Source: Histomonas meleagridis 2922-C6/04-290x (Eukaryota > Protista > Parabasalia). From it: DNA of 64,000 bases. The stretch is from contig JAANOX010000270.1 in assembly GCA_020184695.1 (NCBI GenBank), forward strand, positions 89,659-153,658. Reading direction: 5' to 3'. Shown in pieces: positions 1 through 64,000 of this stretch. Each line of letters starts with the position of its first letter. Position 1 is the first letter of the stretch. Made by a program: the position numbers and the translations under genes. Under the pieces are notes generated by a model. That model saw only the letters and a program-made list of their open reading frames with translations, ran no database searches and was not told where the DNA came from.

Positions 1-78
1 GAATTAATTCGGTTCGTTTATGGAGCTTAATGTAATAAACAGATGTTTTTCTTCATCCGATTTTAAATTTAACGATTA

Positions 79-86
79 AAAGTGAC
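79..86 (+). promoter_or_regulatory. AAAGTGAC core-promoter motif (reverse-initiator type); also at 17477-17484 (+) and 22578-22585 (-)
   Basis: Same octamer lies shortly upstream of three different start codons; it is the reverse complement of GTCACTTT, an Inr-like sequence. Confidence 0.5.
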
Positions 87-116
87 AGTCAAAATTGAAA
101 AGTTGAAAATTTTTAT

Positions 117-1629
117 ATGTCACTGGTTCCAAAACAAATCGGAAATTACCTTGTTATAGGTAGTCTGGGTTCTGGAACCTCTTGCAAAGTAAAACTAGCT
201 GAAAACAAAGAAACACATGAACGATTTGCAATAAAAATCTTAAAAAAAGGAACATTGTTATCTAAACCAAATCTTTATTCAAAAATACAGAGAGAAATCG
301 CTTTAATGAGCCTCCTAAATCATCCTAATATTCTTAAGCTTTTTGAAGTTTTTGAATCAACAAGACATCTTCATATTGTTCTTGAATATGCAGAAAACGG
401 TGAGTTATTTGATTTGGTTGTACAACATCAACACTTATCAGAACCAGATTCTATGCACATTTTTAGACAAATTATATATGCTCTTGAATATCTTCATATT
501 CATGGAATTTGTCATCGTGATCTAAAACCCGAAAATATACTTTTGGACCAATATGACAATGTAAAGCTTGCGGATTTTGGCTTTGCTCGTTGGATGAAAA
601 CTGGTGTTGCAAATACATCATGTGGTTCACCACATTATACAGCCCCTGAAGTTATTAAATCGCAACCATATTCCGGAGTTCAAGCAGATGTTTGGAGTTC
701 TGGCATAATTTTATATGCAATGCTTTCAGTATGTTTTTAAATATTTGGTTAAATTCCTATTTCGCTATGTTTATGAATGTGGGATTAACTAAATATCTTT
801 TGTATGACTATCTAACACACAGGGTAAGCTTCCATTCAATGATGTCAACTTACGAAATTTGCTCTATAAAATCTCTAAAGGTGATTATCAAAATCTGACA
901 GATGTAAGTTCTGATATTCAGGATCTTATATCACGGATTCTTATTGTTGATCCAGAAAAACGCATCACCATTCCAGAAATAAAGGAGCACCCCGCCTTTC
1001 GTTTGGGGTTACCCGACGGTTATGCCATTCCAAAACCGTTGACCCTCCCCGATGTGGGGTACCCCATTGATCCTCAAAGCATTGATTCCAAAGTTTATCA
1101 ACTTTTGAAACAAGTTGGGTATCAAGATGAAAACGAACTGAACAATGACTTATTATCTGATGAGCCTACCATGATCAAAGTATTTTATTTAATGCTTACG
1201 AAGCAATATAAAGAATTTATGATACCATTTAAAAATGAACTCGAAAACAAAAAAGTTAATGAAGTTAATGAACAAATTGATGGAAAAGCAACAATGGGTT
1301 CAGTTGCAAAGAAAGTTGATTGGATATTTAATGATAATGGAAATGTAATTTTCGAAATCGAAGAATGTATTTGCGGACTTAAAATGCAATGTTCAGATGC
1401 AATGTTCGTTGTTCAGAAGCTATTGAAGAAATGTGAGTGTGAATGGTTTTATCCTAATGAGAGATTAATTATCGCAATGACTAAGTCATTGGCTGTTGTG
1501 CAGTTCGAAATTGTTAATGAGGATATGAATGAATATTCGATGTATGTGAAAATGGATGGAGCAGAGAGAAGTGAATTTAATGAATTGTTTGATGAACTCA
1601 AAAAAGAATTGGTAAATCCTATCTGTTAA
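117..1629 (+). CDS. CAMK-group (SNF1/BRSK/MARK-like) Ser/Thr kinase, join(117..728,823..1629), 472 aa
   Basis: GSLGSGT, HRDLKPEN, DFG and CGSPHYTAPE motifs. Removing 729-822 joins YAMLS to GKLPFNDVNLRNLLYKI, restoring kinase subdomains IX-X in frame with ORF 859..1629. Confidence 0.93.
729..822 (+). other. Spliceosomal intron, 94 nt, phase 0
   Basis: GTATGT 5' site and TCTAACACACAG fused branch point/3' site (one mismatch to the trichomonad ACTAACACACAG). Removal restores the kinase frame. Confidence 0.93.
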
Positions 1630-1804
1630 ATTATGTCTTTTTATTAAATTTTTTTGTTTTTACACATCCACAAAAATAAATTAAATAAAAAATCATTTTA
1701 AAATTAACGGTGACACGTTACATTTTGCCAGCGGTTTGATGTAAACAAAAGTGAAGTTAAAAGTGTCATGTTTAATTGTGTTTAGAAATCGACACTTGTT
1801 TATC

Positions 1805-2983
1805 TTAAGCTGTGCTTTGCCAATGTTTTGCTGCTCTATCAGCGCCAATTTCCTTGAAATCATTCTTGCTAATCCATGAATTAGATTTATCAGCAGTCAA
1901 ATTAGCAAGAACAGTTGCACCAAGGTAAACAAGGTAACGACGATTTGGTGGATCTTCGACCTTAATCTTATAGCTCTTGAGTTGTTTTCTGTCGTTCTTG
2001 AGGACATTCTTAAGAACTAAGTTCTTAAGATCGTTCTCAATACGGGTAGAAAGGCCTGGGAACATTGTTGTGCCTCCAGAAACAACAATAGATTGGAAGA
2101 ATTGCTTACGAAGATTGATATCAGCTTTCATGATGGTCTCGAAAATGAGATCGGAAAGTCCTGGCGTTTCAAGACCAAGTTGGTAAGGCTGGAAAAGAAC
2201 TTCTGGGGCTTCGAAACGTTCACCGGAAACTTTGATTACACGGCCATCTGGTAATGTGTATGGAACAACATAAGTTGTTGTCTCTTTGGCAATGCGACGA
2301 TCCATTTCAATGTCGGCTGAGATGAAGCACATCTTTTCCTTGATTTCACGAACAACATCAAAATCAGATGTCTTATGGAATGTATAACCACGAAGTGTAA
2401 GAAGCTTAACCATATGCTCTGTGATATCACGGCCTGCAATATCCATACGGCCAACAAGATGTGGGAGAAGATAGTTTTCGCAAATTGGCATAATGTGTGT
2501 AACACCATCACCTGAGTCAACAACAACACCTGTGACTAAACCTTGAGCATAAAGAACAAGGATGGCTTGTGGTGAGATTTGGATTGCTGGGAAGTCATAT
2601 TTTTCAAAGAAGATTTCCATCATCTTCTTTCTGTTTTCGAGTGGGTTAAGTGGTGCTTCAGTGACGAGGACTGGGTGTTCGGAGCAGTTAATCTTAAGTT
2701 TATTCTTCCAGATATATTCAAGAACTAATTGTTCATCTTCCCAGTTTTTGACGACACCATGTTCGACAGGGAGTGAAAGGTCAAGGTATTGACGGACGTC
2801 GTTGATCTCATCGCAGATCATTTGGTCCTTAAGCTTTGCGCGTGAGAATGATTCATCTGAACGAAGGATTGGACGACCAACTGTGTTCGGGAGAACAAAA
2901 TCTGGAATCTGGGAGGTGCTCATACCGACCTTAAGGAAACCAGTACCGAGATCGAGAACGACGGGTGTCTTATGTCCTGACAT
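1805..2983 (-). CDS. ARP2: Actin-related protein 2, 392 aa (start MSGHK at 2983)
   Basis: Actin fold with Arp2-type motifs: VGRPILRS, TEAPLNPLENRKKM, DSGDGVTH, ERFEAPEVLFQP, IEDPP-like KVEDPPNRRYLVYLG. Confidence 0.92.
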   Translation of the reverse strand: MSGHKTPVVLDLGTGFLKVGMSTSQIPDFVLPNTVGRPILRSDESFSRAKLKDQMICDEINDVRQYLDLSLPVEHGVVKNWEDEQLVLEYIWKNKLKINCSEHPVLVTEAPLNPLENRKKMMEIFFEKYDFPAIQISPQAILVLYAQGLVTGVVVDSGDGVTHIMPICENYLLPHLVGRMDIAGRDITEHMVKLLTLRGYTFHKTSDFDVVREIKEKMCFISADIEMDRRIAKETTTYVVPYTLPDGRVIKVSGERFEAPEVLFQPYQLGLETPGLSDLIFETIMKADINLRKQFFQSIVVSGGTTMFPGLSTRIENDLKNLVLKNVLKNDRKQLKSYKIKVEDPPNRRYLVYLGATVLANLTADKSNSWISKNDFKEIGADRAAKHWQSTA

Positions 2984-2989
2984 TTGATT

Positions 2990-2994
2990 AATGA
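2990..2994 (-). promoter_or_regulatory. Initiator (Inr) TCATT upstream of ARP2; similar Inr at 15982-15986 (-), 54820-54824 (-), 54846-54850 (+)
   Basis: TCAYT a few to about 25 nt upstream of ATG, the standard trichomonad core promoter arrangement. Confidence 0.65.
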
Positions 2995-3312
2995 ACAAAA
3001 GTGCTTGGTTTCACTTTTTGATTCAAACCGCTTTCCAGGGTGTAAAAAATACAGAACCCCAAAAAATGCTACATATTATTAAATTTTTAAGGTAATACTT
3101 AAATGAAATAATTAACAAAATTAAGTTTCGGATTTCTTATATAGTGAAATGAAGAATTCTGAATTTGGTTATCGGATATTTCTATTTTGCGTATTTCTGT
3201 GCTTATTTGGTCGGATAATTTACAAAAATCGTTTTTACTTATTTCTAAATGATCATAGCTACAATTGGTAAAGCAGAAATTGCAACTTTTCCTAATGTCT
3301 TGAAGAACTTTC

Positions 3313-6300
3313 CTACGCCCTTCTTAAATTTTTGATCTTCTTTGAGATTACTTTTGCCTCATTGTTTAATTCTTCGATGCATTCACTTAACAATGAAGCG
3401 CTGTATGCCTTTAACTCACTTCTAATACTTTCATTTGCATCTGATATAACATAATCACATTTCCGATTAAGTCTACTTACAACATCACACGGTAATACAT
3501 CCGAAGGACTTCCTGACCTATTTTGCATTTCAGTTCTTATTGACATTTTTTCTCTTTCTAATTCCATTCTAATCTTTTCTTTGAAGTCGCTTTTGATTTG
3601 TATTTTTGTTCCTTTCTTCTTCAGAAAGTTGATTTAAACTTTTCATATGTGTTTGAATTTGACTTGTGATATAATCTTCAAGTTTCTTATTAATACTTTC
3701 ATTAACACTACCTGAATAACGTGATTTAAATTCATTAATGCAATTATTAGTTATCATATCATTTAAATTTCGTGAGATTCGATTTAACTTTTCGAAGTCG
3801 CTTCGTTTGATTTTATATTCTTGTGCTGTGAATTCATTCTTCATTATAGATTCCGCAATTTGTTTCAAGCTTTCGATAACTTTCTCTATTTTATGCGCGT
3901 TTTGTCCCATTTCGATTAATATACTTTTAGCTTGTGAACGTATGAAATCTTCAACTTGTTGTCGTGCAGCTTGATTGATATTAAATTGAAGACATATTCG
4001 ATCGAGTTCAAGTTGACATTCATTTTCTAAGTTACGAATACGACTTTCATTTAATATTGCGGATTCATCAGTTGATAATATGTTATTAATTTTCTCTTGT
4101 GCTATTGCCATTCTTTCGGATATAAAAGATAACATTTTGTCTTCTTAATCTTTTGTAGTTTTCTTAATTCGTGTTTCTTTTTCTTGTTTAATTCATCCAT
4201 TTTACCAATTAACTTATTATATATATAATTGTCAATTTTATTGCGTATTTCTTTCGGTATTTTTTCTTTGGATTCATTCTTAAGTGTTGTTAAGATTTTG
4301 CGCTTAATACTTCTTAATAAACTAATTGATATTTGTGTATATTGCGAAATATCACTGTTTTGGATATCAGCTTTTTGTTGTTCAATTTCTTCTTCTATAA
4401 TATATGTATTTCAGTATTAATGTTTTCTTGTATTTCCATAATGATTGAAAAATCAATTTTTTCTTCGGATCCAATTCGATTTAATTCATTAATACAATCA
4501 TCAGAATCTAATGAACATAACCTTAAAAGTTCACCTAAATCTGATGATTTACTATTAGTCATTGTGTGTTCTGATTGTTTTTTCTTTGTTTCGATATACG
4601 AATTAATTTCATCTTGTAAATATTTATGTTGTAATTGTTTCATTTGATCCCTAAGTTCATTAAATACTTTACATTTTGTTGATATTTCATCAGAAATTTC
4701 TCGTTTTAATTCTTTATATACATTTGAATCTTTTACTTTCTCTTCTTCGATTTTACTATCGAATTCTTCTGTTAATTCTTTAATAATTTTGACGGAGTCT
4801 ATAATTGGTAATTCAATAATTGTTCCTTCTTTAATTGTTGATTCGATTTTATTAATTTGATTATCAAGTTCTTGAATTTTCTTTTTAATGATTTCTTCAA
4901 CAATTGGTTTATATTTGTTCTCATAAGTTTTATTTTTCGTATCTAGAAAAACTTGATTAACAATCTGAATGATGTCTTGTTGTTCAGGCAAATTAATTAA
5001 CTTTTCAAACATTTCACATGCGCTTTCACAATCAAATGTAAAATCTTTTCGTGCTTCTTCAATATGATTTATAAGTCTTTGCGCAAAGATTTTGAACCCG
5101 AGATTAAATTCATACCCTTGTGACATTATATCCGCATTTATAGAAGGGCGACAATAATTTCCTATGAACGAAATTCTTAGTAATTCCAAAAATAAACTCT
5201 CTGTATATCAGTTAATGCACGAAAATTCGGTATTTTTGGGATTCCATCGTAACGTTTTGTTGTTTGTATATTTCAATGCACGATGAGAATTTTTAATGTT
5301 TATTTTGTACGTTAAAACAAAGATGAAAATTTTGCACTTTGAACAGGCAACCAAATTAACGGCCATTGAGATATAAAAATTATATATTATGGTATCATTA
5401 GGAAATTCAAGACTTTTATCTTCAACTAAATATTCTACCATTAGAAGAAATGTTGAATCATCCCAATTAACTTAGTAAATTTTTCTTCTTGTATCTCTTT
5501 ATAATTTTAAACGGCTTCACCATCCGACCAGATAGACTCAAATAATAATATTGAAAAACGTTACGATAAGATTTTAATAATTTCAAGATATTTGAGTTAA
5601 TGAATCATATAGACAATGGATATATGATATCAAGGAATTTTGTTTAGCCGTTTTTTAGAAATTATCGATTTTCTGATTTTTCCAACTTTTAGAATGTTGT
5701 AACGCGTAAACCATTTAATATTGAATGTTGTAAAAAATAAATTATTTAATAAAAAAGGTGTTCTTACTCAATATCTGTATGTTAATATGAGATAATATTT
5801 CAATTTATATAATTCAAGACAATATTTTACAAAATATTGTATTTTAAATGATGGCATGTTCTTTATTTAGGCCAATATTCAAAAAATAAATTTTGGCGGT
5901 TTTTTAAACGGCTTTGTCGCCCCTTCTGCATTTATATTCATTAGATAAAGTGGAATAACATCATTATATTGAATCGTATTTTGATTCTTCCTGACATCTA
6001 TCAAATTTGCCTTTACTTGGCTGATATTTAGGGACATTTCTTACAAGTGCAATTAAATTTTTGCTTAAATCACTTTTTAACGTTCCGCAATTATCAGATC
6101 AATTGTTTTGGGAATTTCTTTAATTGTATCTGCTTCGTCAATTGAAAAGGTTAGATTTAACATAGATATAATAACACTGGATAATGCAGCATATGGATAA
6201 ATAAGTTGGCTCATAAGATAGTGACCGGCCTGAATTTGACAATTGAGCTTTAAAACCACCAGACCCTTCAGTATCAATAAAAAATATTTGAGTTTCGTTG

Positions 6301-6608
6301 TTTGGAATTATTTCCATTCCAAACTTTTTCCTAAAATCATTATAATGAAAAGGCCCATAAATAAAAGCGCCAGTAGTTTCTTCATCCCTCCCATTACCAA
6401 CAACAATACTGTTATCGCCGGTAAGTAATTTTAATGTACTGGACTTCCCAATTTCGTATGAACCAAAAATTTTTACAAAAATAATTGGCTTTCCTTGTGC
6501 TTCCATCATTGCATCCTTGAACTCATTGAGAACATGCTTGAATTTCCGGTTTTCTCCTTTGTCATCGCGTATTGTTGTCTTGTGATGTGGGAGTATAGAG
6601 TTATTCAT
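3313..6608 (-). pseudogene. Guanylate-binding protein (GBP/atlastin-like) GTPase plus long coiled coil, broken by many frameshifts and stops
   Basis: GSYEIGKS P-loop, FFIDTEG, then in other frames AALSSVII and LIALVRNVP (GBP-type motifs). Downstream coiled-coil fragments 4395-5189, 3569-4135 and 3313-3567 lie in shifting frames. Confidence 0.7.
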
Positions 6609-6830
6609 ATTACAGATTGAGGTGGTTTTTTTAAAATAGTGACATATATAAAAGACGGTTAAGAGCAGCTCTTAATTTCTTTTAATATCCTTCAAATAAT
6701 TATTATAAAAATCATAAAAATTTATTGAATTTGAAAGAGAAAAAAAATTAGAAGAATGAATTTTTTATGCATGTATAGTAAAAAATAAAATGATTCATAA
6801 ATTATTTCATTTGAATTTTGAGATGTTACT

Positions 6831-8725
6831 TTATTTGATTAGGGAACTTTTATCAATTCCTTCTTGTTCAAGAAGTAATTTAACGATTTCTGTATAACCA
6901 TTATCAGATGCATACATAAGTGCTGTTTGAAATATTTCGAATAATTTCCAAATATTATTTTGAAATATAAAATTATTAAAATAAATATTAAATAAAACAA
7001 ATAAATATTTTGAGCATCCATATCAATTCCTTCTTGTTCAAGAAGTAATTTAACTATTTCTGTATGACCATTTAAAGATGCATTAATAAGTGCTGTATTA
7101 AATGAATTAAATAATTTCCAAATATTATTTTGAAATATAAAATTATAAAAACAAATATTAAATAAAACAAACAAATATCTTTAGCATTAATATCAATTCC
7201 CTCTTGTTCAAGAAGTAATTTAACTATTTCTGTATGACCATTTAAAGATGCATTAATAAGTGCTGTTTGAAATAATTTAAATAATTTCCATATATTATTT
7301 TGAAATATAAAATTATAAAAACAAATATTAAATAAAACAAACAAATATCTTTAGCATTAATATCAATTCCTTTTTGTTCTAGAAGTAATTTAACTATTTC
7401 TGTATAACCTTTTAAAGATGCCCAAATAAGTCCCGTTCTAAATAATTTAAACAATTTCCAAATATTATTTTGAAATAAGAAATTATTAAAATAAATATAA
7501 AATAAAACAAATAAATATCTTTAACATTAATATTAATACTTTCGTGTTCTAAAATATATTTAACAAGTTCAAAGTTTCCTGAACGTGCTGAAAAAACTAA
7601 AATATCTTTTGGAATTTGATTATGTTGAAGAAAATGTTTAACAAGAAAAATATTTCCAAAGTCTGCTGATACATTAATAATATCATCATTAATTTTCATT
7701 CCTTCTTTTTGCAAAAATGAGAAAATTTCAAAATTAAAATATGAAACACAATTCTTTCCTAATTCTTCCAAAATATTTTTTTTATTTGCGCCAACAATAT
7801 ATTGAATAACATTATTTTCACCAAATTTTTCTAATTTTTTTTCATAAATATATTTGAAGATATCATTTCGTTGAAACTTAATTGCTGTTTCATATGCATT
7901 TTGAAAAGATGAATGATTTTGTTCACATAAATGAATTATTTCTTCATTTCCACCTGCAACTGCATATTGACCTGTATTTGATAAATTTGCACCATTCATA
8001 AGTAAATATTTAAAACATTTAACAGATCCAAAGAATGCTGCATAATTAATTAATGAAGCATAATTATTAACGAAAGAACATCTTTCATAAGGTGATGGTT
8101 CAATTGTTTGATCAAAATCAAAATCTTCTTGAGATGAAATTTCTTGAAGTTTTTCTATTTCATCATTTCGAATTATTTTTGTTATTTCATTTGGGTTATG
8201 TCCATCTTCAATTAATTTTTTATGAAGTTCAAAATCATTCTTTGATAGTTCTTCATAATTATCTGTTATAAATTTAACAGATTCATAATATTCTAAATCT
8301 TTAATTTTTTCATTTGTCATGTATTGAAGAAAATACCCACCATGAAAGTTTATATCCCTAGTGCAAATGTTATCTAATATTTTCTTATCGATTAATTTAC
8401 TTTCAATCATTTTAGTAATCATATAATGGAATTCTTGCCTGTTTTCATTATCATAAAAATGTGCATATATATAAATATCAAAAATATCAATTTCTTTTAG
8501 AAAGCTCATTTCCAATTTTTGAATTTCTTTGAGAAAATTCAAATACAAATCAATTTCTTTCTCTCGCAAAACTAGAGCCGCATGTGTAATTCTAACTATA
8601 AGTAAATTAAAAGAGAATGGATAAGTATTACTAAATTTGTCAACGATTGATTTTGCAGATTGTTCAATATTTTCTTTGTTTAGGTTAAAGATTAAATTTT
8701 TAATAAATAGTAGTAGATCCCACAT
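6831..8725 (-). CDS. DUF3447-type ankyrin-repeat gene A, with four 80-nt spacers (7437-7516, 7267-7346, 7097-7176, 6927-7006)
   Basis: AAFFGSVKCFKYLLMNGA / YAVAGGNEEIIHLCEQ region, then open 90-nt ankyrin modules at exact 170-nt period, ending GIDKSSLIK*. Functional only if the spacers are removed. Confidence 0.7.
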
Positions 8726-9000
8726 CGTATATGGCTGTCAAAAAGGCCTTTCATTCAATTTTTGAATTAACGGTTATTTTAAATGAACGAAATTTATTTA
8801 CAAGTCACTTTTTCAATTTCAATGCGTAAGGAGAACACTGGATATTTCTCTTTAATCTCTTATTCAAATATAGTAAAAGGAGATAAATTGACCCAAATAG
8901 TCAATATTCCGCATAATATTAATCCATCATATCATGACACTCAAGAACCAATGACTGTTGATACATTCACTGTTCGTATTCAAAATTTTGAATTTTAAAT

Positions 9001-9775
9001 AATGATTTTATTGGTTATGCAGCAAACCTTTGAAGATTTTATTAATTTATCATTTTTTGCAAGTAGCACAACAGGATGGGTTACAAAAATATTTATCGAT
9101 ATTATGCCTTAATATTTGTATCCGAAGTATTGTATCATAGGCTTCAGATGAATCTTTACTTCTATTCGTTGATGGGCATCCTTCAAGATGGGATTTTAAA
9201 GCTAATTTAATTTTTTGGTTATTCAATATTGATGTTATTTCATTTCCGGGTCATTGTTCGAATTTACTGCAAATGTTCGATGTTGTCATTGCAAGTCTCC
9301 TTAAAAAAAGAATTAGTACTATAAAAACTCATTTGAACGCTTTTTAAATACATTAAATATAAGTAGCTTAAAAGAATTTCAAAAACTGGATAATTAAGAA
9401 TATTATTAATTTTCAGTTTTATTACAGCAATGCAAGGAACATTAACAACAAAGAATTCTTTAAAAAGTTTCAGTAAAATAGGAATTTTTCCTTTTAATCC
9501 AACTGTCCCTCTTAAAAACTATTATGCAATGGATCCTCCAGAGGTATCTTCAAAGGAGCTACTCTAAACCAAGTGCTAAATGGTTAGCAAGCGAAGAATC
9601 TTTATGTCAAATGATTATGGAAGAAAATAATCGACCAATGACAAATGAAGATTTTTAAATTTCGATACATAGAAGAATGGAAGAACTTAGGAATGCAACT
9701 CTCGAGCAAGTAATTCCATCAACATCAGATCCGGATATACTATGCATTACACAAAAAAACATTTTCAATATTTAA
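9001..9775 (+). mobile_element. Degenerate DDE_1 (pogo/Tigger-like) transposase remnant
   Basis: Fragments ASSTTGWVTK, LLLFVDGHPSR, FPGHCSNLLQMFDV and SFSKIGIFPFNP match DDE_1 consensus blocks (SGW, DGHxSH, PPHTSHLLQPLD, GIxPFNP). Multiple stops and frameshifts; no TIRs identified. Confidence 0.75.
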
Positions 9776-10439
9776 TGAAAATAACTATTTAAATCAATAA
9801 ACAAGTCTGAATTTAATTTTATGTATTTGACGGAATTCAAAAAAAATTTTTTATGTAAAATTAATTTTGTGATTTCGAAAAAATATCAAAAATATTTGAA
9901 ACAACATATGCGCTATAATATCTATTGGGTACTTGCTTTGTTTTGTGAGTAAAAACTATGCAATACATATACAAATAAATTTGTTTCTATAAAGGTCTCT
10001 GTGTTCATACAGTGCATGTTTGGTAATTTATCTTATAGTATGATAAATTCAAAATTGAATCAATAATTGGATAATCTTGTAAATAAAAAAATAAATTTAA
10101 AACCTCTAATTTATTAATAATATAATCCGCAGAGTGCAACGTGTCAAATTATATTTATATGTTGTGGCCTTAATCAACAAATCCACTTGTTGCAATACAG
10201 TCAATGGTTCTGTATTTTCGAAGTCCAATGCATATATTTAATCGGAAATTCCTTTGACAAAAATCATGATTTTTGATAGATTCAATTGTTTAGTATTTTT
10301 TCCTTTTTTCTTACCTAAAGTTTATTCCTTTATAACTACAAATACAGAAATTATTTGATTCATTTAAATAAAAGAAATCTCCTTTTGAAAATTGTTCTCT
10401 GATAAATATTTCCTAAGTTGGCCAACGCATGGGGAAAGT

Positions 10440-10898
10440 GGTGTAGTTGAAATAATAAAATTTTGTGATTTATAAGAAAATTTGGAAAGTATTTTCAATA
10501 TATTTTACTCCACTTATTTGGGTATCTATTAATGGACATAAAAAAATAGTTCAAATATTACTTAAACAAAAAAGCATTGATATTAATGCCAAAAATTTAT
10601 GCTTTTTCTTATATTATATTTATATGAATCTTTTTATATTTCCAAATTATTTTTGAAAACAGCTCTTATAAAAGCAATTGAAAATGAACATGTTAAAAAT
10701 GATAATATTGATATGAATATTAATGATTTAAATGATTTTCATATTAAATATTCAAAATTTTAACATAATTTTTGGAATTTATTAAAATTAAAAGAAACGG
10801 CTCTTATTCATTCAACTAAAAAAGAAAACACAGAAATTGTCAAATTACTACAAAATATAAACGAAAAAAGGGTAAAAAAGAAAATATTTTATGTATGA
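10440..10898 (+). pseudogene. Orphan degenerate ankyrin module/spacer array (locus B)
   Basis: Modules TPLIWVSINGHKKIVQILLKQKSIDINAKN, TALIKAIENEH and TALIHSTKKENTEIVKLL, separated by decayed spacers with TTTGGAA cores. No DUF3447 5' part recognised. Confidence 0.7.
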
Positions 10899-11191
10899 AA
10901 ATGTTTTTGTATTTAAATAGATCCGTCTTTTTTTCAAAATGTTCAACAACACATTACAAAGATACATATTTTTTCAAACGAAATTGATGTAAATTTACCT
11001 TACCAAAATATATGAAGTGATAATAATATTTTTGAAATATTAGAAAATCAAAAAAGACTAGTTCTGATATCTTCCCATTATAACTACGGCTGAATTTCGT
11101 AAGAATAATGTCGTTTTACATCTGCAAAATTTGAATGATAATTAATTTTTTCCAACGTTTAAATATTTAAAAAACAAATTTAAAATATTTT

Positions 11192-13258
11192 TTGCTAAAC
11201 AATTACAGGAGATCAATTGATAATAGTATCAAAAGGATCGTAGTTAGTCACAGGCCTTCTTCTTGTAGGACATCTCTTAAACCAAAAATTTTACCTCTTT
11301 CCTATAAAACTGATATCGACCTTGAAGATGCCCGCCAAGTCTATATAAAAAAATGTGAAGGGCTTGATGTACCAAAAAATGCCAATTCAGAAAATCGATT
11401 TATTGAGCAATTCATGTCATCTATAAAAAATAAATCGTTATTATTTTGTAATCAGGCACTAGGTCCTTTTGGTATTTTAGCGCTTCTTGATATTATTTCT
11501 AAAACAAAGAAATATGTTTTACTTGATTTATCCATGAATCGTGCAATTGATCAAGGTGCATTCTATATTTCGCAATTTCTATCAACAGACCCACCTATCA
11601 TCAGCTTAATTCTCAGGTCAAATTCGATTTCTATTGAAGGATCTATTACTCTTTTTCAAAGTCTTCACCAAAATACACATCTTGCATTTTTAGATTTATC
11701 GGCTATTGATGGGATTGAACGAAATCGCATGGGTACGCAAGGTTGCAAAGAACTTATGGATTTATTACTTGTTAACCAAGTTCTTTCTCATTTAAACATC
11801 TCAATGTGTGGAGTAACCGTTGAAGGCTGCACTTTTTTGGCAAATGCATTATCAAAAAGTTCATCACTTATTTCACTTGACATTTCAGGAAATAACATCA
11901 CTTCACAAGGAGCAATAAATCTTTTTTCTAATGAAGGCTGTTTTGGGAATCTTGAATATCTTAATTTATCTAAGAATCAAATTGGTGATAAATTTTCTAA
12001 TATTTTATGTAAGCAAATATCATTAAATAATACACTTAATTCATTAGACTTAAGTAATAATAATTTAACAAAAATTACACTTAAGAAATTTATAAAATCA
12101 ATTAAAGGGAAAACATCATTACAACATTTATCATTATCGAATAATAAATTAAATGAAGAATGCTCCGAACTTTTATATTGGTTAATAAGTGAAAACAATT
12201 CGCTTTTAAGTTTAAATTTATCCGGAAATATCTTAAAAGATAAGTCAATACTTCGAATATCAGAAGCATTACTTACTAATAAGGCATTACTAAATATAGA
12301 TATAAGCGAAACACGAATGACTGATATAAGTTCAATTACATTTTCGAATGTAATTACACAAAATAAAACACTTCAAAGATTAATACTTAATGGAAATAAT
12401 ATCACTGATAAAAGTGCAATTCCAATTGCAAAATCACTTATCAATAATTCGACGTTACTTCAATTATCACTTAAGAACAACGAAATGAAAGATGAATCAG
12501 CAAATGCATTTGTCGAATCATTAAAACAAAATCAAGTTATTATTGATATCGATTGTGATTTTAATGATTTCTCTTATAAATCTCATTGTAAACTTATTAA
12601 AGCTATTAATGAACATAAGAAAAAGTTGACAATGAATTCTTATATGGCTACAAATAGACGTATTAAAGTATTAAAAGAAAAAGAATTAAAATTGTTTCAA
12701 TTAAAAGAAGATTTAAAAGAACGTTTCGATTCCGTTAAACAAAATCGTTTAGAAAACGAACAAAAAGAAAAAGAAATAAAACAATTTATTGATGAAAGAG
12801 AAAAAACTATAATTGAAAATGGTCAAAAACTTGAACAATTAAAAATTGATTATAATGAAATATGTGAAAAACGAAAACAACAAATCATTGAATATAATAA
12901 ACTAAAATTAGAAATAGATAATGAACAAAAGTCAACAAATAATATGTTAAATGATATAACAACCAAAAAAAATCACGCTAAATATCGATTAAAAAGAGTG
13001 AAAAATAAAAAAAGTGAAGCGGAATTACATTCAAATCATATTATCGACGATTTGAAATTACATTTATTGTCATCAAGAGCACATTTAAGTACTGTAATTA
13101 ATGAAGCAAAAGAAATACAAAAAGAAATTATAAAAGAACAAAAGGAAAAAGAAGAACAATTAATTGAACAACAAAACGCTATAATCGCTGCACGAAACAT
13201 TAAAACGATTAAAACTCCTTTAATGAAAGAAAGAAAGAAATTATCAAAAACAAAATAA
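11192..13258 (+). CDS. Leucine-rich repeat protein (RI/NLRC3-like LRRs) with C-terminal coiled coil; first ATG at 11414
   Basis: Repeated LxxLDLSxNxI units of about 28 aa; K/E-rich heptad C-terminus. Start codon uncertain (TTG at 11192). Confidence 0.8.
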   Translation: MLNNYRRSIDNSIKRIVVSHRPSSCRTSLKPKILPLSYKTDIDLEDARQVYIKKCEGLDVPKNANSENRFIEQFMSSIKNKSLLFCNQALGPFGILALLDIISKTKKYVLLDLSMNRAIDQGAFYISQFLSTDPPIISLILRSNSISIEGSITLFQSLHQNTHLAFLDLSAIDGIERNRMGTQGCKELMDLLLVNQVLSHLNISMCGVTVEGCTFLANALSKSSSLISLDISGNNITSQGAINLFSNEGCFGNLEYLNLSKNQIGDKFSNILCKQISLNNTLNSLDLSNNNLTKITLKKFIKSIKGKTSLQHLSLSNNKLNEECSELLYWLISENNSLLSLNLSGNILKDKSILRISEALLTNKALLNIDISETRMTDISSITFSNVITQNKTLQRLILNGNNITDKSAIPIAKSLINNSTLLQLSLKNNEMKDESANAFVESLKQNQVIIDIDCDFNDFSYKSHCKLIKAINEHKKKLTMNSYMATNRRIKVLKEKELKLFQLKEDLKERFDSVKQNRLENEQKEKEIKQFIDEREKTIIENGQKLEQLKIDYNEICEKRKQQIIEYNKLKLEIDNEQKSTNNMLNDITTKKNHAKYRLKRVKNKKSEAELHSNHIIDDLKLHLLSSRAHLSTVINEAKEIQKEIIKEQKEKEEQLIEQQNAIIAARNIKTIKTPLMKERKKLSKTK

Positions 13259-13323
13259 AAAAAATGATCTTGAAAAACCGTTAAAATATTGTGAAGTTTA
13301 CAAATGTCACTTTTATCACTGCT

Positions 13324-13978
13324 TCAAGTAAATTGTTGTATAATCCATTTAAACATTTCATTTATGCCTTCACCAGTTTTTGCACTTGTTTCAAAATACT
13401 TAGCGTTAAGTTTCGTTGCCATTTCCATTCCTTCTGTCCAAGTCAATTTAGTTACCACATAAACAAACAACTTTGTTAAATTGTGTAAACATTTCATTAT
13501 AATATGTTATATCATTAAATGTTTTTCTGTGCATTAATAGAAAGATTTCTGTCGAGCAATTTTATGTCTAAATCGAAATTTCGATATTTGGGCTCGAATC
13601 AAATAGTTCAATTTTTGTGTGACAAAAATTTTTGATATACATCCAATTGTAGCTAACATCATATATTTAAATCTGTTATGTAAAAAATATTATACAAATT
13701 AAATTTTTGTTGAATAAAAGGCATTGATGAGAAAAAACTTACAAATTTTATATTTTCCTTTTGATTTAAATAGTTCCATTTCCTTTAAATGGTGGATCAA
13801 GGATACATAACTCATAAAGAATACATCCCATCAATCAAATGTCTGTTTTAAAATCATATCCTTTAAAACCAACAAGTTCAGGTGACATGTAGTGTGGCGT
13901 TCCGATGAATGTGTTACATTGTTGATGAACAGTTTCAAGTGTTTTGACATCATCAAGATCACCAATTCTGATTATATC
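13324..13978 (-). pseudogene. Remnant of NEK-like kinase C-lobe followed by a Rab-like small GTPase C-terminal part
   Basis: TFIGTPHYMSPE...YDFKTDI*LMGCILYELCILDPPFKG at about 13770-13975; GN*IDL and YFETSAKTGEGINEMF at about 13324-13470. Stops and frameshifts; 5' end abuts the stop of ankyrin gene C. Confidence 0.65.
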
Positions 13979-13981
13979 ATT

Positions 13982-15975
13982 TCATAATTTATTATTTCCT
14001 TCTTGAAATATTTTAACTAATTCTATATCACCTTTTTCTGATGCATAGGTGAATGCCGTTTTAAATATTACAAATAATTTCCAAATATTCTTTTAAAATA
14101 TCAAATTCTTAAAATAAAATTTAAATAAAACAAATATATGTTTTTAGAATCAATATCAATTCCTTTTTGTTCAAGAAGTAATTTAACTATTTCTGTACGA
14201 CCATTTGAAGATGCCCAAATAAGTGCTGTATTAAATAATCTGAATAATTTCCAAATATTATTCAAAAATATAAAAACATTAAAATAAATATAAAATAAAA
14301 TAAATAAATATCTTTAGCATTAATATCAATTCCTTTTTGTTCAAGAAGTAATTTAACTATTTCTGTACGACCATTTGAAGATGCCCAAATAAGTGCTGTA
14401 TTAAATAATCTGAATAATTTCCAAATATTATTCAAAAATATAAAAACATTAAAATAAATATAAAATAAAATAAATAAATATCTTTAGCATTAATATCAAT
14501 TCCTTCTTGTTCAAGAAGTAATTTAACTGTTTCTGTATGACCTTCACAAGATGCCCAAATAAGTGCTGTATTAAATAATTTAAATAAATTTCAAATATTA
14601 TTTTGAAATGAGAAATTATTAAAATAAGTATCAAATAAAACAATTAAATATCTTTATCATTAATATCAATTCCTTCTTGTTGAAGTAGTAATTTAACTAT
14701 TTCTGTATAACCTTTTATAGATGCTTCCATAAGTGCTGTATAAAATAATTTAAATAATTTCCAAATATTGTTTAAAAATATAAAAATATTAAAATAAATA
14801 GCTTTAGTATTAATATCAATTCCTTCTTGTTCTAAAATATAATCAACAAGTTCAATATTTCTTGATACAGATGAATGAACCAAAATATTCACAGGAATCT
14901 TATTTGATTTAAGAAAATATTTAACAAGATATATGTTACCAGTTCCTGCTGATTCATTAATAATATCATCATTAATTTTCATTCCTTCTGCAAACAAATC
15001 TGCTAATATCTCATAATTACAATATCGAATACATATTCTTCCTAATTCTTCTAAACTAGTAATTTCTTCCAATTTATTTTCATAAATATATTTAAAGATA
15101 TCATTTCGATGAAATTCTATTGCTGCTTCATATGCACCTTCAAATGTTGAATGATTTCGTTCACATAAATGAATTATCTCAAGATTTCCACCAGCAACTG
15201 CATATTTACCTGTTTTTTCAACATTAGAACCATTCATAAGTAAATATTTAAAACATTTAACTGATGAAAAAAATGCAGCATAATCAATTAATGTAACATC
15301 TCTTTTATTAACAAATGAACATCTTTCATAATACGAAAATTTAATAAGCTGATTAAAATCAAAATTTGTTTGTGATGATATTTCTTGAAGTTTTTTTATT
15401 TCATCATTTCTAATTATTTTTGCTATTTCACCTGGATTAACTCCTTCTTTAGCATATTTTTTCTGAAGTTCAAAATCATTCGCTGATAGGTCTTCCAAAT
15501 GAAGATTTTCATTTGTTAATAATACATTTATTTTATTTAAGTATTTCGAAGACATGTAATGCAAAAAATATGGGTCAAAAATATCTTGTACAAGTTTTGG
15601 TTCAACAAAATTTTGTTCAATCAAATTTTCAAGAAAATAAATTGATTCTCTTGTATTTTTGTCAACAAGAAAATTTATGAACACATCGGAAAATTTTGAT
15701 TTATTACCATTGTTTTTTTCTAATATATCAAATTGCTTTATAAAATTGAAATATAAAGAAAATTCATTGTTTTTTAGAGTAAACGCAGTGCATATTAAAT
15801 TACTAATAAGTATGTGAAAAGACAATGGATAATTTTCATCGAATTTATTGATGATTGAATCGGCGCATTGAATAATATTTTCTTCTTTTAGTCCGAAAAT
15901 AATTTTCTTTAAAGATATGAATTTTTCAAATTCATTATAATATTTATTTATTATTTTTTGCTTGCATTGCTCCAT
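13982..15975 (-). CDS. DUF3447-type ankyrin-repeat gene C, with five spacers (14740-14799, 14570-14649, 14400-14479, 14230-14309, 14060-14139)
   Basis: Same architecture as gene A. Start probably MEQCKQK at 15975 (Inr 15982-15986; upstream ATG at 16080 also in frame). Last module TAFTYASEKGDIELVKIFQEGNNKL*. Confidence 0.7.
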
Positions 15976-16519
15976 TGGGATAATGAGGAACAAAATGAAA
16001 TAAACGGTTTCTAAATCAAACATTAAATAGGAAATCCCAACATAAGAAATGGACCTAACACAAAAAATGGTTTGTTCCATCTCAATGTGTGAATAACAGT
16101 TTTTAAATAGTTTTTGCTCTATTCAATCAAAATGAAAATAATTATTTCAAAATTCCGCATTTTAATAAAACATACTTTAGGATATACCTTAATTAACTAC
16201 AACTTAACAGCATATAAATTTTATGATTTTATTTGTGAAGATTAAATTTCAGTCAATCTTATGATTATATATATTTTGATATTATTCCAGATTTTGATTG
16301 TAACTTTGATTTGTTAGCATTCTCTTTTCTCTCACTTTAGTGTACAATTTCTTGATTCTTATTTGTTCAAATCATTTGCCGAAATTTCCAAATTGAATGA
16401 AAAATTTTTAGTCGAACGTTCTAAACTTTAAAATTTTTGTCAAATTCGTTTTCTTTGAAAAGCAAACAAAGCGCCCAAATTTTGTGAGTTTTGTATTGGC
16501 CGGCCATTTTTTAAATCAA

Positions 16520-17326
16520 ATGGGCTCGAAAGAAGAACCCAAAGAGGATTTACCTCAATATTGGGATTTGCTTTCTTGCGCTGACCGAAATGGGTACAAC
16601 AATTTAAAAATGACATTTAATGCAAGCTCAATAAGAAGAAACAGAGGACATGGAATTGAAACATTTGATGGAATTTTAGAAGCAATAAGAAGATATGCAG
16701 AACAAAGAAACGATAATGATTGGAAGCGTTTTTTGGTGTGTGGTGTTTGTTGGATGGATCAAGCTATTGCAATAAATACAAGGCAATTAAGAAAACTTAT
16801 TTCAAAGTGTAAATCATCTATTAATGGTTCCTTACAAAAGCTTGGATACCTTACAAACACTTCTCATTCAGAATCGTGGAAAATTCTTTTTGCTAGAATT
16901 CCTTTGTTAAAAGATAATTTTACTGAAATCAGGCAGTGGACAATACGTTACAAAGTTTCACCGGGAATAGCAATTCAGAATGAAAATACACAGAATAAAA
17001 TTAATCATAAAATTTTAATAATGCAACAGCCTCCAAATATTAATACAGTTGTTCACCCACTCCAAACAGATATGAACTTTATTCAATTTCCAGTAAATGT
17101 ACCAAATGACCCAATTAAGAAAGAAATTTTATCAGATATGAATCGTGAGCAATTTTCACTTCAAAACAACAATATGACACAAATTGCACCTTTAAGACCT
17201 CCATATACTTCAGAACAGCAAGAAGAAACAAAAGAGAAAATTACAAATGTACAACAAATCCAGATTTGCCCACTAAAGTTTCGTGCCAAGTTTATGCAGT
17301 CGGGGCAGGTTAGCGTTAGAAGTTAA
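16520..17326 (+). CDS. Initiator-binding domain (IBD, IBP39-family) transcription factor
   Basis: RFLVCGVCW, IAINTRQL, KCKSSINGSLQKLGY and EIRQWTIR are diagnostic of the parabasalid IBD winged-helix family; low-complexity Q/N/P tail. Confidence 0.88.
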   Translation: MGSKEEPKEDLPQYWDLLSCADRNGYNNLKMTFNASSIRRNRGHGIETFDGILEAIRRYAEQRNDNDWKRFLVCGVCWMDQAIAINTRQLRKLISKCKSSINGSLQKLGYLTNTSHSESWKILFARIPLLKDNFTEIRQWTIRYKVSPGIAIQNENTQNKINHKILIMQQPPNINTVVHPLQTDMNFIQFPVNVPNDPIKKEILSDMNREQFSLQNNNMTQIAPLRPPYTSEQQEETKEKITNVQQIQICPLKFRAKFMQSGQVSVRS

Positions 17327-17537
17327 TCCTGTGTTTATATTTTTCGAAATAAATTATATTTTCGATATTTTTTTATGATCATAAAAACCCATTCTTCAAC
17401 TTCTAGTAATATTAAGAATTATATGGATTTGTTTCTTTTTGTGTTTTACATGATTTTTTTATGCAAAAATTTTAAAAAAGTGACAATATTTAGAGGTTTT
17501 GACACATCAAATTTTTGATGTTTATATTAATAATCAA

Positions 17538-19979
17538 ATGACATTATCTTTTGCAATTGATTCTCTGGAATCAGCAACAAAATCAGGAAATTTTGATGTT
17601 CATAATGATATCTCGAATATAAGGAAAATTTTGGTTGACGAATATCCAATTAAATTATCAAATCAAGAAATTAAAGAACAAATTTTATACTTATGGAATA
17701 TTGCTGTTAAATTGTCGATGACTATTGATAAGTATGGTGAAGCTGATAAAGCAACTCTTAAACTGTCAGTCATTCCTTCAATACGTGTGTTAGTTGTTGA
17801 TGTATTACAATTATATTTTACAAATTCAGAGAAATATTTAATATTTTATTGTTCAGTTCATACGTATAAAGCTTTATTGGATTCTGGGGACAATGAAAAT
17901 GCGGAAAAACTTTATAATGAAGCTCGTGAACTCTTTGATAAAGTTTCACAATCACCAGAAGCAACACAAACCATAGTACAATTAATTATTTGGAAATGTG
18001 ATTTTTTATTATCACAATATAATTCTGATTCAGCATTAAAACTTCTTCAAAGTTTTTATTCTCAATATGACATTGAATCATCATATTTAATTTCATATAT
18101 TTATGAAGAATCAATTTATTTAAAGTCGATTGAATGGTGTACATTTTGTTTAAATCGAATTGAGAAATCGGAATATTTAAAAGAAAAATGGAATCATCAA
18201 GTTACAACGTTACTAGTTCAACTCTTATTAAATAATAACCAACCAAACGAAGCGATGAGTTATGTACAGAAGTTACCATCTTCATTAAACACATTATATT
18301 TAGAATTAAAATGTTCAATTTTACTTGAAGAACCAAATGAAAACTTAAAGCAAAAAATGATATCTTTTATACAACAATCAAAAAATGATTATCGACTTTT
18401 AGTTGCTTTATGTTTCTTTGTATCAGATAATTATGAAAAAATTCAAAACATTGCAATTAGTTTTTTTACAGAAGTAATTAATATCAAAAATATTCCAATC
18501 GAATTAATGAAACATATTTGGATATCTTCGATACAAATTTCATGTAAATCAAATGATATTAATTTCTTAAATAGTTTCATCAATATAATACATGATTTAA
18601 ATAATAATGAAAGAAAAGAAATCGCCGGAATTTTATGGAATAAAGCATTGGAATCTTTCGATGATGCTGATTTCCCAATCGCTACACAATGGATGAGTTT
18701 TTCGAGGAGTTTTGTTGCTGATGATGATTATCAATCTCAATCACGATGTTTTAGATTTATGTCACGTTGTATGTATGAAAGTAATGAGTTTTCGACTGCT
18801 TTATCATTTGTTGATGAAGCAATTCTAAGAGAACCTGAATCAGAACATAATTATCTAATGAAATATAAAATTTTAAAGAAAATTGGAAATGAAAAAGAAT
18901 CAAAAGAAATGATTCAAAACCTTTTAAAGTCATCGCCTTATTTAGAAAAGTTTTCTGCAGTTTTTTATACGTCATTATCTGCAGAGTTATATGAAATTAA
19001 AGATCTTCAATTATCATTACAAGTTTTAATTACAATATTCGATTTAAATATACAAATTCCTGACGATTTATATCCAAATATTATAATTTCGACATTTTCA
19101 ATTATACAAAGTATTGATGACTTATCAAATTCATATAAAATTTTTCGAATTATTTCTGAACATTGGAATATTAATATTAATTTTGATAAGTCTTATCATA
19201 CTGCTTTTATGAGTCTTGCTTATAATAGTGGTATTTTATATGCTCAAAAAAGAAAATGGGAAAATTCCGCTTATTGTTTTTTATGTGGTGCAAAATTTTC
19301 TGGGAATTTCATTGACTTAAAGTTACAATGTATATTTAAAGCAATCGAAAGTTTTTTACAAACACATGAAACTAATAATATACAAAGAGCAAATTCAATA
19401 ATTAATGAATATTCAGCAATAATTAATTCATGTGAATCACAAAGACAAAAAGATTTACTTATTCTTTCTAAAATCGAAGTATTAATATGTCAAAAAATTT
19501 CCGAAGATGAAATTATCGAATTAATTGAAACTATTACATCATCAGATGTTATACGGCAAGCGAGTAATTTCATATGTGAATATGATACACAATTAAATGT
19601 AATAAAATCATTGTTAAAAAGAGCAGAAAGAATTAGTTCTAATTGTGAAGTAATATTATCAATTTATCATCAATTTGTAATTAAAACAACTTCTTTAACT
19701 GATTTAAAAATTATTTATGAACAAATAATTGAATATATCAATGAAAATATAAATGAAATTAAATCAGATCAAATCCAATTCTTTATGGCACATGGTTGGA
19801 ATATAGGAATACAATTAATTCGATCACAAAAGATTAAAGAAGGCGAATGGTGGTTAAGTATAGCATTACAAATAATGAAAACTAATAATGAACTTATTGA
19901 AACATATTCGAAGAATATGGAAGAAAGTTATTCAAGTTTCTTAACACAAGCAAAATCACAATTAACATTTTGTTTTTAA
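17538..19979 (+). CDS. ZIP4: TPR/alpha-solenoid protein resembling meiotic ZIP4/SPO22/TEX11
   Basis: N-terminal LWN...LLDSG...AEKLYNEA block and ILWNKALESFDDADFPIATQWMSFS...RCFRFMSRCMYE...ALSFVDEA block resemble TEX11/ZIP4 conserved segments (recognised by eye). Confidence 0.62.
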   Translation: MTLSFAIDSLESATKSGNFDVHNDISNIRKILVDEYPIKLSNQEIKEQILYLWNIAVKLSMTIDKYGEADKATLKLSVIPSIRVLVVDVLQLYFTNSEKYLIFYCSVHTYKALLDSGDNENAEKLYNEARELFDKVSQSPEATQTIVQLIIWKCDFLLSQYNSDSALKLLQSFYSQYDIESSYLISYIYEESIYLKSIEWCTFCLNRIEKSEYLKEKWNHQVTTLLVQLLLNNNQPNEAMSYVQKLPSSLNTLYLELKCSILLEEPNENLKQKMISFIQQSKNDYRLLVALCFFVSDNYEKIQNIAISFFTEVINIKNIPIELMKHIWISSIQISCKSNDINFLNSFINIIHDLNNNERKEIAGILWNKALESFDDADFPIATQWMSFSRSFVADDDYQSQSRCFRFMSRCMYESNEFSTALSFVDEAILREPESEHNYLMKYKILKKIGNEKESKEMIQNLLKSSPYLEKFSAVFYTSLSAELYEIKDLQLSLQVLITIFDLNIQIPDDLYPNIIISTFSIIQSIDDLSNSYKIFRIISEHWNININFDKSYHTAFMSLAYNSGILYAQKRKWENSAYCFLCGAKFSGNFIDLKLQCIFKAIESFLQTHETNNIQRANSIINEYSAIINSCESQRQKDLLILSKIEVLICQKISEDEIIELIETITSSDVIRQASNFICEYDTQLNVIKSLLKRAERISSNCEVILSIYHQFVIKTTSLTDLKIIYEQIIEYINENINEIKSDQIQFFMAHGWNIGIQLIRSQKIKEGEWWLSIALQIMKTNNELIETYSKNMEESYSSFLTQAKSQLTFCF

Positions 19980-20002
19980 AATTTTTAAAGAAAATAACAG
20001 AT

Positions 20003-22576
20003 TTATTTAAAGGAAGAGAAATGAAGAATTTCGGCAACTTCATTATATAATTCAATTGACTTATTTACATCAAGGAAATTACTCAATGCTTTTACATTTA
20101 ACAAAAATAATTCGAAATCATTTTGTAAAGATATTGTAGATCTATACCAACCAGATTTTAATCTTTCTGATATAAAGTTTAAATCCATTGGTTGTATGAT
20201 GAAACTTGTATCGAAATTACTAATATCATTAAATTCATTATATTTTTCTTTGGTAAAAATTGGATATAACGTTTGAAGCCAACCATTATTTGAAGAAGGT
20301 TTAACAATTGAACCAATATTTATTCCATCAATACTTAATAAGTCCCATGGAGAAATTTTGATGACTCTCGAATTATTTGTCATTATAGTAATTGATTGAT
20401 AAATCGAACGAAGATAATTTTGATTAACAGAAATAACTTCACCATAACAACATTTTGAATTTAATTCGAATTCAACTTTTTGTCCTCGAGAAAGATCTTC
20501 TAATAAACCTAAATAAGTATTAAATGAAGAAAGTGGGAAAAGACAATCACATTCTGAATCATATGAATATGTAATTTGAAATGAAAAATTAGTGTTTTGA
20601 CTTACATTTAATGTTACAAGAAATCCTAAATTTATTGGTTCTAATCTTAAAATTTTAGCACGAGTAATTTCAGGAAAAGTTATACCTGATAAAGATTGAG
20701 GTATATCAGAGTTTAAACTATGAAGATATATTACATCATCACCAACTTCAGGAATATAAACTTTCGATAATAATGATATTACCCATGGAGGTCTATTATA
20801 TTTATTAAATGGTTCATAAATATTAAAATGATTCAAATTACATTCAATGAATTGATTATTATTATCATTAAATAATATAATTGTATCATTCGAAGTTTCT
20901 TCAATTGTTTGAAGATTTTCTAATGTTTCTTCTTTAGGAAAATCGAAATCTTCATCTTCAATATTAAATGGATTTAAAGGACGAACATATTGAAGTTGTA
21001 TATGTTCCGGTGGTTGAGGAACTATAATATTTTCTGGTTGTTGTATCATTGGATTAACAGTATTAATATCTAATAATGAATGAGCTAAATGTTCTTCTAA
21101 TTCATTACATCTTTCATTATATGATAAATCAACATCAATTTGGAAATTCATTGATGAATCCTTATCAAAGATTGGTGATGATAATTTACAAATTTTAGTA
21201 ATACATTCACCAATACTAAAGTTTAATAATATGATATTACCCATAACATCTGATGCTATTATATATTTCCCACATTTACTCCATTGAATTTCGACAAGTT
21301 CAACATTCGATTGTTTATGTACCCACGTTGTAAGTAATTTTGGTTCATAAAAATCCCAAACAGAAAACACATTTCGATTAGTCGAAAACACGACAATGTT
21401 ATTAATCTTTGGATGAATTGCAACTAATTCGACTCCTTCAGTAATACTTTTTTCATCTGGAAGTTGCGATATTATTTTACCAATAACTGTATCATATATT
21501 ATAATATTTGTTTTCCGTACAATAATCGCTAAATGATCATCATTATCCCAAACAATTTCAACTATTGGACAAGTTTTCCGTGATGGTGACTTAAATATAT
21601 TCGCTGGTATAAATCCATTTTGTTCTAATTTCCAAATAACCATTGATCCATCTTCTACTGAATATGTTAATACTTTAGGTGCCATCCCATGTGGTGATGG
21701 ATAAAGTCTTTTCGAAAATGTTACATACATAACACTTCCAGTATGATATCGTAATTCATATTTCTTCGATGTAGATATCGAATATAAAATGACATGATTA
21801 GGATCACTCGTATATCCTATAAATTCTGATCCTGGTGAAAATGAAACCCAATCAATCGGATTACCTTCTGGAGAAATAATTTTGATATACGTATTCTTTG
21901 ATTGCATTAAATCTTCAATCTTTATGATATATAATGTACCATCTCCATATGTAACACTTAAATATTTACCATCCGGTGAAAAATTGGAATAATACACTGG
22001 CGATTGTGATAAATAATCAACGTTACATAACATTTGTCCATCATTTAATGACCATAAAATTATTGATCCATCATGTGATGAAGATAATAATATCGAAGAT
22101 GTACAATCAATAGAAACACTAACAACAACACTTGAATTATGTTGGAAAGTACAGATTTCTTGTATAAATGGTAGCCGAAATAATTTGATGGTACTATCAT
22201 CAGAACCTGTAACAAAATATCGCGATAATGGATCAAACGCAATGCAATAGATGGCTTTGGAATGAACTTGTTTGCAGTCAATCAGTCGAAGTACACAATT
22301 TTGATTGTCGGAGATTTCAGGAAATGGTGTTAACCTTCGAAACAAAGACGGATAGTCATCACTTGGAGCTAATGTTTTGAGAAATGTTAGGAATTGATCT
22401 GGATGAAAATTTCGATATTTTACATCAAGTGCTTCATCAAGTGAATTACAACCATTCGGAAGTAACTGGTTTGAAATACAATACTCTTGAAGCCTTGCAT
22501 ACACATTTGGATTCCTCTGTCTGATATAATGTGATATTAGAACGCATAAGTCTTTACGAATTTGTAATTCATCCAT
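20003..22576 (-). CDS. BRWD1/PHIP-like WD40 plus bromodomain protein
   Basis: HSKAIYCIAFDPLSRYFVTGSDD, YIPEVGDDVIY, ISPWDL and bromodomain-like QPMDLNFISERLKSGWY; domain order matches the BRWD family. Confidence 0.78.
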   Translation of the reverse strand: MDELQIRKDLCVLISHYIRQRNPNVYARLQEYCISNQLLPNGCNSLDEALDVKYRNFHPDQFLTFLKTLAPSDDYPSLFRRLTPFPEISDNQNCVLRLIDCKQVHSKAIYCIAFDPLSRYFVTGSDDSTIKLFRLPFIQEICTFQHNSSVVVSVSIDCTSSILLSSSHDGSIILWSLNDGQMLCNVDYLSQSPVYYSNFSPDGKYLSVTYGDGTLYIIKIEDLMQSKNTYIKIISPEGNPIDWVSFSPGSEFIGYTSDPNHVILYSISTSKKYELRYHTGSVMYVTFSKRLYPSPHGMAPKVLTYSVEDGSMVIWKLEQNGFIPANIFKSPSRKTCPIVEIVWDNDDHLAIIVRKTNIIIYDTVIGKIISQLPDEKSITEGVELVAIHPKINNIVVFSTNRNVFSVWDFYEPKLLTTWVHKQSNVELVEIQWSKCGKYIIASDVMGNIILLNFSIGECITKICKLSSPIFDKDSSMNFQIDVDLSYNERCNELEEHLAHSLLDINTVNPMIQQPENIIVPQPPEHIQLQYVRPLNPFNIEDEDFDFPKEETLENLQTIEETSNDTIILFNDNNNQFIECNLNHFNIYEPFNKYNRPPWVISLLSKVYIPEVGDDVIYLHSLNSDIPQSLSGITFPEITRAKILRLEPINLGFLVTLNVSQNTNFSFQITYSYDSECDCLFPLSSFNTYLGLLEDLSRGQKVEFELNSKCCYGEVISVNQNYLRSIYQSITIMTNNSRVIKISPWDLLSIDGINIGSIVKPSSNNGWLQTLYPIFTKEKYNEFNDISNFDTSFIIQPMDLNFISERLKSGWYRSTISLQNDFELFLLNVKALSNFLDVNKSIELYNEVAEILHFSSFK

Positions 22577-23437
22577 TGTCACTTTTCTTTACACCTTAAC
22601 GTTCGCTGTGATATTTCATCATCACTTTAAGTGAATACAATGTTTCAAAAAAAAAAAAGTCAATCAAACAACTTCTTTAAAAACAAATCAAAACACTTCG
22701 CAAGTGTTCTTACGAATCAGTTTGTCCTTTTCAAGATATACATCAACAATTGTCCAAAAAAATTCATCCAAAGCTGAACATTCGACATAACGTTATGTCC
22801 AATCAGCATTTGTAATTCTTTACCTTTAGATGTTGGTATGGATGTATATTCTTCCAAACTTCAATTTGGATTATTTAAATATTTGGTTTAAACCACTAAA
22901 TATATGGAAGATGATTTCTGACCTTTTTATCTCATTGATCTAGAAACTATATACGTTTCCAAGTGAAGAAGATGTGTTCAACCAGCTGAGGATGGCAACA
23001 CTCATTTTCATTAAGAATTCGCTTCTTCATAATATACATCCACAACTGACAATTACGCCTTGTCAAAGCTGTTTCGTGCCAATGATTCATACTTAGATGT
23101 TGTGCACAACCACTTTCCAAACTTATTTTTCATCACTTTTAACAAAAACATATCGTTTATCGCTTCCGTGCATTGCTGTCTCAGACCTTTTCAATTGATT
23201 TTGAAAAGCAAATAACAACGGTGCGCAGCATCCATAAAGCGTATGCAACGAATTCTTCAATCACTTTCACCTTCTTCAAAAATAAAAAGTGCACATAGTG
23301 ATACATCTTAACTTTTTAAGTCAAAAAACGTTTTGCCCAAATAATCAAACAAAAAGTTTAATTGATTTTGCTGATTAAATTTGTTTTTCTTGAGCCACAC
23401 ATAAAAATTTCGATTGATAATATATTTATTTATTTAT

Positions 23438-26382
23438 TTATTTACCAGTTCTGAACATTTTCCTATATGCGGCCTTCATTTGCCCTTTATATCTTTTATT
23501 AACAATTTTCGATGATAAAGGTGCAAATGCGAAAGGCCTTTGTCCGCTTTTTTGGTTATCGCCTTTACCGTTCTGTGTCTTAAATCGTTTACCACTTTCA
23601 GCCACGAATGCGTTTTCGATACTTTTCTTTTGTTGTTCTTTTTGTTTCAATTTTCTCTTCTTAATATGTTCTGCGATTTCATTCACTCCGTCTGATTCAT
23701 CACTTTCGTCGTCACCATTTTTCATTTTTTCGTTTTTCTTCGGCGCCTCTTTCAGCACAAGTCGGCCTCTTTTATCGAATTCGAGTCCTTCGTCCTCTAA
23801 GTTCTGTGGCTGATTCATTATTCGTTGTACTGTTTCACGCGGATCATTTAAATCGTGGACATCTTCGTCATATCTACTGTCTAATTCGATGTCATTATCA
23901 TCGAAACTTTGCGTTTCATCTGTTTTATTATTTCGACGTCTTAAGTTCTTATTCACTTCTTTACGCGCATTACGTAAAAGTTTCTCTTCGTTAGGTGGGA
24001 AACATTCAGTAACTTTCTCTATGCCAAACATTGATATGCATTTCTCTATTAATTTATGTCCTTTTCCTTTAATTTCCCAATTTGTCTTTTTACTAGAGTT
24101 AATTCCAAGTATTATCATGTTGCCAAGTTGCGAAGATTCAACAAATTTCGGTAATCGAGAAATTAATGTTTTCGAAAATTGTAATGCACTACGAAATACT
24201 TCTGATGTCGGATTAGAATCAGTTGCCTTGAAACATATCAAACAAAATTGTCCGAGGTCTTCAGGGTTAATATTTTCTGCAAATTTGTTTATGATACATT
24301 CAATGGCGTCAATTGTAGCACTTACAAAATTACTTGAATTTGATGCTATACCAACAGATATATGTAATAACAATGGAGTTAATGATTGTCCTCGTTTTAT
24401 GAAATCACTTGCAATAGTATTAATACATTCATTAGCTGCTTCACGTGTTTTTGCTCCATGTTCTTTTAATGCTCCAACAATTTCTGGTAAGAAACTATTT
24501 AACATTTCATCATAATTTTCTGTGTTCGGTATTTGTAATAATGTTAACATTAATAATAATCGATAACGTAATGTTGATGATGATTGAACTTCTGTTGTAT
24601 TATTTAATGCATTAAGTAACTCAGTTGTAACTGAAGGATTTGGAAACTTTTGGATATATGTACGTAATGAACGAAGTGCCTTTTACGAATTAATGAGCCA
24701 AAAAATGCATTAACAGAATTTTGATCCATTAATGAAGCAACAACAGATATTGCCGGAATTACACATGATGCAGTGGATGGATCAACAGAAGCATTAGCTA
24801 ATGAAATTAACATTTGTTCATGTCGATCAGTATATGGAGCAATGATTTGTATTATTTTACAAATCGGTCGATATAATTCTAATTTGAATTCTTCAAATCG
24901 ATTTAATACTAAGTCAACAAAACCTGAAATATCAGTTAAATTCGTTGTGCAACAATTTGGTATAACATTCCATAAGTTTTGCCATAATATTCGAGATGGA
25001 TCTTGTCGTAAGTTTTCATACATTTCTTCTTCAATAGGTAATAAATAATTAAATGTGAATGTTAAATCATTAAGATTTTTCCCATTATAAGATTTTAAAA
25101 TTGGAATTACAATTGTTTCTAATATATGTAAATCACTAATAGGTACTTGCGCTTTCTCAAAAAACTCTGTAAGTCCAATAGCTTCAGCACAACTTACAAT
25201 AAAATTAACAATCATTGTGAAATGAGTTGAATCAATATTTGTCATTTTATCAAGTGATGCAGTAATTGGAGCTTGTAATACTTCGAATGTATTTTCTCTT
25301 GTTTTTTCAGGAATTGTTTGTAATATAGAATATACTTGTGGCCAAATGTTAATAAATTGTACACTCATAGTTTGTGTAAGTTCATTTACAATTGGTACAA
25401 ATGCATTTAAATCGCCATCCGAAACAGTTGCATGAATTCCATATAATATTATGTTATTAATTAATGTTTCACATTCTTTGTCATTCATTGTTAAAAATAT
25501 TAATAATTGATGTAATATTCGTGGAAAATTAAATTTAAGAACTTGAAGATCTGAATGCGCTAACATAGTAACACATGATTGTATTAATTCACATATTGCA
25601 TATAATATATCTCCTGCTGATTCTGGTTTAGATGAAATGTACTTATTAATAATACTAATGCATGTGTCAGTAGGCATATAATGAACTGCATTTGATAAAA
25701 CTTGAATCGCTTTAACTTTTGTCGCATGATTTGGACTTTCTGTATATTGGATAACTTTTTCAATGTATTTGGGCCAGATTTGACTGTTAGCGACATGTGA
25801 AATATTATTAATGACTGTTAATGCTCGAAGTGGATTTCGATCTATGATTTCAAACATATAACTAAAGGCTATTCCATGAATTTGTGTAAAATCATATATT
25901 GCTTGTGAGGCACTATTTCGAAGTCGAGAGTCATCACTAAGAGAACGTTGGCAAAGTCTTGTACATACATCTCGAACCATCGTGTCAGACATTGAGGAAT
26001 GTTTTGATAATTGAACAAGAACTGGACACATGGGTATTGAAAGTTCTGTAGAACAATTGGAAAAAAGTGGTACAAGAGAACTAAGAAGATGTGATGAAAT
26101 AGTTGAATCAAGAGGTGCTGATTCAAGTGCAATATGAAGAAGTCGAAGTAGTTCAGGAAGACCATCTATTTCTTTTTTATCAAGTCTATGAACTGTAAGA
26201 GATGTGATTGCACCTAAATATACAGAAGCTGATGGATATGGGTCAAATGAAAGTGTCCCTTGATTAACTTGATTTTGAATTGAAGATCTAACAAGATCTA
26301 ATATTTGAATAAAGCGCTTTTGATTTCTATCATTTCTAAGACATTCATAAGCAGCAAAAATATCAGTATCAGAACTTGTCAT
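23438..26382 (-). CDS. RRP12: RRP12-like HEAT-repeat ribosome biogenesis protein, single -1 frameshift at the A4 run 24681-24684
   Basis: Two long HEAT-like ORFs join if one A is added (CGT AAA AAG GCA). C-terminus GKGDNQKSGQRPFAFAPL...NKR is RRP12-like. Confidence 0.75.
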
Positions 26383-26691
26383 TGGATTTTAAATCGATGG
26401 TCGTATGTTTTGAATGTGAAAGATTTTTACATAAATATTTTCATTGAAATTATGATGACAAAATATCATTAATATTCAAAAAGTTTGTATGCAAAGGACG
26501 CAATCAACGTGAAGTGATTTAACGTTCTCCATTTTATCTTTCATCTCAAATTCGTTCATAGAGTCTATATTGATAAAATATACACAAAAAATGTATCATA
26601 TTCATTGCATATGAAAAAAATTTTAATTATTGTATTAAAATTAGATTTTGATAAATAGTCTATATAATTCTCTGAGTCAAAAATAATATTT

Positions 26692-28160
26692 TTAATGTAT
26701 TATTTCTGTATGACCTTTACCAGATGCTAAAATAAGTGCTGTAATAAATAATTTAAATAATTTCCAAATATTATTTTGAAATATAAAAATATTAAAATGA
26801 ATTTCAAATAAAACAAATAAATATTTTTAGCATTAATATCAATTCCTTCTTGTTCAAGAAGTAATTTAACTATTTCTGTATGAACTTTTGAATATGCTTT
26901 AACAAGTGGTGTATTAAATAATTTCCAAATATTATTTTGAAATATCAAATTATCAATATAAAAATTATCTTTAGCATTATTATAAATTCCTTTTTGCTTT
27001 AAAATGTATGTAACAAGTTCAATATTTCCTGAAAATAATTTTGATATAATATTTTCTGGAAGTTGATTATTTTTATGGAAATATTTTACAAGAAAAATGT
27101 TTACAATTTTTGCTGCTTCATTAATGATATTTTCATTAATTTTCATTCCTTCTTTTTCTAAATATGTAAAAATTTCAGAATTAAAATATGAAACGCATTT
27201 TTCTCTTAATTCGTCTAATTGACTAATATCTTCAAATTTATTTTCATAAAGATATCATTTTGATGAAACATAATTGCAGTTTTATATGCATCTTCAAATG
27301 ATGAATGATTTTGTTCACATAAATAAATGATTTCTTCATTTCCACCTGCAACTGCATATTTACCTGTATCAATTTTATTTGCATTGTTCATAAGTAAATA
27401 TTTAAAACATTTAACTGAAGAAAAAAATGCTACATAATCAATTAATGTAACATTGTTTTTATTAATAAATGAACATCTTTCATAAGTTGATTTTGGAATT
27501 ATTTGATTATAATCGAATTCATTTTGTGATGATATTTCTTGAATTTTTTCTATTTCGAATTATTTTAGTAATTTTAATCGGATTATGTCCTTCTTCAATT
27601 AATTGTTTATGAAGCTCAAAATCATTATTTGAAAGTTGCTTAATGTTTGCAATGGTTTGTTAAAAAAAATAAATGTTATCTCGTTTTTAATTTTCTTCTT
27701 TAGACAAATAGTGGATAAAATATGGATTTAACATATCTTTTAATATTTCATGATCAATAATATTATTTTCACACATTTTATAAAGTATATGATTTATTTC
27801 TTGATCAAGGATTCCTGAATGATGAAGAAAATTAGTAAAAACATCAAAAATTTGAGATTTGACTTTATTAATATCTTGAAATATTTCAATTTCATTCATA
27901 AATTTTAAAAATATATCAAAATCATTCTTTGCAATATAAATACATATAACAACAAAATGACTCATAACTAATATAGTTTTTTTTCTTTTAAACTTTTTTA
28001 AAAGAAAATCTTCTTTTAAAAGAATATGGGGAAATATAGTCAATTATGGAAATAATTAATTGAACTACTTGAAAAATATTTATTTAAGCCAAATATGATT
28101 TGTTGAATTGCTTCAATGACTATTCATTTAATTTATTCTTGAGTTCTGTATTAATTGCAT
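26692..28160 (-). pseudogene. DUF3447-type ankyrin gene D, frameshifted in the 5' part, two spacers (26913-26966, 26743-26822)
   Basis: Homologous blocks (FSSVKCFKYLL, YAVAGGNEEII) in several frames; last module truncated at TALILASGKGHTEIIH*. Confidence 0.75.
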
Positions 28161-28272
28161 TTTAAAAATTTAAAACTAATAATGTAACTAACATATGAAA
28201 ATTATTATAATTAAAATTATTATTTTTTTTTTAAAACAACGAAATATAATTAGAAAAATGGACAACGAATTT

Positions 28273-28923
28273 TTATTGCATATATTCTTCGTCTTCTTGA
28301 GGCAGAGGGATAAGATCTGCTTTAGAAAGTTCTTGTTCATACTTCTCAACAAGAATTGGATCAAGGATAACTGGTGGAGGACTGAACACTGGTGCCGTTG
28401 TGAACTGAAGATTGGGACATCCGGTCATTGATCTTGCCAATGATAAAAATGGCATTTCAAAATGATAATTTGTTTTAGCAGAAACTTCAAAGTACTTGAG
28501 CTTGTTTTTCTTGTGGAATGTGACTCGTTTTGATGGAACTTTTCTATCGCGTATATCTATTTTACTCCCAACTAAAACAATTGGTATCTGTGGACAAACA
28601 CATGTAAGATCTTTGTACCATGTTGAAACACTTCTGTAGCTTGATGATGATGTAACATCAAACATTATAATTGCACAATTTGCATCTAAATAATATCCTT
28701 CTCGAAGACCACCAAACCTTGCCTCCCCTGCCGTATCCCAGACGTTGTATAAAATGATACCACGTGTCGTTTGAAATGTTAACTGAGATACTTGAACACC
28801 AAGAGTTGGGATATATTTATTTTCGAATTCGCCAGTTTGATGTCGTTTAACAAATGTTGTCTTGCCAACTCCACCATCACCAACAAGAACAAGCTTTGCA
28901 ATCATTGTTGGGGTTCCCTCCAT
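28273..28923 (-). CDS. RAN: Ran GTPase, divergent paralogue
   Basis: KLVLVGDGGVGKTTFVKRH..GEF..KYIPTLGV, FGGLR.GYY, FYEISAK-like FEVSAK, acidic tail PLPQEDEE. Confidence 0.9.
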   Translation of the reverse strand: MEGTPTMIAKLVLVGDGGVGKTTFVKRHQTGEFENKYIPTLGVQVSQLTFQTTRGIILYNVWDTAGEARFGGLREGYYLDANCAIIMFDVTSSSSYRSVSTWYKDLTCVCPQIPIVLVGSKIDIRDRKVPSKRVTFHKKNKLKYFEVSAKTNYHFEMPFLSLARSMTGCPNLQFTTAPVFSPPPVILDPILVEKYEQELSKADLIPLPQEDEEYMQ

Positions 28924-29144
28924 CAGTCTTTAGGGTGTCAAATCTAATATTGAGAGAAAATATTGATGACATTTAGTATTTTGAACGATTTTATTTTAAA
29001 ACATTCTATAGGAAATGTACGTTTAAATATTCAACAGAAAAAAAAAAAAAATGTATCATAACAAATGTTAATATTAACATTTGTGAAAAAAAAATGTTCA
29101 CTCATTCCAAAAGATTTATAACAAAATTGATTACATTAAACATT

Positions 29145-30050
29145 TTAATCATCTTCTATAATAGGTTCGAAATAATCGACCGAAACTTGCATTTCGTTCG
29201 ATACTTTCATCACAGCTCCAGCGTTTTTCATTGACCCGCAATAATTTGGTGCAGAAAAAACAGTACAACAACACTTATTCTCACCAAATGGAAACTCGAA
29301 ACCATCCATAACCATTTCATGAGCTCTACACAACAAATCTAATTCATTTTCATTCAAAAAATCCTCAACAACATCCGCACCAAACTCTACAGATGTACCT
29401 CGCTCACTTTCTTTCCATCCATCATGAGTAGCTCTTGGATCAGCCCAAACAATATCGGCAGCAAGTCCTTGGATTGGTATATCAAGAGGCCGTTTTATTT
29501 TCTCAATTTGTTTGCAGTTTTTGAGTTCGGGTGAAATTCCTCCATGAACACAAAAAATGCGGCCTCCAATTATGGCTGCTAAGGGAATCCAACGAAATAC
29601 TTCGGTAAAGGAATACCAGAGCTTTTGGATTCCTAAGTCAATGAACTCTTGGAAAAATCCATCTTCCCTGGAGATTTCATCAGTTTCATGATTCCCTCGT
29701 AATAAAAATATTTTATCGGGATATTTAACTTTGAGTGAAAAGAGATAAGAAATAGTTTGGATACTGTAGAGACCACGTCCAACATAATCTCCTAAAAAAA
29801 GATATTGTGTATCAGAAGGTGAGCCTTCTGTTTTGAATATACGTAAGAGATCTTCGAATTGTCCATGAATATCGCCGCAGATAACAATTGGTGGTCTGAG
29901 TGATAAAAGAATGTTTTCTTTGCGGAAAATTCTTTCAACTAATGAGCATAACCACATAAGTTCCTTACTTGATAGAGAGCATTTGACATCAGATAATTCA
30001 TCTGGGCTTTTTTCGAGTTTAGACAAAATACTCTCTATACGGAAGCTCAT
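29145..30050 (-). CDS. PPP-family (PP1-like) Ser/Thr phosphatase
   Basis: GDIHGQ, GDYVGRG, LRGNHE, HGG, RAHE and FSAPNYCG motifs. Confidence 0.9.
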   Translation of the reverse strand: MSFRIESILSKLEKSPDELSDVKCSLSSKELMWLCSLVERIFRKENILLSLRPPIVICGDIHGQFEDLLRIFKTEGSPSDTQYLFLGDYVGRGLYSIQTISYLFSLKVKYPDKIFLLRGNHETDEISREDGFFQEFIDLGIQKLWYSFTEVFRWIPLAAIIGGRIFCVHGGISPELKNCKQIEKIKRPLDIPIQGLAADIVWADPRATHDGWKESERGTSVEFGADVVEDFLNENELDLLCRAHEMVMDGFEFPFGENKCCCTVFSAPNYCGSMKNAGAVMKVSNEMQVSVDYFEPIIEDD

Positions 30051-30155
30051 AATGATTTTGGTTGCGTGGCAAAAAAGACGTTAACAAAATATTTTCAGTA
30101 ATGAATAAACTATTCAAATAGTATGGGACTTGTGATATGAAATTATATACAGAAA

Positions 30156-31436
30156 ATGAGCCAAAAAAAGAATTCTGAAACAAAGGTATTTAGAGATAAA
30201 TCACAATCACCCGAACTCCCAAAAAGCGAACTTACTTTATACTATGATTTAATAAAAAAATGTATATTTAATTTTAATCAATCTGTTATTTCGCAGAACA
30301 TAGTAAATACTTTTCAAACATTGAAACAACTATGTGAAGTACTTGCTATAGATTTCAAGATCTCTAAAGAACTTTTTATGGTTGATGATTTTATTCAAAA
30401 CCTTACTTCTCTTTTTTATTTAAATAACTTTGAACTCATTATAACTGCCTCTAAGGTTACTTCACTAATTTTATTTCACACAGATGATTTATTTAAAGAA
30501 TTTCCCAATGACTTTTTATCAAACTTATTTTTAATCCTACAAAGTTCCCCTCAAGGTTCCAATATTACTTACTTAGTGGATCTTATTTGTAATATCTGTG
30601 CTGAAATTTCGGATTTATCTGATTATGCCAAAAATATTGATTCTCTCATTGATGCTTATAGTTCCAGATCAATAACTATTTCTTTTTCCACTCTCATTCA
30701 TCAATTTTCACCATACATTTTGCCAACCAAAAATTTTTTTGATTTTCTTTTTTCTCTTACTCAAAATTCCAATAATGAAATCACATGTATTTCCCTTTGG
30801 ACGATTTCAGATATGTGTCGTATTAGAGGTACTGAGGCAACAAATTTAATAAAAGATTATTATATTACCTATTTAATTGATAAAATATCTAACAGTATTT
30901 CTCCAAAGCATATTGAAGCTTCTTTTTCGATTCTAACTTATTGCGTTTATTATTCGCAAGTTGATATTTCTATTTTCCCAATTTCTTTTTATGTGGAATT
31001 ATGTCATTCTAATAATCAAATGATTCAATATGCAGCATTACAATTCATTCAGTGCGTTTCTGTTAAGGAACCATTAATTGTTTGTCAAAGCAATGGCTTA
31101 TCTTTAATTGAACTTGAAAATTTTTCTAGCTTTCGAGTTCTTAATCAAATAATTTGTATAATTTCACATATTTTAGTAGCAGCTTCTTATGAACTTCTTT
31201 CACAAATTCCACTTCAGAGAATACTTTTATTCTTACTAAACAAAATTAATGATAATGAATCTATTCAATTTACAATATTGCAATGTTTTCTTTCATTAAA
31301 GATGAAAATGGAAGCAAATAATATTCAATTTGAAATGATATTACAAAACGTAAATGGAATAGATATAATCGAAAACATGATATGCTCTGAAAATGAAGAG
31401 GTATCAAACATAGCATTGATGATTATGCATAATTAA
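30156..31436 (+). CDS. Hypothetical alpha-helical (ARM/HEAT-like) protein, 426 aa
   Basis: Long ATG-initiated ORF, Leu/Ile-rich helical pattern; no family recognised. Confidence 0.6.
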   Translation: MSQKKNSETKVFRDKSQSPELPKSELTLYYDLIKKCIFNFNQSVISQNIVNTFQTLKQLCEVLAIDFKISKELFMVDDFIQNLTSLFYLNNFELIITASKVTSLILFHTDDLFKEFPNDFLSNLFLILQSSPQGSNITYLVDLICNICAEISDLSDYAKNIDSLIDAYSSRSITISFSTLIHQFSPYILPTKNFFDFLFSLTQNSNNEITCISLWTISDMCRIRGTEATNLIKDYYITYLIDKISNSISPKHIEASFSILTYCVYYSQVDISIFPISFYVELCHSNNQMIQYAALQFIQCVSVKEPLIVCQSNGLSLIELENFSSFRVLNQIICIISHILVAASYELLSQIPLQRILLFLLNKINDNESIQFTILQCFLSLKMKMEANNIQFEMILQNVNGIDIIENMICSENEEVSNIALMIMHN

Positions 31437-31764
31437 TATATGAAACATTAAAAAATTTCTTGGTTTTGAACATGTATAAAAATATTCAAATTGCTTTTCT
31501 CAAAAAGCAAATGACATAATTGTGAAAATTATATTTATTTTAAAATTAATCAAATTATTTGAACAGCACTAATTTATGCAGTTTAAAATGCTTTCCATAA
31601 TTTCGTTATGGAAAACATGATATAAATAACAGTATCATTTAACACTAAAAAATAAATAAAAATTTATCTAAATGTTTTTATCAAGAAAGACATTCTAACA
31701 AAATTTAAAATATTTCAATTGATAATTTATTTATTTTTTATTTATATTCAAAACATAAATAAAT

Positions 31765-32799
31765 TTATTTAACCGGCGGCTTTGGACCATTTGGAAAGTT
31801 TCTTATCATTTCCTCAGGCGTTCTCATCAACTTTAAGTACTCAGGCAAACACATATTACTTCCCGGAACTTTCACATCCTCATTAAACAACTCAGCAAAG
31901 AATGGATGCTTCATGCATTCATCCGCAGTTAATCTTTTATCAGGCGCGTATAAAAATATTTTCTGTAATAAATCCACAAAGTCGTCTTGTACATAATTAG
32001 GTAACACAGCTCTTAATGAACGAATTTTACCACCAAAAAAAGAAATTTGTTTCTTATGAACAAATGTATCTAAATCGGATTTTTGTGGTGGACCAATAAT
32101 ACGCATAATTCTGTTCAATAATTCGTTGTTATTCGATCCATAAAAAAGTGGTTTTCCTTGAAGTACCATTTCAGCTAATACGCAACCTGCGGCCCATGTA
32201 TCAATGGCCGTGGTATAATTAGGGCAATCTAAAAGAAGCTCTGGCGCCCTGTAACATCGGGTAGAAATATATGAGACGGAAACTTCGTTGGGTAAAAGAA
32301 ATTTGGCACTCCCAAAATCACATATTTGAAGGCGGCCATCTTGTGGATCAACAAGGACATTAGAGGGCTTGATATCACGATGGCAAACTCCATGATGATG
32401 TAAATATGATAAGCCTGCAAATAATTGATACCCAAATATTTTGATGTACAAAGGCAGTGGAAATGGTTGACGATTTAGAAATGTTGTCAATGATTCAGGA
32501 AGATAACCAGTGACAAGGTGAAGGTACACAGAATTGTTTGTTCCTTCTTTGGTAGTATAATGTGTTATGTATTGAAGACAATTAGGATGCTTAAGCTTGC
32601 AGACAATATCAAGTTCCCTGTTCTTAAATTTTGGATCTAGGTATACTTTTTTAATGGCTACTTTATTTCCTTCAGAATCATTTGCAAGAAAAACAGCACC
32701 AAATGTTCCAATTCCAATTGTAGAGATTGGAGTATACCCATCGTACGTTTCTAATTTTGTTGTATGATTAGTAATGTGACTATGTGATTTATGTTTCAT
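31765..32799 (-). CDS. GSK3: GSK3/shaggy-family CMGC kinase
   Basis: AIKKVYLDPKFKNRELDI, HRDIKPSNVLVD, DFGSAK, VSYISTRCYRAPELL. Confidence 0.85.
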   Translation of the reverse strand: MKHKSHSHITNHTTKLETYDGYTPISTIGIGTFGAVFLANDSEGNKVAIKKVYLDPKFKNRELDIVCKLKHPNCLQYITHYTTKEGTNNSVYLHLVTGYLPESLTTFLNRQPFPLPLYIKIFGYQLFAGLSYLHHHGVCHRDIKPSNVLVDPQDGRLQICDFGSAKFLLPNEVSVSYISTRCYRAPELLLDCPNYTTAIDTWAAGCVLAEMVLQGKPLFYGSNNNELLNRIMRIIGPPQKSDLDTFVHKKQISFFGGKIRSLRAVLPNYVQDDFVDLLQKIFLYAPDKRLTADECMKHPFFAELFNEDVKVPGSNMCLPEYLKLMRTPEEMIRNFPNGPKPPVK

Positions 32800-32941
32800 T
32801 TTGGTTAATAGTGTATCGAAAATTCAAGTTTTTCACTTTACATGTCATAAAAAAGAACGTGGTTCGAAGTAGAGTATGGTGAGTTTTTTTATTTTAATTA
32901 GAAAATTATTCAATTTTTTTAACATAGAATGTCAATTTTTA

Positions 32942-33715
32942 ATGTCCGTTTGTTGTTCTTGCAGAAAAGAAGTTGAATTATTTGAACTTCGAAAAGATGT
33001 CAAAAAATGTGCTCAATGTTTATGCGATCAAGTTGGCCGTTCTATAATGGATTTATTTAAAAAAGGCCTAAAATTAATTCCAGCACCAGTTCATGTTTTA
33101 GTTGCTGTTTCTGGTGGGCCCTCATCTCTTGTTTTATGGGACTTACTAAGTAAGCGTCTTAACACAACACATATTGGTAAAAGTGCTGTTGTTCGTAAAT
33201 TATCTGCCATTTCCACTCAACCTCTAAATATTCCAAATCTAATTGAAATTCCTCATTTTTCTATTCCAGACATAGTGTCGTATGCCAAAGAAAACGATTA
33301 CAATTGCGTTGTTTTTGGTTTTAATGTAGATCATATATCTTTATCCAATCTAGCTGCAGTTTCATGCGGAAGACCAGATTTATCTCCATGGCTTTCCAAC
33401 GATGATTCTGAGAACTACAGACCTGTTGTAGTTCTTAAACCAGTTCGAAAATGTTTAGAATCTGAATTGAAATTTTATTGCGATCAAAACAAAATCAGTT
33501 ACGACGACACGCCTTCAGCACTTTATAAAGCTTTTCCATTTGAGAATAAGTTGCTACAACGCATTAAAGAAGAAGGTCATAATGATACTTCATTTGCAGT
33601 GCAGAGAATGGGAGAAAGGCTGCAGACAATGAAACAGAGCTACAAGTGTCCAACATGTGGACTTCCGTCTAATATAGAGGGGCCATGTCAAATGTGTTTG
33701 AAATTATCAGATTGA
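32942..33715 (+). CDS. CTU2: Cytoplasmic tRNA 2-thiolation protein 2-like (PP-loop superfamily)
   Basis: N-terminal CxxC pairs, VLVAVSGGPSS, LKPVRKCLESELKFY and C-terminal CPTCG..C..C. Start taken at the second ATG behind TCAATT. Confidence 0.6.
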   Translation: MSVCCSCRKEVELFELRKDVKKCAQCLCDQVGRSIMDLFKKGLKLIPAPVHVLVAVSGGPSSLVLWDLLSKRLNTTHIGKSAVVRKLSAISTQPLNIPNLIEIPHFSIPDIVSYAKENDYNCVVFGFNVDHISLSNLAAVSCGRPDLSPWLSNDDSENYRPVVVLKPVRKCLESELKFYCDQNKISYDDTPSALYKAFPFENKLLQRIKEEGHNDTSFAVQRMGERLQTMKQSYKCPTCGLPSNIEGPCQMCLKLSD

Positions 33716-34850
33716 AAGCATCATAAATATTTATAAAAAAATTGGTTTTGTTTATCATGTATTGTTATTTTCTGGAAAAGAAAAACTTTTTTGGTATTAA
33801 TTTTAGTTCATTATGTTTACTTGAATGCTTTGATTATGTATTTCAAAAATTTGAATTTATTCTGATATATCATCTAAGCAGTATTATTTTTTTATTATAA
33901 TGTTAATAATAAGTAATTTTTATAGATTATTTATAATAGGTGTATAAACTTAAAATATTAATATTTTAATTGTCATTTATATATAAACAAAATTATATGT
34001 ATATGTCGTTAATATTATCACATAATATTTTATTAAAAAAAAAATCTTGCTTTTTCCGGAAGAAATTTTTAGAATCAAATAATATTTTTGAAATTGTATA
34101 AATTAAAACTATCTCAAGAAAAGATAATAAAAACTATATTAGAAATAATAATCATAGATGAACAATTCATTTGAATGCATGAAAACTTAGTTTTTATAAG
34201 AACAAATTGAAGTTATTATGTCCCCAAAGCAGATTTTAAAAATATAATCTGTTCAAACTCTTACTTGTTGGTTTCCGAGTGAAAAAATAAATATAATTGA
34301 ATATCATAATAATTTCTAAATCGAAGCATACTTGCATTAAATATCAATAAAAATATCACAAGATAAACCAATATATATATATATATAATTTTTTTACATA
34401 TATTAAAAAGCAAAGAAATTTTTCATCAAATTTATTTTGAAAATAAATTAATAATTTTGATTTTAAATTTATAACAAGAGAAAAAATATTTCAATTTTTT
34501 TTATTAAACAAAATTAACATCTCTTATTTTGAATTGTACTTTCACATTGAAATGTGTATTTCAATTCTTTCTTTATGACTTGATAAAGTACACATCAACA
34601 TTTTCCCCGTGAAGTCCAGTGATCGATGCGACAGCGCTTTCATGATCAGCAACTCCATTTCTCATAATTTTTGCAAAAAAAAACATTTAAAATTTTGATT
34701 CTATACCATGTGCAAAAAGCAATTTTTCATTTTTACACACATCACATATTTTAACGAAAATTCTTGAAAAGGTTGAGCAAAGATTGTACAAAATAAAGCT
34801 TAGAATATAATTCCCACTTTTTGATATTCTTGATTCAAGCTTGCTCCAAC

Positions 34851-35849
34851 ATGAAGAAGGTACGTTTTGGTGTTATTGGAACAAATTTTATTACAGATTG
34901 GGTTATTGAAGGTGCAAAACTAGACACCAGATTTGAGTTAACAGCAGTTTATTCACGAACTCAAGAAAGAGCCAATGAATTTGCTTTAAAGCATCAAATT
35001 CTTCATACTTTTACTTCTTTAACAGACATGGCCAAAAGTCCTCTTATTGATGCTGTTTATATTGCTTCACCAAATTTCTTGCATTGCCAACAAAGCATAC
35101 TTTTTATGCAGAATGGCAAACATGTTCTTTGTGAAAAACCTCTCGCTTCAAATTCTAAAGAGGTACTTGATATGATTGCAACATCAAAAAAGTATGGAGT
35201 CACTCTTATGGAAGCCATGAAATCAACACTTGCACCAAGTTTCAAAGTATTACAATCGTATGTTCCGAAATTAGGAACTATTCGTCGTTACTTTTCATCT
35301 TATTGCCAATACTCATCCCGCTATGACAAATTTAAAGAAGGAATTGTTCTCAATGCATTCAATCCCGAATATTCAAATGGAGCAATCATGGATATTGGCG
35401 TCTACACAATTTATCCCATGGTTGTTCTTTTTGGTCGACCAAAAAAAATTATTGCAAACGGAATTGTTCTAAGTTCTGGTGCAGATGGACAAGGAACTGT
35501 TGTTTGCGAATATGATGGATTTGATGCCACTGTTATACATTCAAAAATTGCAGATTCTTCATTGCCATCTGAAATACAAGGAGAAAATGGAAGCCTTATT
35601 ATGAATAGAATAAATAAAATTGAAGAAGTGACATGGAATCCAAGAAAATCATCTCCAGAAAAACTTGCTGAAGGAATGGAGAAAAACGAATATTATTACG
35701 AAATTGAAGAGTTTATTAACTTAATAGAAAACGGTAAAATTCAATCAGAAATCAACACGCATCAAAACTCCCTTATGACAATTGAGATCATTGATGAAGT
35801 AAGAAGACAATTGGGTGTCAAGTATCCAGCAGATAATTTTTTAGAATAG
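34851..35849 (+). CDS. Gfo/Idh/MocA oxidoreductase of bacterial type (YgjR/IolU-like)
   Basis: FGVIGTNFI Rossmann motif, IASPNFLH, HVLCEKP, YCQYSSRYD, GAIMDIGVY; intronless. Confidence 0.92.
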   Translation: MKKVRFGVIGTNFITDWVIEGAKLDTRFELTAVYSRTQERANEFALKHQILHTFTSLTDMAKSPLIDAVYIASPNFLHCQQSILFMQNGKHVLCEKPLASNSKEVLDMIATSKKYGVTLMEAMKSTLAPSFKVLQSYVPKLGTIRRYFSSYCQYSSRYDKFKEGIVLNAFNPEYSNGAIMDIGVYTIYPMVVLFGRPKKIIANGIVLSSGADGQGTVVCEYDGFDATVIHSKIADSSLPSEIQGENGSLIMNRINKIEEVTWNPRKSSPEKLAEGMEKNEYYYEIEEFINLIENGKIQSEINTHQNSLMTIEIIDEVRRQLGVKYPADNFLE

Positions 35850-36032
35850 AAATAATATAACTAAAATTTCTTTTTATCAATGGACTTCATATTTTTCTTG
35901 AAATTAATGAATTATTGTGGAATGGGCCGATATTTTAAACGTCCGCTTTTCACTTCACATGGGGTACCCCTACATAAAATTTTAGAAAATTTTAAGAATT
36001 CTGAAGGTTTGTTCGAACACAAAAACTTTCTC

Positions 36033-37462
36033 ATGGAAGATAGAGTTTTCATGAGAGAAACATCAAATGTAATAATTTTGTCAGGATGGCTAGTACGCAG
36101 GTTTACCATTGGAATGACTGCTAAGAGATTTTGTGTCTTATCAGACAATCAATTGTATGTTTAAATTTTAACATCAGAATTATTGCAAAAAAAGAAAATT
36201 TTTCAAAAATTGACACCATAGTTAAAATTCATCCAGGAACAAGCATTCAAATTGTTGATGGCGAAAAATATTTTAGATTTCGTGTTGAAGATGAATCAAA
36301 AAATCCCATTCTTTTGGAAGCCAAATCATTGGAATCAATGATGACATGGGTTCTTTCACTTCGAAGTTCATGTTTCACTTCGCATGATATATCAATGGAT
36401 AATTTTAATGTTATATCTGTTATTGGTCGAGGATATTATGGGAAAGTTTCTCTTGTACAATCTAAGAAAACCAATAAATACTATGCATTGAAAACCATAA
36501 GGAAGAACAGGTTGATCAAAATGCAAAAAATACAGACCGTCCTTAACGAACGCAATATCCTCCAAAAAGCTCAACACCCATTCATTGTTTCCATGAGATT
36601 TGCATTTCAAACAGCTTCCAAGTTCTACATTGGTATGGATTATGTTCCTGGAGGTGACTTATTTTTTCATCTTAAGAAAAATGGTGCCTTTCCGATTGAA
36701 AGCGCTCGTGTTATTATAGCTGAAGTATCTTTAGCAATTGAATATCTTCATGAAAAAGGAATAATTTATCGAGATATCAAACCTGAAAATATTCTTCTAG
36801 ATGCTGATGGTAATATCAAACTGACTGATTTTGGTCTTTCTAAAGAGCTGAAATTCGGAGAAGATGTAACAGATACTTTTTGTGGAACACCTGATTATTA
36901 TGCTCCGGAAGTTGTTCAACATCAAAACTATGGAATGGCTATAGATTGGTGGTCAATAGGAATTCTATCATACGAGATTCTATTTCGTAAGTCGCCATTC
37001 CACCACAAAAATGTGGATAAAATGTACAAAAACATTCTGAACAACGAACCCACTTTTCCAGAAGGAACCGATCAAGTAACCATTGATTTCATTTCAAGAC
37101 TTCTCACAAAAGACCCATCAAAAAGAGCTGGATTTGAGGAAATTAGTCATCACCCATTTTTTGCTGGAATGGACTTCGATGATGTTCTTATGAAAAGGAT
37201 ACAGTCTGGTTTCAAACCAGAATTATCATCAAATATCGATTACTCTTGTTTCGATAATGAATTCACACAAGAAACGCCATCAGATTCATTCGTGGCACCT
37301 GTGATTGGATCCGTTGGAAATGTAACAGATTTTTCTTGCGCTTGGGTTCCGAGTGAATCCCCTTCAGACATGGGAAGCCCCATATTGCGTAATAATGTGA
37401 GCTCTTTGGGTCAAAATCATACAATTTTGGAGGATTCTCCAGTAGCACACACAAATAAATAG
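36033..37462 (+). CDS. PH-domain AGC kinase (Akt/SGK-like), join(36033..36154,36178..37462); start uncertain
   Basis: PH beta1 SGWLVRR, GRGYYGKV, RDIKPEN, TFCGTPDY, AGC C-tail FDNEFT. Two ORFs are joined by removing a 23-nt intron. Confidence 0.88.
36155..36177 (+). other. Very short spliceosomal intron, 23 nt, phase 2
   Basis: GTATGTTTAAATTTTAACATCAG: GTATGT 5' site, TTTAAC branch-like motif, CAG. Removal gives DNQ-L-IIAKKEN and removes an in-frame TAA. Confidence 0.82.
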
Positions 37463-37809
37463 AATATTCGAAATAAATTAAATGTTTTTTATTTTCAACA
37501 ATGAAACATTAAACAAAGTGAACTGCAGAAGAGCCCAAATTGAATGGTTGTAAAACCGAGATGATCAATTCCAACACAATTCACCTAACCGTTGGCATTT
37601 GACAACGATAAATATTCAATTCTGGAAATCTATTTTCCACCGGTTGCTCATCGTTTTAAATTCAATTATTCAATGGTACCATACGCACATTCAAATTAAA
37701 TTTTTTAAAAACTTTTTCATGCAAACTCAAGTATCAAAAAATTAATTAAAAAATCTAATCGTATTTTATTCTAGCTTCTAATCTAATTCTATGTATATGG
37801 TTTTAAGTC

Positions 37810-38199
37810 CTAAAAGCAGCTTGGCTGAATTGAATGTTGATAACCAAAAACATTATAAATGTTATCATCTAATTTGGCAGGTTTGAATTTTGGGAATGAA
37901 AATAGCCCTTCGAAGAGACTTAAAGGTTTGCTTCTCATCTTTGGCGTTATGGGATAATTACGAAGAAGTTCTTGTTTTCTTTGAAGGTCATTTTGAGGGA
38001 TTTGCATTGATATTTGAGGCATTGGAATTGGACTACCTCTTTGCATAACAGGAGGCTGGAGAGGAGGACGAGAAAAAAGAATATCTGGTTGGCGGTGAAT
38101 AAGTCTTCCAGTTTCATCTAACTCATGTCTTTGAACAACGTTTCCCTTTATATCATAAATAACAATATTTTTAACATAGTGCTGATTTCTTCTTCCCAT
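37810..38199 (-). CDS. Hypothetical 129-aa protein with Pro/Gln-rich centre
   Basis: ATG-initiated ORF with higher GC than its flanks; no family recognised. Confidence 0.55.
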   Translation of the reverse strand: MGRRNQHYVKNIVIYDIKGNVVQRHELDETGRLIHRQPDILFSRPPLQPPVMQRGSPIPMPQISMQIPQNDLQRKQELLRNYPITPKMRSKPLSLFEGLFSFPKFKPAKLDDNIYNVFGYQHSIQPSCF

Positions 38200-38925
38200 T
38201 TTGCACTTGGAATAAAAGATTTTGAGCGACCATGGTTACCTGATAACGTATTCAAATTCAATCTGCACGATAAAAATTTATAAGGTTATTTTTCCGTTTT
38301 GTGTGGCAACACCCTTAAAAATTCAAAAGATGCCGCCATTTAGTGTGACCGTTTACATAGAAAAAGTTATATCGTTACTGAATTTGCACGACCAATTTTC
38401 CACAAAAAAATCTCCAAAAAAATCTCTTTTTTCTCAAGATATTCAGATTAACAAGATTTTTTGTGAATTAATAAGGCGCATTAAATTAAACACCAGCATT
38501 AAATAGTAATAAAGTTTGGTTGGAAATGTATGTAAAATCATTCAAAAATAATGGTTTTTTGAATGAAACATAAATGCAAAAACAAAGGCCATATGTAAAA
38601 ATATATTTCATTAATTGAAAAGATATCTTAATTTAATATCATTATTTAAATGAATTCTTTGTGAAAAATAAACAACAACAGAATAAAACTACTGTACATG
38701 TTTTTGTCTTGAGATAATTTTGTTTAAAAAGACATGAAATAATATAATTTAGAAATTAATTAAAATTTATGAAAATTTGTAAGACTGGTTTTTTCGGTGT
38801 TATCAGGTCTATCACTCAGTAGGTAGCTAACAATGAATTTGTCGATGTTCATAATAAAATAGTACGGTATTAACAACAATTTCTCTTTGTGCCAAGTTTA
38901 TAAATCTATTTGAATCTTGACAAAA

Positions 38926-41900
38926 ATGGCAAAACTCAAGCTCAAGGTAAAAGTTCTCCCAAAGAGCGAAGAGCCAAAGGAAATGAAATTTAAAGAGACG
39001 TCATCACGAGCAAAAGTTTTAAAAAAAATTTCGAAAGAATTTAATGATCCATTAATCCTCAAATCTTTTGTTATGCTCAAGAGATCAAAAGAAGACTACA
39101 TATGTTTTGAAAAAAACACAAAGATTGATATATTAAATCCTCAGAATGGCATGAAATTGATTATTTATAAAAATCATTTTCCTATCAAAGTTAAATCACC
39201 AGATAATAAAACTAAAGTGTTTAAGATAAATCCAGGGCTTCCAGTTAAAAACCTTATTTTTCATTTTGCTAAAAAGTTAAATATCAAATATTATCTTGGT
39301 TATACAATTTCTCTCATTAACAAACAGCAAATTCAATACCTCGACGAGAACTTACCAGTATGTGTTCAAAATCCCAAATTTTCCAGATTTTCATTTGGCA
39401 TAAATTATTATTTTATTATGGATAAAGATACAGAGAACTCAACATCACTTGAACGCACTTATTCCCTTACACGCGACTTTGTTATCTCAGGTCTCTCAGA
39501 ACTCCAACCAGAAAATTATATTTTACTGTGCGCCCAAATTTCAATCATCGAAAACTATTCAAAAATTGAAACAATTATAAATTCCAATGATTCAGCATTA
39601 CTTCTTCAATATCTTCCTGAACGTCTTCAATCAGATTTGAATTCAGAAGAAGATTTATTTGACGAAGTAAAAAGTTTTAAAATCGAAGAATTACAACAAA
39701 TGAAAATCAACTTTATTAATTCAGCTCGATCATTTCCAACATTTGGTTCACATTCATTTTATGTCAAGTATTCAAACAGCCAAACATTACCATATATTTA
39801 TTTATGTATAGATTATAAAGGAATTATTCTTGTGCAAAAATCAAATTTAACAGTTATAAAAAGATTTGAATATAACGATTTTTCATTAAAAATAAAAGAA
39901 AACAAATTAATTATAAATGAAAGTGATGAATTAATTGTCGAAAATCCGAATCGTATCAAACAATTAATTGATGGATATTGTTATTTAAACTCAATTTTAA
40001 AGGATCATTTAGTTAATGAACAAAATCTTGAAGAATTAATTTATCATCAAAATAAAACAACAGATGATATCGAATTAGAACAATTAATACCTGTTAAATT
40101 TAATATTGAAGATGCTATAAGTTATCAAACATTTACTTTCATGAATGATAAAATATTTTTAAATAGCGATGAATTAAAAATTTGTGGTAATACTGATTTA
40201 AATGCTATAAAACAATTACAATTTGTAATTTCTAATGATTTAAAATTTACAAAAGATTTTGATTATGACTATGATGATTTAATGAATGATGCTTTAAAAT
40301 TAGAGTCAACACTTAAAAACATTAATTTTAAATATTCATTATTTGAGTTAAATGAAAATTATGGAAATGAATTACGTTCTGCTTTATTTTTTATAAGTTT
40401 AATAGAAGAAAAAGATGAAAATTTATTTAAAAACTTATCAAAAATTTATAAAGAAATTAAAATTAAAATCGAATCAAAAATTATTGGGTTTCATTATAAG
40501 AAATTATGTCCACCAAGAAATATGAATATAAAAGAACATTTAAAAAATGTATTACAAACAATTCCAAATATTATCAAATTAATTGATGAAGCAAATAATC
40601 AAAATAATGAGTTTCAAAGTAAAACATATAATGAATTAACCGAATTATTAAAAACAATCACAACAATATTAACAAATATTCCCGAAGAAAATGATGAAAT
40701 TACATTTGTAAAGTACAAAAAGAAGTTTTATGAATTCAAAAATGATTTAATAAATTTAATTCCAATTATAGCATTTTTCGATTTATTAAATTCAACAAAA
40801 ATTTCCGGTTTATTATCAACTATTTATGATGATTTAGAATCATCTTTAATATATTTAACATCATTTATGATTCCAAAAACAAATGTTTCTGATGTATTTA
40901 TAGGAATTCAAACAATAATTGAAAAATCAATTCGATTATATAACAAAAATAGTGAACAAAATTCATCGAAATTTTTCGTATTTCTAAGTGAAATGATTCC
41001 AATTCTTCAATCTAAAATACCGAATTGGGATACTCGTTATATTAAACGAACATTTTTACAAAGTGTTGATGATATTTTATTACAATATCAAGATTATATT
41101 CATGAAAATGATTTTCTACTTAAAAATTTAATTTTGTTAACTCGATATTTTTTGAAAAATGTTCCAAAATCTTCAATTTATGAAAACCAAAAAGATTTAT
41201 CAACATTGAAAGAACCTAAAGAACCAAGAAGAAAAGTTCGTGGCTTCAAAATTAATGATGAAATAATAAAAGATGATGAAATTGAAATATCATTAAATGA
41301 TATAAATTCATTAAATTTAGATGAATTTAATCCTTCTAAATCTTCATCAGATTCAATCTTTAATGAATTTATACAAGACTTTAATGAAATCAGCCCAATA
41401 ACATTAAAAAATATTTATTTGTTTTTAGTTAAATGGAAACCTAAATTAATTAAAATAAATGTTGAACCTTCATCATTTAAATATATTAAAAGTATTTATG
41501 ATTCGTGCTTAAAATTATTGAAATTTAATGCCGAAAGACAAGAACAATTTCAAACTCCATTTATGCTAATCAAGAAAGCATTGTTTCATGCAAATAATAT
41601 TTCATCAGATAAAAATGAATTAAAAGATTTTTTAACTGATTTACAAAATCATTTTTCAGATATTACTTTAATTCGAAATTCTGCAAAAATTGAAAAGTTT
41701 TTAAATAACTTAAAAGAAATCGAAGATAAATCAATTTCAGTTTTATCATTATGTAACATTTTTACTAAATTATTGGAATATATTTCATTATTCTCTAAGC
41801 ATTCAAATTATAATTCATTGGATATATTAAATGAACTTAAAGTAATACAAAATAATGCAAAAGAAATTTATAGAGTAATTTTAGAAGCACAATGTAATGA

Positions 41901-44900
41901 ATCATCAACAAAAATAATTAAAACTCTTTCAGAAAGAATTCTTGAATTGTCTGAAATATATTTAATAATATCAAAAACTACTTTAGATGAAATTTTAGCG
42001 CAATCAATAATTAAACAACTTACAAAAATGTTACATGGCTTAGAAGGACTTTCTGTAATTTTACTTGATCATCATCTATATAATAAAGCAGGAAATTTAT
42101 TAATATCTATTTCAAGATGTATATGGAAGTTACAACATTGTATTTATGAAGATCATAAACATAATCGTTTAATGATACTAATTCAGAACTCAACTACAAA
42201 AATTAATGATTTAGCTCATGATTTAACTGATAAAGATTCTGAACATGATTTAGTTAACTCATTATTTTTCATATCGAAAGAAATTAGCAAAAATCAAGAT
42301 CCAAATCGTTTGATACATTTTTGTGATGGGTTTTATCAATTATATTATAAATATAAGCAAATCGATGTAAGATATCAATTTATGGATATAATTAACTCAA
42401 TTGAACTAATTGTATCACGTTTATTATCAAAACCTTATAAATATTTCCCACAAAATATTTCGAATTTGATGAATTTCACAATTAATTCATATGATGATAA
42501 TAATTTATTTTCAGGATCATCAAGATCTTTAAGATCAATTGGGTTTTCAGATTCTTCTGATGATGAACATAATGAAGAAATTATACGGAAAAAATCATTA
42601 ACTTCAAGATATCAAAGTGACGAAGTACAAATTGATTTATACCCAATACAATCACAAATTGAAAAAATTCGTCCTTCAATATTACTTGATCCTAAAAATA
42701 CAGTAAATCGAAAACCTAATGGTCCACATGTAACATTTGATTTATCAAAAGATAGAAATGCGCCAATTTTTTCGACAAGTACTTCATTGTTTGTTGATGA
42801 AGCTCCACCTGAATTATTACCTCATTCTGTACCTTCCATTTATAGGAATAGTTGGAATGTACAATTATTTTCTCGGACTTTTAAAGTTCCTGATTATACA
42901 AACAAAAATAAGCGAAATTCTACATCTAAATTAAGAAGAAAATATATGAATTTAGAAAAATCATTTGATTTACTTTTAATACCTGAAAATATTAATGTGA
43001 AAAATAATTCTATTTATTCATCCAAAGATAAAGCTGAAGAAGATATTAATATTATTAAAACTCAAATTGAAGAATTGGAAAATAAATTTGATAATTTACA
43101 TAGTTTTACTGAAAAAGTATTTTTAATTGTTGATAATTTGCCTTTATTAAATGATATATGTTTACGTAATCAATCATTAAAATCATTTAATATAATGACT
43201 ATAAATGAATTATATAATTCTATTCGAAATAAATTAAATACTTTTGTTAAAAATATTATCGTAACTAATAATTATATTTATCCATATGAAAATCTTAAAA
43301 ATATTGACGTTTTAATTGATTTATTATTAATTGCATTAGAAAAAGCAAAATCGTATTCATTGTCTTGTAATCAAGAAATTCAAGATATTATAAGATCTTC
43401 ACTTTATTCAAAAGAAGCAAAGAAATCAATTCAAAGTTTAATTAATACAGAAGATCATTTATTAGTTTTATTTGTTAATGATTATATTAAAATACTTTTA
43501 AATAATTATTTAATATTTGGTAAATATACGGAACAATTAGATTCAAATGCACATAATAAAATTAATATTATTAGTATAATACAAACTCAAATTTGTAATC
43601 AATTAAATATCATTTATAGATTCATTAAAAAACTGAATTTACAAAAAAATGCTCCAATTTCTAAAATTACAAATATAATTTCATCAATTAAATCAAATGA
43701 AATTTCGGAATTATTAGAAAAAATTAATAACTTTTTACATGAAAAAAATATGCAATATAGTCAAGCAGATAAATATTCAGTTGAACTTAAATTATTTTCT
43801 AAAACTATATATAAGACAAATCAAAAATTATTTTGTTTAATATGTCAACTTAATTATTATCTTTTATCAATTAATTTTATACCACCTAATCATGAAGAAT
43901 TATTAACACAATTAATAAAAAATAGTATTAAAAATATTGTACAAATTATTCAAGAAATTAAACAAAACTCGAGTAAACTTGATACGAATTTTTCACATAC
44001 AATATGTAATGCTTGGTCTAAATTTTTGGCTGATGTTAATGGTAATATGACAAATTTACAATTTGTTGCATCTGTAGCGATAAATACAAAATCTAGATGT
44101 GATCAATTATTAAGTTATTTGAAAAACATTTCAAAAGAAATTTGTATTTTGGAAGATAGCGCATTTCCTTTTTCACCTTTATCAAAATATTCATTATTAG
44201 TAATTGATTTAGAAAAGGCAATTGATTATTTGAGTTCGACAAATCAAGAAAAGAAAATTGAAGTTGAAGAAATAGAACTTCCAAACATTGAAATTAAGAA
44301 AATTAAGAAGAAAATTATTATCGAAAAAATTATTTATATCGAAAACCATAAATTAATTTTAAAAAACATTAAAAAAGTTAATAATGAAAATATTAAAAAT
44401 ATAAATTTATATAAATTATTTAAACAACAAATTAAATTCTTTGGTAGAGAAATACAAAATTCATTAAAAGTTAATCATCATGTTATTTTAATGATATGTA
44501 ATCAAATGATTTCAGTATTACAAAACATTGATAATGAAAAACTAAAGAAAATTGTTCAAAATCAAATAAAAATTCTTTCAACAACAATTCGAAATCAAAA
44601 CAATTATTTAATATGTAAAAAAGATAAAGAAATAACACAAAAATTAAATCTTTTCCTTAATTTTTTAGCTCAAATTACACTTTTTAATTTGTATTTTATT
44701 ACAAATCAAGAAAATAATTTTAATGAATTAAAATTACATTATGATCAAATTAAAGATTTCATTAATTTCGATATACAAAAATTCGAAAACATCGAAAAAA
44801 TAGAAATAGAAATTGAATTATTTGAATCTATAATTAATTCGATTAATCAAAATATAATTAAACCTCAAAACTCATTCGGACTTAATCAATCACAAATTAC

Positions 44901-45591
44901 TATGTTAAATGAACTTAAATTTGAAGATGTGACACCTAAATATATTAAATATGATAAATTATTTAATTATATTCAACCGATGAAAAATTATTTTTATTCG
45001 ATTTTTTGGGAAAGTTCAAAAACTTTCATCAAAATGTATAAATATTTCATCGATGTAATTAATACATTTTCTAATTGTATTTCATATTTAAACATCAATT
45101 TCCTTAATCTGAAAATGAAATCTATCAAAGATTTATATCTTAAACTTAATAAATTACTTGATAACCCAATCGAATTTAATTCATTATACTTCGAAATTGT
45201 GGAAATCTTCGAAAAAATTCATAATAATATTGAAATCATTAAACCAATAATTGAAGCTGAAACAGAAAAACAAAAATTCATCGAAGCATTCGAACTATTA
45301 AAATCGATAAAACAACAATTAAATCCTTTGAAAAATAGATCAATTTATGAAAATATTGCGTTTTACTTAAAAAGATTAAAACATTCATCAATGCTAAAGT
45401 TAAGAACTTCAATGTCACCTTATGAATTAACTGATTTTCTGCTATATATAAAACAATTAATCGATGCGCAAGAGACTGATAGAATTCATATTAATACAAT
45501 GAAAAAATTATATAATTGTATTTTGCCAGGTTTCCCTGAATCGAAAAAGATTAAACAACAAATAAGTGTATACTTACAGAAATCATCTTAA
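38926..45591 (+). CDS. Giant (about 2220 aa) protein with N-terminal talin-like FERM domain and helical body
   Basis: 6.7-kb uninterrupted ORF. Ubiquitin-like F0/F1 segments (KTKVFKINPGLPVKNLI), ERTYSLTRDFVISG and FINSARSFPTFGSHSFYVK resemble FERM F2/F3. Confidence 0.6.
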   Translation: MAKLKLKVKVLPKSEEPKEMKFKETSSRAKVLKKISKEFNDPLILKSFVMLKRSKEDYICFEKNTKIDILNPQNGMKLIIYKNHFPIKVKSPDNKTKVFKINPGLPVKNLIFHFAKKLNIKYYLGYTISLINKQQIQYLDENLPVCVQNPKFSRFSFGINYYFIMDKDTENSTSLERTYSLTRDFVISGLSELQPENYILLCAQISIIENYSKIETIINSNDSALLLQYLPERLQSDLNSEEDLFDEVKSFKIEELQQMKINFINSARSFPTFGSHSFYVKYSNSQTLPYIYLCIDYKGIILVQKSNLTVIKRFEYNDFSLKIKENKLIINESDELIVENPNRIKQLIDGYCYLNSILKDHLVNEQNLEELIYHQNKTTDDIELEQLIPVKFNIEDAISYQTFTFMNDKIFLNSDELKICGNTDLNAIKQLQFVISNDLKFTKDFDYDYDDLMNDALKLESTLKNINFKYSLFELNENYGNELRSALFFISLIEEKDENLFKNLSKIYKEIKIKIESKIIGFHYKKLCPPRNMNIKEHLKNVLQTIPNIIKLIDEANNQNNEFQSKTYNELTELLKTITTILTNIPEENDEITFVKYKKKFYEFKNDLINLIPIIAFFDLLNSTKISGLLSTIYDDLESSLIYLTSFMIPKTNVSDVFIGIQTIIEKSIRLYNKNSEQNSSKFFVFLSEMIPILQSKIPNWDTRYIKRTFLQSVDDILLQYQDYIHENDFLLKNLILLTRYFLKNVPKSSIYENQKDLSTLKEPKEPRRKVRGFKINDEIIKDDEIEISLNDINSLNLDEFNPSKSSSDSIFNEFIQDFNEISPITLKNIYLFLVKWKPKLIKINVEPSSFKYIKSIYDSCLKLLKFNAERQEQFQTPFMLIKKALFHANNISSDKNELKDFLTDLQNHFSDITLIRNSAKIEKFLNNLKEIEDKSISVLSLCNIFTKLLEYISLFSKHSNYNSLDILNELKVIQNNAKEIYRVILEAQCNESSTKIIKTLSERILELSEIYLIISKTTLDEILAQSIIKQLTKMLHGLEGLSVILLDHHLYNKAGNLLISISRCIWKLQHCIYEDHKHNRLMILIQNSTTKINDLAHDLTDKDSEHDLVNSLFFISKEISKNQDPNRLIHFCDGFYQLYYKYKQIDVRYQFMDIINSIELIVSRLLSKPYKYFPQNISNLMNFTINSYDDNNLFSGSSRSLRSIGFSDSSDDEHNEEIIRKKSLTSRYQSDEVQIDLYPIQSQIEKIRPSILLDPKNTVNRKPNGPHVTFDLSKDRNAPIFSTSTSLFVDEAPPELLPHSVPSIYRNSWNVQLFSRTFKVPDYTNKNKRNSTSKLRRKYMNLEKSFDLLLIPENINVKNNSIYSSKDKAEEDINIIKTQIEELENKFDNLHSFTEKVFLIVDNLPLLNDICLRNQSLKSFNIMTINELYNSIRNKLNTFVKNIIVTNNYIYPYENLKNIDVLIDLLLIALEKAKSYSLSCNQEIQDIIRSSLYSKEAKKSIQSLINTEDHLLVLFVNDYIKILLNNYLIFGKYTEQLDSNAHNKINIISIIQTQICNQLNIIYRFIKKLNLQKNAPISKITNIISSIKSNEISELLEKINNFLHEKNMQYSQADKYSVELKLFSKTIYKTNQKLFCLICQLNYYLLSINFIPPNHEELLTQLIKNSIKNIVQIIQEIKQNSSKLDTNFSHTICNAWSKFLADVNGNMTNLQFVASVAINTKSRCDQLLSYLKNISKEICILEDSAFPFSPLSKYSLLVIDLEKAIDYLSSTNQEKKIEVEEIELPNIEIKKIKKKIIIEKIIYIENHKLILKNIKKVNNENIKNINLYKLFKQQIKFFGREIQNSLKVNHHVILMICNQMISVLQNIDNEKLKKIVQNQIKILSTTIRNQNNYLICKKDKEITQKLNLFLNFLAQITLFNLYFITNQENNFNELKLHYDQIKDFINFDIQKFENIEKIEIEIELFESIINSINQNIIKPQNSFGLNQSQITMLNELKFEDVTPKYIKYDKLFNYIQPMKNYFYSIFWESSKTFIKMYKYFIDVINTFSNCISYLNINFLNLKMKSIKDLYLKLNKLLDNPIEFNSLYFEIVEIFEKIHNNIEIIKPIIEAETEKQKFIEAFELLKSIKQQLNPLKNRSIYENIAFYLKRLKHSSMLKLRTSMSPYELTDFLLYIKQLIDAQETDRIHINTMKKLYNCILPGFPESKKIKQQISVYLQKSS

Positions 45592-45764
45592 TTGTTTAAA
45601 CAAAAAAATGTTTTTATTTTTTTTTATTTAAATTGTGATTAAAAAAAACATTTCATTATATATTTATATTTCAATTTTTTTTCTTAAATTGTGTTGCTAT
45701 AAACATATCATTAATATATATTAATAAGAGCACTAATAAAAAAAAATAATGTATTAAAGTTTAC

Positions 45765-48617
45765 TTATGAACGTGTACTTAAATATAGTTTGAAAGGATT
45801 TTCGTTTTTTCCACCTTTCTCCTTAATTAGATAAGCTAATCCAGGCAAATCAAAAGAAGTTGCATACATATAAGCTGTTTTAAAAAATTCGAATGATCAC
45901 CAAATATTATAATTAGGTATGGAATAGGTAATTAAAAAATTAAATTAACTATAAGAATATCTTTTGCATTAAGATCAATACCTTTTTGATCAAGAAGTAA
46001 TTTGACTATTTGTATTTTACGATTTTTCATTGCTATTAAAAGTGCTGTTTCAAATGAATTTAATAATTTCCAAATATTATTTTGAAACATAAATTCAGTA
46101 AAACAAATTTTATATAAAGCAAATAAATATTTTTAGTATTGATACCAATCCCCTTTTGTTCAAGAAGGAGTTTAACAGTTTCTATTTCATCATACATAGA
46201 AGCATTAATAAGAGCTGTATTATAAAGTAAGAATAATTTCCAAAAATTTTAACGAGATTTCAAATTTTAAAAAATAATATCAAATAATGAAAATAAATAT
46301 CTTGAGCATTAATAACAATACCATTTTGTTCAAGAAGCAATTTAACAATTTCTTTATTACCATTTTCAGATGCAAAAATAAGTGCTGTTTTATATATTAT
46401 AAATAATTTCCAAATATTATTTTGAAATAATAAATTATTAAAATAAATATTCAATAAAACAAATAAATATCTTGAGCATTAATATCAATTCCTTCTTGTT
46501 CAAGAAGTAATTTAACTATTTCTGTGTAACCATTTTCAGATGCACAAATAATTGCTGTTTTAAATAATTAAAATAATTTCCAAATATTATTTTGAATTAT
46601 CAAATAATACTTTGAAGTTCTAAATTATTAAAATAAATATTCAATAAAACAAATAAATATCTTTAGCATTAATATCAATTCCTTCTTGTTTAAGAAGTAA
46701 TTTAACTATTTCTATATGACCATTTAAAGATGCCCAAACAAGTGCTGTTTTAAATAATTTAAATAATTTCCAAATATTATTTTGAAATACAAGTTTTAAA
46801 TAAAATAAATAAATATCTTTAGCATTAATATCAATTCCTTCTTGTTTAAGAAGTAATTTAACTATTTCTATATAACCATTTTCAGTTGCAAATATAAATG
46901 CTTTTTCAAATATATAAAATAATTTTCAAACATTCTTTTAAAATTTCATATAGTAGAATTTAACATGTTAAAAGCAAAATAAACTTTAATATCATCATTT
47001 ATTTTAATTTTTTCTTGTCCAAGAATTGACTTGACAATTTCTGTAGAACCATAATAAGATGCATATGTAAGAGCTGTAAAAAATATTTTTTTTAATTACC
47101 AAATATTATTTTAATATACCAAATTGTTAAAACAAATATTGATTATAAAAAATTAATATTTTTAGCATGAATGTCAATTCCTTTTTGTTCAAGAAGTTGT
47201 TTAACTATTTCTGTATAGCCTTTTGAAGATGCTAAAATAAGTGCTGTATTAAATAATTTAAATAATCTCCAAATATTATTTTGATATATTAAATTATTAA
47301 AATAAATTTCAAATAAAACAAATAAATATCTTTAGCATTAATATCAATTCCTTCTTGTTCAAGAAGTAATTTAACTATATCTACATAACCATTCCGAGAA
47401 GCTATTACTAATGCTGTTTGAAAAAAATTAAAAAAATTTCAATAATTGTTTTGAAATATTATTTTATTAAAGCAAATATTATCCTTAAAATTGAAATCAA
47501 TTCCATCTTGTGTAATAATATATTTAATAAGTTCAATATTTCCTGACATTAATGATTGAATTAAGATATCTTTTGGTATTTGATAATTTTGAATAAAATA
47601 TTTAACAAGATACAGATTTCCAAATTTTGCAGATTCATCAATTATATATTCAATGTTATTAATTAAATCTTTTTCCAAAAAGAAAAGTATGATGTAATTT
47701 CCACAATGAATACATTTACTTCCTAAATTATTTATATTTTCAAATTTTTCAAATTTATTTTCATAAAGATATTTAAAGATATCATTTCGATGGAATTCAA
47801 TTGCTGTTTCATATGCATCTACAAATGATGAATGATTTTGTTCACATAAATGAATAATTTCTTCATTTCCACCTGCAACTGCATATTTACCTGTGTTTTC
47901 TACTTTTGCGCCATTCATAAGTAAATATTTAAAACATTTAACAGATCCAAAAAATGCTGTGAAATCAATTAATGTAACATTTTCTTTGTTAATAAATGAA
48001 TATCTTTCATAAAGTGATGGTTGAATTGTTTGATTAAAATCAAAATTTGTTTGTGATGATATTTCTTGAAGTTTTTCTATTTCATCATTTCGAATTATTT
48101 TTAAAATTTCATTCGGATTAATTCCTTCTTTAATTAATTGCTTGTGAAGTTCCCAATCATTCTTTGAAAGTTCTTCATAATTTTTGATTAAATAATTGTT
48201 AAATGGATCAATAATATTAACTTTATTTTGTTTTTCTGTTTTATAATGAGCAAAAAATTTTGTTCTAATTTGGTTTACAATATTTATATCAATTAAATTT
48301 CGCTGAACCATTTTTTCAATTAAATAATATGCTTCTTGTGATTTAATTTTCGAAATAAAATCACCAAAAAATTTAATAATTTCTTGATCTTTTGTTTGAA
48401 TTGTTTCCAAAAATTTTATATAAATGTCAGTTGAATTCTTTTGCGAACAAAATGCATAATATAACAAGTTAGTTAAAACAAAATTAAATGAATATGGAAA
48501 ATTTGGCTGATGCATATCAAATATTTCCCCAATTGATTTATCAAAATTTTTTTCATCCAAATTAGTTATGACTTGCTCAAGTATGATAAGTGTTTCCTTT
48601 TCATTTGGTTGGGACAT
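45765..48617 (-). CDS. DUF3447-type ankyrin-repeat gene E, with ten spacers between 45879 and 47480
   Basis: 5' ORF 47439..48617, then nine open ankyrin modules and a terminal cap TAYMYATSFDLPGLAYLIKEKGG...STRS* (stop 45765-45767). Confidence 0.7.
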
Positions 48618-48902
48618 GAAGATTGGAGCTGGATTACAAGGAACAGATTGAATTTACTCATCACAGCGGTTTTTTTGTCAGTACAAAACGATCAATTTCA
48701 ACGCAAAACTCAAACCGTTGATATCAAAAAGACGATTGAATATAACTATATACATTTACAATGTAAACATTACATAATAATAATAATAAAAGTCACATTT
48801 ATTAATATATTTTTTGCCTTTTATTTGCGAGAAGATTATTCATAAACAAAAAATCTAGTTATTATTTACTTATAAAATTTGTTTATTAAAATAAATTGTT
48901 TT

Positions 48903-50225
48903 TCATTCTTCAAAGCATTTGAATCTTTCAACTAACGTTGCTATTTCTTCATCTTCTGTTTCAATTTCGAGTACATCATCAATAAATTCTGCTATATCAT
49001 CCCTATCGCATGATTCGATTGCTTTTAATTGATGGATTATATCGAATGATAACTTTAAAACATTTTTTCTAGTGTAATCATCCATTTCTAAAGGATCTTT
49101 AAAGAATACAAAAAGATTTTCATTAACTAATTCCAATAATATTTCTAATGGAACATTTCTAATAAAATATTTCAAAAAATCGCAAATTATTCTTTTAACT
49201 TTAAATGTTGAATTTTGAAACATTTCCATTAATTTATAATGTAATTTGCTATTTATAATATTTTCTATGAACTGTGGATCCTTATATTTTAAGATATCAG
49301 TATAAGCAGTGATTGCATTAACAAGTATATTTTCATTTTGACATGTAAATATAATATATTGAATAGATTCATAATTTATAGTCTCAATAAAATATCCAAT
49401 GTTAATTAATTTCCCAATTATAATTAACGATGGATTACAATATTTTTCTTTTAAAGAATCAAGTCCAAATTGAAGAAAGTTAAACACATTTTTAAAATCA
49501 TAAAAATGGATATCAAAATCTTCTTCAAAAATAATTTGTTTTAGTGACCAAAAATTATATTTAAATGTACATAAAACTCGTAACTCAAAACATTTACTAA
49601 AATATGTGATACATTCTTGTGTAATACCATTCGGCAATGAATAATTGGTGAGCTCATAAATAAGATGGCTAAGTGATTTGGTTACTAGTGAAGAAGTAAA
49701 AAATTCTTCAATAATTAAATCAGATAAGGAAATTTGATCAAATATATAATCAAGTGAAGGTGGAAAATTTGATAAATATAAACGAATGCATTCATAGAAG
49801 CAAACTATGTGGATTGGAGGTGAGTGATGTAAACGTTGAAAAACGAAAATTAGTAAATTTGTTTCACTAAAAATACGACATAGTTCTGTTGAAAATGAAA
49901 GAAATTCATTGATGCATTTCATAAGATTTGGTATAATTGGTTCGTTTGGTTCGTCAAATGTATAAGAAATTAAAACATTATGAAAATTGATTTCAAAGAA
50001 AAATTTCGTTAATGTAAGTGATTCTTGTTCAGAAAGTAGCTGCGTTAGCTTTGTAACTTCGTTTACAACTTCATTTTGATTTGACTGAACTATATTTGAA
50101 TTAATTGTTTCAAGGAATTGATTAAAGACCGAACAAAAGTCATCATGTTCGGAATCTGTGTCTGTGAGTGCAGACTTTCTCCTTTTTTTTGGGAAAACTG
50201 CTTGGCTTTTGTAATTTGATTTCAG
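48903..50225 (-). CDS. ARM/HEAT-like hypothetical protein; frame open 101 codons upstream of the first ATG (49922) to a CTG at 50225
   Basis: Manual translation KSNYKSQAVFPKKRRKSALTDTDSEHDDF...PNLMKC has no stop; bounded upstream by TAA immediately before the CTG. Confidence 0.6.
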   Translation of the reverse strand: MKSNYKSQAVFPKKRRKSALTDTDSEHDDFCSVFNQFLETINSNIVQSNQNEVVNEVTKLTQLLSEQESLTLTKFFFEINFHNVLISYTFDEPNEPIIPNLMKCINEFLSFSTELCRIFSETNLLIFVFQRLHHSPPIHIVCFYECIRLYLSNFPPSLDYIFDQISLSDLIIEEFFTSSLVTKSLSHLIYELTNYSLPNGITQECITYFSKCFELRVLCTFKYNFWSLKQIIFEEDFDIHFYDFKNVFNFLQFGLDSLKEKYCNPSLIIIGKLINIGYFIETINYESIQYIIFTCQNENILVNAITAYTDILKYKDPQFIENIINSKLHYKLMEMFQNSTFKVKRIICDFLKYFIRNVPLEILLELVNENLFVFFKDPLEMDDYTRKNVLKLSFDIIHQLKAIESCDRDDIAEFIDDVLEIETEDEEIATLVERFKCFEE

Positions 50226-50340
50226 TTATGTATAAATTTCACATCAAATGTCACTCTTTAGTTCCTTGACACTAAAACTTTTTTGTATTCTATAGAAAAT
50301 AGACAAAAAGAAAACCCATAATTCGAAAATAATTGACAAT

Positions 50341-53300
50341 TTATTTATTAGTTGAGGTGTTACGTCCACTATTAGGAACTTCATTATAAGAAGCAAGCTG
50401 TTCTTCAAGATGCAAAATTTTCTTTTTATTTTCATTAATTTGTCTTTGAGCCTCAGCAGCAGGAATCAATGAAGTATTTGTATTTGATCCTTTCTTCGTT
50501 AAAGCTGCATTTTGCATTTCTCTTTTATTAATTGCTCTATATCTTTGTAGTTCTTCAATTAAAGCTGCATTTTGCATTAATAATTTTGTTTGTTCTTTTG
50601 CTTGGAATTGCTCATCTCTTGCATGTTGTTGCTTTAATTCTTTTAACTGTCTTTGTAAAGTAGCTTTTTGCCTTTTATGTTCTTCTTCAACAAATTTATC
50701 TAATTTAATATCATTAATTTTTTGGTTTTTTACGTATTTTGCACAAAATGTCTCGAAAAGTGATTTCAATTCATCTTTAACATGAAACTTTTGAACAACT
50801 TCATGTAGATCATGTTTTGCTTGTTCAAAATATGAAGTTGCTGATGTTAATTTTCGTGTTTGCTTTCTTTCTTCTTCAATTACACTTTGTAATTTTTTAT
50901 GCATTTCAGCAATTGTTTCATTTTGTTCTGTTGCTTTTTTATGTGCATTTTCGAGTTGCCCATCTTTCATTGAAATTTTTGAAACTTTTTTCGAAATTGT
51001 TTCATTTAATGGGCCAATTTGTTGTTTAAGCATAGCTTCTTGATGAGATAAAACTTGATGATATTTTTCTAATTCTTGATTTTCTATTTTAACTGAACCA
51101 ATTTTAAGTTCTCTGTCACGAATTGTTGCTTCTTTTTGAGCAATTTCTTCTTTCAGTCGATCAATTTCTTTTTTAAGTTCAGATAATTGAAAATGAAGTT
51201 TTTCTTTTTGCTCTGAAAGTTTATTTCTTTCTATTTGTTGTGATTCATAAAGTTTTTGAAATGTTGTGCATTCTTTTGATTTATTTACATGTTCATCTTG
51301 TAGTTTTGTTCTAGCTTTTTCTTCTTCAATCATTATTTCATGTAACTGTTTTTCTGTTGCTTCAATTGCGGCTTCTTTTTCAGAAAGAATTTCTTGTTTC
51401 ATTTCTTCTATTTGAAGAATTTTCTTTTTCTTTTTTTCTTGATATTCTTTAAGTTCGTTATTTGCTATTTGTAATCTTCGAATATGATCATTTTTAAGTT
51501 GTTCAAGAATTTGTAAATGCTTAGTTTGAGCATTTTGTATATTTTGCTTCCATTCATTTTCCATATTTTCTTTATCTTTTTGAAGTTGTTCACAAATATT
51601 ATGTGAAGCAATAATATATTTACGATGTTCTTCATCTTGTGCTGTAATTTTATCTTCCCATTCTTTGGTTAATTGTTTTTCTTTTTCATTGTTACTCATT
51701 TCAACTTCATCTTTTTCTTTTTTCTTATTTTCATAAGCAATTCTATTTTTATCTTTATTTTTCTTTGCTTCTTCTGCTTTTTTATCATCCTTTGATTTAT
51801 AGGTATTTTCGATCATATTTTTCCTCATTTTAAAAGAAGAATTTAAATCATTTTTTTCAGCTTCAAATGATTTAAGTTGATTAACCCTTTCTTCAATTTC
51901 GGCACGTGTTGTTTGAATTTCATCACTAAAAAATGAACGTTCAGGATTATGAATACGATTATCTTTGTCTTTAATATTAAATATACAAAGCATTCCATCT
52001 TCACCAGTTGTAAATAATAATGAATCATCAAATGAAATTGCCATTGATGTAATAGCACCTATATGACAATTAATAAATGTTTTTTCTCCGCCTATTGGTA
52101 AGTTATATGAATAAACTTTACCATCTTTTGTTCCAGAAAATAACATTTGTCCATTATTCGACATTACAACTTGAGTATGAGGGATTTGAAATAATACTTC
52201 ACGAACAATTTGTCCATTTTGAATTTCTTTTAATTTCATATCAGTTCCACATATATAAACACTATTAAAATCAGGTGATGAAGTAATTGAAGTATATTGA
52301 ACTTGTGGAGTTGTACAATTTTCATCTCTATTAATATTATCTTGTCGATGTATATACATTGCACCATCATTTCCTACAGAAGCAATTACAGTATCACATT
52401 CACCCCATATTAAATTATGTACATTAGAACTATGTCTATGAAGTGTGTTAATAAGTTGAAAAGTTGTTGTTGAATAAATTTGAATTTTTGTTGCATTAAC
52501 AGCAGCAAACAAATGTCCACCATTAGAAAATTTAGCACAACGACATCCACGAATTGGAAATTCTCGAAAAGGTCGAATATCATCATAAAAAATAGAACAT
52601 AATCTTAACTTATCACCAAATCCTATCAATATTGTAAATCCATCAGGATGAAGTGATACACAATAAACTGTTTCAGTAAATTCTTTAACTATTTCAAGTG
52701 AATTATCAAGATAATTCCAAATTCTGACTGTTTTATCAGTTCCACAAGTTGCAACCAAAGGTTTTCTGCAACATGTTGAACAACTTAAAATTGCTCCATC
52801 ATGAAAATTCATTAGTAAAGGTTTTTCTTCATAATTTAATAAAAATTCACCACTTGAAAGTGAAACAGCTATAAGTTTATTTTTATCCATGGTGACAATT
52901 GCTGTTTCTTCAGTTGGATCAATCGCAATTGAATGAGCTGAAATTGGTAATTCAGTAAATAATGGAATAGAACGAATTGCAGTAAATAATTTTGGTTTTG
53001 AAGAAATATCAAAAATTGTTAAATAACCACTTTCAGTTGCTATTATAAATCCTTTTTTAAAGGGAACCATTGAAACAATTGCTGAATCACGTCGTTCGAA
53101 ATCTTTTTTAACATCTAAAACTGAAATTTGTGGATCAGAATTAACTGATATTATATCTCCATTAGAATTTGCACATAAAAGTAATGAATCATTTAACCAT
53201 AAATGACATGTGATAATATCTATATTTGGGTTTGAAATAATTACTTCTGAAAGTGAATTTTCTTCAAGTTTATATATTTTAAGGAAATGTTGACCTGTGA

Positions 53301-53811
53301 CTGCTATAAAAGGAATTTTTCCTTGTGAAAAAGTACATTGTGAAATTGGTGACTCAGAATTACCTGTTTTAATTGTTGTTATGATTTGATTGGAAATTAA
53401 ATCCCATATTACAAGATTATAACCAGGTTCTTTGCCTTGACCAAGTAAATATTTACCATCGCTACTAAAAGAAAGAGAAACAAAACCGGAGGAATTAAAA
53501 TCGTCTCCTAAGTGAAAAAAATTACGAGGGCGCATTGTATGAATATCAAAAATACAAACTGATGGTTGGATTGAACAATCACCAAAAGCAACATTGGGTT
53601 TTCCATCCATAACTGCAATTGCTGATACGCCTGATGAAAATTCTTCGGGTGGCAAAAAAATCTTTTGAGTTCGATTATTAATGTTATGAACTACTATTGT
53701 ATTTCCACTTGGAAAAACAGCATGTTCCTCACCAATAAAAAGAATGTTTGGATTTGGCATTTTACTAAGACCCAAAACATTTTTAAAAGCAAGGTTTCCT
53801 TCTACCATCAT
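50341..53811 (-). CDS. CFAP57: Cilia/flagella-associated protein 57 (WDR65): WD40 plus coiled coil
   Basis: FPSGNTIVV, RKPLVATCGTDKTVRIWNY, SLHPDGFTILIGFGDKLRL, followed by about 500 aa of coiled coil. Confidence 0.85.
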   Translation of the reverse strand: MMVEGNLAFKNVLGLSKMPNPNILFIGEEHAVFPSGNTIVVHNINNRTQKIFLPPEEFSSGVSAIAVMDGKPNVAFGDCSIQPSVCIFDIHTMRPRNFFHLGDDFNSSGFVSLSFSSDGKYLLGQGKEPGYNLVIWDLISNQIITTIKTGNSESPISQCTFSQGKIPFIAVTGQHFLKIYKLEENSLSEVIISNPNIDIITCHLWLNDSLLLCANSNGDIISVNSDPQISVLDVKKDFERRDSAIVSMVPFKKGFIIATESGYLTIFDISSKPKLFTAIRSIPLFTELPISAHSIAIDPTEETAIVTMDKNKLIAVSLSSGEFLLNYEEKPLLMNFHDGAILSCSTCCRKPLVATCGTDKTVRIWNYLDNSLEIVKEFTETVYCVSLHPDGFTILIGFGDKLRLCSIFYDDIRPFREFPIRGCRCAKFSNGGHLFAAVNATKIQIYSTTTFQLINTLHRHSSNVHNLIWGECDTVIASVGNDGAMYIHRQDNINRDENCTTPQVQYTSITSSPDFNSVYICGTDMKLKEIQNGQIVREVLFQIPHTQVVMSNNGQMLFSGTKDGKVYSYNLPIGGEKTFINCHIGAITSMAISFDDSLLFTTGEDGMLCIFNIKDKDNRIHNPERSFFSDEIQTTRAEIEERVNQLKSFEAEKNDLNSSFKMRKNMIENTYKSKDDKKAEEAKKNKDKNRIAYENKKKEKDEVEMSNNEKEKQLTKEWEDKITAQDEEHRKYIIASHNICEQLQKDKENMENEWKQNIQNAQTKHLQILEQLKNDHIRRLQIANNELKEYQEKKKKKILQIEEMKQEILSEKEAAIEATEKQLHEIMIEEEKARTKLQDEHVNKSKECTTFQKLYESQQIERNKLSEQKEKLHFQLSELKKEIDRLKEEIAQKEATIRDRELKIGSVKIENQELEKYHQVLSHQEAMLKQQIGPLNETISKKVSKISMKDGQLENAHKKATEQNETIAEMHKKLQSVIEEERKQTRKLTSATSYFEQAKHDLHEVVQKFHVKDELKSLFETFCAKYVKNQKINDIKLDKFVEEEHKRQKATLQRQLKELKQQHARDEQFQAKEQTKLLMQNAALIEELQRYRAINKREMQNAALTKKGSNTNTSLIPAAEAQRQINENKKKILHLEEQLASYNEVPNSGRNTSTNK

Positions 53812-53965
53812 CTGAAAAAACGTATTAAAAAAACGTTTAATTTTAAGTAAAAAGAAAAACTGAATTAATGATAGAAATTATGTGATTTTTAAACGAAAAA
53901 AGTTATTATTTATAGGCTATACATAATTTTTTTTCTCCAACAAGGAGCAAAAAATTAAATTTTTA

Positions 53966-54811
53966 TTAATGCTTAATTATTGAAATTTTTGGTGTAGTTT
54001 CGGAAGTAAAATCATTTTCAGTATCGCCATCAGAGCATCCGCTTTTCTCGTGAATGTCAAGTTGAGGGATTTCGCCAAACACTTCAATAGCTTCAAGGTT
54101 TAAATTTACGATTCCACGCATAAAAGCACGTTGAAGTCTTTGTTCCATTTCTATATGGTGCTTTTTGTTTTCAGCTAAGAGCTTTTTCACAGCAGTTAGC
54201 TCTGTTTGTAAAGCAGAAATTCTTTGTTCCATTTCTAATTCTTTTTGCATAATTTTATTTTTACAATTTGTGCGAATAAAAGTAATCAAATGTTTTTGCC
54301 TTACAACTTTGAATCGCCTTATCCATCTTTTGAACATTATCCTTTCTAGTGGATGCTGAAGATAAATACGATTAGAAACGTTTGTAATGAAATCTTTTCC
54401 ATTGGCCAAATCAGCCCATGCTTTAAAAATGCATGATTTTTTATTTGCAATTTTATCTTGTGTTTGTAAAAAGGAAATATGTTGAACAAATTTAGTAATG
54501 CATTTATCGGTTTTTTGAATTTCCATGTCTAACTGTTCACACCTACTTTGTTCTGTATTGTTCTTTAGTTCTTGATCATCAATTTCTTTTTCAAGTTTTG
54601 ATGAAATTGGAAAATATTGTTGGCGTAAATCTTGAATTAATTTCGTTTTCCTTTGTTGATACATTAATTGTAAATCATTTTCCATATTTTTTTGATGTAG
54701 ATCAACACATTTTATGAAAGGTAATGTTTCCGCTTGCAAAACTTTTGAAAACTCATGAGTTCTCTTTGAGAGAAAATGTATACATTTGAATTCAAAATCT
54801 ATCGTTATCAT
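53966..54811 (-). CDS. POC5: Centriolar protein POC5-like
   Basis: Coiled coil ending MEQRLQRAFMRGIVNLNLEAIEVF (POC5 signature AFMRGVxALNxEA); Sfi1-like FKAW/FKRW motifs. Start placed behind Inr 54820-54824. Confidence 0.72.
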   Translation of the reverse strand: MITIDFEFKCIHFLSKRTHEFSKVLQAETLPFIKCVDLHQKNMENDLQLMYQQRKTKLIQDLRQQYFPISSKLEKEIDDQELKNNTEQSRCEQLDMEIQKTDKCITKFVQHISFLQTQDKIANKKSCIFKAWADLANGKDFITNVSNRIYLQHPLERIMFKRWIRRFKVVRQKHLITFIRTNCKNKIMQKELEMEQRISALQTELTAVKKLLAENKKHHIEMEQRLQRAFMRGIVNLNLEAIEVFGEIPQLDIHEKSGCSDGDTENDFTSETTPKISIIKH

Positions 54812-54874
54812 AAACAAAAAATGATCGTCCCAAGCAAACCACATGTCACTTTTGGGAGTTGGCTATGAATTAAA

Positions 54875-57053
54875 ATGTTCGGAGGAGGATTGAGTAACAC
54901 CCCTTGGGGATCGATGGGCAGCAACAAACCTACAAACTCTAGTGTGCCGTTTCAAAACCAAAACCAAACGGGCTCTTTTGCCAATGGAAATAACCCATTT
55001 GCAAACAACTCTAGTTCATCTACAGGGGCTACAAACCCATGGACAGGGGGCTCAAGCCAATCTACATGGGGCAAAGTCACATTTGCAAACAACTCTAGTT
55101 CATCTACAGGGGCTACAAACCCATGGGCAGGAAATTTCACAAATGCAAATCCAAGCGATAAATTAAATAGTCAAAATTCTAATACGAATAACGCTGAGCC
55201 AACCAAAAAAATTAAAACCATTCTTGATCCACCTGATGATATTTTTAAGCCAACTACAAATAATAATCCAAATAAACCAACAACAGTAGCACCACCACCA
55301 TCAGCATCATTTGGAGCAAATAATAATGCGAATAAACCGACAACAGTAGCACCACCACCATCAACAACATTTGGAGCAAATAATAATGCGAATAAACCGA
55401 CAACAGTAGCACCACCACCATCAACAACATTTGGAGCAAATAATAATGCGAATAAACCGACAACAGTAGCACCACCACCATCAGCATCATTTGGAGCAAA
55501 TAATAATGAAAATAAACCGACAACAGTAGCACCACCACCATCAGCATCATTTGGAGCAAATAATAATGCGAATAAACCGACAACAGTAGCACCACCACCA
55601 TCAACAACATTTGGAGCAAATAATAATGCGAATAAACCAACAACAGTAGCACCACCACCATCAACAACATTTGGAGCAAATAATAATGCAAACAAACCGA
55701 CAACAGTAGCACCACCACCATCAACAACATTTGGAGCAAATAATAATGCGAATAAACCGACAACAGTAGCACCACCACCATCAACAACATTTTGGAGCAA
55801 ATAATAATGCGAATAAACCGACAACAGTAGCACCACCACCATCAGCATCATTTGGAGCAAATAATAATGCGAATAAACCGACAACAGTAGCACCACCACC
55901 ATCAACAACATTTGGAGCAAATAATAATGCGAATAAACCAACAACAGTAGCACCACCACCATCAGCATCATTTGGAGCAAATAATAATGAAAATAAACCA
56001 ACAACAGTAGCACCACCACCATCAGCATCATTTGGAGCAAATAATAATGCGAATAAACCGACAACAGTAGCACCACCACCATCAACAACATTTGGAGCAA
56101 ATAATAATGCGAATAAACCAACAACAGTAGCACCACCACCATCAGCATCATTTGGAGCAAATAATAATGCGAATAAACCGACAACAGTAGCACCACCACC
56201 ATCAACAACATTTGGAGCAAATAATAATGCGAATAAACCGACAACAGTAGCACCACCACCATCAACAACATTTGGAGCAAATAATAATGCAAACAAACCG
56301 ACAACAGTAGCACCACCACCATCAACAACATTTGGAGCAAATAATAATGCGAATAAACCGACAACAGTAGCACCACCACCATCAACAACATTTGGAGCAA
56401 ATAATAATGCGAATAAACCGACAACAGTAGCACCACCACCATCAGCATCATTTGGAGCAAATAATAATGCGAATAAACCGACAACAGTAGCACCACCACC
56501 ATCAACAACATTTGGAGCAAATAATAATGCGAATAAACCAACAACAGTAGCACCACCACCATCAACAACATTTGGAGCAAATAATAATGCAAACAAACCG
56601 ACAACAGTAGCACCACCACCATCAACAACATTTGGAGCAAATAATAATGCGAATAAACCGACAACAGTAGCACCACCACCATCAACAACATTTGGAGCAA
56701 ATAATAATGCAAACAAACCAACTCCATCACTAACAACAACAACTCCTTCACTAACAATACCAACTCCATCACTAACAACAACAACTCCTTCACTAACAAC
56801 AACAACTCCTTCAATCTCCGATAAGGAAAATAAAACAATCTCAACAACAAAACATGACCGGACTAAACACAAAATTCAAAAAAAGAGAACAGTTGTCCAC
56901 ACGTATGGATTACCTTCACAGTTTTGTATTGCATATCGTTACACAATGAAGTTATACAACAAAGAAATAACTTCAAAACAAATTGATGAATCTATCCACG
57001 AAGTTGCTAAAGCACTTCAACCATGGATCCTTGCTGGATATTCAAGTGAATAA
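54875..57053 (+). CDS. FG-repeat (nucleoporin-like) protein, about 725 aa if the extra T at 55790-55793 is removed
   Basis: Starts MFGGG; 24 x 20-aa repeats each with one FG. One repeat has TTTT instead of TTT; the corrected frame runs to TAA 57051-57053 through a unique C-terminal region. Confidence 0.6.
55260..56700 (+). repeat. Coding tandem repeat, 24 copies of a 60-bp unit (NNNANKPTTVAPPPS[TT/AS]FGA)
   Basis: Near-identical 60-nt period visible line by line, followed by short TPSLTTT repeats to about 56815. Confidence 0.97.
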
Positions 57054-57481
57054 TATAATGATGTTTCTTTTGTATCATTTGTTTCATTTTTATTTGTTTG
57101 AACATGTCGTTTTTGATTTCTTGAAAAAAATTAAATTGTTCCAAAAATGTATAAACTAACATAAAAGCACAAGCAGCAAAAAGAAGAATGATAAAAAATC
57201 TGCTATAAAAGGTGGTCGATTGTTGGATTTCTAAAAGATTATTGATGTTAATTTTTCTGAAAAAAGTTTCGCAATGTGATTATAACCTTTCCATATGTTT
57301 TCATACGTTGCAAAATAATATGAAATGCAAACAACATTTAAATATATTTCTTCTGGAACTGATTTTAATTCAACTGTTTCAATAAATTTGTTCAGTTCAG
57401 TTTAATATAACAAAAATCTGTTTTTAATTTTTCTTGAACAATATTTAAATACAATACAAATTATGAATTTTTTCTTTTTCA

Positions 57482-58800
57482 TTATTTACTTGAAATGTTA
57501 ATTGTTAACATTTGATCATTTAAATACGCTGCAATTGGTTCGCCATGTTTCATTAAAATATGTTCGGCTGAATATATATCGCCAATACTTAAATATGATG
57601 TCGCAGAAAGATAAATATTCCCTTTTTCTATATGGTATTTCGATCGTTGATATCCAAATTTATATTCGAGATAAAGATCTTGATTTTGAAATTCTTCGTC
57701 AAGAAATGGTTTCGCGCGCTGTTTCTTATAATTCGTTGTCTTCGTTATTTTGTTTTGATTTAAATTTGAATATTTTCGTTGAAGTGCTATAATTAATGCT
57801 TTATCTTCTTCATTAGTTTCAATTAATATTTTAATCGCTTTGTCAATATTCCCAATTGCAAGATGATAAATACAAATTTCATTATTACTTGTCATTAACT
57901 TTGCGCGATTGTTCATCATTTCACGCTAAAATTCATATGAAACTGACACTGATGTTGCAACTGATAAATCATATTCACCTGAACTAAACATTTTTTCACA
58001 ATAATGTTTATTATTACCAAGAAATAATTCAACTTCTGCAAAATGTTGAAGTTTTTCTTTTGATTTAATGACACATAAATATATTGTGTCTCTGTTCTAA
58101 ATACAAATTCTTTAGTCTCAATATTATAAATATAAATTCCATAACATTTTTGACAAATAAGTAATAATTCGGAATGAAAATGGTTAAAATTTATACTTAA
58201 AATTGGTTGTTTTTAATAAAATGAACTAATCCAATGTTATTCCGAATGTCAAAAATTCCAATGCCATTCTTAAAGATAACTAAACAATTCGTTTCACAAT
58301 TCGGATCAAGTTCAACTGATGTAACTAAGCCTCCATTAGTGTAATATTTTGTATCAATTTCATGTACGTTAATACGAATTATATGTCCAAGCCCATTACC
58401 TCCAAAAATTATTCGATATTTATCATAATTAAATTGTGTAATAGTCATTATAAGCATATTAGAAAAATCTCCAATTTCTGTTTTTGTAGTTGTCCCATCA
58501 AGTGAATAAAGAAAAAAGATAGAAAAATAACACAACCAACAAAATAATGTTAAATCTTGATTCCGCCAATAAATCGAGATAATTATTTCTTTATTAGGAA
58601 TTATTCGTATAATTTCTTGACTTAAAATATGAATTTCTTTAGAAGAATAATTAATAGATATTAGTTCTGTTTGAATACTTGCAAGAGAAATAGGTCGAAT
58701 GGCATTTTGTGTTGTTATAACATTAATATTCTTTAATGTGATTTGATCATAAACATAAACTGATAATAACGTTGCTTAAGCAAAATATTTAGAATTTTGT
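57482..58800 (-). pseudogene. WDR17: WDR17-like gene fragment with stops and frameshifts
   Basis: AEVELFLGNNKHYCEKMFSSGEYDLSVATSVSVSYEF*REMMNNRA resembles the WDR17 block (YCELMVELGEWDKALSIAPGVS..YW..LM..RA). Further HLAIGNIDKAI and SYLSIGDI blocks. Confidence 0.6.
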
Positions 58801-58972
58801 GTTAAAACACTTGTGGATAAATTTTGTATACCTGGATAATTCATATTTATAAGATCTCCTTTTTGATATTTTAATAATTGATGAATATCTTCTTTTGTTT
58901 CATTCATTAAAAATAAACGTGCTTATATGATGGAAGCCGGCTTATAATGATATACGTTTAAAAAAAAATTAT

Positions 58973-59722
58973 ATGAATAATTCTTCAAAATCATTAGATT
59001 TTCAGTGTATAATTCATAAAATACAATGTGAAAGAGCTTTAAATTATTATTTATTATCATTATTTAAAACAGAATCTGAAAATAATTTTGAACAAATAAC
59101 AACAACATTAAATTCTATTATTCCTAAATCTTACTTAAAACCAATAAATCATACAGAACAAGAAAATTCAGGAGAAGATGATTATAATGAACTCAATCAA
59201 TATTTAGAAGAAAATAATTTAACGATTCCTCAAAATAAATTCGAATTCTTTCAAATCTTTGAAGATAGTGTTTCCGATATAGATAACTTACGTAAAGGAA
59301 TTTTACAATAACAATTTTCAAGCAATTTATTCACATCATTTGGAAAATTATTTGTTGATTTTGATGATATTGAAAACCAAAATCAGAAACTTAATGAAGA
59401 ACTAGCGAAACTTAAATATGAAAAACTAAAAACACGAATAACAACGAATGATGAAGAACCTAAAACACCTCAACGACAAATTAATTTTGATATTAGCACC
59501 CCAAATATTTCAATCGATGAAAGATTTCACGAATTAAAAGAAGAACTTCGTTGCATTAATGAACAAGGAAAAGAACTCATCACACAAAAATCAAATTTAG
59601 AAAGAGAAATCTAGAAAAGAATTAAAAGTGATAACATAAAACACGAAGAAACAGAAATTGAACGAGAAATTCAAGAAATATCAAGAGAAATTTCACATTT
59701 AAATACGAAATATACAAATTGA
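58973..59722 (+). pseudogene. Coiled-coil ORF interrupted by in-frame TAA (59309) and TAG (about 59611)
   Basis: Same frame continues with E/K-rich coding-like sequence past both stops. Confidence 0.45.
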
Positions 59723-60357
59723 AAAATATTTTTTAAAAAATAAATTCGGCTCAGTGCAAACGATAGAAATATAAAATATTCAATAATTGTGAAGTTTATA
59801 AATTGACCCCAAAAAATTAGTTGCACTTTTGAATAAAACACTATGGTTTCTGATGTTACTTGTTAATGAAAGAGCACAATGTCAAAGTGAAGGAAAACAT
59901 ATGTTGGTTTTTTTATAATGATTGTTATAATGCATTACAATGGATTGATTGGGCAATTAACAAATTTAGTGATTCCATTTACATATTTCTTCCGGAATAT
60001 CAATGGGTGGTGCTACATCATCATTTCCAATTCTCCAAATTACGATATTATAAACAAAAGACTTGCCAAATACGGAATGTTTTATAGTAATTCGGCAATA
60101 AAAATTGATTGTAAAAGGTGCTGGGCATAGTGAAAGTTATTATATAGAAACGAAGACATACGAAGAAGCGTTGGATTCATTCATTAACGAAATACTTATT
60201 GAATAAAAATAATATATCATAAATTATCATTGAAACGTTAGTTATATCATATTATACATTTACATGTTCATTACATTTTTGCAAAAAATAGGGAAAATGA
60301 TTAATATGTATTCATAATTTCGATTCTTATTATAAATTTCATGACCGGCCACACAAA

Positions 60358-60735
60358 TTATGCTCCGGTGGCTTTGATTTTGAGAGGACAATTTCTTAAG
60401 TTGTGACCGTGTTGTCTACATAATCCGCATTTATGTTTGCCAGGTATGTCAATGGGTTCGTTTTTCAGCAGCCATTGAAGTTCTCCATAAAATGGACAAT
60501 CGCTAATTTGATGATTTTTATCACAAATTAAACACTTAACTACTTTCGTGTGTTCATTACATTTGCGAAGCTTTGGTGGCCTTCCTCTTGGTCTTCCTTG
60601 AGCATCGATGTGATCAACAATTTCAAGGGTTTCACAATAATCGACCTATCCATATGTTCTAATGCTCCTAAGTTCTTCTAATCTTTGGGAGAAATCAGTG
60701 AGAATTATTCCTGATTTTTCCAAATCTGGTGAAAC
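60358..60735 (-). mobile_element. 3' remnant of a MULE/Mutator-like transposase (AT-hook plus two CCHC knuckles)
   Basis: Manual translation GRPRGRPPK...CLICDKNHQISDC...CGLCRQHGHNLRNC...* (missed by the ORF track); one in-frame TAG; 5' part cut off at the (AC)n tract. Confidence 0.6.
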
Positions 60736-60738
60736 TAA

Positions 60739-60797
60739 ACACACACACACACAGCGCTATTGAAGCTTCGCGTGATACGCTCGCTTCAAGCCGCGCT
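60739..60797. repeat. (AC)7A microsatellite followed by a GC-rich hairpin
   Basis: AGCGC/GCGCT, TTGAAGC/GCTTCAA and GCGT/ACGC nested inverted arms around a GAT loop. Confidence 0.75.
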
Positions 60798-60884
60798 ACA
60801 TAAAAGAAAGCATTAACGATAGAGGATGATTGAAAATTAGGATTAACGGTCGAGTTTAAAATAAGCATGTGCGAAAAATCTAAC

Positions 60885-60996
60885 TATAACTTGTAACGTA
60901 ACGTTACCTGTAATTTTAACAATTTGGAAAAAAAAAAGAAGAAGAATAAAGAACATGAGATGCAAAAATCAAGGTTACGTTACGTTACAGGTTATA
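60885..60996. repeat. 25-bp inverted repeat (23/25 match), arms 60885-60909 and 60972-60996
   Basis: TATAACTTGTAACGTAACGTTACCT versus the reverse complement of AGGTTACGTTACGTTACAGGTTATA. Confidence 0.85.
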
Positions 60997-61050
60997 AATT
61001 AAGTCTAGTTTTTAAAGTAGTAATTTTGATTTTTTAATGCAACTAAAAAG

Positions 61051-61850
61051 ATGTCAGAAGTTACAATCGATATAAACGACAAATTCTGTTTAATGGACAT
61101 TAGAAAAAATAAAAAAAACCCTATGATTTAAACGGCGATGAAGCAATAAATGATTTAAAGAAATGTTTTTTAGTATGTGATTCAACACTTGAAGTATTTA
61201 TGTTTAAAGATTATGACGCAGTGAATGATTATGTTAAAGTAAGTTATACATCAGAAAACGTTGCAAAAACAAAAAGCTAAAAGAAAAATAATTATTGGCA
61301 AAAAGAACTGAAGGAAACAAAACAAAAAAATGTTTCCGCTTGGGATTTATATTTAGAAAATACAGAAATATTTACGGTAAAAGCATTAAAATTTTTATTC
61401 AGAAATGACCCTCAAATTTTTTCTTACTTTAGAGGTTATGATTATAAAAAAAGCTTGATAAAGTAAAAAAAACAGAAATTATACAACCGTTTTTAGATCA
61501 CGTCAGAGAAGTAATAGCAAATGGTAATGAAGAAATTTATAGATATATTCTAATTTGGATCGCAAGCATTCTTCAAAAACCAAATTTCAAAACTGGAGTT
61601 GCTTTAGTTATATTAGGAAATCAAGGAACAGGAAAAAATACATTCTTTACAGATGTAATATGCAAATTAATGGCAAGATACGCAAATGAAAATGTTACGA
61701 ATATAGAATCAGTAGTCGGTAAATTCAATGCAACATTGGAAAAACAAGAAAATACTGGTATTACATGAACTACAAAGTACTGATACTAATAAATTGTTAA
61801 ATTCAGATGCATTAAAATCTATTATAAGAGATAAAACAATAAACCGGAAA
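61051..61850 (+). pseudogene. Maverick-type D5-like / SF3 helicase (primase-helicase) fragment, frameshifted and 3'-truncated
   Basis: FLDHVREVIANGNEEIYRYILIWIASILQKP...ILGNQGTGKN (Walker A), GKFNA, LNSDALKSII. Confidence 0.8.
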
Positions 61851-61943
61851 AGTTATTTTTTCTTCTTCAAACTCTTGATTTTCAAGTGATTTCACATGAA
61901 CGGATAAACTCACAAAACACTTTCGGATTTCCTTTAGCTGGTT

Positions 61944-63130
61944 TCATTTTTTAGTAGTAGTATTAGTAGTAGTAGTATTTTCAAAAAATTCTCTTTCAAT
62001 TTCTGACTGTTTATGAGGAGTATTACCGCGGAGAAATGAAGCAGGAATTTCATCTTGATATGAACGTTGCCCAGGAACGGTAAAAAGTACTTTATACTTA
62101 TTTGTTTTAGGATTTAATGACAAAAATTGACTCAACAGAACCAACCCATTTACCAGGAATAGTTGACGCCCATTTAATATTATTTGGTTTATTCTTACCA
62201 ATAGGTATTAGTTTGTATCTTGGTTTAGTAATTACTGTTCCGTCTTGAGCAATTAAAACGTACATATTTCCTTTCCGTTCATCAATTTTTATAACATTCA
62301 CGGCTGATTTGAAATTTTTTCTTTGTTTTGCCATTATGAAGTGGTTATATATGGCGTACAAAAGAGCCTACAGGAAGAATTAAATTCTTAATACATTTTT
62401 GTTTTTTTCAGAAGATTCTAAACATTTAAATATATATTCTTTTTTTCTAAATCTTTATTATCAAACATTTCTTTTTGGAGAACAACCGATGGCTGAATGG
62501 TAAGTATTGTTGTAAAGTATTCAGAAACTTTTTTTCATTCTTTCTGGAGTAATAAATGTGTATTTTTTTCATCATTTGATGGATGTTTATTTTTTTCCGT
62601 TGGAGTATTCATATCTCTTATTGTTCGCATGAATCTATCAATAATGCCTAAAGACGAATGGTTTTTATCTGATATTGTATGAACGGCAACTTTATTATCA
62701 GAAAGAAGTTTTAAATTATTTTTTTCAATAAATGCTGGTTCTTCATCTGACGTTAATTTTACCGGATGGAATTTGACAATGAATTGTTTTAATGTTTCAT
62801 GAACTGCAGACGCTGATTTTGACATTAACGGTAAACAGTAAACGTATCTATTATTTGTGCCAATAAACACGTGCCAATAACGAGGATTTTTATTTTTTGT
62901 ATTATCATATAAATCATGAAACCAACAATTTGGAATAGTTGAAAATATTTTTATCATATAAGGTTTTATATCTTTTGTTTTAATAAATTTATCCTTCAAT
63001 CTCCTTGATATTACTTTTTTAAATTTTCTTTTTCACTAACATTTGAAACTTTTTTTTGCACGTGTTTTTTAACGTGACTGTAAGTTTTAAAATGTGTTTT
63101 GTCAATTTCTTTGTTAACGTTTAGACTCAT
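61944..63130 (-). mobile_element. Maverick/Polinton retroviral-like c-integrase, frameshifted
   Basis: rve core WFHDL...LTSDEEPAF...SLGIIDRFMRTIRDM; chromodomain-like tail (KYKVLFT..DEIP); likely start MSLNVNKEI at 63130. Confidence 0.82.
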
Positions 63131-63166
63131 TTAAGAGTTATTAAAACGTTTTTTTAATTATATTAA

Positions 63167-63430
63167 ATGGGATTAGGTCGTATATTCGGTGGAATAAGAA
63201 AATTTATTCAAAATGCAGGACGACTTGTAAGAAAAGTTATTGATAAAGGAAAGAGAATTTACGGTAAGGTCTCGCCAATAATCAGTCGAGGAATTGAATT
63301 TGGTAAAAAAAGATTCCAGGAATAATTGATACGGTAAGAAAGCGTAAAGGAGATATAACAGATAAAATAGATAAAAATAGTTGATGCAGTTCCTGACGGT
63401 AAGATTAAAGACAAAAATTAAACGAGCCGT
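63167..63430 (+). pseudogene. Small basic amphipathic-helix ORF (MGLGRIFGGIRKFIQNAGRLVRKV...), stop at 63323-63325, continues after frameshifts
   Basis: ATG at 63167; periodic hydrophobic/basic pattern; lies inside the Maverick-like cluster, divergent from the integrase. Confidence 0.55.
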
Positions 63431-63439
63431 AGACCTGAG

Positions 63440-64000
63440 CTCCTTCGGAGCGAAACAGAAATTGTTTTGGATGATGAAAACGAAAATGTGAATGAAGAAA
63501 AAACATCTGATGTTAAGATAACAAAGAAAGCAGTAAAAGATTTAACACAAGAAGAAAAAGAAATTATAATTGCTAATGCTAAAAAAGGAATTGAAAATGA
63601 ATTTTTTGACGTCAAATTTTTCAAGAACGGTAACGCTAGAGTTACAGCAAAGAAATCAAAAAATCCAACGGTTAGTCAAAAAAAGTAATTAAAAACAACA
63701 ACGACGGTAAAGTTTATTTATCAAACGATCAATTATTAATGGAGCATATAATTGAATTAAATTCACGATTAGATAAATTAACAGGTAAGCATAAAAAGCT
63801 TAAGAAGAAGTATCATCGTTTGAGGGATGATATTTATATTGATTCTGAAGATATTCCTTCGGTCGAACAAACATTAAATGACGAGCAAGTCTCGCTAGAT
63901 GCTCGAAACTCACAAGGTTCGGAGCAAAAGGAAGATATATTTTCGTCCGAAGCTCAAGTTTCTGAACCTCAAGAACAAATTTATAACGTGCCGGTACAAC
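63440..64000 (+). pseudogene. Maverick-associated hypothetical ORF, frameshifted, runs off the window
   Basis: EEKEIIIANAKKGIENEFFDVK...SNDQLLMEHIIELNSRLDKLTGKHKKLKKKYHRLRDDIYIDSED resembles repetitive trichomonad Maverick ORFs (from memory). Confidence 0.45.

Follow-up and report, generated by a model that had tools for sequence, protein, structure and literature searches.

Very short spliceosomal introns measure 15-16 nt in Stentor coeruleus (PMC9505925), 18 nt in the Bigelowiella nucleomorph and 23-25 nt (type B) in Trichomonas vaginalis (PMC12316389). Such introns retain GT-AG ends and a branch motif; in Trichomonas the motif is TCTAAC, and in parabasalids it stands at a fixed spacing from the 3' site. 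The nonconventional introns of euglenids are also nuclear and lack GT-AG, and spacing from internal signals determines where they are cut (PMC12501133, PMC6221363). In Euglena the signature N3-CDG ... CH'G-N5-6 before a purine is found together with paired intron ends, and the introns vary in length and form no arrays around single codons. In animals and plants, micro-exons can be as small as one codon; they stay in frame, often encode surface loops of the protein, lie between long canonical introns and require enhancer elements. Introns of the tRNA/archaeal bulge-helix-bulge type and the IRE1-spliced introns of XBP1 and HAC1 are short (11-26 nt, some longer) and do without GT-AG; an endonuclease and a ligase excise them, and both types require defined stem-loops. 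Ciliate eliminated sequences and ribosomal bypass elements are short AT-rich interruptions of a frame that leave no trace in the protein; the former leave the DNA, while the latter remain in the mRNA.

Here we describe spacers in ankyrin genes within 64,000 nt of DNA (the window) from Histomonas meleagridis, a parasite of poultry. Each spacer is a series of 17-nt inserts split by single codons. The inserts resemble very short spliceosomal introns in their size class (~15-25 nt), narrow length distribution, U-rich interiors and apparent removal from a nuclear transcript, and 15 of 84 distinct inserts begin with GT; in contrast to those introns, they have neither GT-AG nor the branch motif, are invariably 17 nt long and lie 3 nt from their neighbours. 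With euglenid nonconventional introns they share a nuclear location and the lack of GT-AG, but the Euglena signature and paired ends are absent, and the inserts are arrayed and of one length. Unlike known micro-exons, up to four single-codon exons follow one another at 20-nt spacing. An endonuclease and ligase as in tRNA, XBP1 and HAC1 splicing would suit 17-nt units, although the spacers lack the folds that bulge-helix-bulge and IRE1 introns require. Unlike ciliate sequences and bypass elements, the inserts are present in DNA and missing from RNA. We know of no enzyme that explains units of 17 nt that lack AG and are separated by exons of 3 nt. A literature search that covered ankyrin, introns of 17 nt and the introns of parabasalids, Histomonas and Dientamoeba likewise found no description of such inserts; a preliminary description of this DNA had already stated that no account of the spacers was known. 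The published genome annotation has at most one intron per gene (PMC8529796).

Spacers of the ankyrin genes

Four loci on the minus strand, at the positions assigned to them previously, belong to a parabasalid ankyrin/DUF3447 family (Pfam Ank/Ank_2 and DUF3447 domains). Loci A, C, D and E contain 21 spacers; measured from D codon to T codon, 15 of them are 80 nt long and the other six are 54, 60, 63, 66, 83 and 100 nt. This recount agrees exactly with the preliminary description, which had read each spacer as one non-GT-AG intron of 68-71 nt. While the spacers stand as non-GT-AG intervening sequences of which 68 nt must go, their inner 17+3 structure had been missed: the usual spacer is 4 x (17+3) = 80 nt, with four separate units. 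A parse into n x 17 nt plus whole codons fits all spacers but one decayed copy in locus D. In a four-insert spacer three single codons are kept between the units and the fourth codon is joined to the following exon. Seventeen spacers align without internal gaps, and Tandem Repeats Finder detects 170-nt arrays at 6851-7564, 14054-14800 and 45956-47481 as well as an inner 20-nt period. The motif ATAATATTTGGAAATTATT, with up to three mismatches, matches 24 times (about one expected), and 22 of the 24 matches lie within ankyrin loci.

Removal of the inserts in silico regains the ankyrin loop D-x-x-G-x-T, so that the product is KD-x-x-G-x-TAL (for example KD-NYGQ-TAL) instead of the KDI(L)FxTAL proposed earlier. 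Deletion of 74 predicted inserts (16 in A, 19 in C and 39 in E) leaves no stop or frameshift, and the resulting frames are textbook ankyrin repeats that end at the stops named before (6831, 13982 and 45765). The reported ATT TAA stop at 14644-14649 is present, and the ankyrin modules are free of stops as had been stated, with a first Thr codon of ACA 15 times and ACG once. Among modules pN/pS is ~0.8-0.9, by itself no proof of purifying selection; position by position, the framework is invariant and variation falls at the usual variable positions.

Gene A (6831..8725; Pfam Ank_2 and DUF3447) has a first exon at 8725-7517, followed in the region 6927..7516 by four 80-nt spacers of four inserts each (7437-7516, 7267-7346, 7097-7176 and 6927-7006) with loops YLGR, NYGQ, NYGN and NYGQ; its insert-free frame is 540 aa. 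Gene C (13982..16080; Pfam Ank and DUF3447), of the same family, likely starts at the ATG at 15975 and yields 591 aa. Its five spacers (region 14060..14799) lie at 14740-14799 (60 nt, three inserts), 14570-14649, 14400-14479, 14230-14309 and 14060-14139 (80 nt each), and their loops are YGY, DLEN, YYGN, YYGN and KDGK. Gene E (45765..48617), which has a Pfam match and belongs with A and C, gives 729 aa from ten spacers (region 45879..47480). These are 47418-47480 (63 nt, one codon + 3x20), 47248-47327, 47078-47157, 46905-46987 (83 nt, one codon + 4x20), 46749-46814 (66 nt, 17+9+17+3+17+3), 46559-46658 (100 nt, 5x20, with one 20-nt unit duplicated) and four of 80 nt at 46389-46468, 46219-46298, 46049-46128 and 45879-45958. 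An example is the spacer at 46049..46128, where inserts at 46112-46128, 46092-46108, 46072-46088 and 46052-46068 enclose the single-codon exons AAA (46109-46111), TAT (46089-46091) and GGA (46069-46071), and GAA (46049-46051) is joined to the following exon.

Locus D (26692..28160; DUF3447 in ORF 27218-27559) contains a 54-nt spacer at 26913-26966, its last insert reduced to 8 nt, and an intact 80-nt spacer at 26743-26822 with loop EYGI; a stop shortens the last module. Judged from its sequence, the locus is probably a decaying copy, a pseudogene and not a working gene. Fragment F (10465..10860, plus strand) is an orphan, decayed piece of this family's repeat on the opposite strand, without the N-terminal domain and with spacers that no longer parse.

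When adjacent open frames that differ by +2 were joined, the window's other genes revealed no 17-nt inserts; the candidate junctions proved to be gene boundaries, fragments of pseudogenes or repeats. A conventional parabasalid intron found by motif scan (729..822, plus strand; GTATGT ... TCTAACACACAG) splits a protein kinase gene, with the Pkinase profile matched at 3-192 in ORF 117-737 and at 223-263 in ORF 859-1626. Rfam had no match in the window, and JGI metagenomes scanned with an N-terminal domain profile yielded no relatives. Homologues of the ankyrin/DUF3447 genes are named 'caskin' in H. meleagridis. In the protein database, matches end at the first insert or read into it, with no spliced full-length protein. 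Members of the family, P0012 for example, are annotated only as far as the first insert, so that the annotation truncates a large ankyrin family. In P0018, a gene at a greater distance (L002-L004, 34% identity), the AT-rich interruptions measure 78 and 73 nt and fit neither the 17+3 model nor a single fixed length.

Insert sequence and described intron classes

We compared 110 inserts (84 distinct) from the window, a second H. meleagridis locus (L008) and metagenome relatives with 46-49% protein identity (L001, L005 and L007). All 110 are 17 nt long, though their sequences differ, and they are ~91% A+T. Position 1 is a purine in 82 of the 84 distinct inserts and the last base is T in 76; most begin with A (AT in 45), and the logo shows ATTT. 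An A falls within positions 9-14 in 83 of 84, usually at position 14, and U at positions 3-4 and a U-run at the 3' end are also conserved. Divergence is lowest at these signal positions (0.10), intermediate in the insert middle (0.22) and highest in the single codons (0.33); the Gly codon between inserts varies synonymously (GGA, GGT, GGG). The conserved length and base positions suggest a length-measuring reaction.

None of the described classes matches these units. U2-type introns begin with GT (or GC) and end in AG, in parabasalids with ACTAAC/TCTAAC fused to the 3' AG, while U12-type introns have AT-AC or GT-AG ends together with ATATCC at the 5' site and TCCTTAAC at the branch site. Among the 84 distinct inserts there is no GT..AG pair, no AG end and no CTAAC, in keeping with the previous remark that the spacers have no CTAAC and no consistent AG; among 69 inserts there is no AT..AC pair, and the ATTT logo differs from ATATCC. 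An A at positions 9-14 could be a branch point, yet fits no motif. To our knowledge, position 14, 3 nt from the 3' end, is below any known spliceosomal distance from branch to 3' splice site. Neither half of the euglenid signature occurs in the 69 inserts, the spacers have no consensus structure, and the IRE1-type CNG|NNGN (CNGNNGN) is absent from 102 junction contexts, with no predicted stems. A bulge-helix-bulge at the cut sites is unsupported: the single-sequence spacer fold (MFE -11.7 kcal/mol) is no better than shuffles (-12.9; z = 0.46), and RNAalifold finds 0 pairs over 17 spacer sequences. With both analyses empty, structure-guided models were dropped.

RNA and DNA contigs

In three runs guessed to be RNA, and at the level of assembled contigs, not raw reads, zero-mismatch pieces of gene E end at predicted insert edges (45882, 46051, 46128, 46221, 46985, 47081 and 47477). 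Joints found only in RNA skip 76, 79 or 86 nt and keep 8, 11 or 18 letters, a net loss that is always 68 = 4x17. Read in frame, the letters that remain give loops of the kind RNG, KNR, GNRG and GRSG. One contig (X6 record 26) joins 45978-46051 to 46128-46221 with no mismatches and 8 letters between, as the model predicts for the spacer 46049-46128 (77 nt, 9 kept, 1 ambiguous); for this locus-specific contig the agreement lies in the number of kept letters. Another (X6 record 27) retains the insert 47081-47097 with the next spacer downstream spliced, as expected of a partly processed form, and a third (X6 record 28) is unspliced at depth 4.4. Spliced forms greatly outnumber the unspliced form in the three runs. 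In the DNA run, contigs cross the inserts at depth 586-658, similar to their flanks, and the RNA joints were found in 0 contigs; this run is very heavily covered and some joints were uncounted, so that the absence from DNA is not airtight. Because the inserts are in genomic DNA and missing from mature RNA, they are cut out of the transcript, a step that the RNA contigs show, in support of the RNA-level removal put forward earlier.

One alternative, which we consider very unlikely, is that the loci are dead tandem repeats and that the spliced-looking contigs come from uninterrupted paralogues or retrocopies elsewhere. The ankyrin family is indeed very large (summed depths in the hundred-thousands), so that many RNA joints derive from paralogues, and the loop letters of most listed joints differ from the gene E locus; the decay of locus D and fragment F and the pN/pS among modules also fit. 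However, gene E is diverged, and its zero-mismatch contigs of 74-140 nt halt exactly at insert edges, one of them bridging a spacer with the predicted 8 letters. Uninterrupted copies are also hard to reconcile with the DNA run, which shows no joined form, with the inserts in every copy read in DNA (L008, L001, L005 and L007) and with annotated H. meleagridis paralogues (such as P0012) that stop at the first insert. Nor does removal of the 74 inserts leave a single stop or frameshift.

Programmed excision from the DNA of some nuclei, with RNA copied from the processed DNA as for ciliate internal eliminated sequences, is highly improbable. The inserts are short, AT-rich and precise, superficially like the eliminated sequences of Paramecium, but TA-bounded removal is possible for only 6 of 69. 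Retention of inserts in DNA at single-copy flank depth contradicts the bulk DNA excision considered previously, and partly processed RNA forms are present. We know of no nuclear dualism in parabasalids.

We give equally little credence to joints made during cDNA synthesis or assembly, for example by template switching of reverse transcriptase between short AT-rich repeats. Similar ATTT motifs do lie at both insert ends and the RNA is very AT-rich; a jump from ATTT to ATTT would, however, delete 13 or 20 nt instead of 17. Of 102 cut-site contexts, 22 have no microhomology, so that the cut position is unambiguous; 49 have 1 nt, and none has more than 4 nt. The products always regain the frame and a correctly placed Gly, the predominance of spliced forms recurs in all three runs, and junction words cannot be invented by De Bruijn contigs. 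Translational bypass, also raised earlier and with precedents in phage T4 gene 60 and the yeast mitochondrial 'byps', can be practically dismissed, since RNA contigs bridge spacers without the inserts and a ribosome that had to hop four times per repeat, and as often as 39 times per protein, would work very inefficiently.

Proposed removal and its implications

Overall, the spacers are very probably arrays of micro-introns of a new class that are removed at the RNA level, apparently one by one. Each array consists of exact 17-nt inserts with single-codon exons between them, and these codons specify D-x-x-G-x-T, the tip of the beta-hairpin in the ankyrin repeat. Independent removal is suggested by the one partly processed contig and by arrays of three, four or five units, and recognition relies on neither GT-AG nor CTAAC as a branch site, nor on any conserved fold. 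Arrays probably grow as two units are duplicated in tandem, one of 20 nt (insert plus codon) and one of 170 nt (spacer plus exon), which would account for the confinement of inserts to the ankyrin family within the window.

For the machinery, a strongly diverged spliceosomal reaction has a chance just short of even, and a dedicated endonuclease-plus-ligase system is a plausible though less favoured candidate; some other reaction takes up the remaining probability. We also entertain, as rather unlikely, a non-spliceosomal excision-ligation with a 17-nt ruler, in which the inserts are autonomous and codon cassettes can be added by 20-nt duplication. Under the ruler reading, single-codon cassettes at target-binding ankyrin tips would perhaps be skipped or kept across transcripts; if true, such a system would parallel, in nature and at the RNA level, the diversification of designed ankyrin libraries.

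If confirmed, the 17-nt inserts would rank with the shortest known nuclear introns and would form the densest intron arrays, with 3-nt exons and as many as 39 introns within 2.9 kb of gene, in an intron class outside all known splice-site rules. Either the spliceosome would act without AG and with nearly no exon between introns, or a parabasalid would have a second nuclear pathway of RNA excision. The inserts flank precisely the contact residues of the ankyrin repeats, and it may be asked whether this layout serves loop diversification.

Spacer anatomy and restored reading frames

The four minus-strand loci of the window that carry the 30-codon module (ankyrin genes A, C and E and locus D) and their 170-nt tandem units are present as the preliminary description had claimed. 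Its tally of the AT-rich spacers between the D and T codons was likewise reproduced: 15 of the 21 are exactly 80 nt long and the others measure 54, 60, 63, 66, 83 and 100 nt, and the spacers do contain stop codons and lack canonical splice signals. The core spacer motif occurs 24 times against about one occurrence expected. Tandem Repeats Finder detects an inner 20-nt period, and each 80-nt spacer, earlier read as one block, parses as four units of a 17-nt insert and one codon (17+3). An example is KD [17] AAT [17] TAT [17] GGA [17] CAA ACA GCA, which gives D-N-Y-G-Q-T-A once the inserts, shown as [17], are omitted; D-x-x-G-x-T is the consensus ankyrin hairpin. The 60-nt spacer is 3x20, those of 63 and 83 nt consist of one additional codon plus 3x20 or 4x20, and the 66-nt spacer reads 17+9+17+3+17+3. 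In the 100-nt spacer (46559-46658, minus strand), which is 5x20 and encodes the five-residue loop NRDGK, the third 20-nt unit (insert and codon) is duplicated, providing direct evidence that loops lengthen by single codons. The 54-nt spacer of locus D breaks the rule, with its last insert reduced to 8 nt, and because this locus also terminates early it is probably a decaying copy.

In-silico deletion of 16 inserts from gene A, 19 from gene C and 39 from gene E leaves open frames of 540, 591 and 729 aa with stops at 6831, 13982 and 45765, respectively, and all three products are regular stacks of 34-residue ankyrin repeats. Junction peptides such as DNYGQTALINASLNGHTEIVK are predicted from insert removal. 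The insert set totals 110 (84 distinct): besides the window, it draws on another H. meleagridis locus (L008) and on three metagenome contigs from relatives (L001, L005 and L007; 46-49% protein identity). Every insert is exactly 17 nt long, despite sequence divergence and a higher G+C in some. Stops make up 6.5% of the triplets inside inserts and none of the 110 codons directly after them.

Inserts in DNA and RNA contigs

Assembled contigs, as opposed to reads, from three presumed-RNA runs and one DNA run were aligned to 44500-49950. DNA contigs run unbroken through the spacers (for example 45982-46087, 46065-46345 and 46848-47214), where DNA depth (~590-660) equals that of the single-copy flank. 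RNA pieces aligning with 0 mismatches end at 45882, 46051, 46128, 46221, 46985, 47081 and 47477, positions that the model predicts as insert edges and for each of which it explains the one additional matching base. A bridging contig of 237 nt from the presumed RNA run X6 (record 26) joins 45978-46051 to 46128-46221 with eight letters between them, known by count only; under the model, the stretch bounded by the first and last insert bases spans 77 nt and nine letters are kept, one of which is absorbed by the alignment. Joints confined to RNA skip 76, 79 or 86 nt and keep 8, 11 or 18 letters, a net loss that is always 68 (4x17). Read in frame, the letters kept specify loops of expressed paralogues, D-R-N-G-K-T and K-G-N-R-G-N-T among them. 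No DNA-run contig carried these joints, a count that may be incomplete owing to heavy contig coverage. The contigs thus show inserts that DNA contains and RNA lacks (runs presumed RNA), with frame and loop restored.

In X6 record 27 the insert at 47081-47097 is retained and the next spacer is spliced; an unspliced form is carried by a low-depth contig (4.4). Such contigs, and the existence of arrays with three, four or five units, suggest that the 17-mers are each removed separately.

Genomic setting and related loci

The window (G+C ~25%) bears parabasalid hallmarks, namely a gene for an IBP39-type initiator-binding protein (IBD domain, 16484-17326, plus strand, E = 3e-44), the DUF3447/ankyrin genes and a Trichomonas-type intron. 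Initiator-binding proteins of the IBP39 type are a transcription factor family specific to parabasalids. The intron, a conventional one of 94 nt (GTATGT...TCTAACACACAG, 729-822, plus strand), divides a protein kinase gene into ORFs 117-737 and 859-1626, indicating that the organism has ordinary introns as well. The H. meleagridis genome paper describes at most one intron per gene (PMC8529796).

The closest named proteins are H. meleagridis 'caskin' paralogues of assembly GCA_020186115.1. Family members are annotated only as far as their first insert. In one of them, P0012 (locus L008, 2501-4021; GCA_020186115.1, WSYJ01000186.1), the public annotation stops with '...GIDINAQNI', the site of the first 17-nt insert, and beyond this point lie at least four further unannotated repeats with the 17+3 loops NLGQ, KSDQ, KIDS and NNGK. 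Another parabasalid ankyrin gene, P0018, is more distantly related (34% identity; L002 4948-5160, Logan SRR30634793, also L003 and L004). After normal unbroken repeats it carries two interruptions, 78 and 73 nt long and rich in T, which parse neither as 17+3 nor as a single fixed length and may represent a related system under other rules.

Elsewhere in the window, a 60-nt tandem repeat (24.4 copies, 95% identity, 55257-56719) lies within long open frames of both strands; the minus-strand ORF (55171-56850) has no Pfam match. An RRP12-like HEAT-repeat gene (23438-26382, minus strand) is split into two ORFs in different frames (26382-24604 and 24550-23438) and may contain an intron or frameshift around 24600-24680, near which no Trichomonas-type intron motif was seen. 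Pseudogene debris between gene C and an LRR gene (13300-13960, minus strand) includes a kinase C-lobe fragment with TGA in place of a conserved Trp and a Ras-family C-terminal fragment (13327-13497). A GBP/GTPase-like ORF (6077-6608, minus strand), with a Pfam match under the curated cut-off (E = 0.002) and a frame change near 6270, may be a pseudogene or bear an unrecognised interruption.

Insert signals and mode of removal

Among the 84 distinct inserts, position 1 is a purine in 82 (A in 62, G in 20), positions 3 and 4 are T in 76 each, position 14 is A in 67, and at least one A falls within positions 9-14 in 83; the final base is T in 76 and the end is TTT in 63. Divergence between repeat units is 0.10 at these signal positions, 0.22 in insert middles and highest, 0.33, at the single codons, among which the Gly codon is retained, in the synonymous forms GGA, GGT and GGG. 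In the 90-nt exons, framework residues are invariant or change only synonymously, and variation falls at positions usually variable in ankyrin repeats. Overall pN/pS is ~0.8-0.9, a ratio uninformative by itself where repeats diversify their binding face.

Removal would proceed one unit at a time, with inserts recognised by their length and by the 5' purine, U3-U4, internal A and 3' U-run. We slightly favor a diverged spliceosomal reaction, given the G/A-U at the insert 5' end, the internal A, and the parabasalid precedent of very short introns with 3' sites positioned by fixed spacing (PMC12316389). Against it, AG is wholly absent (0/84 inserts are GT..AG and 0/84 end in AG), exons would be 3 nt long, and the A is mostly just 3 nt from the 3' end. 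AT..AC boundaries and CTAAC were each found in 0/69 inserts, and 6/69 could be TA-bounded. The insert size would also suit an endonuclease-plus-ligase route, but no supporting RNA structure was found: spacers are no more stably folded than their shuffled versions (z = 0.46), the 17 spacer copies, which align without internal gaps, share no consensus base pairs, and the IRE1 loop motif occurs at junctions in 0/102 contexts. Reverse-transcriptase jumping is argued against by cut-site microhomology, which does not exceed 1 nt in 71 of the 102 contexts, and DNA-level excision, translational bypass, artefactual joints and spliced-looking RNA from uninterrupted paralogues are each contradicted by the RNA and DNA contigs, the restored frames, and the insert-end and junction counts.

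The inserts show none of the testable defining features of the closest known systems, which are the tiny spliceosomal introns of Stentor, the Bigelowiella nucleomorph and Trichomonas type B, the nonconventional introns of euglenids (signature in 0/69 inserts), micro-exons, and bulge-helix-bulge and IRE1 introns. No description of 17-nt inserts was found in the literature on parabasalid, Histomonas and Dientamoeba introns, 17-nt introns or ankyrin. Overall, we place the inserts in the broad kind 'intron', and if the machinery that removes them is non-spliceosomal they would constitute a new kind.
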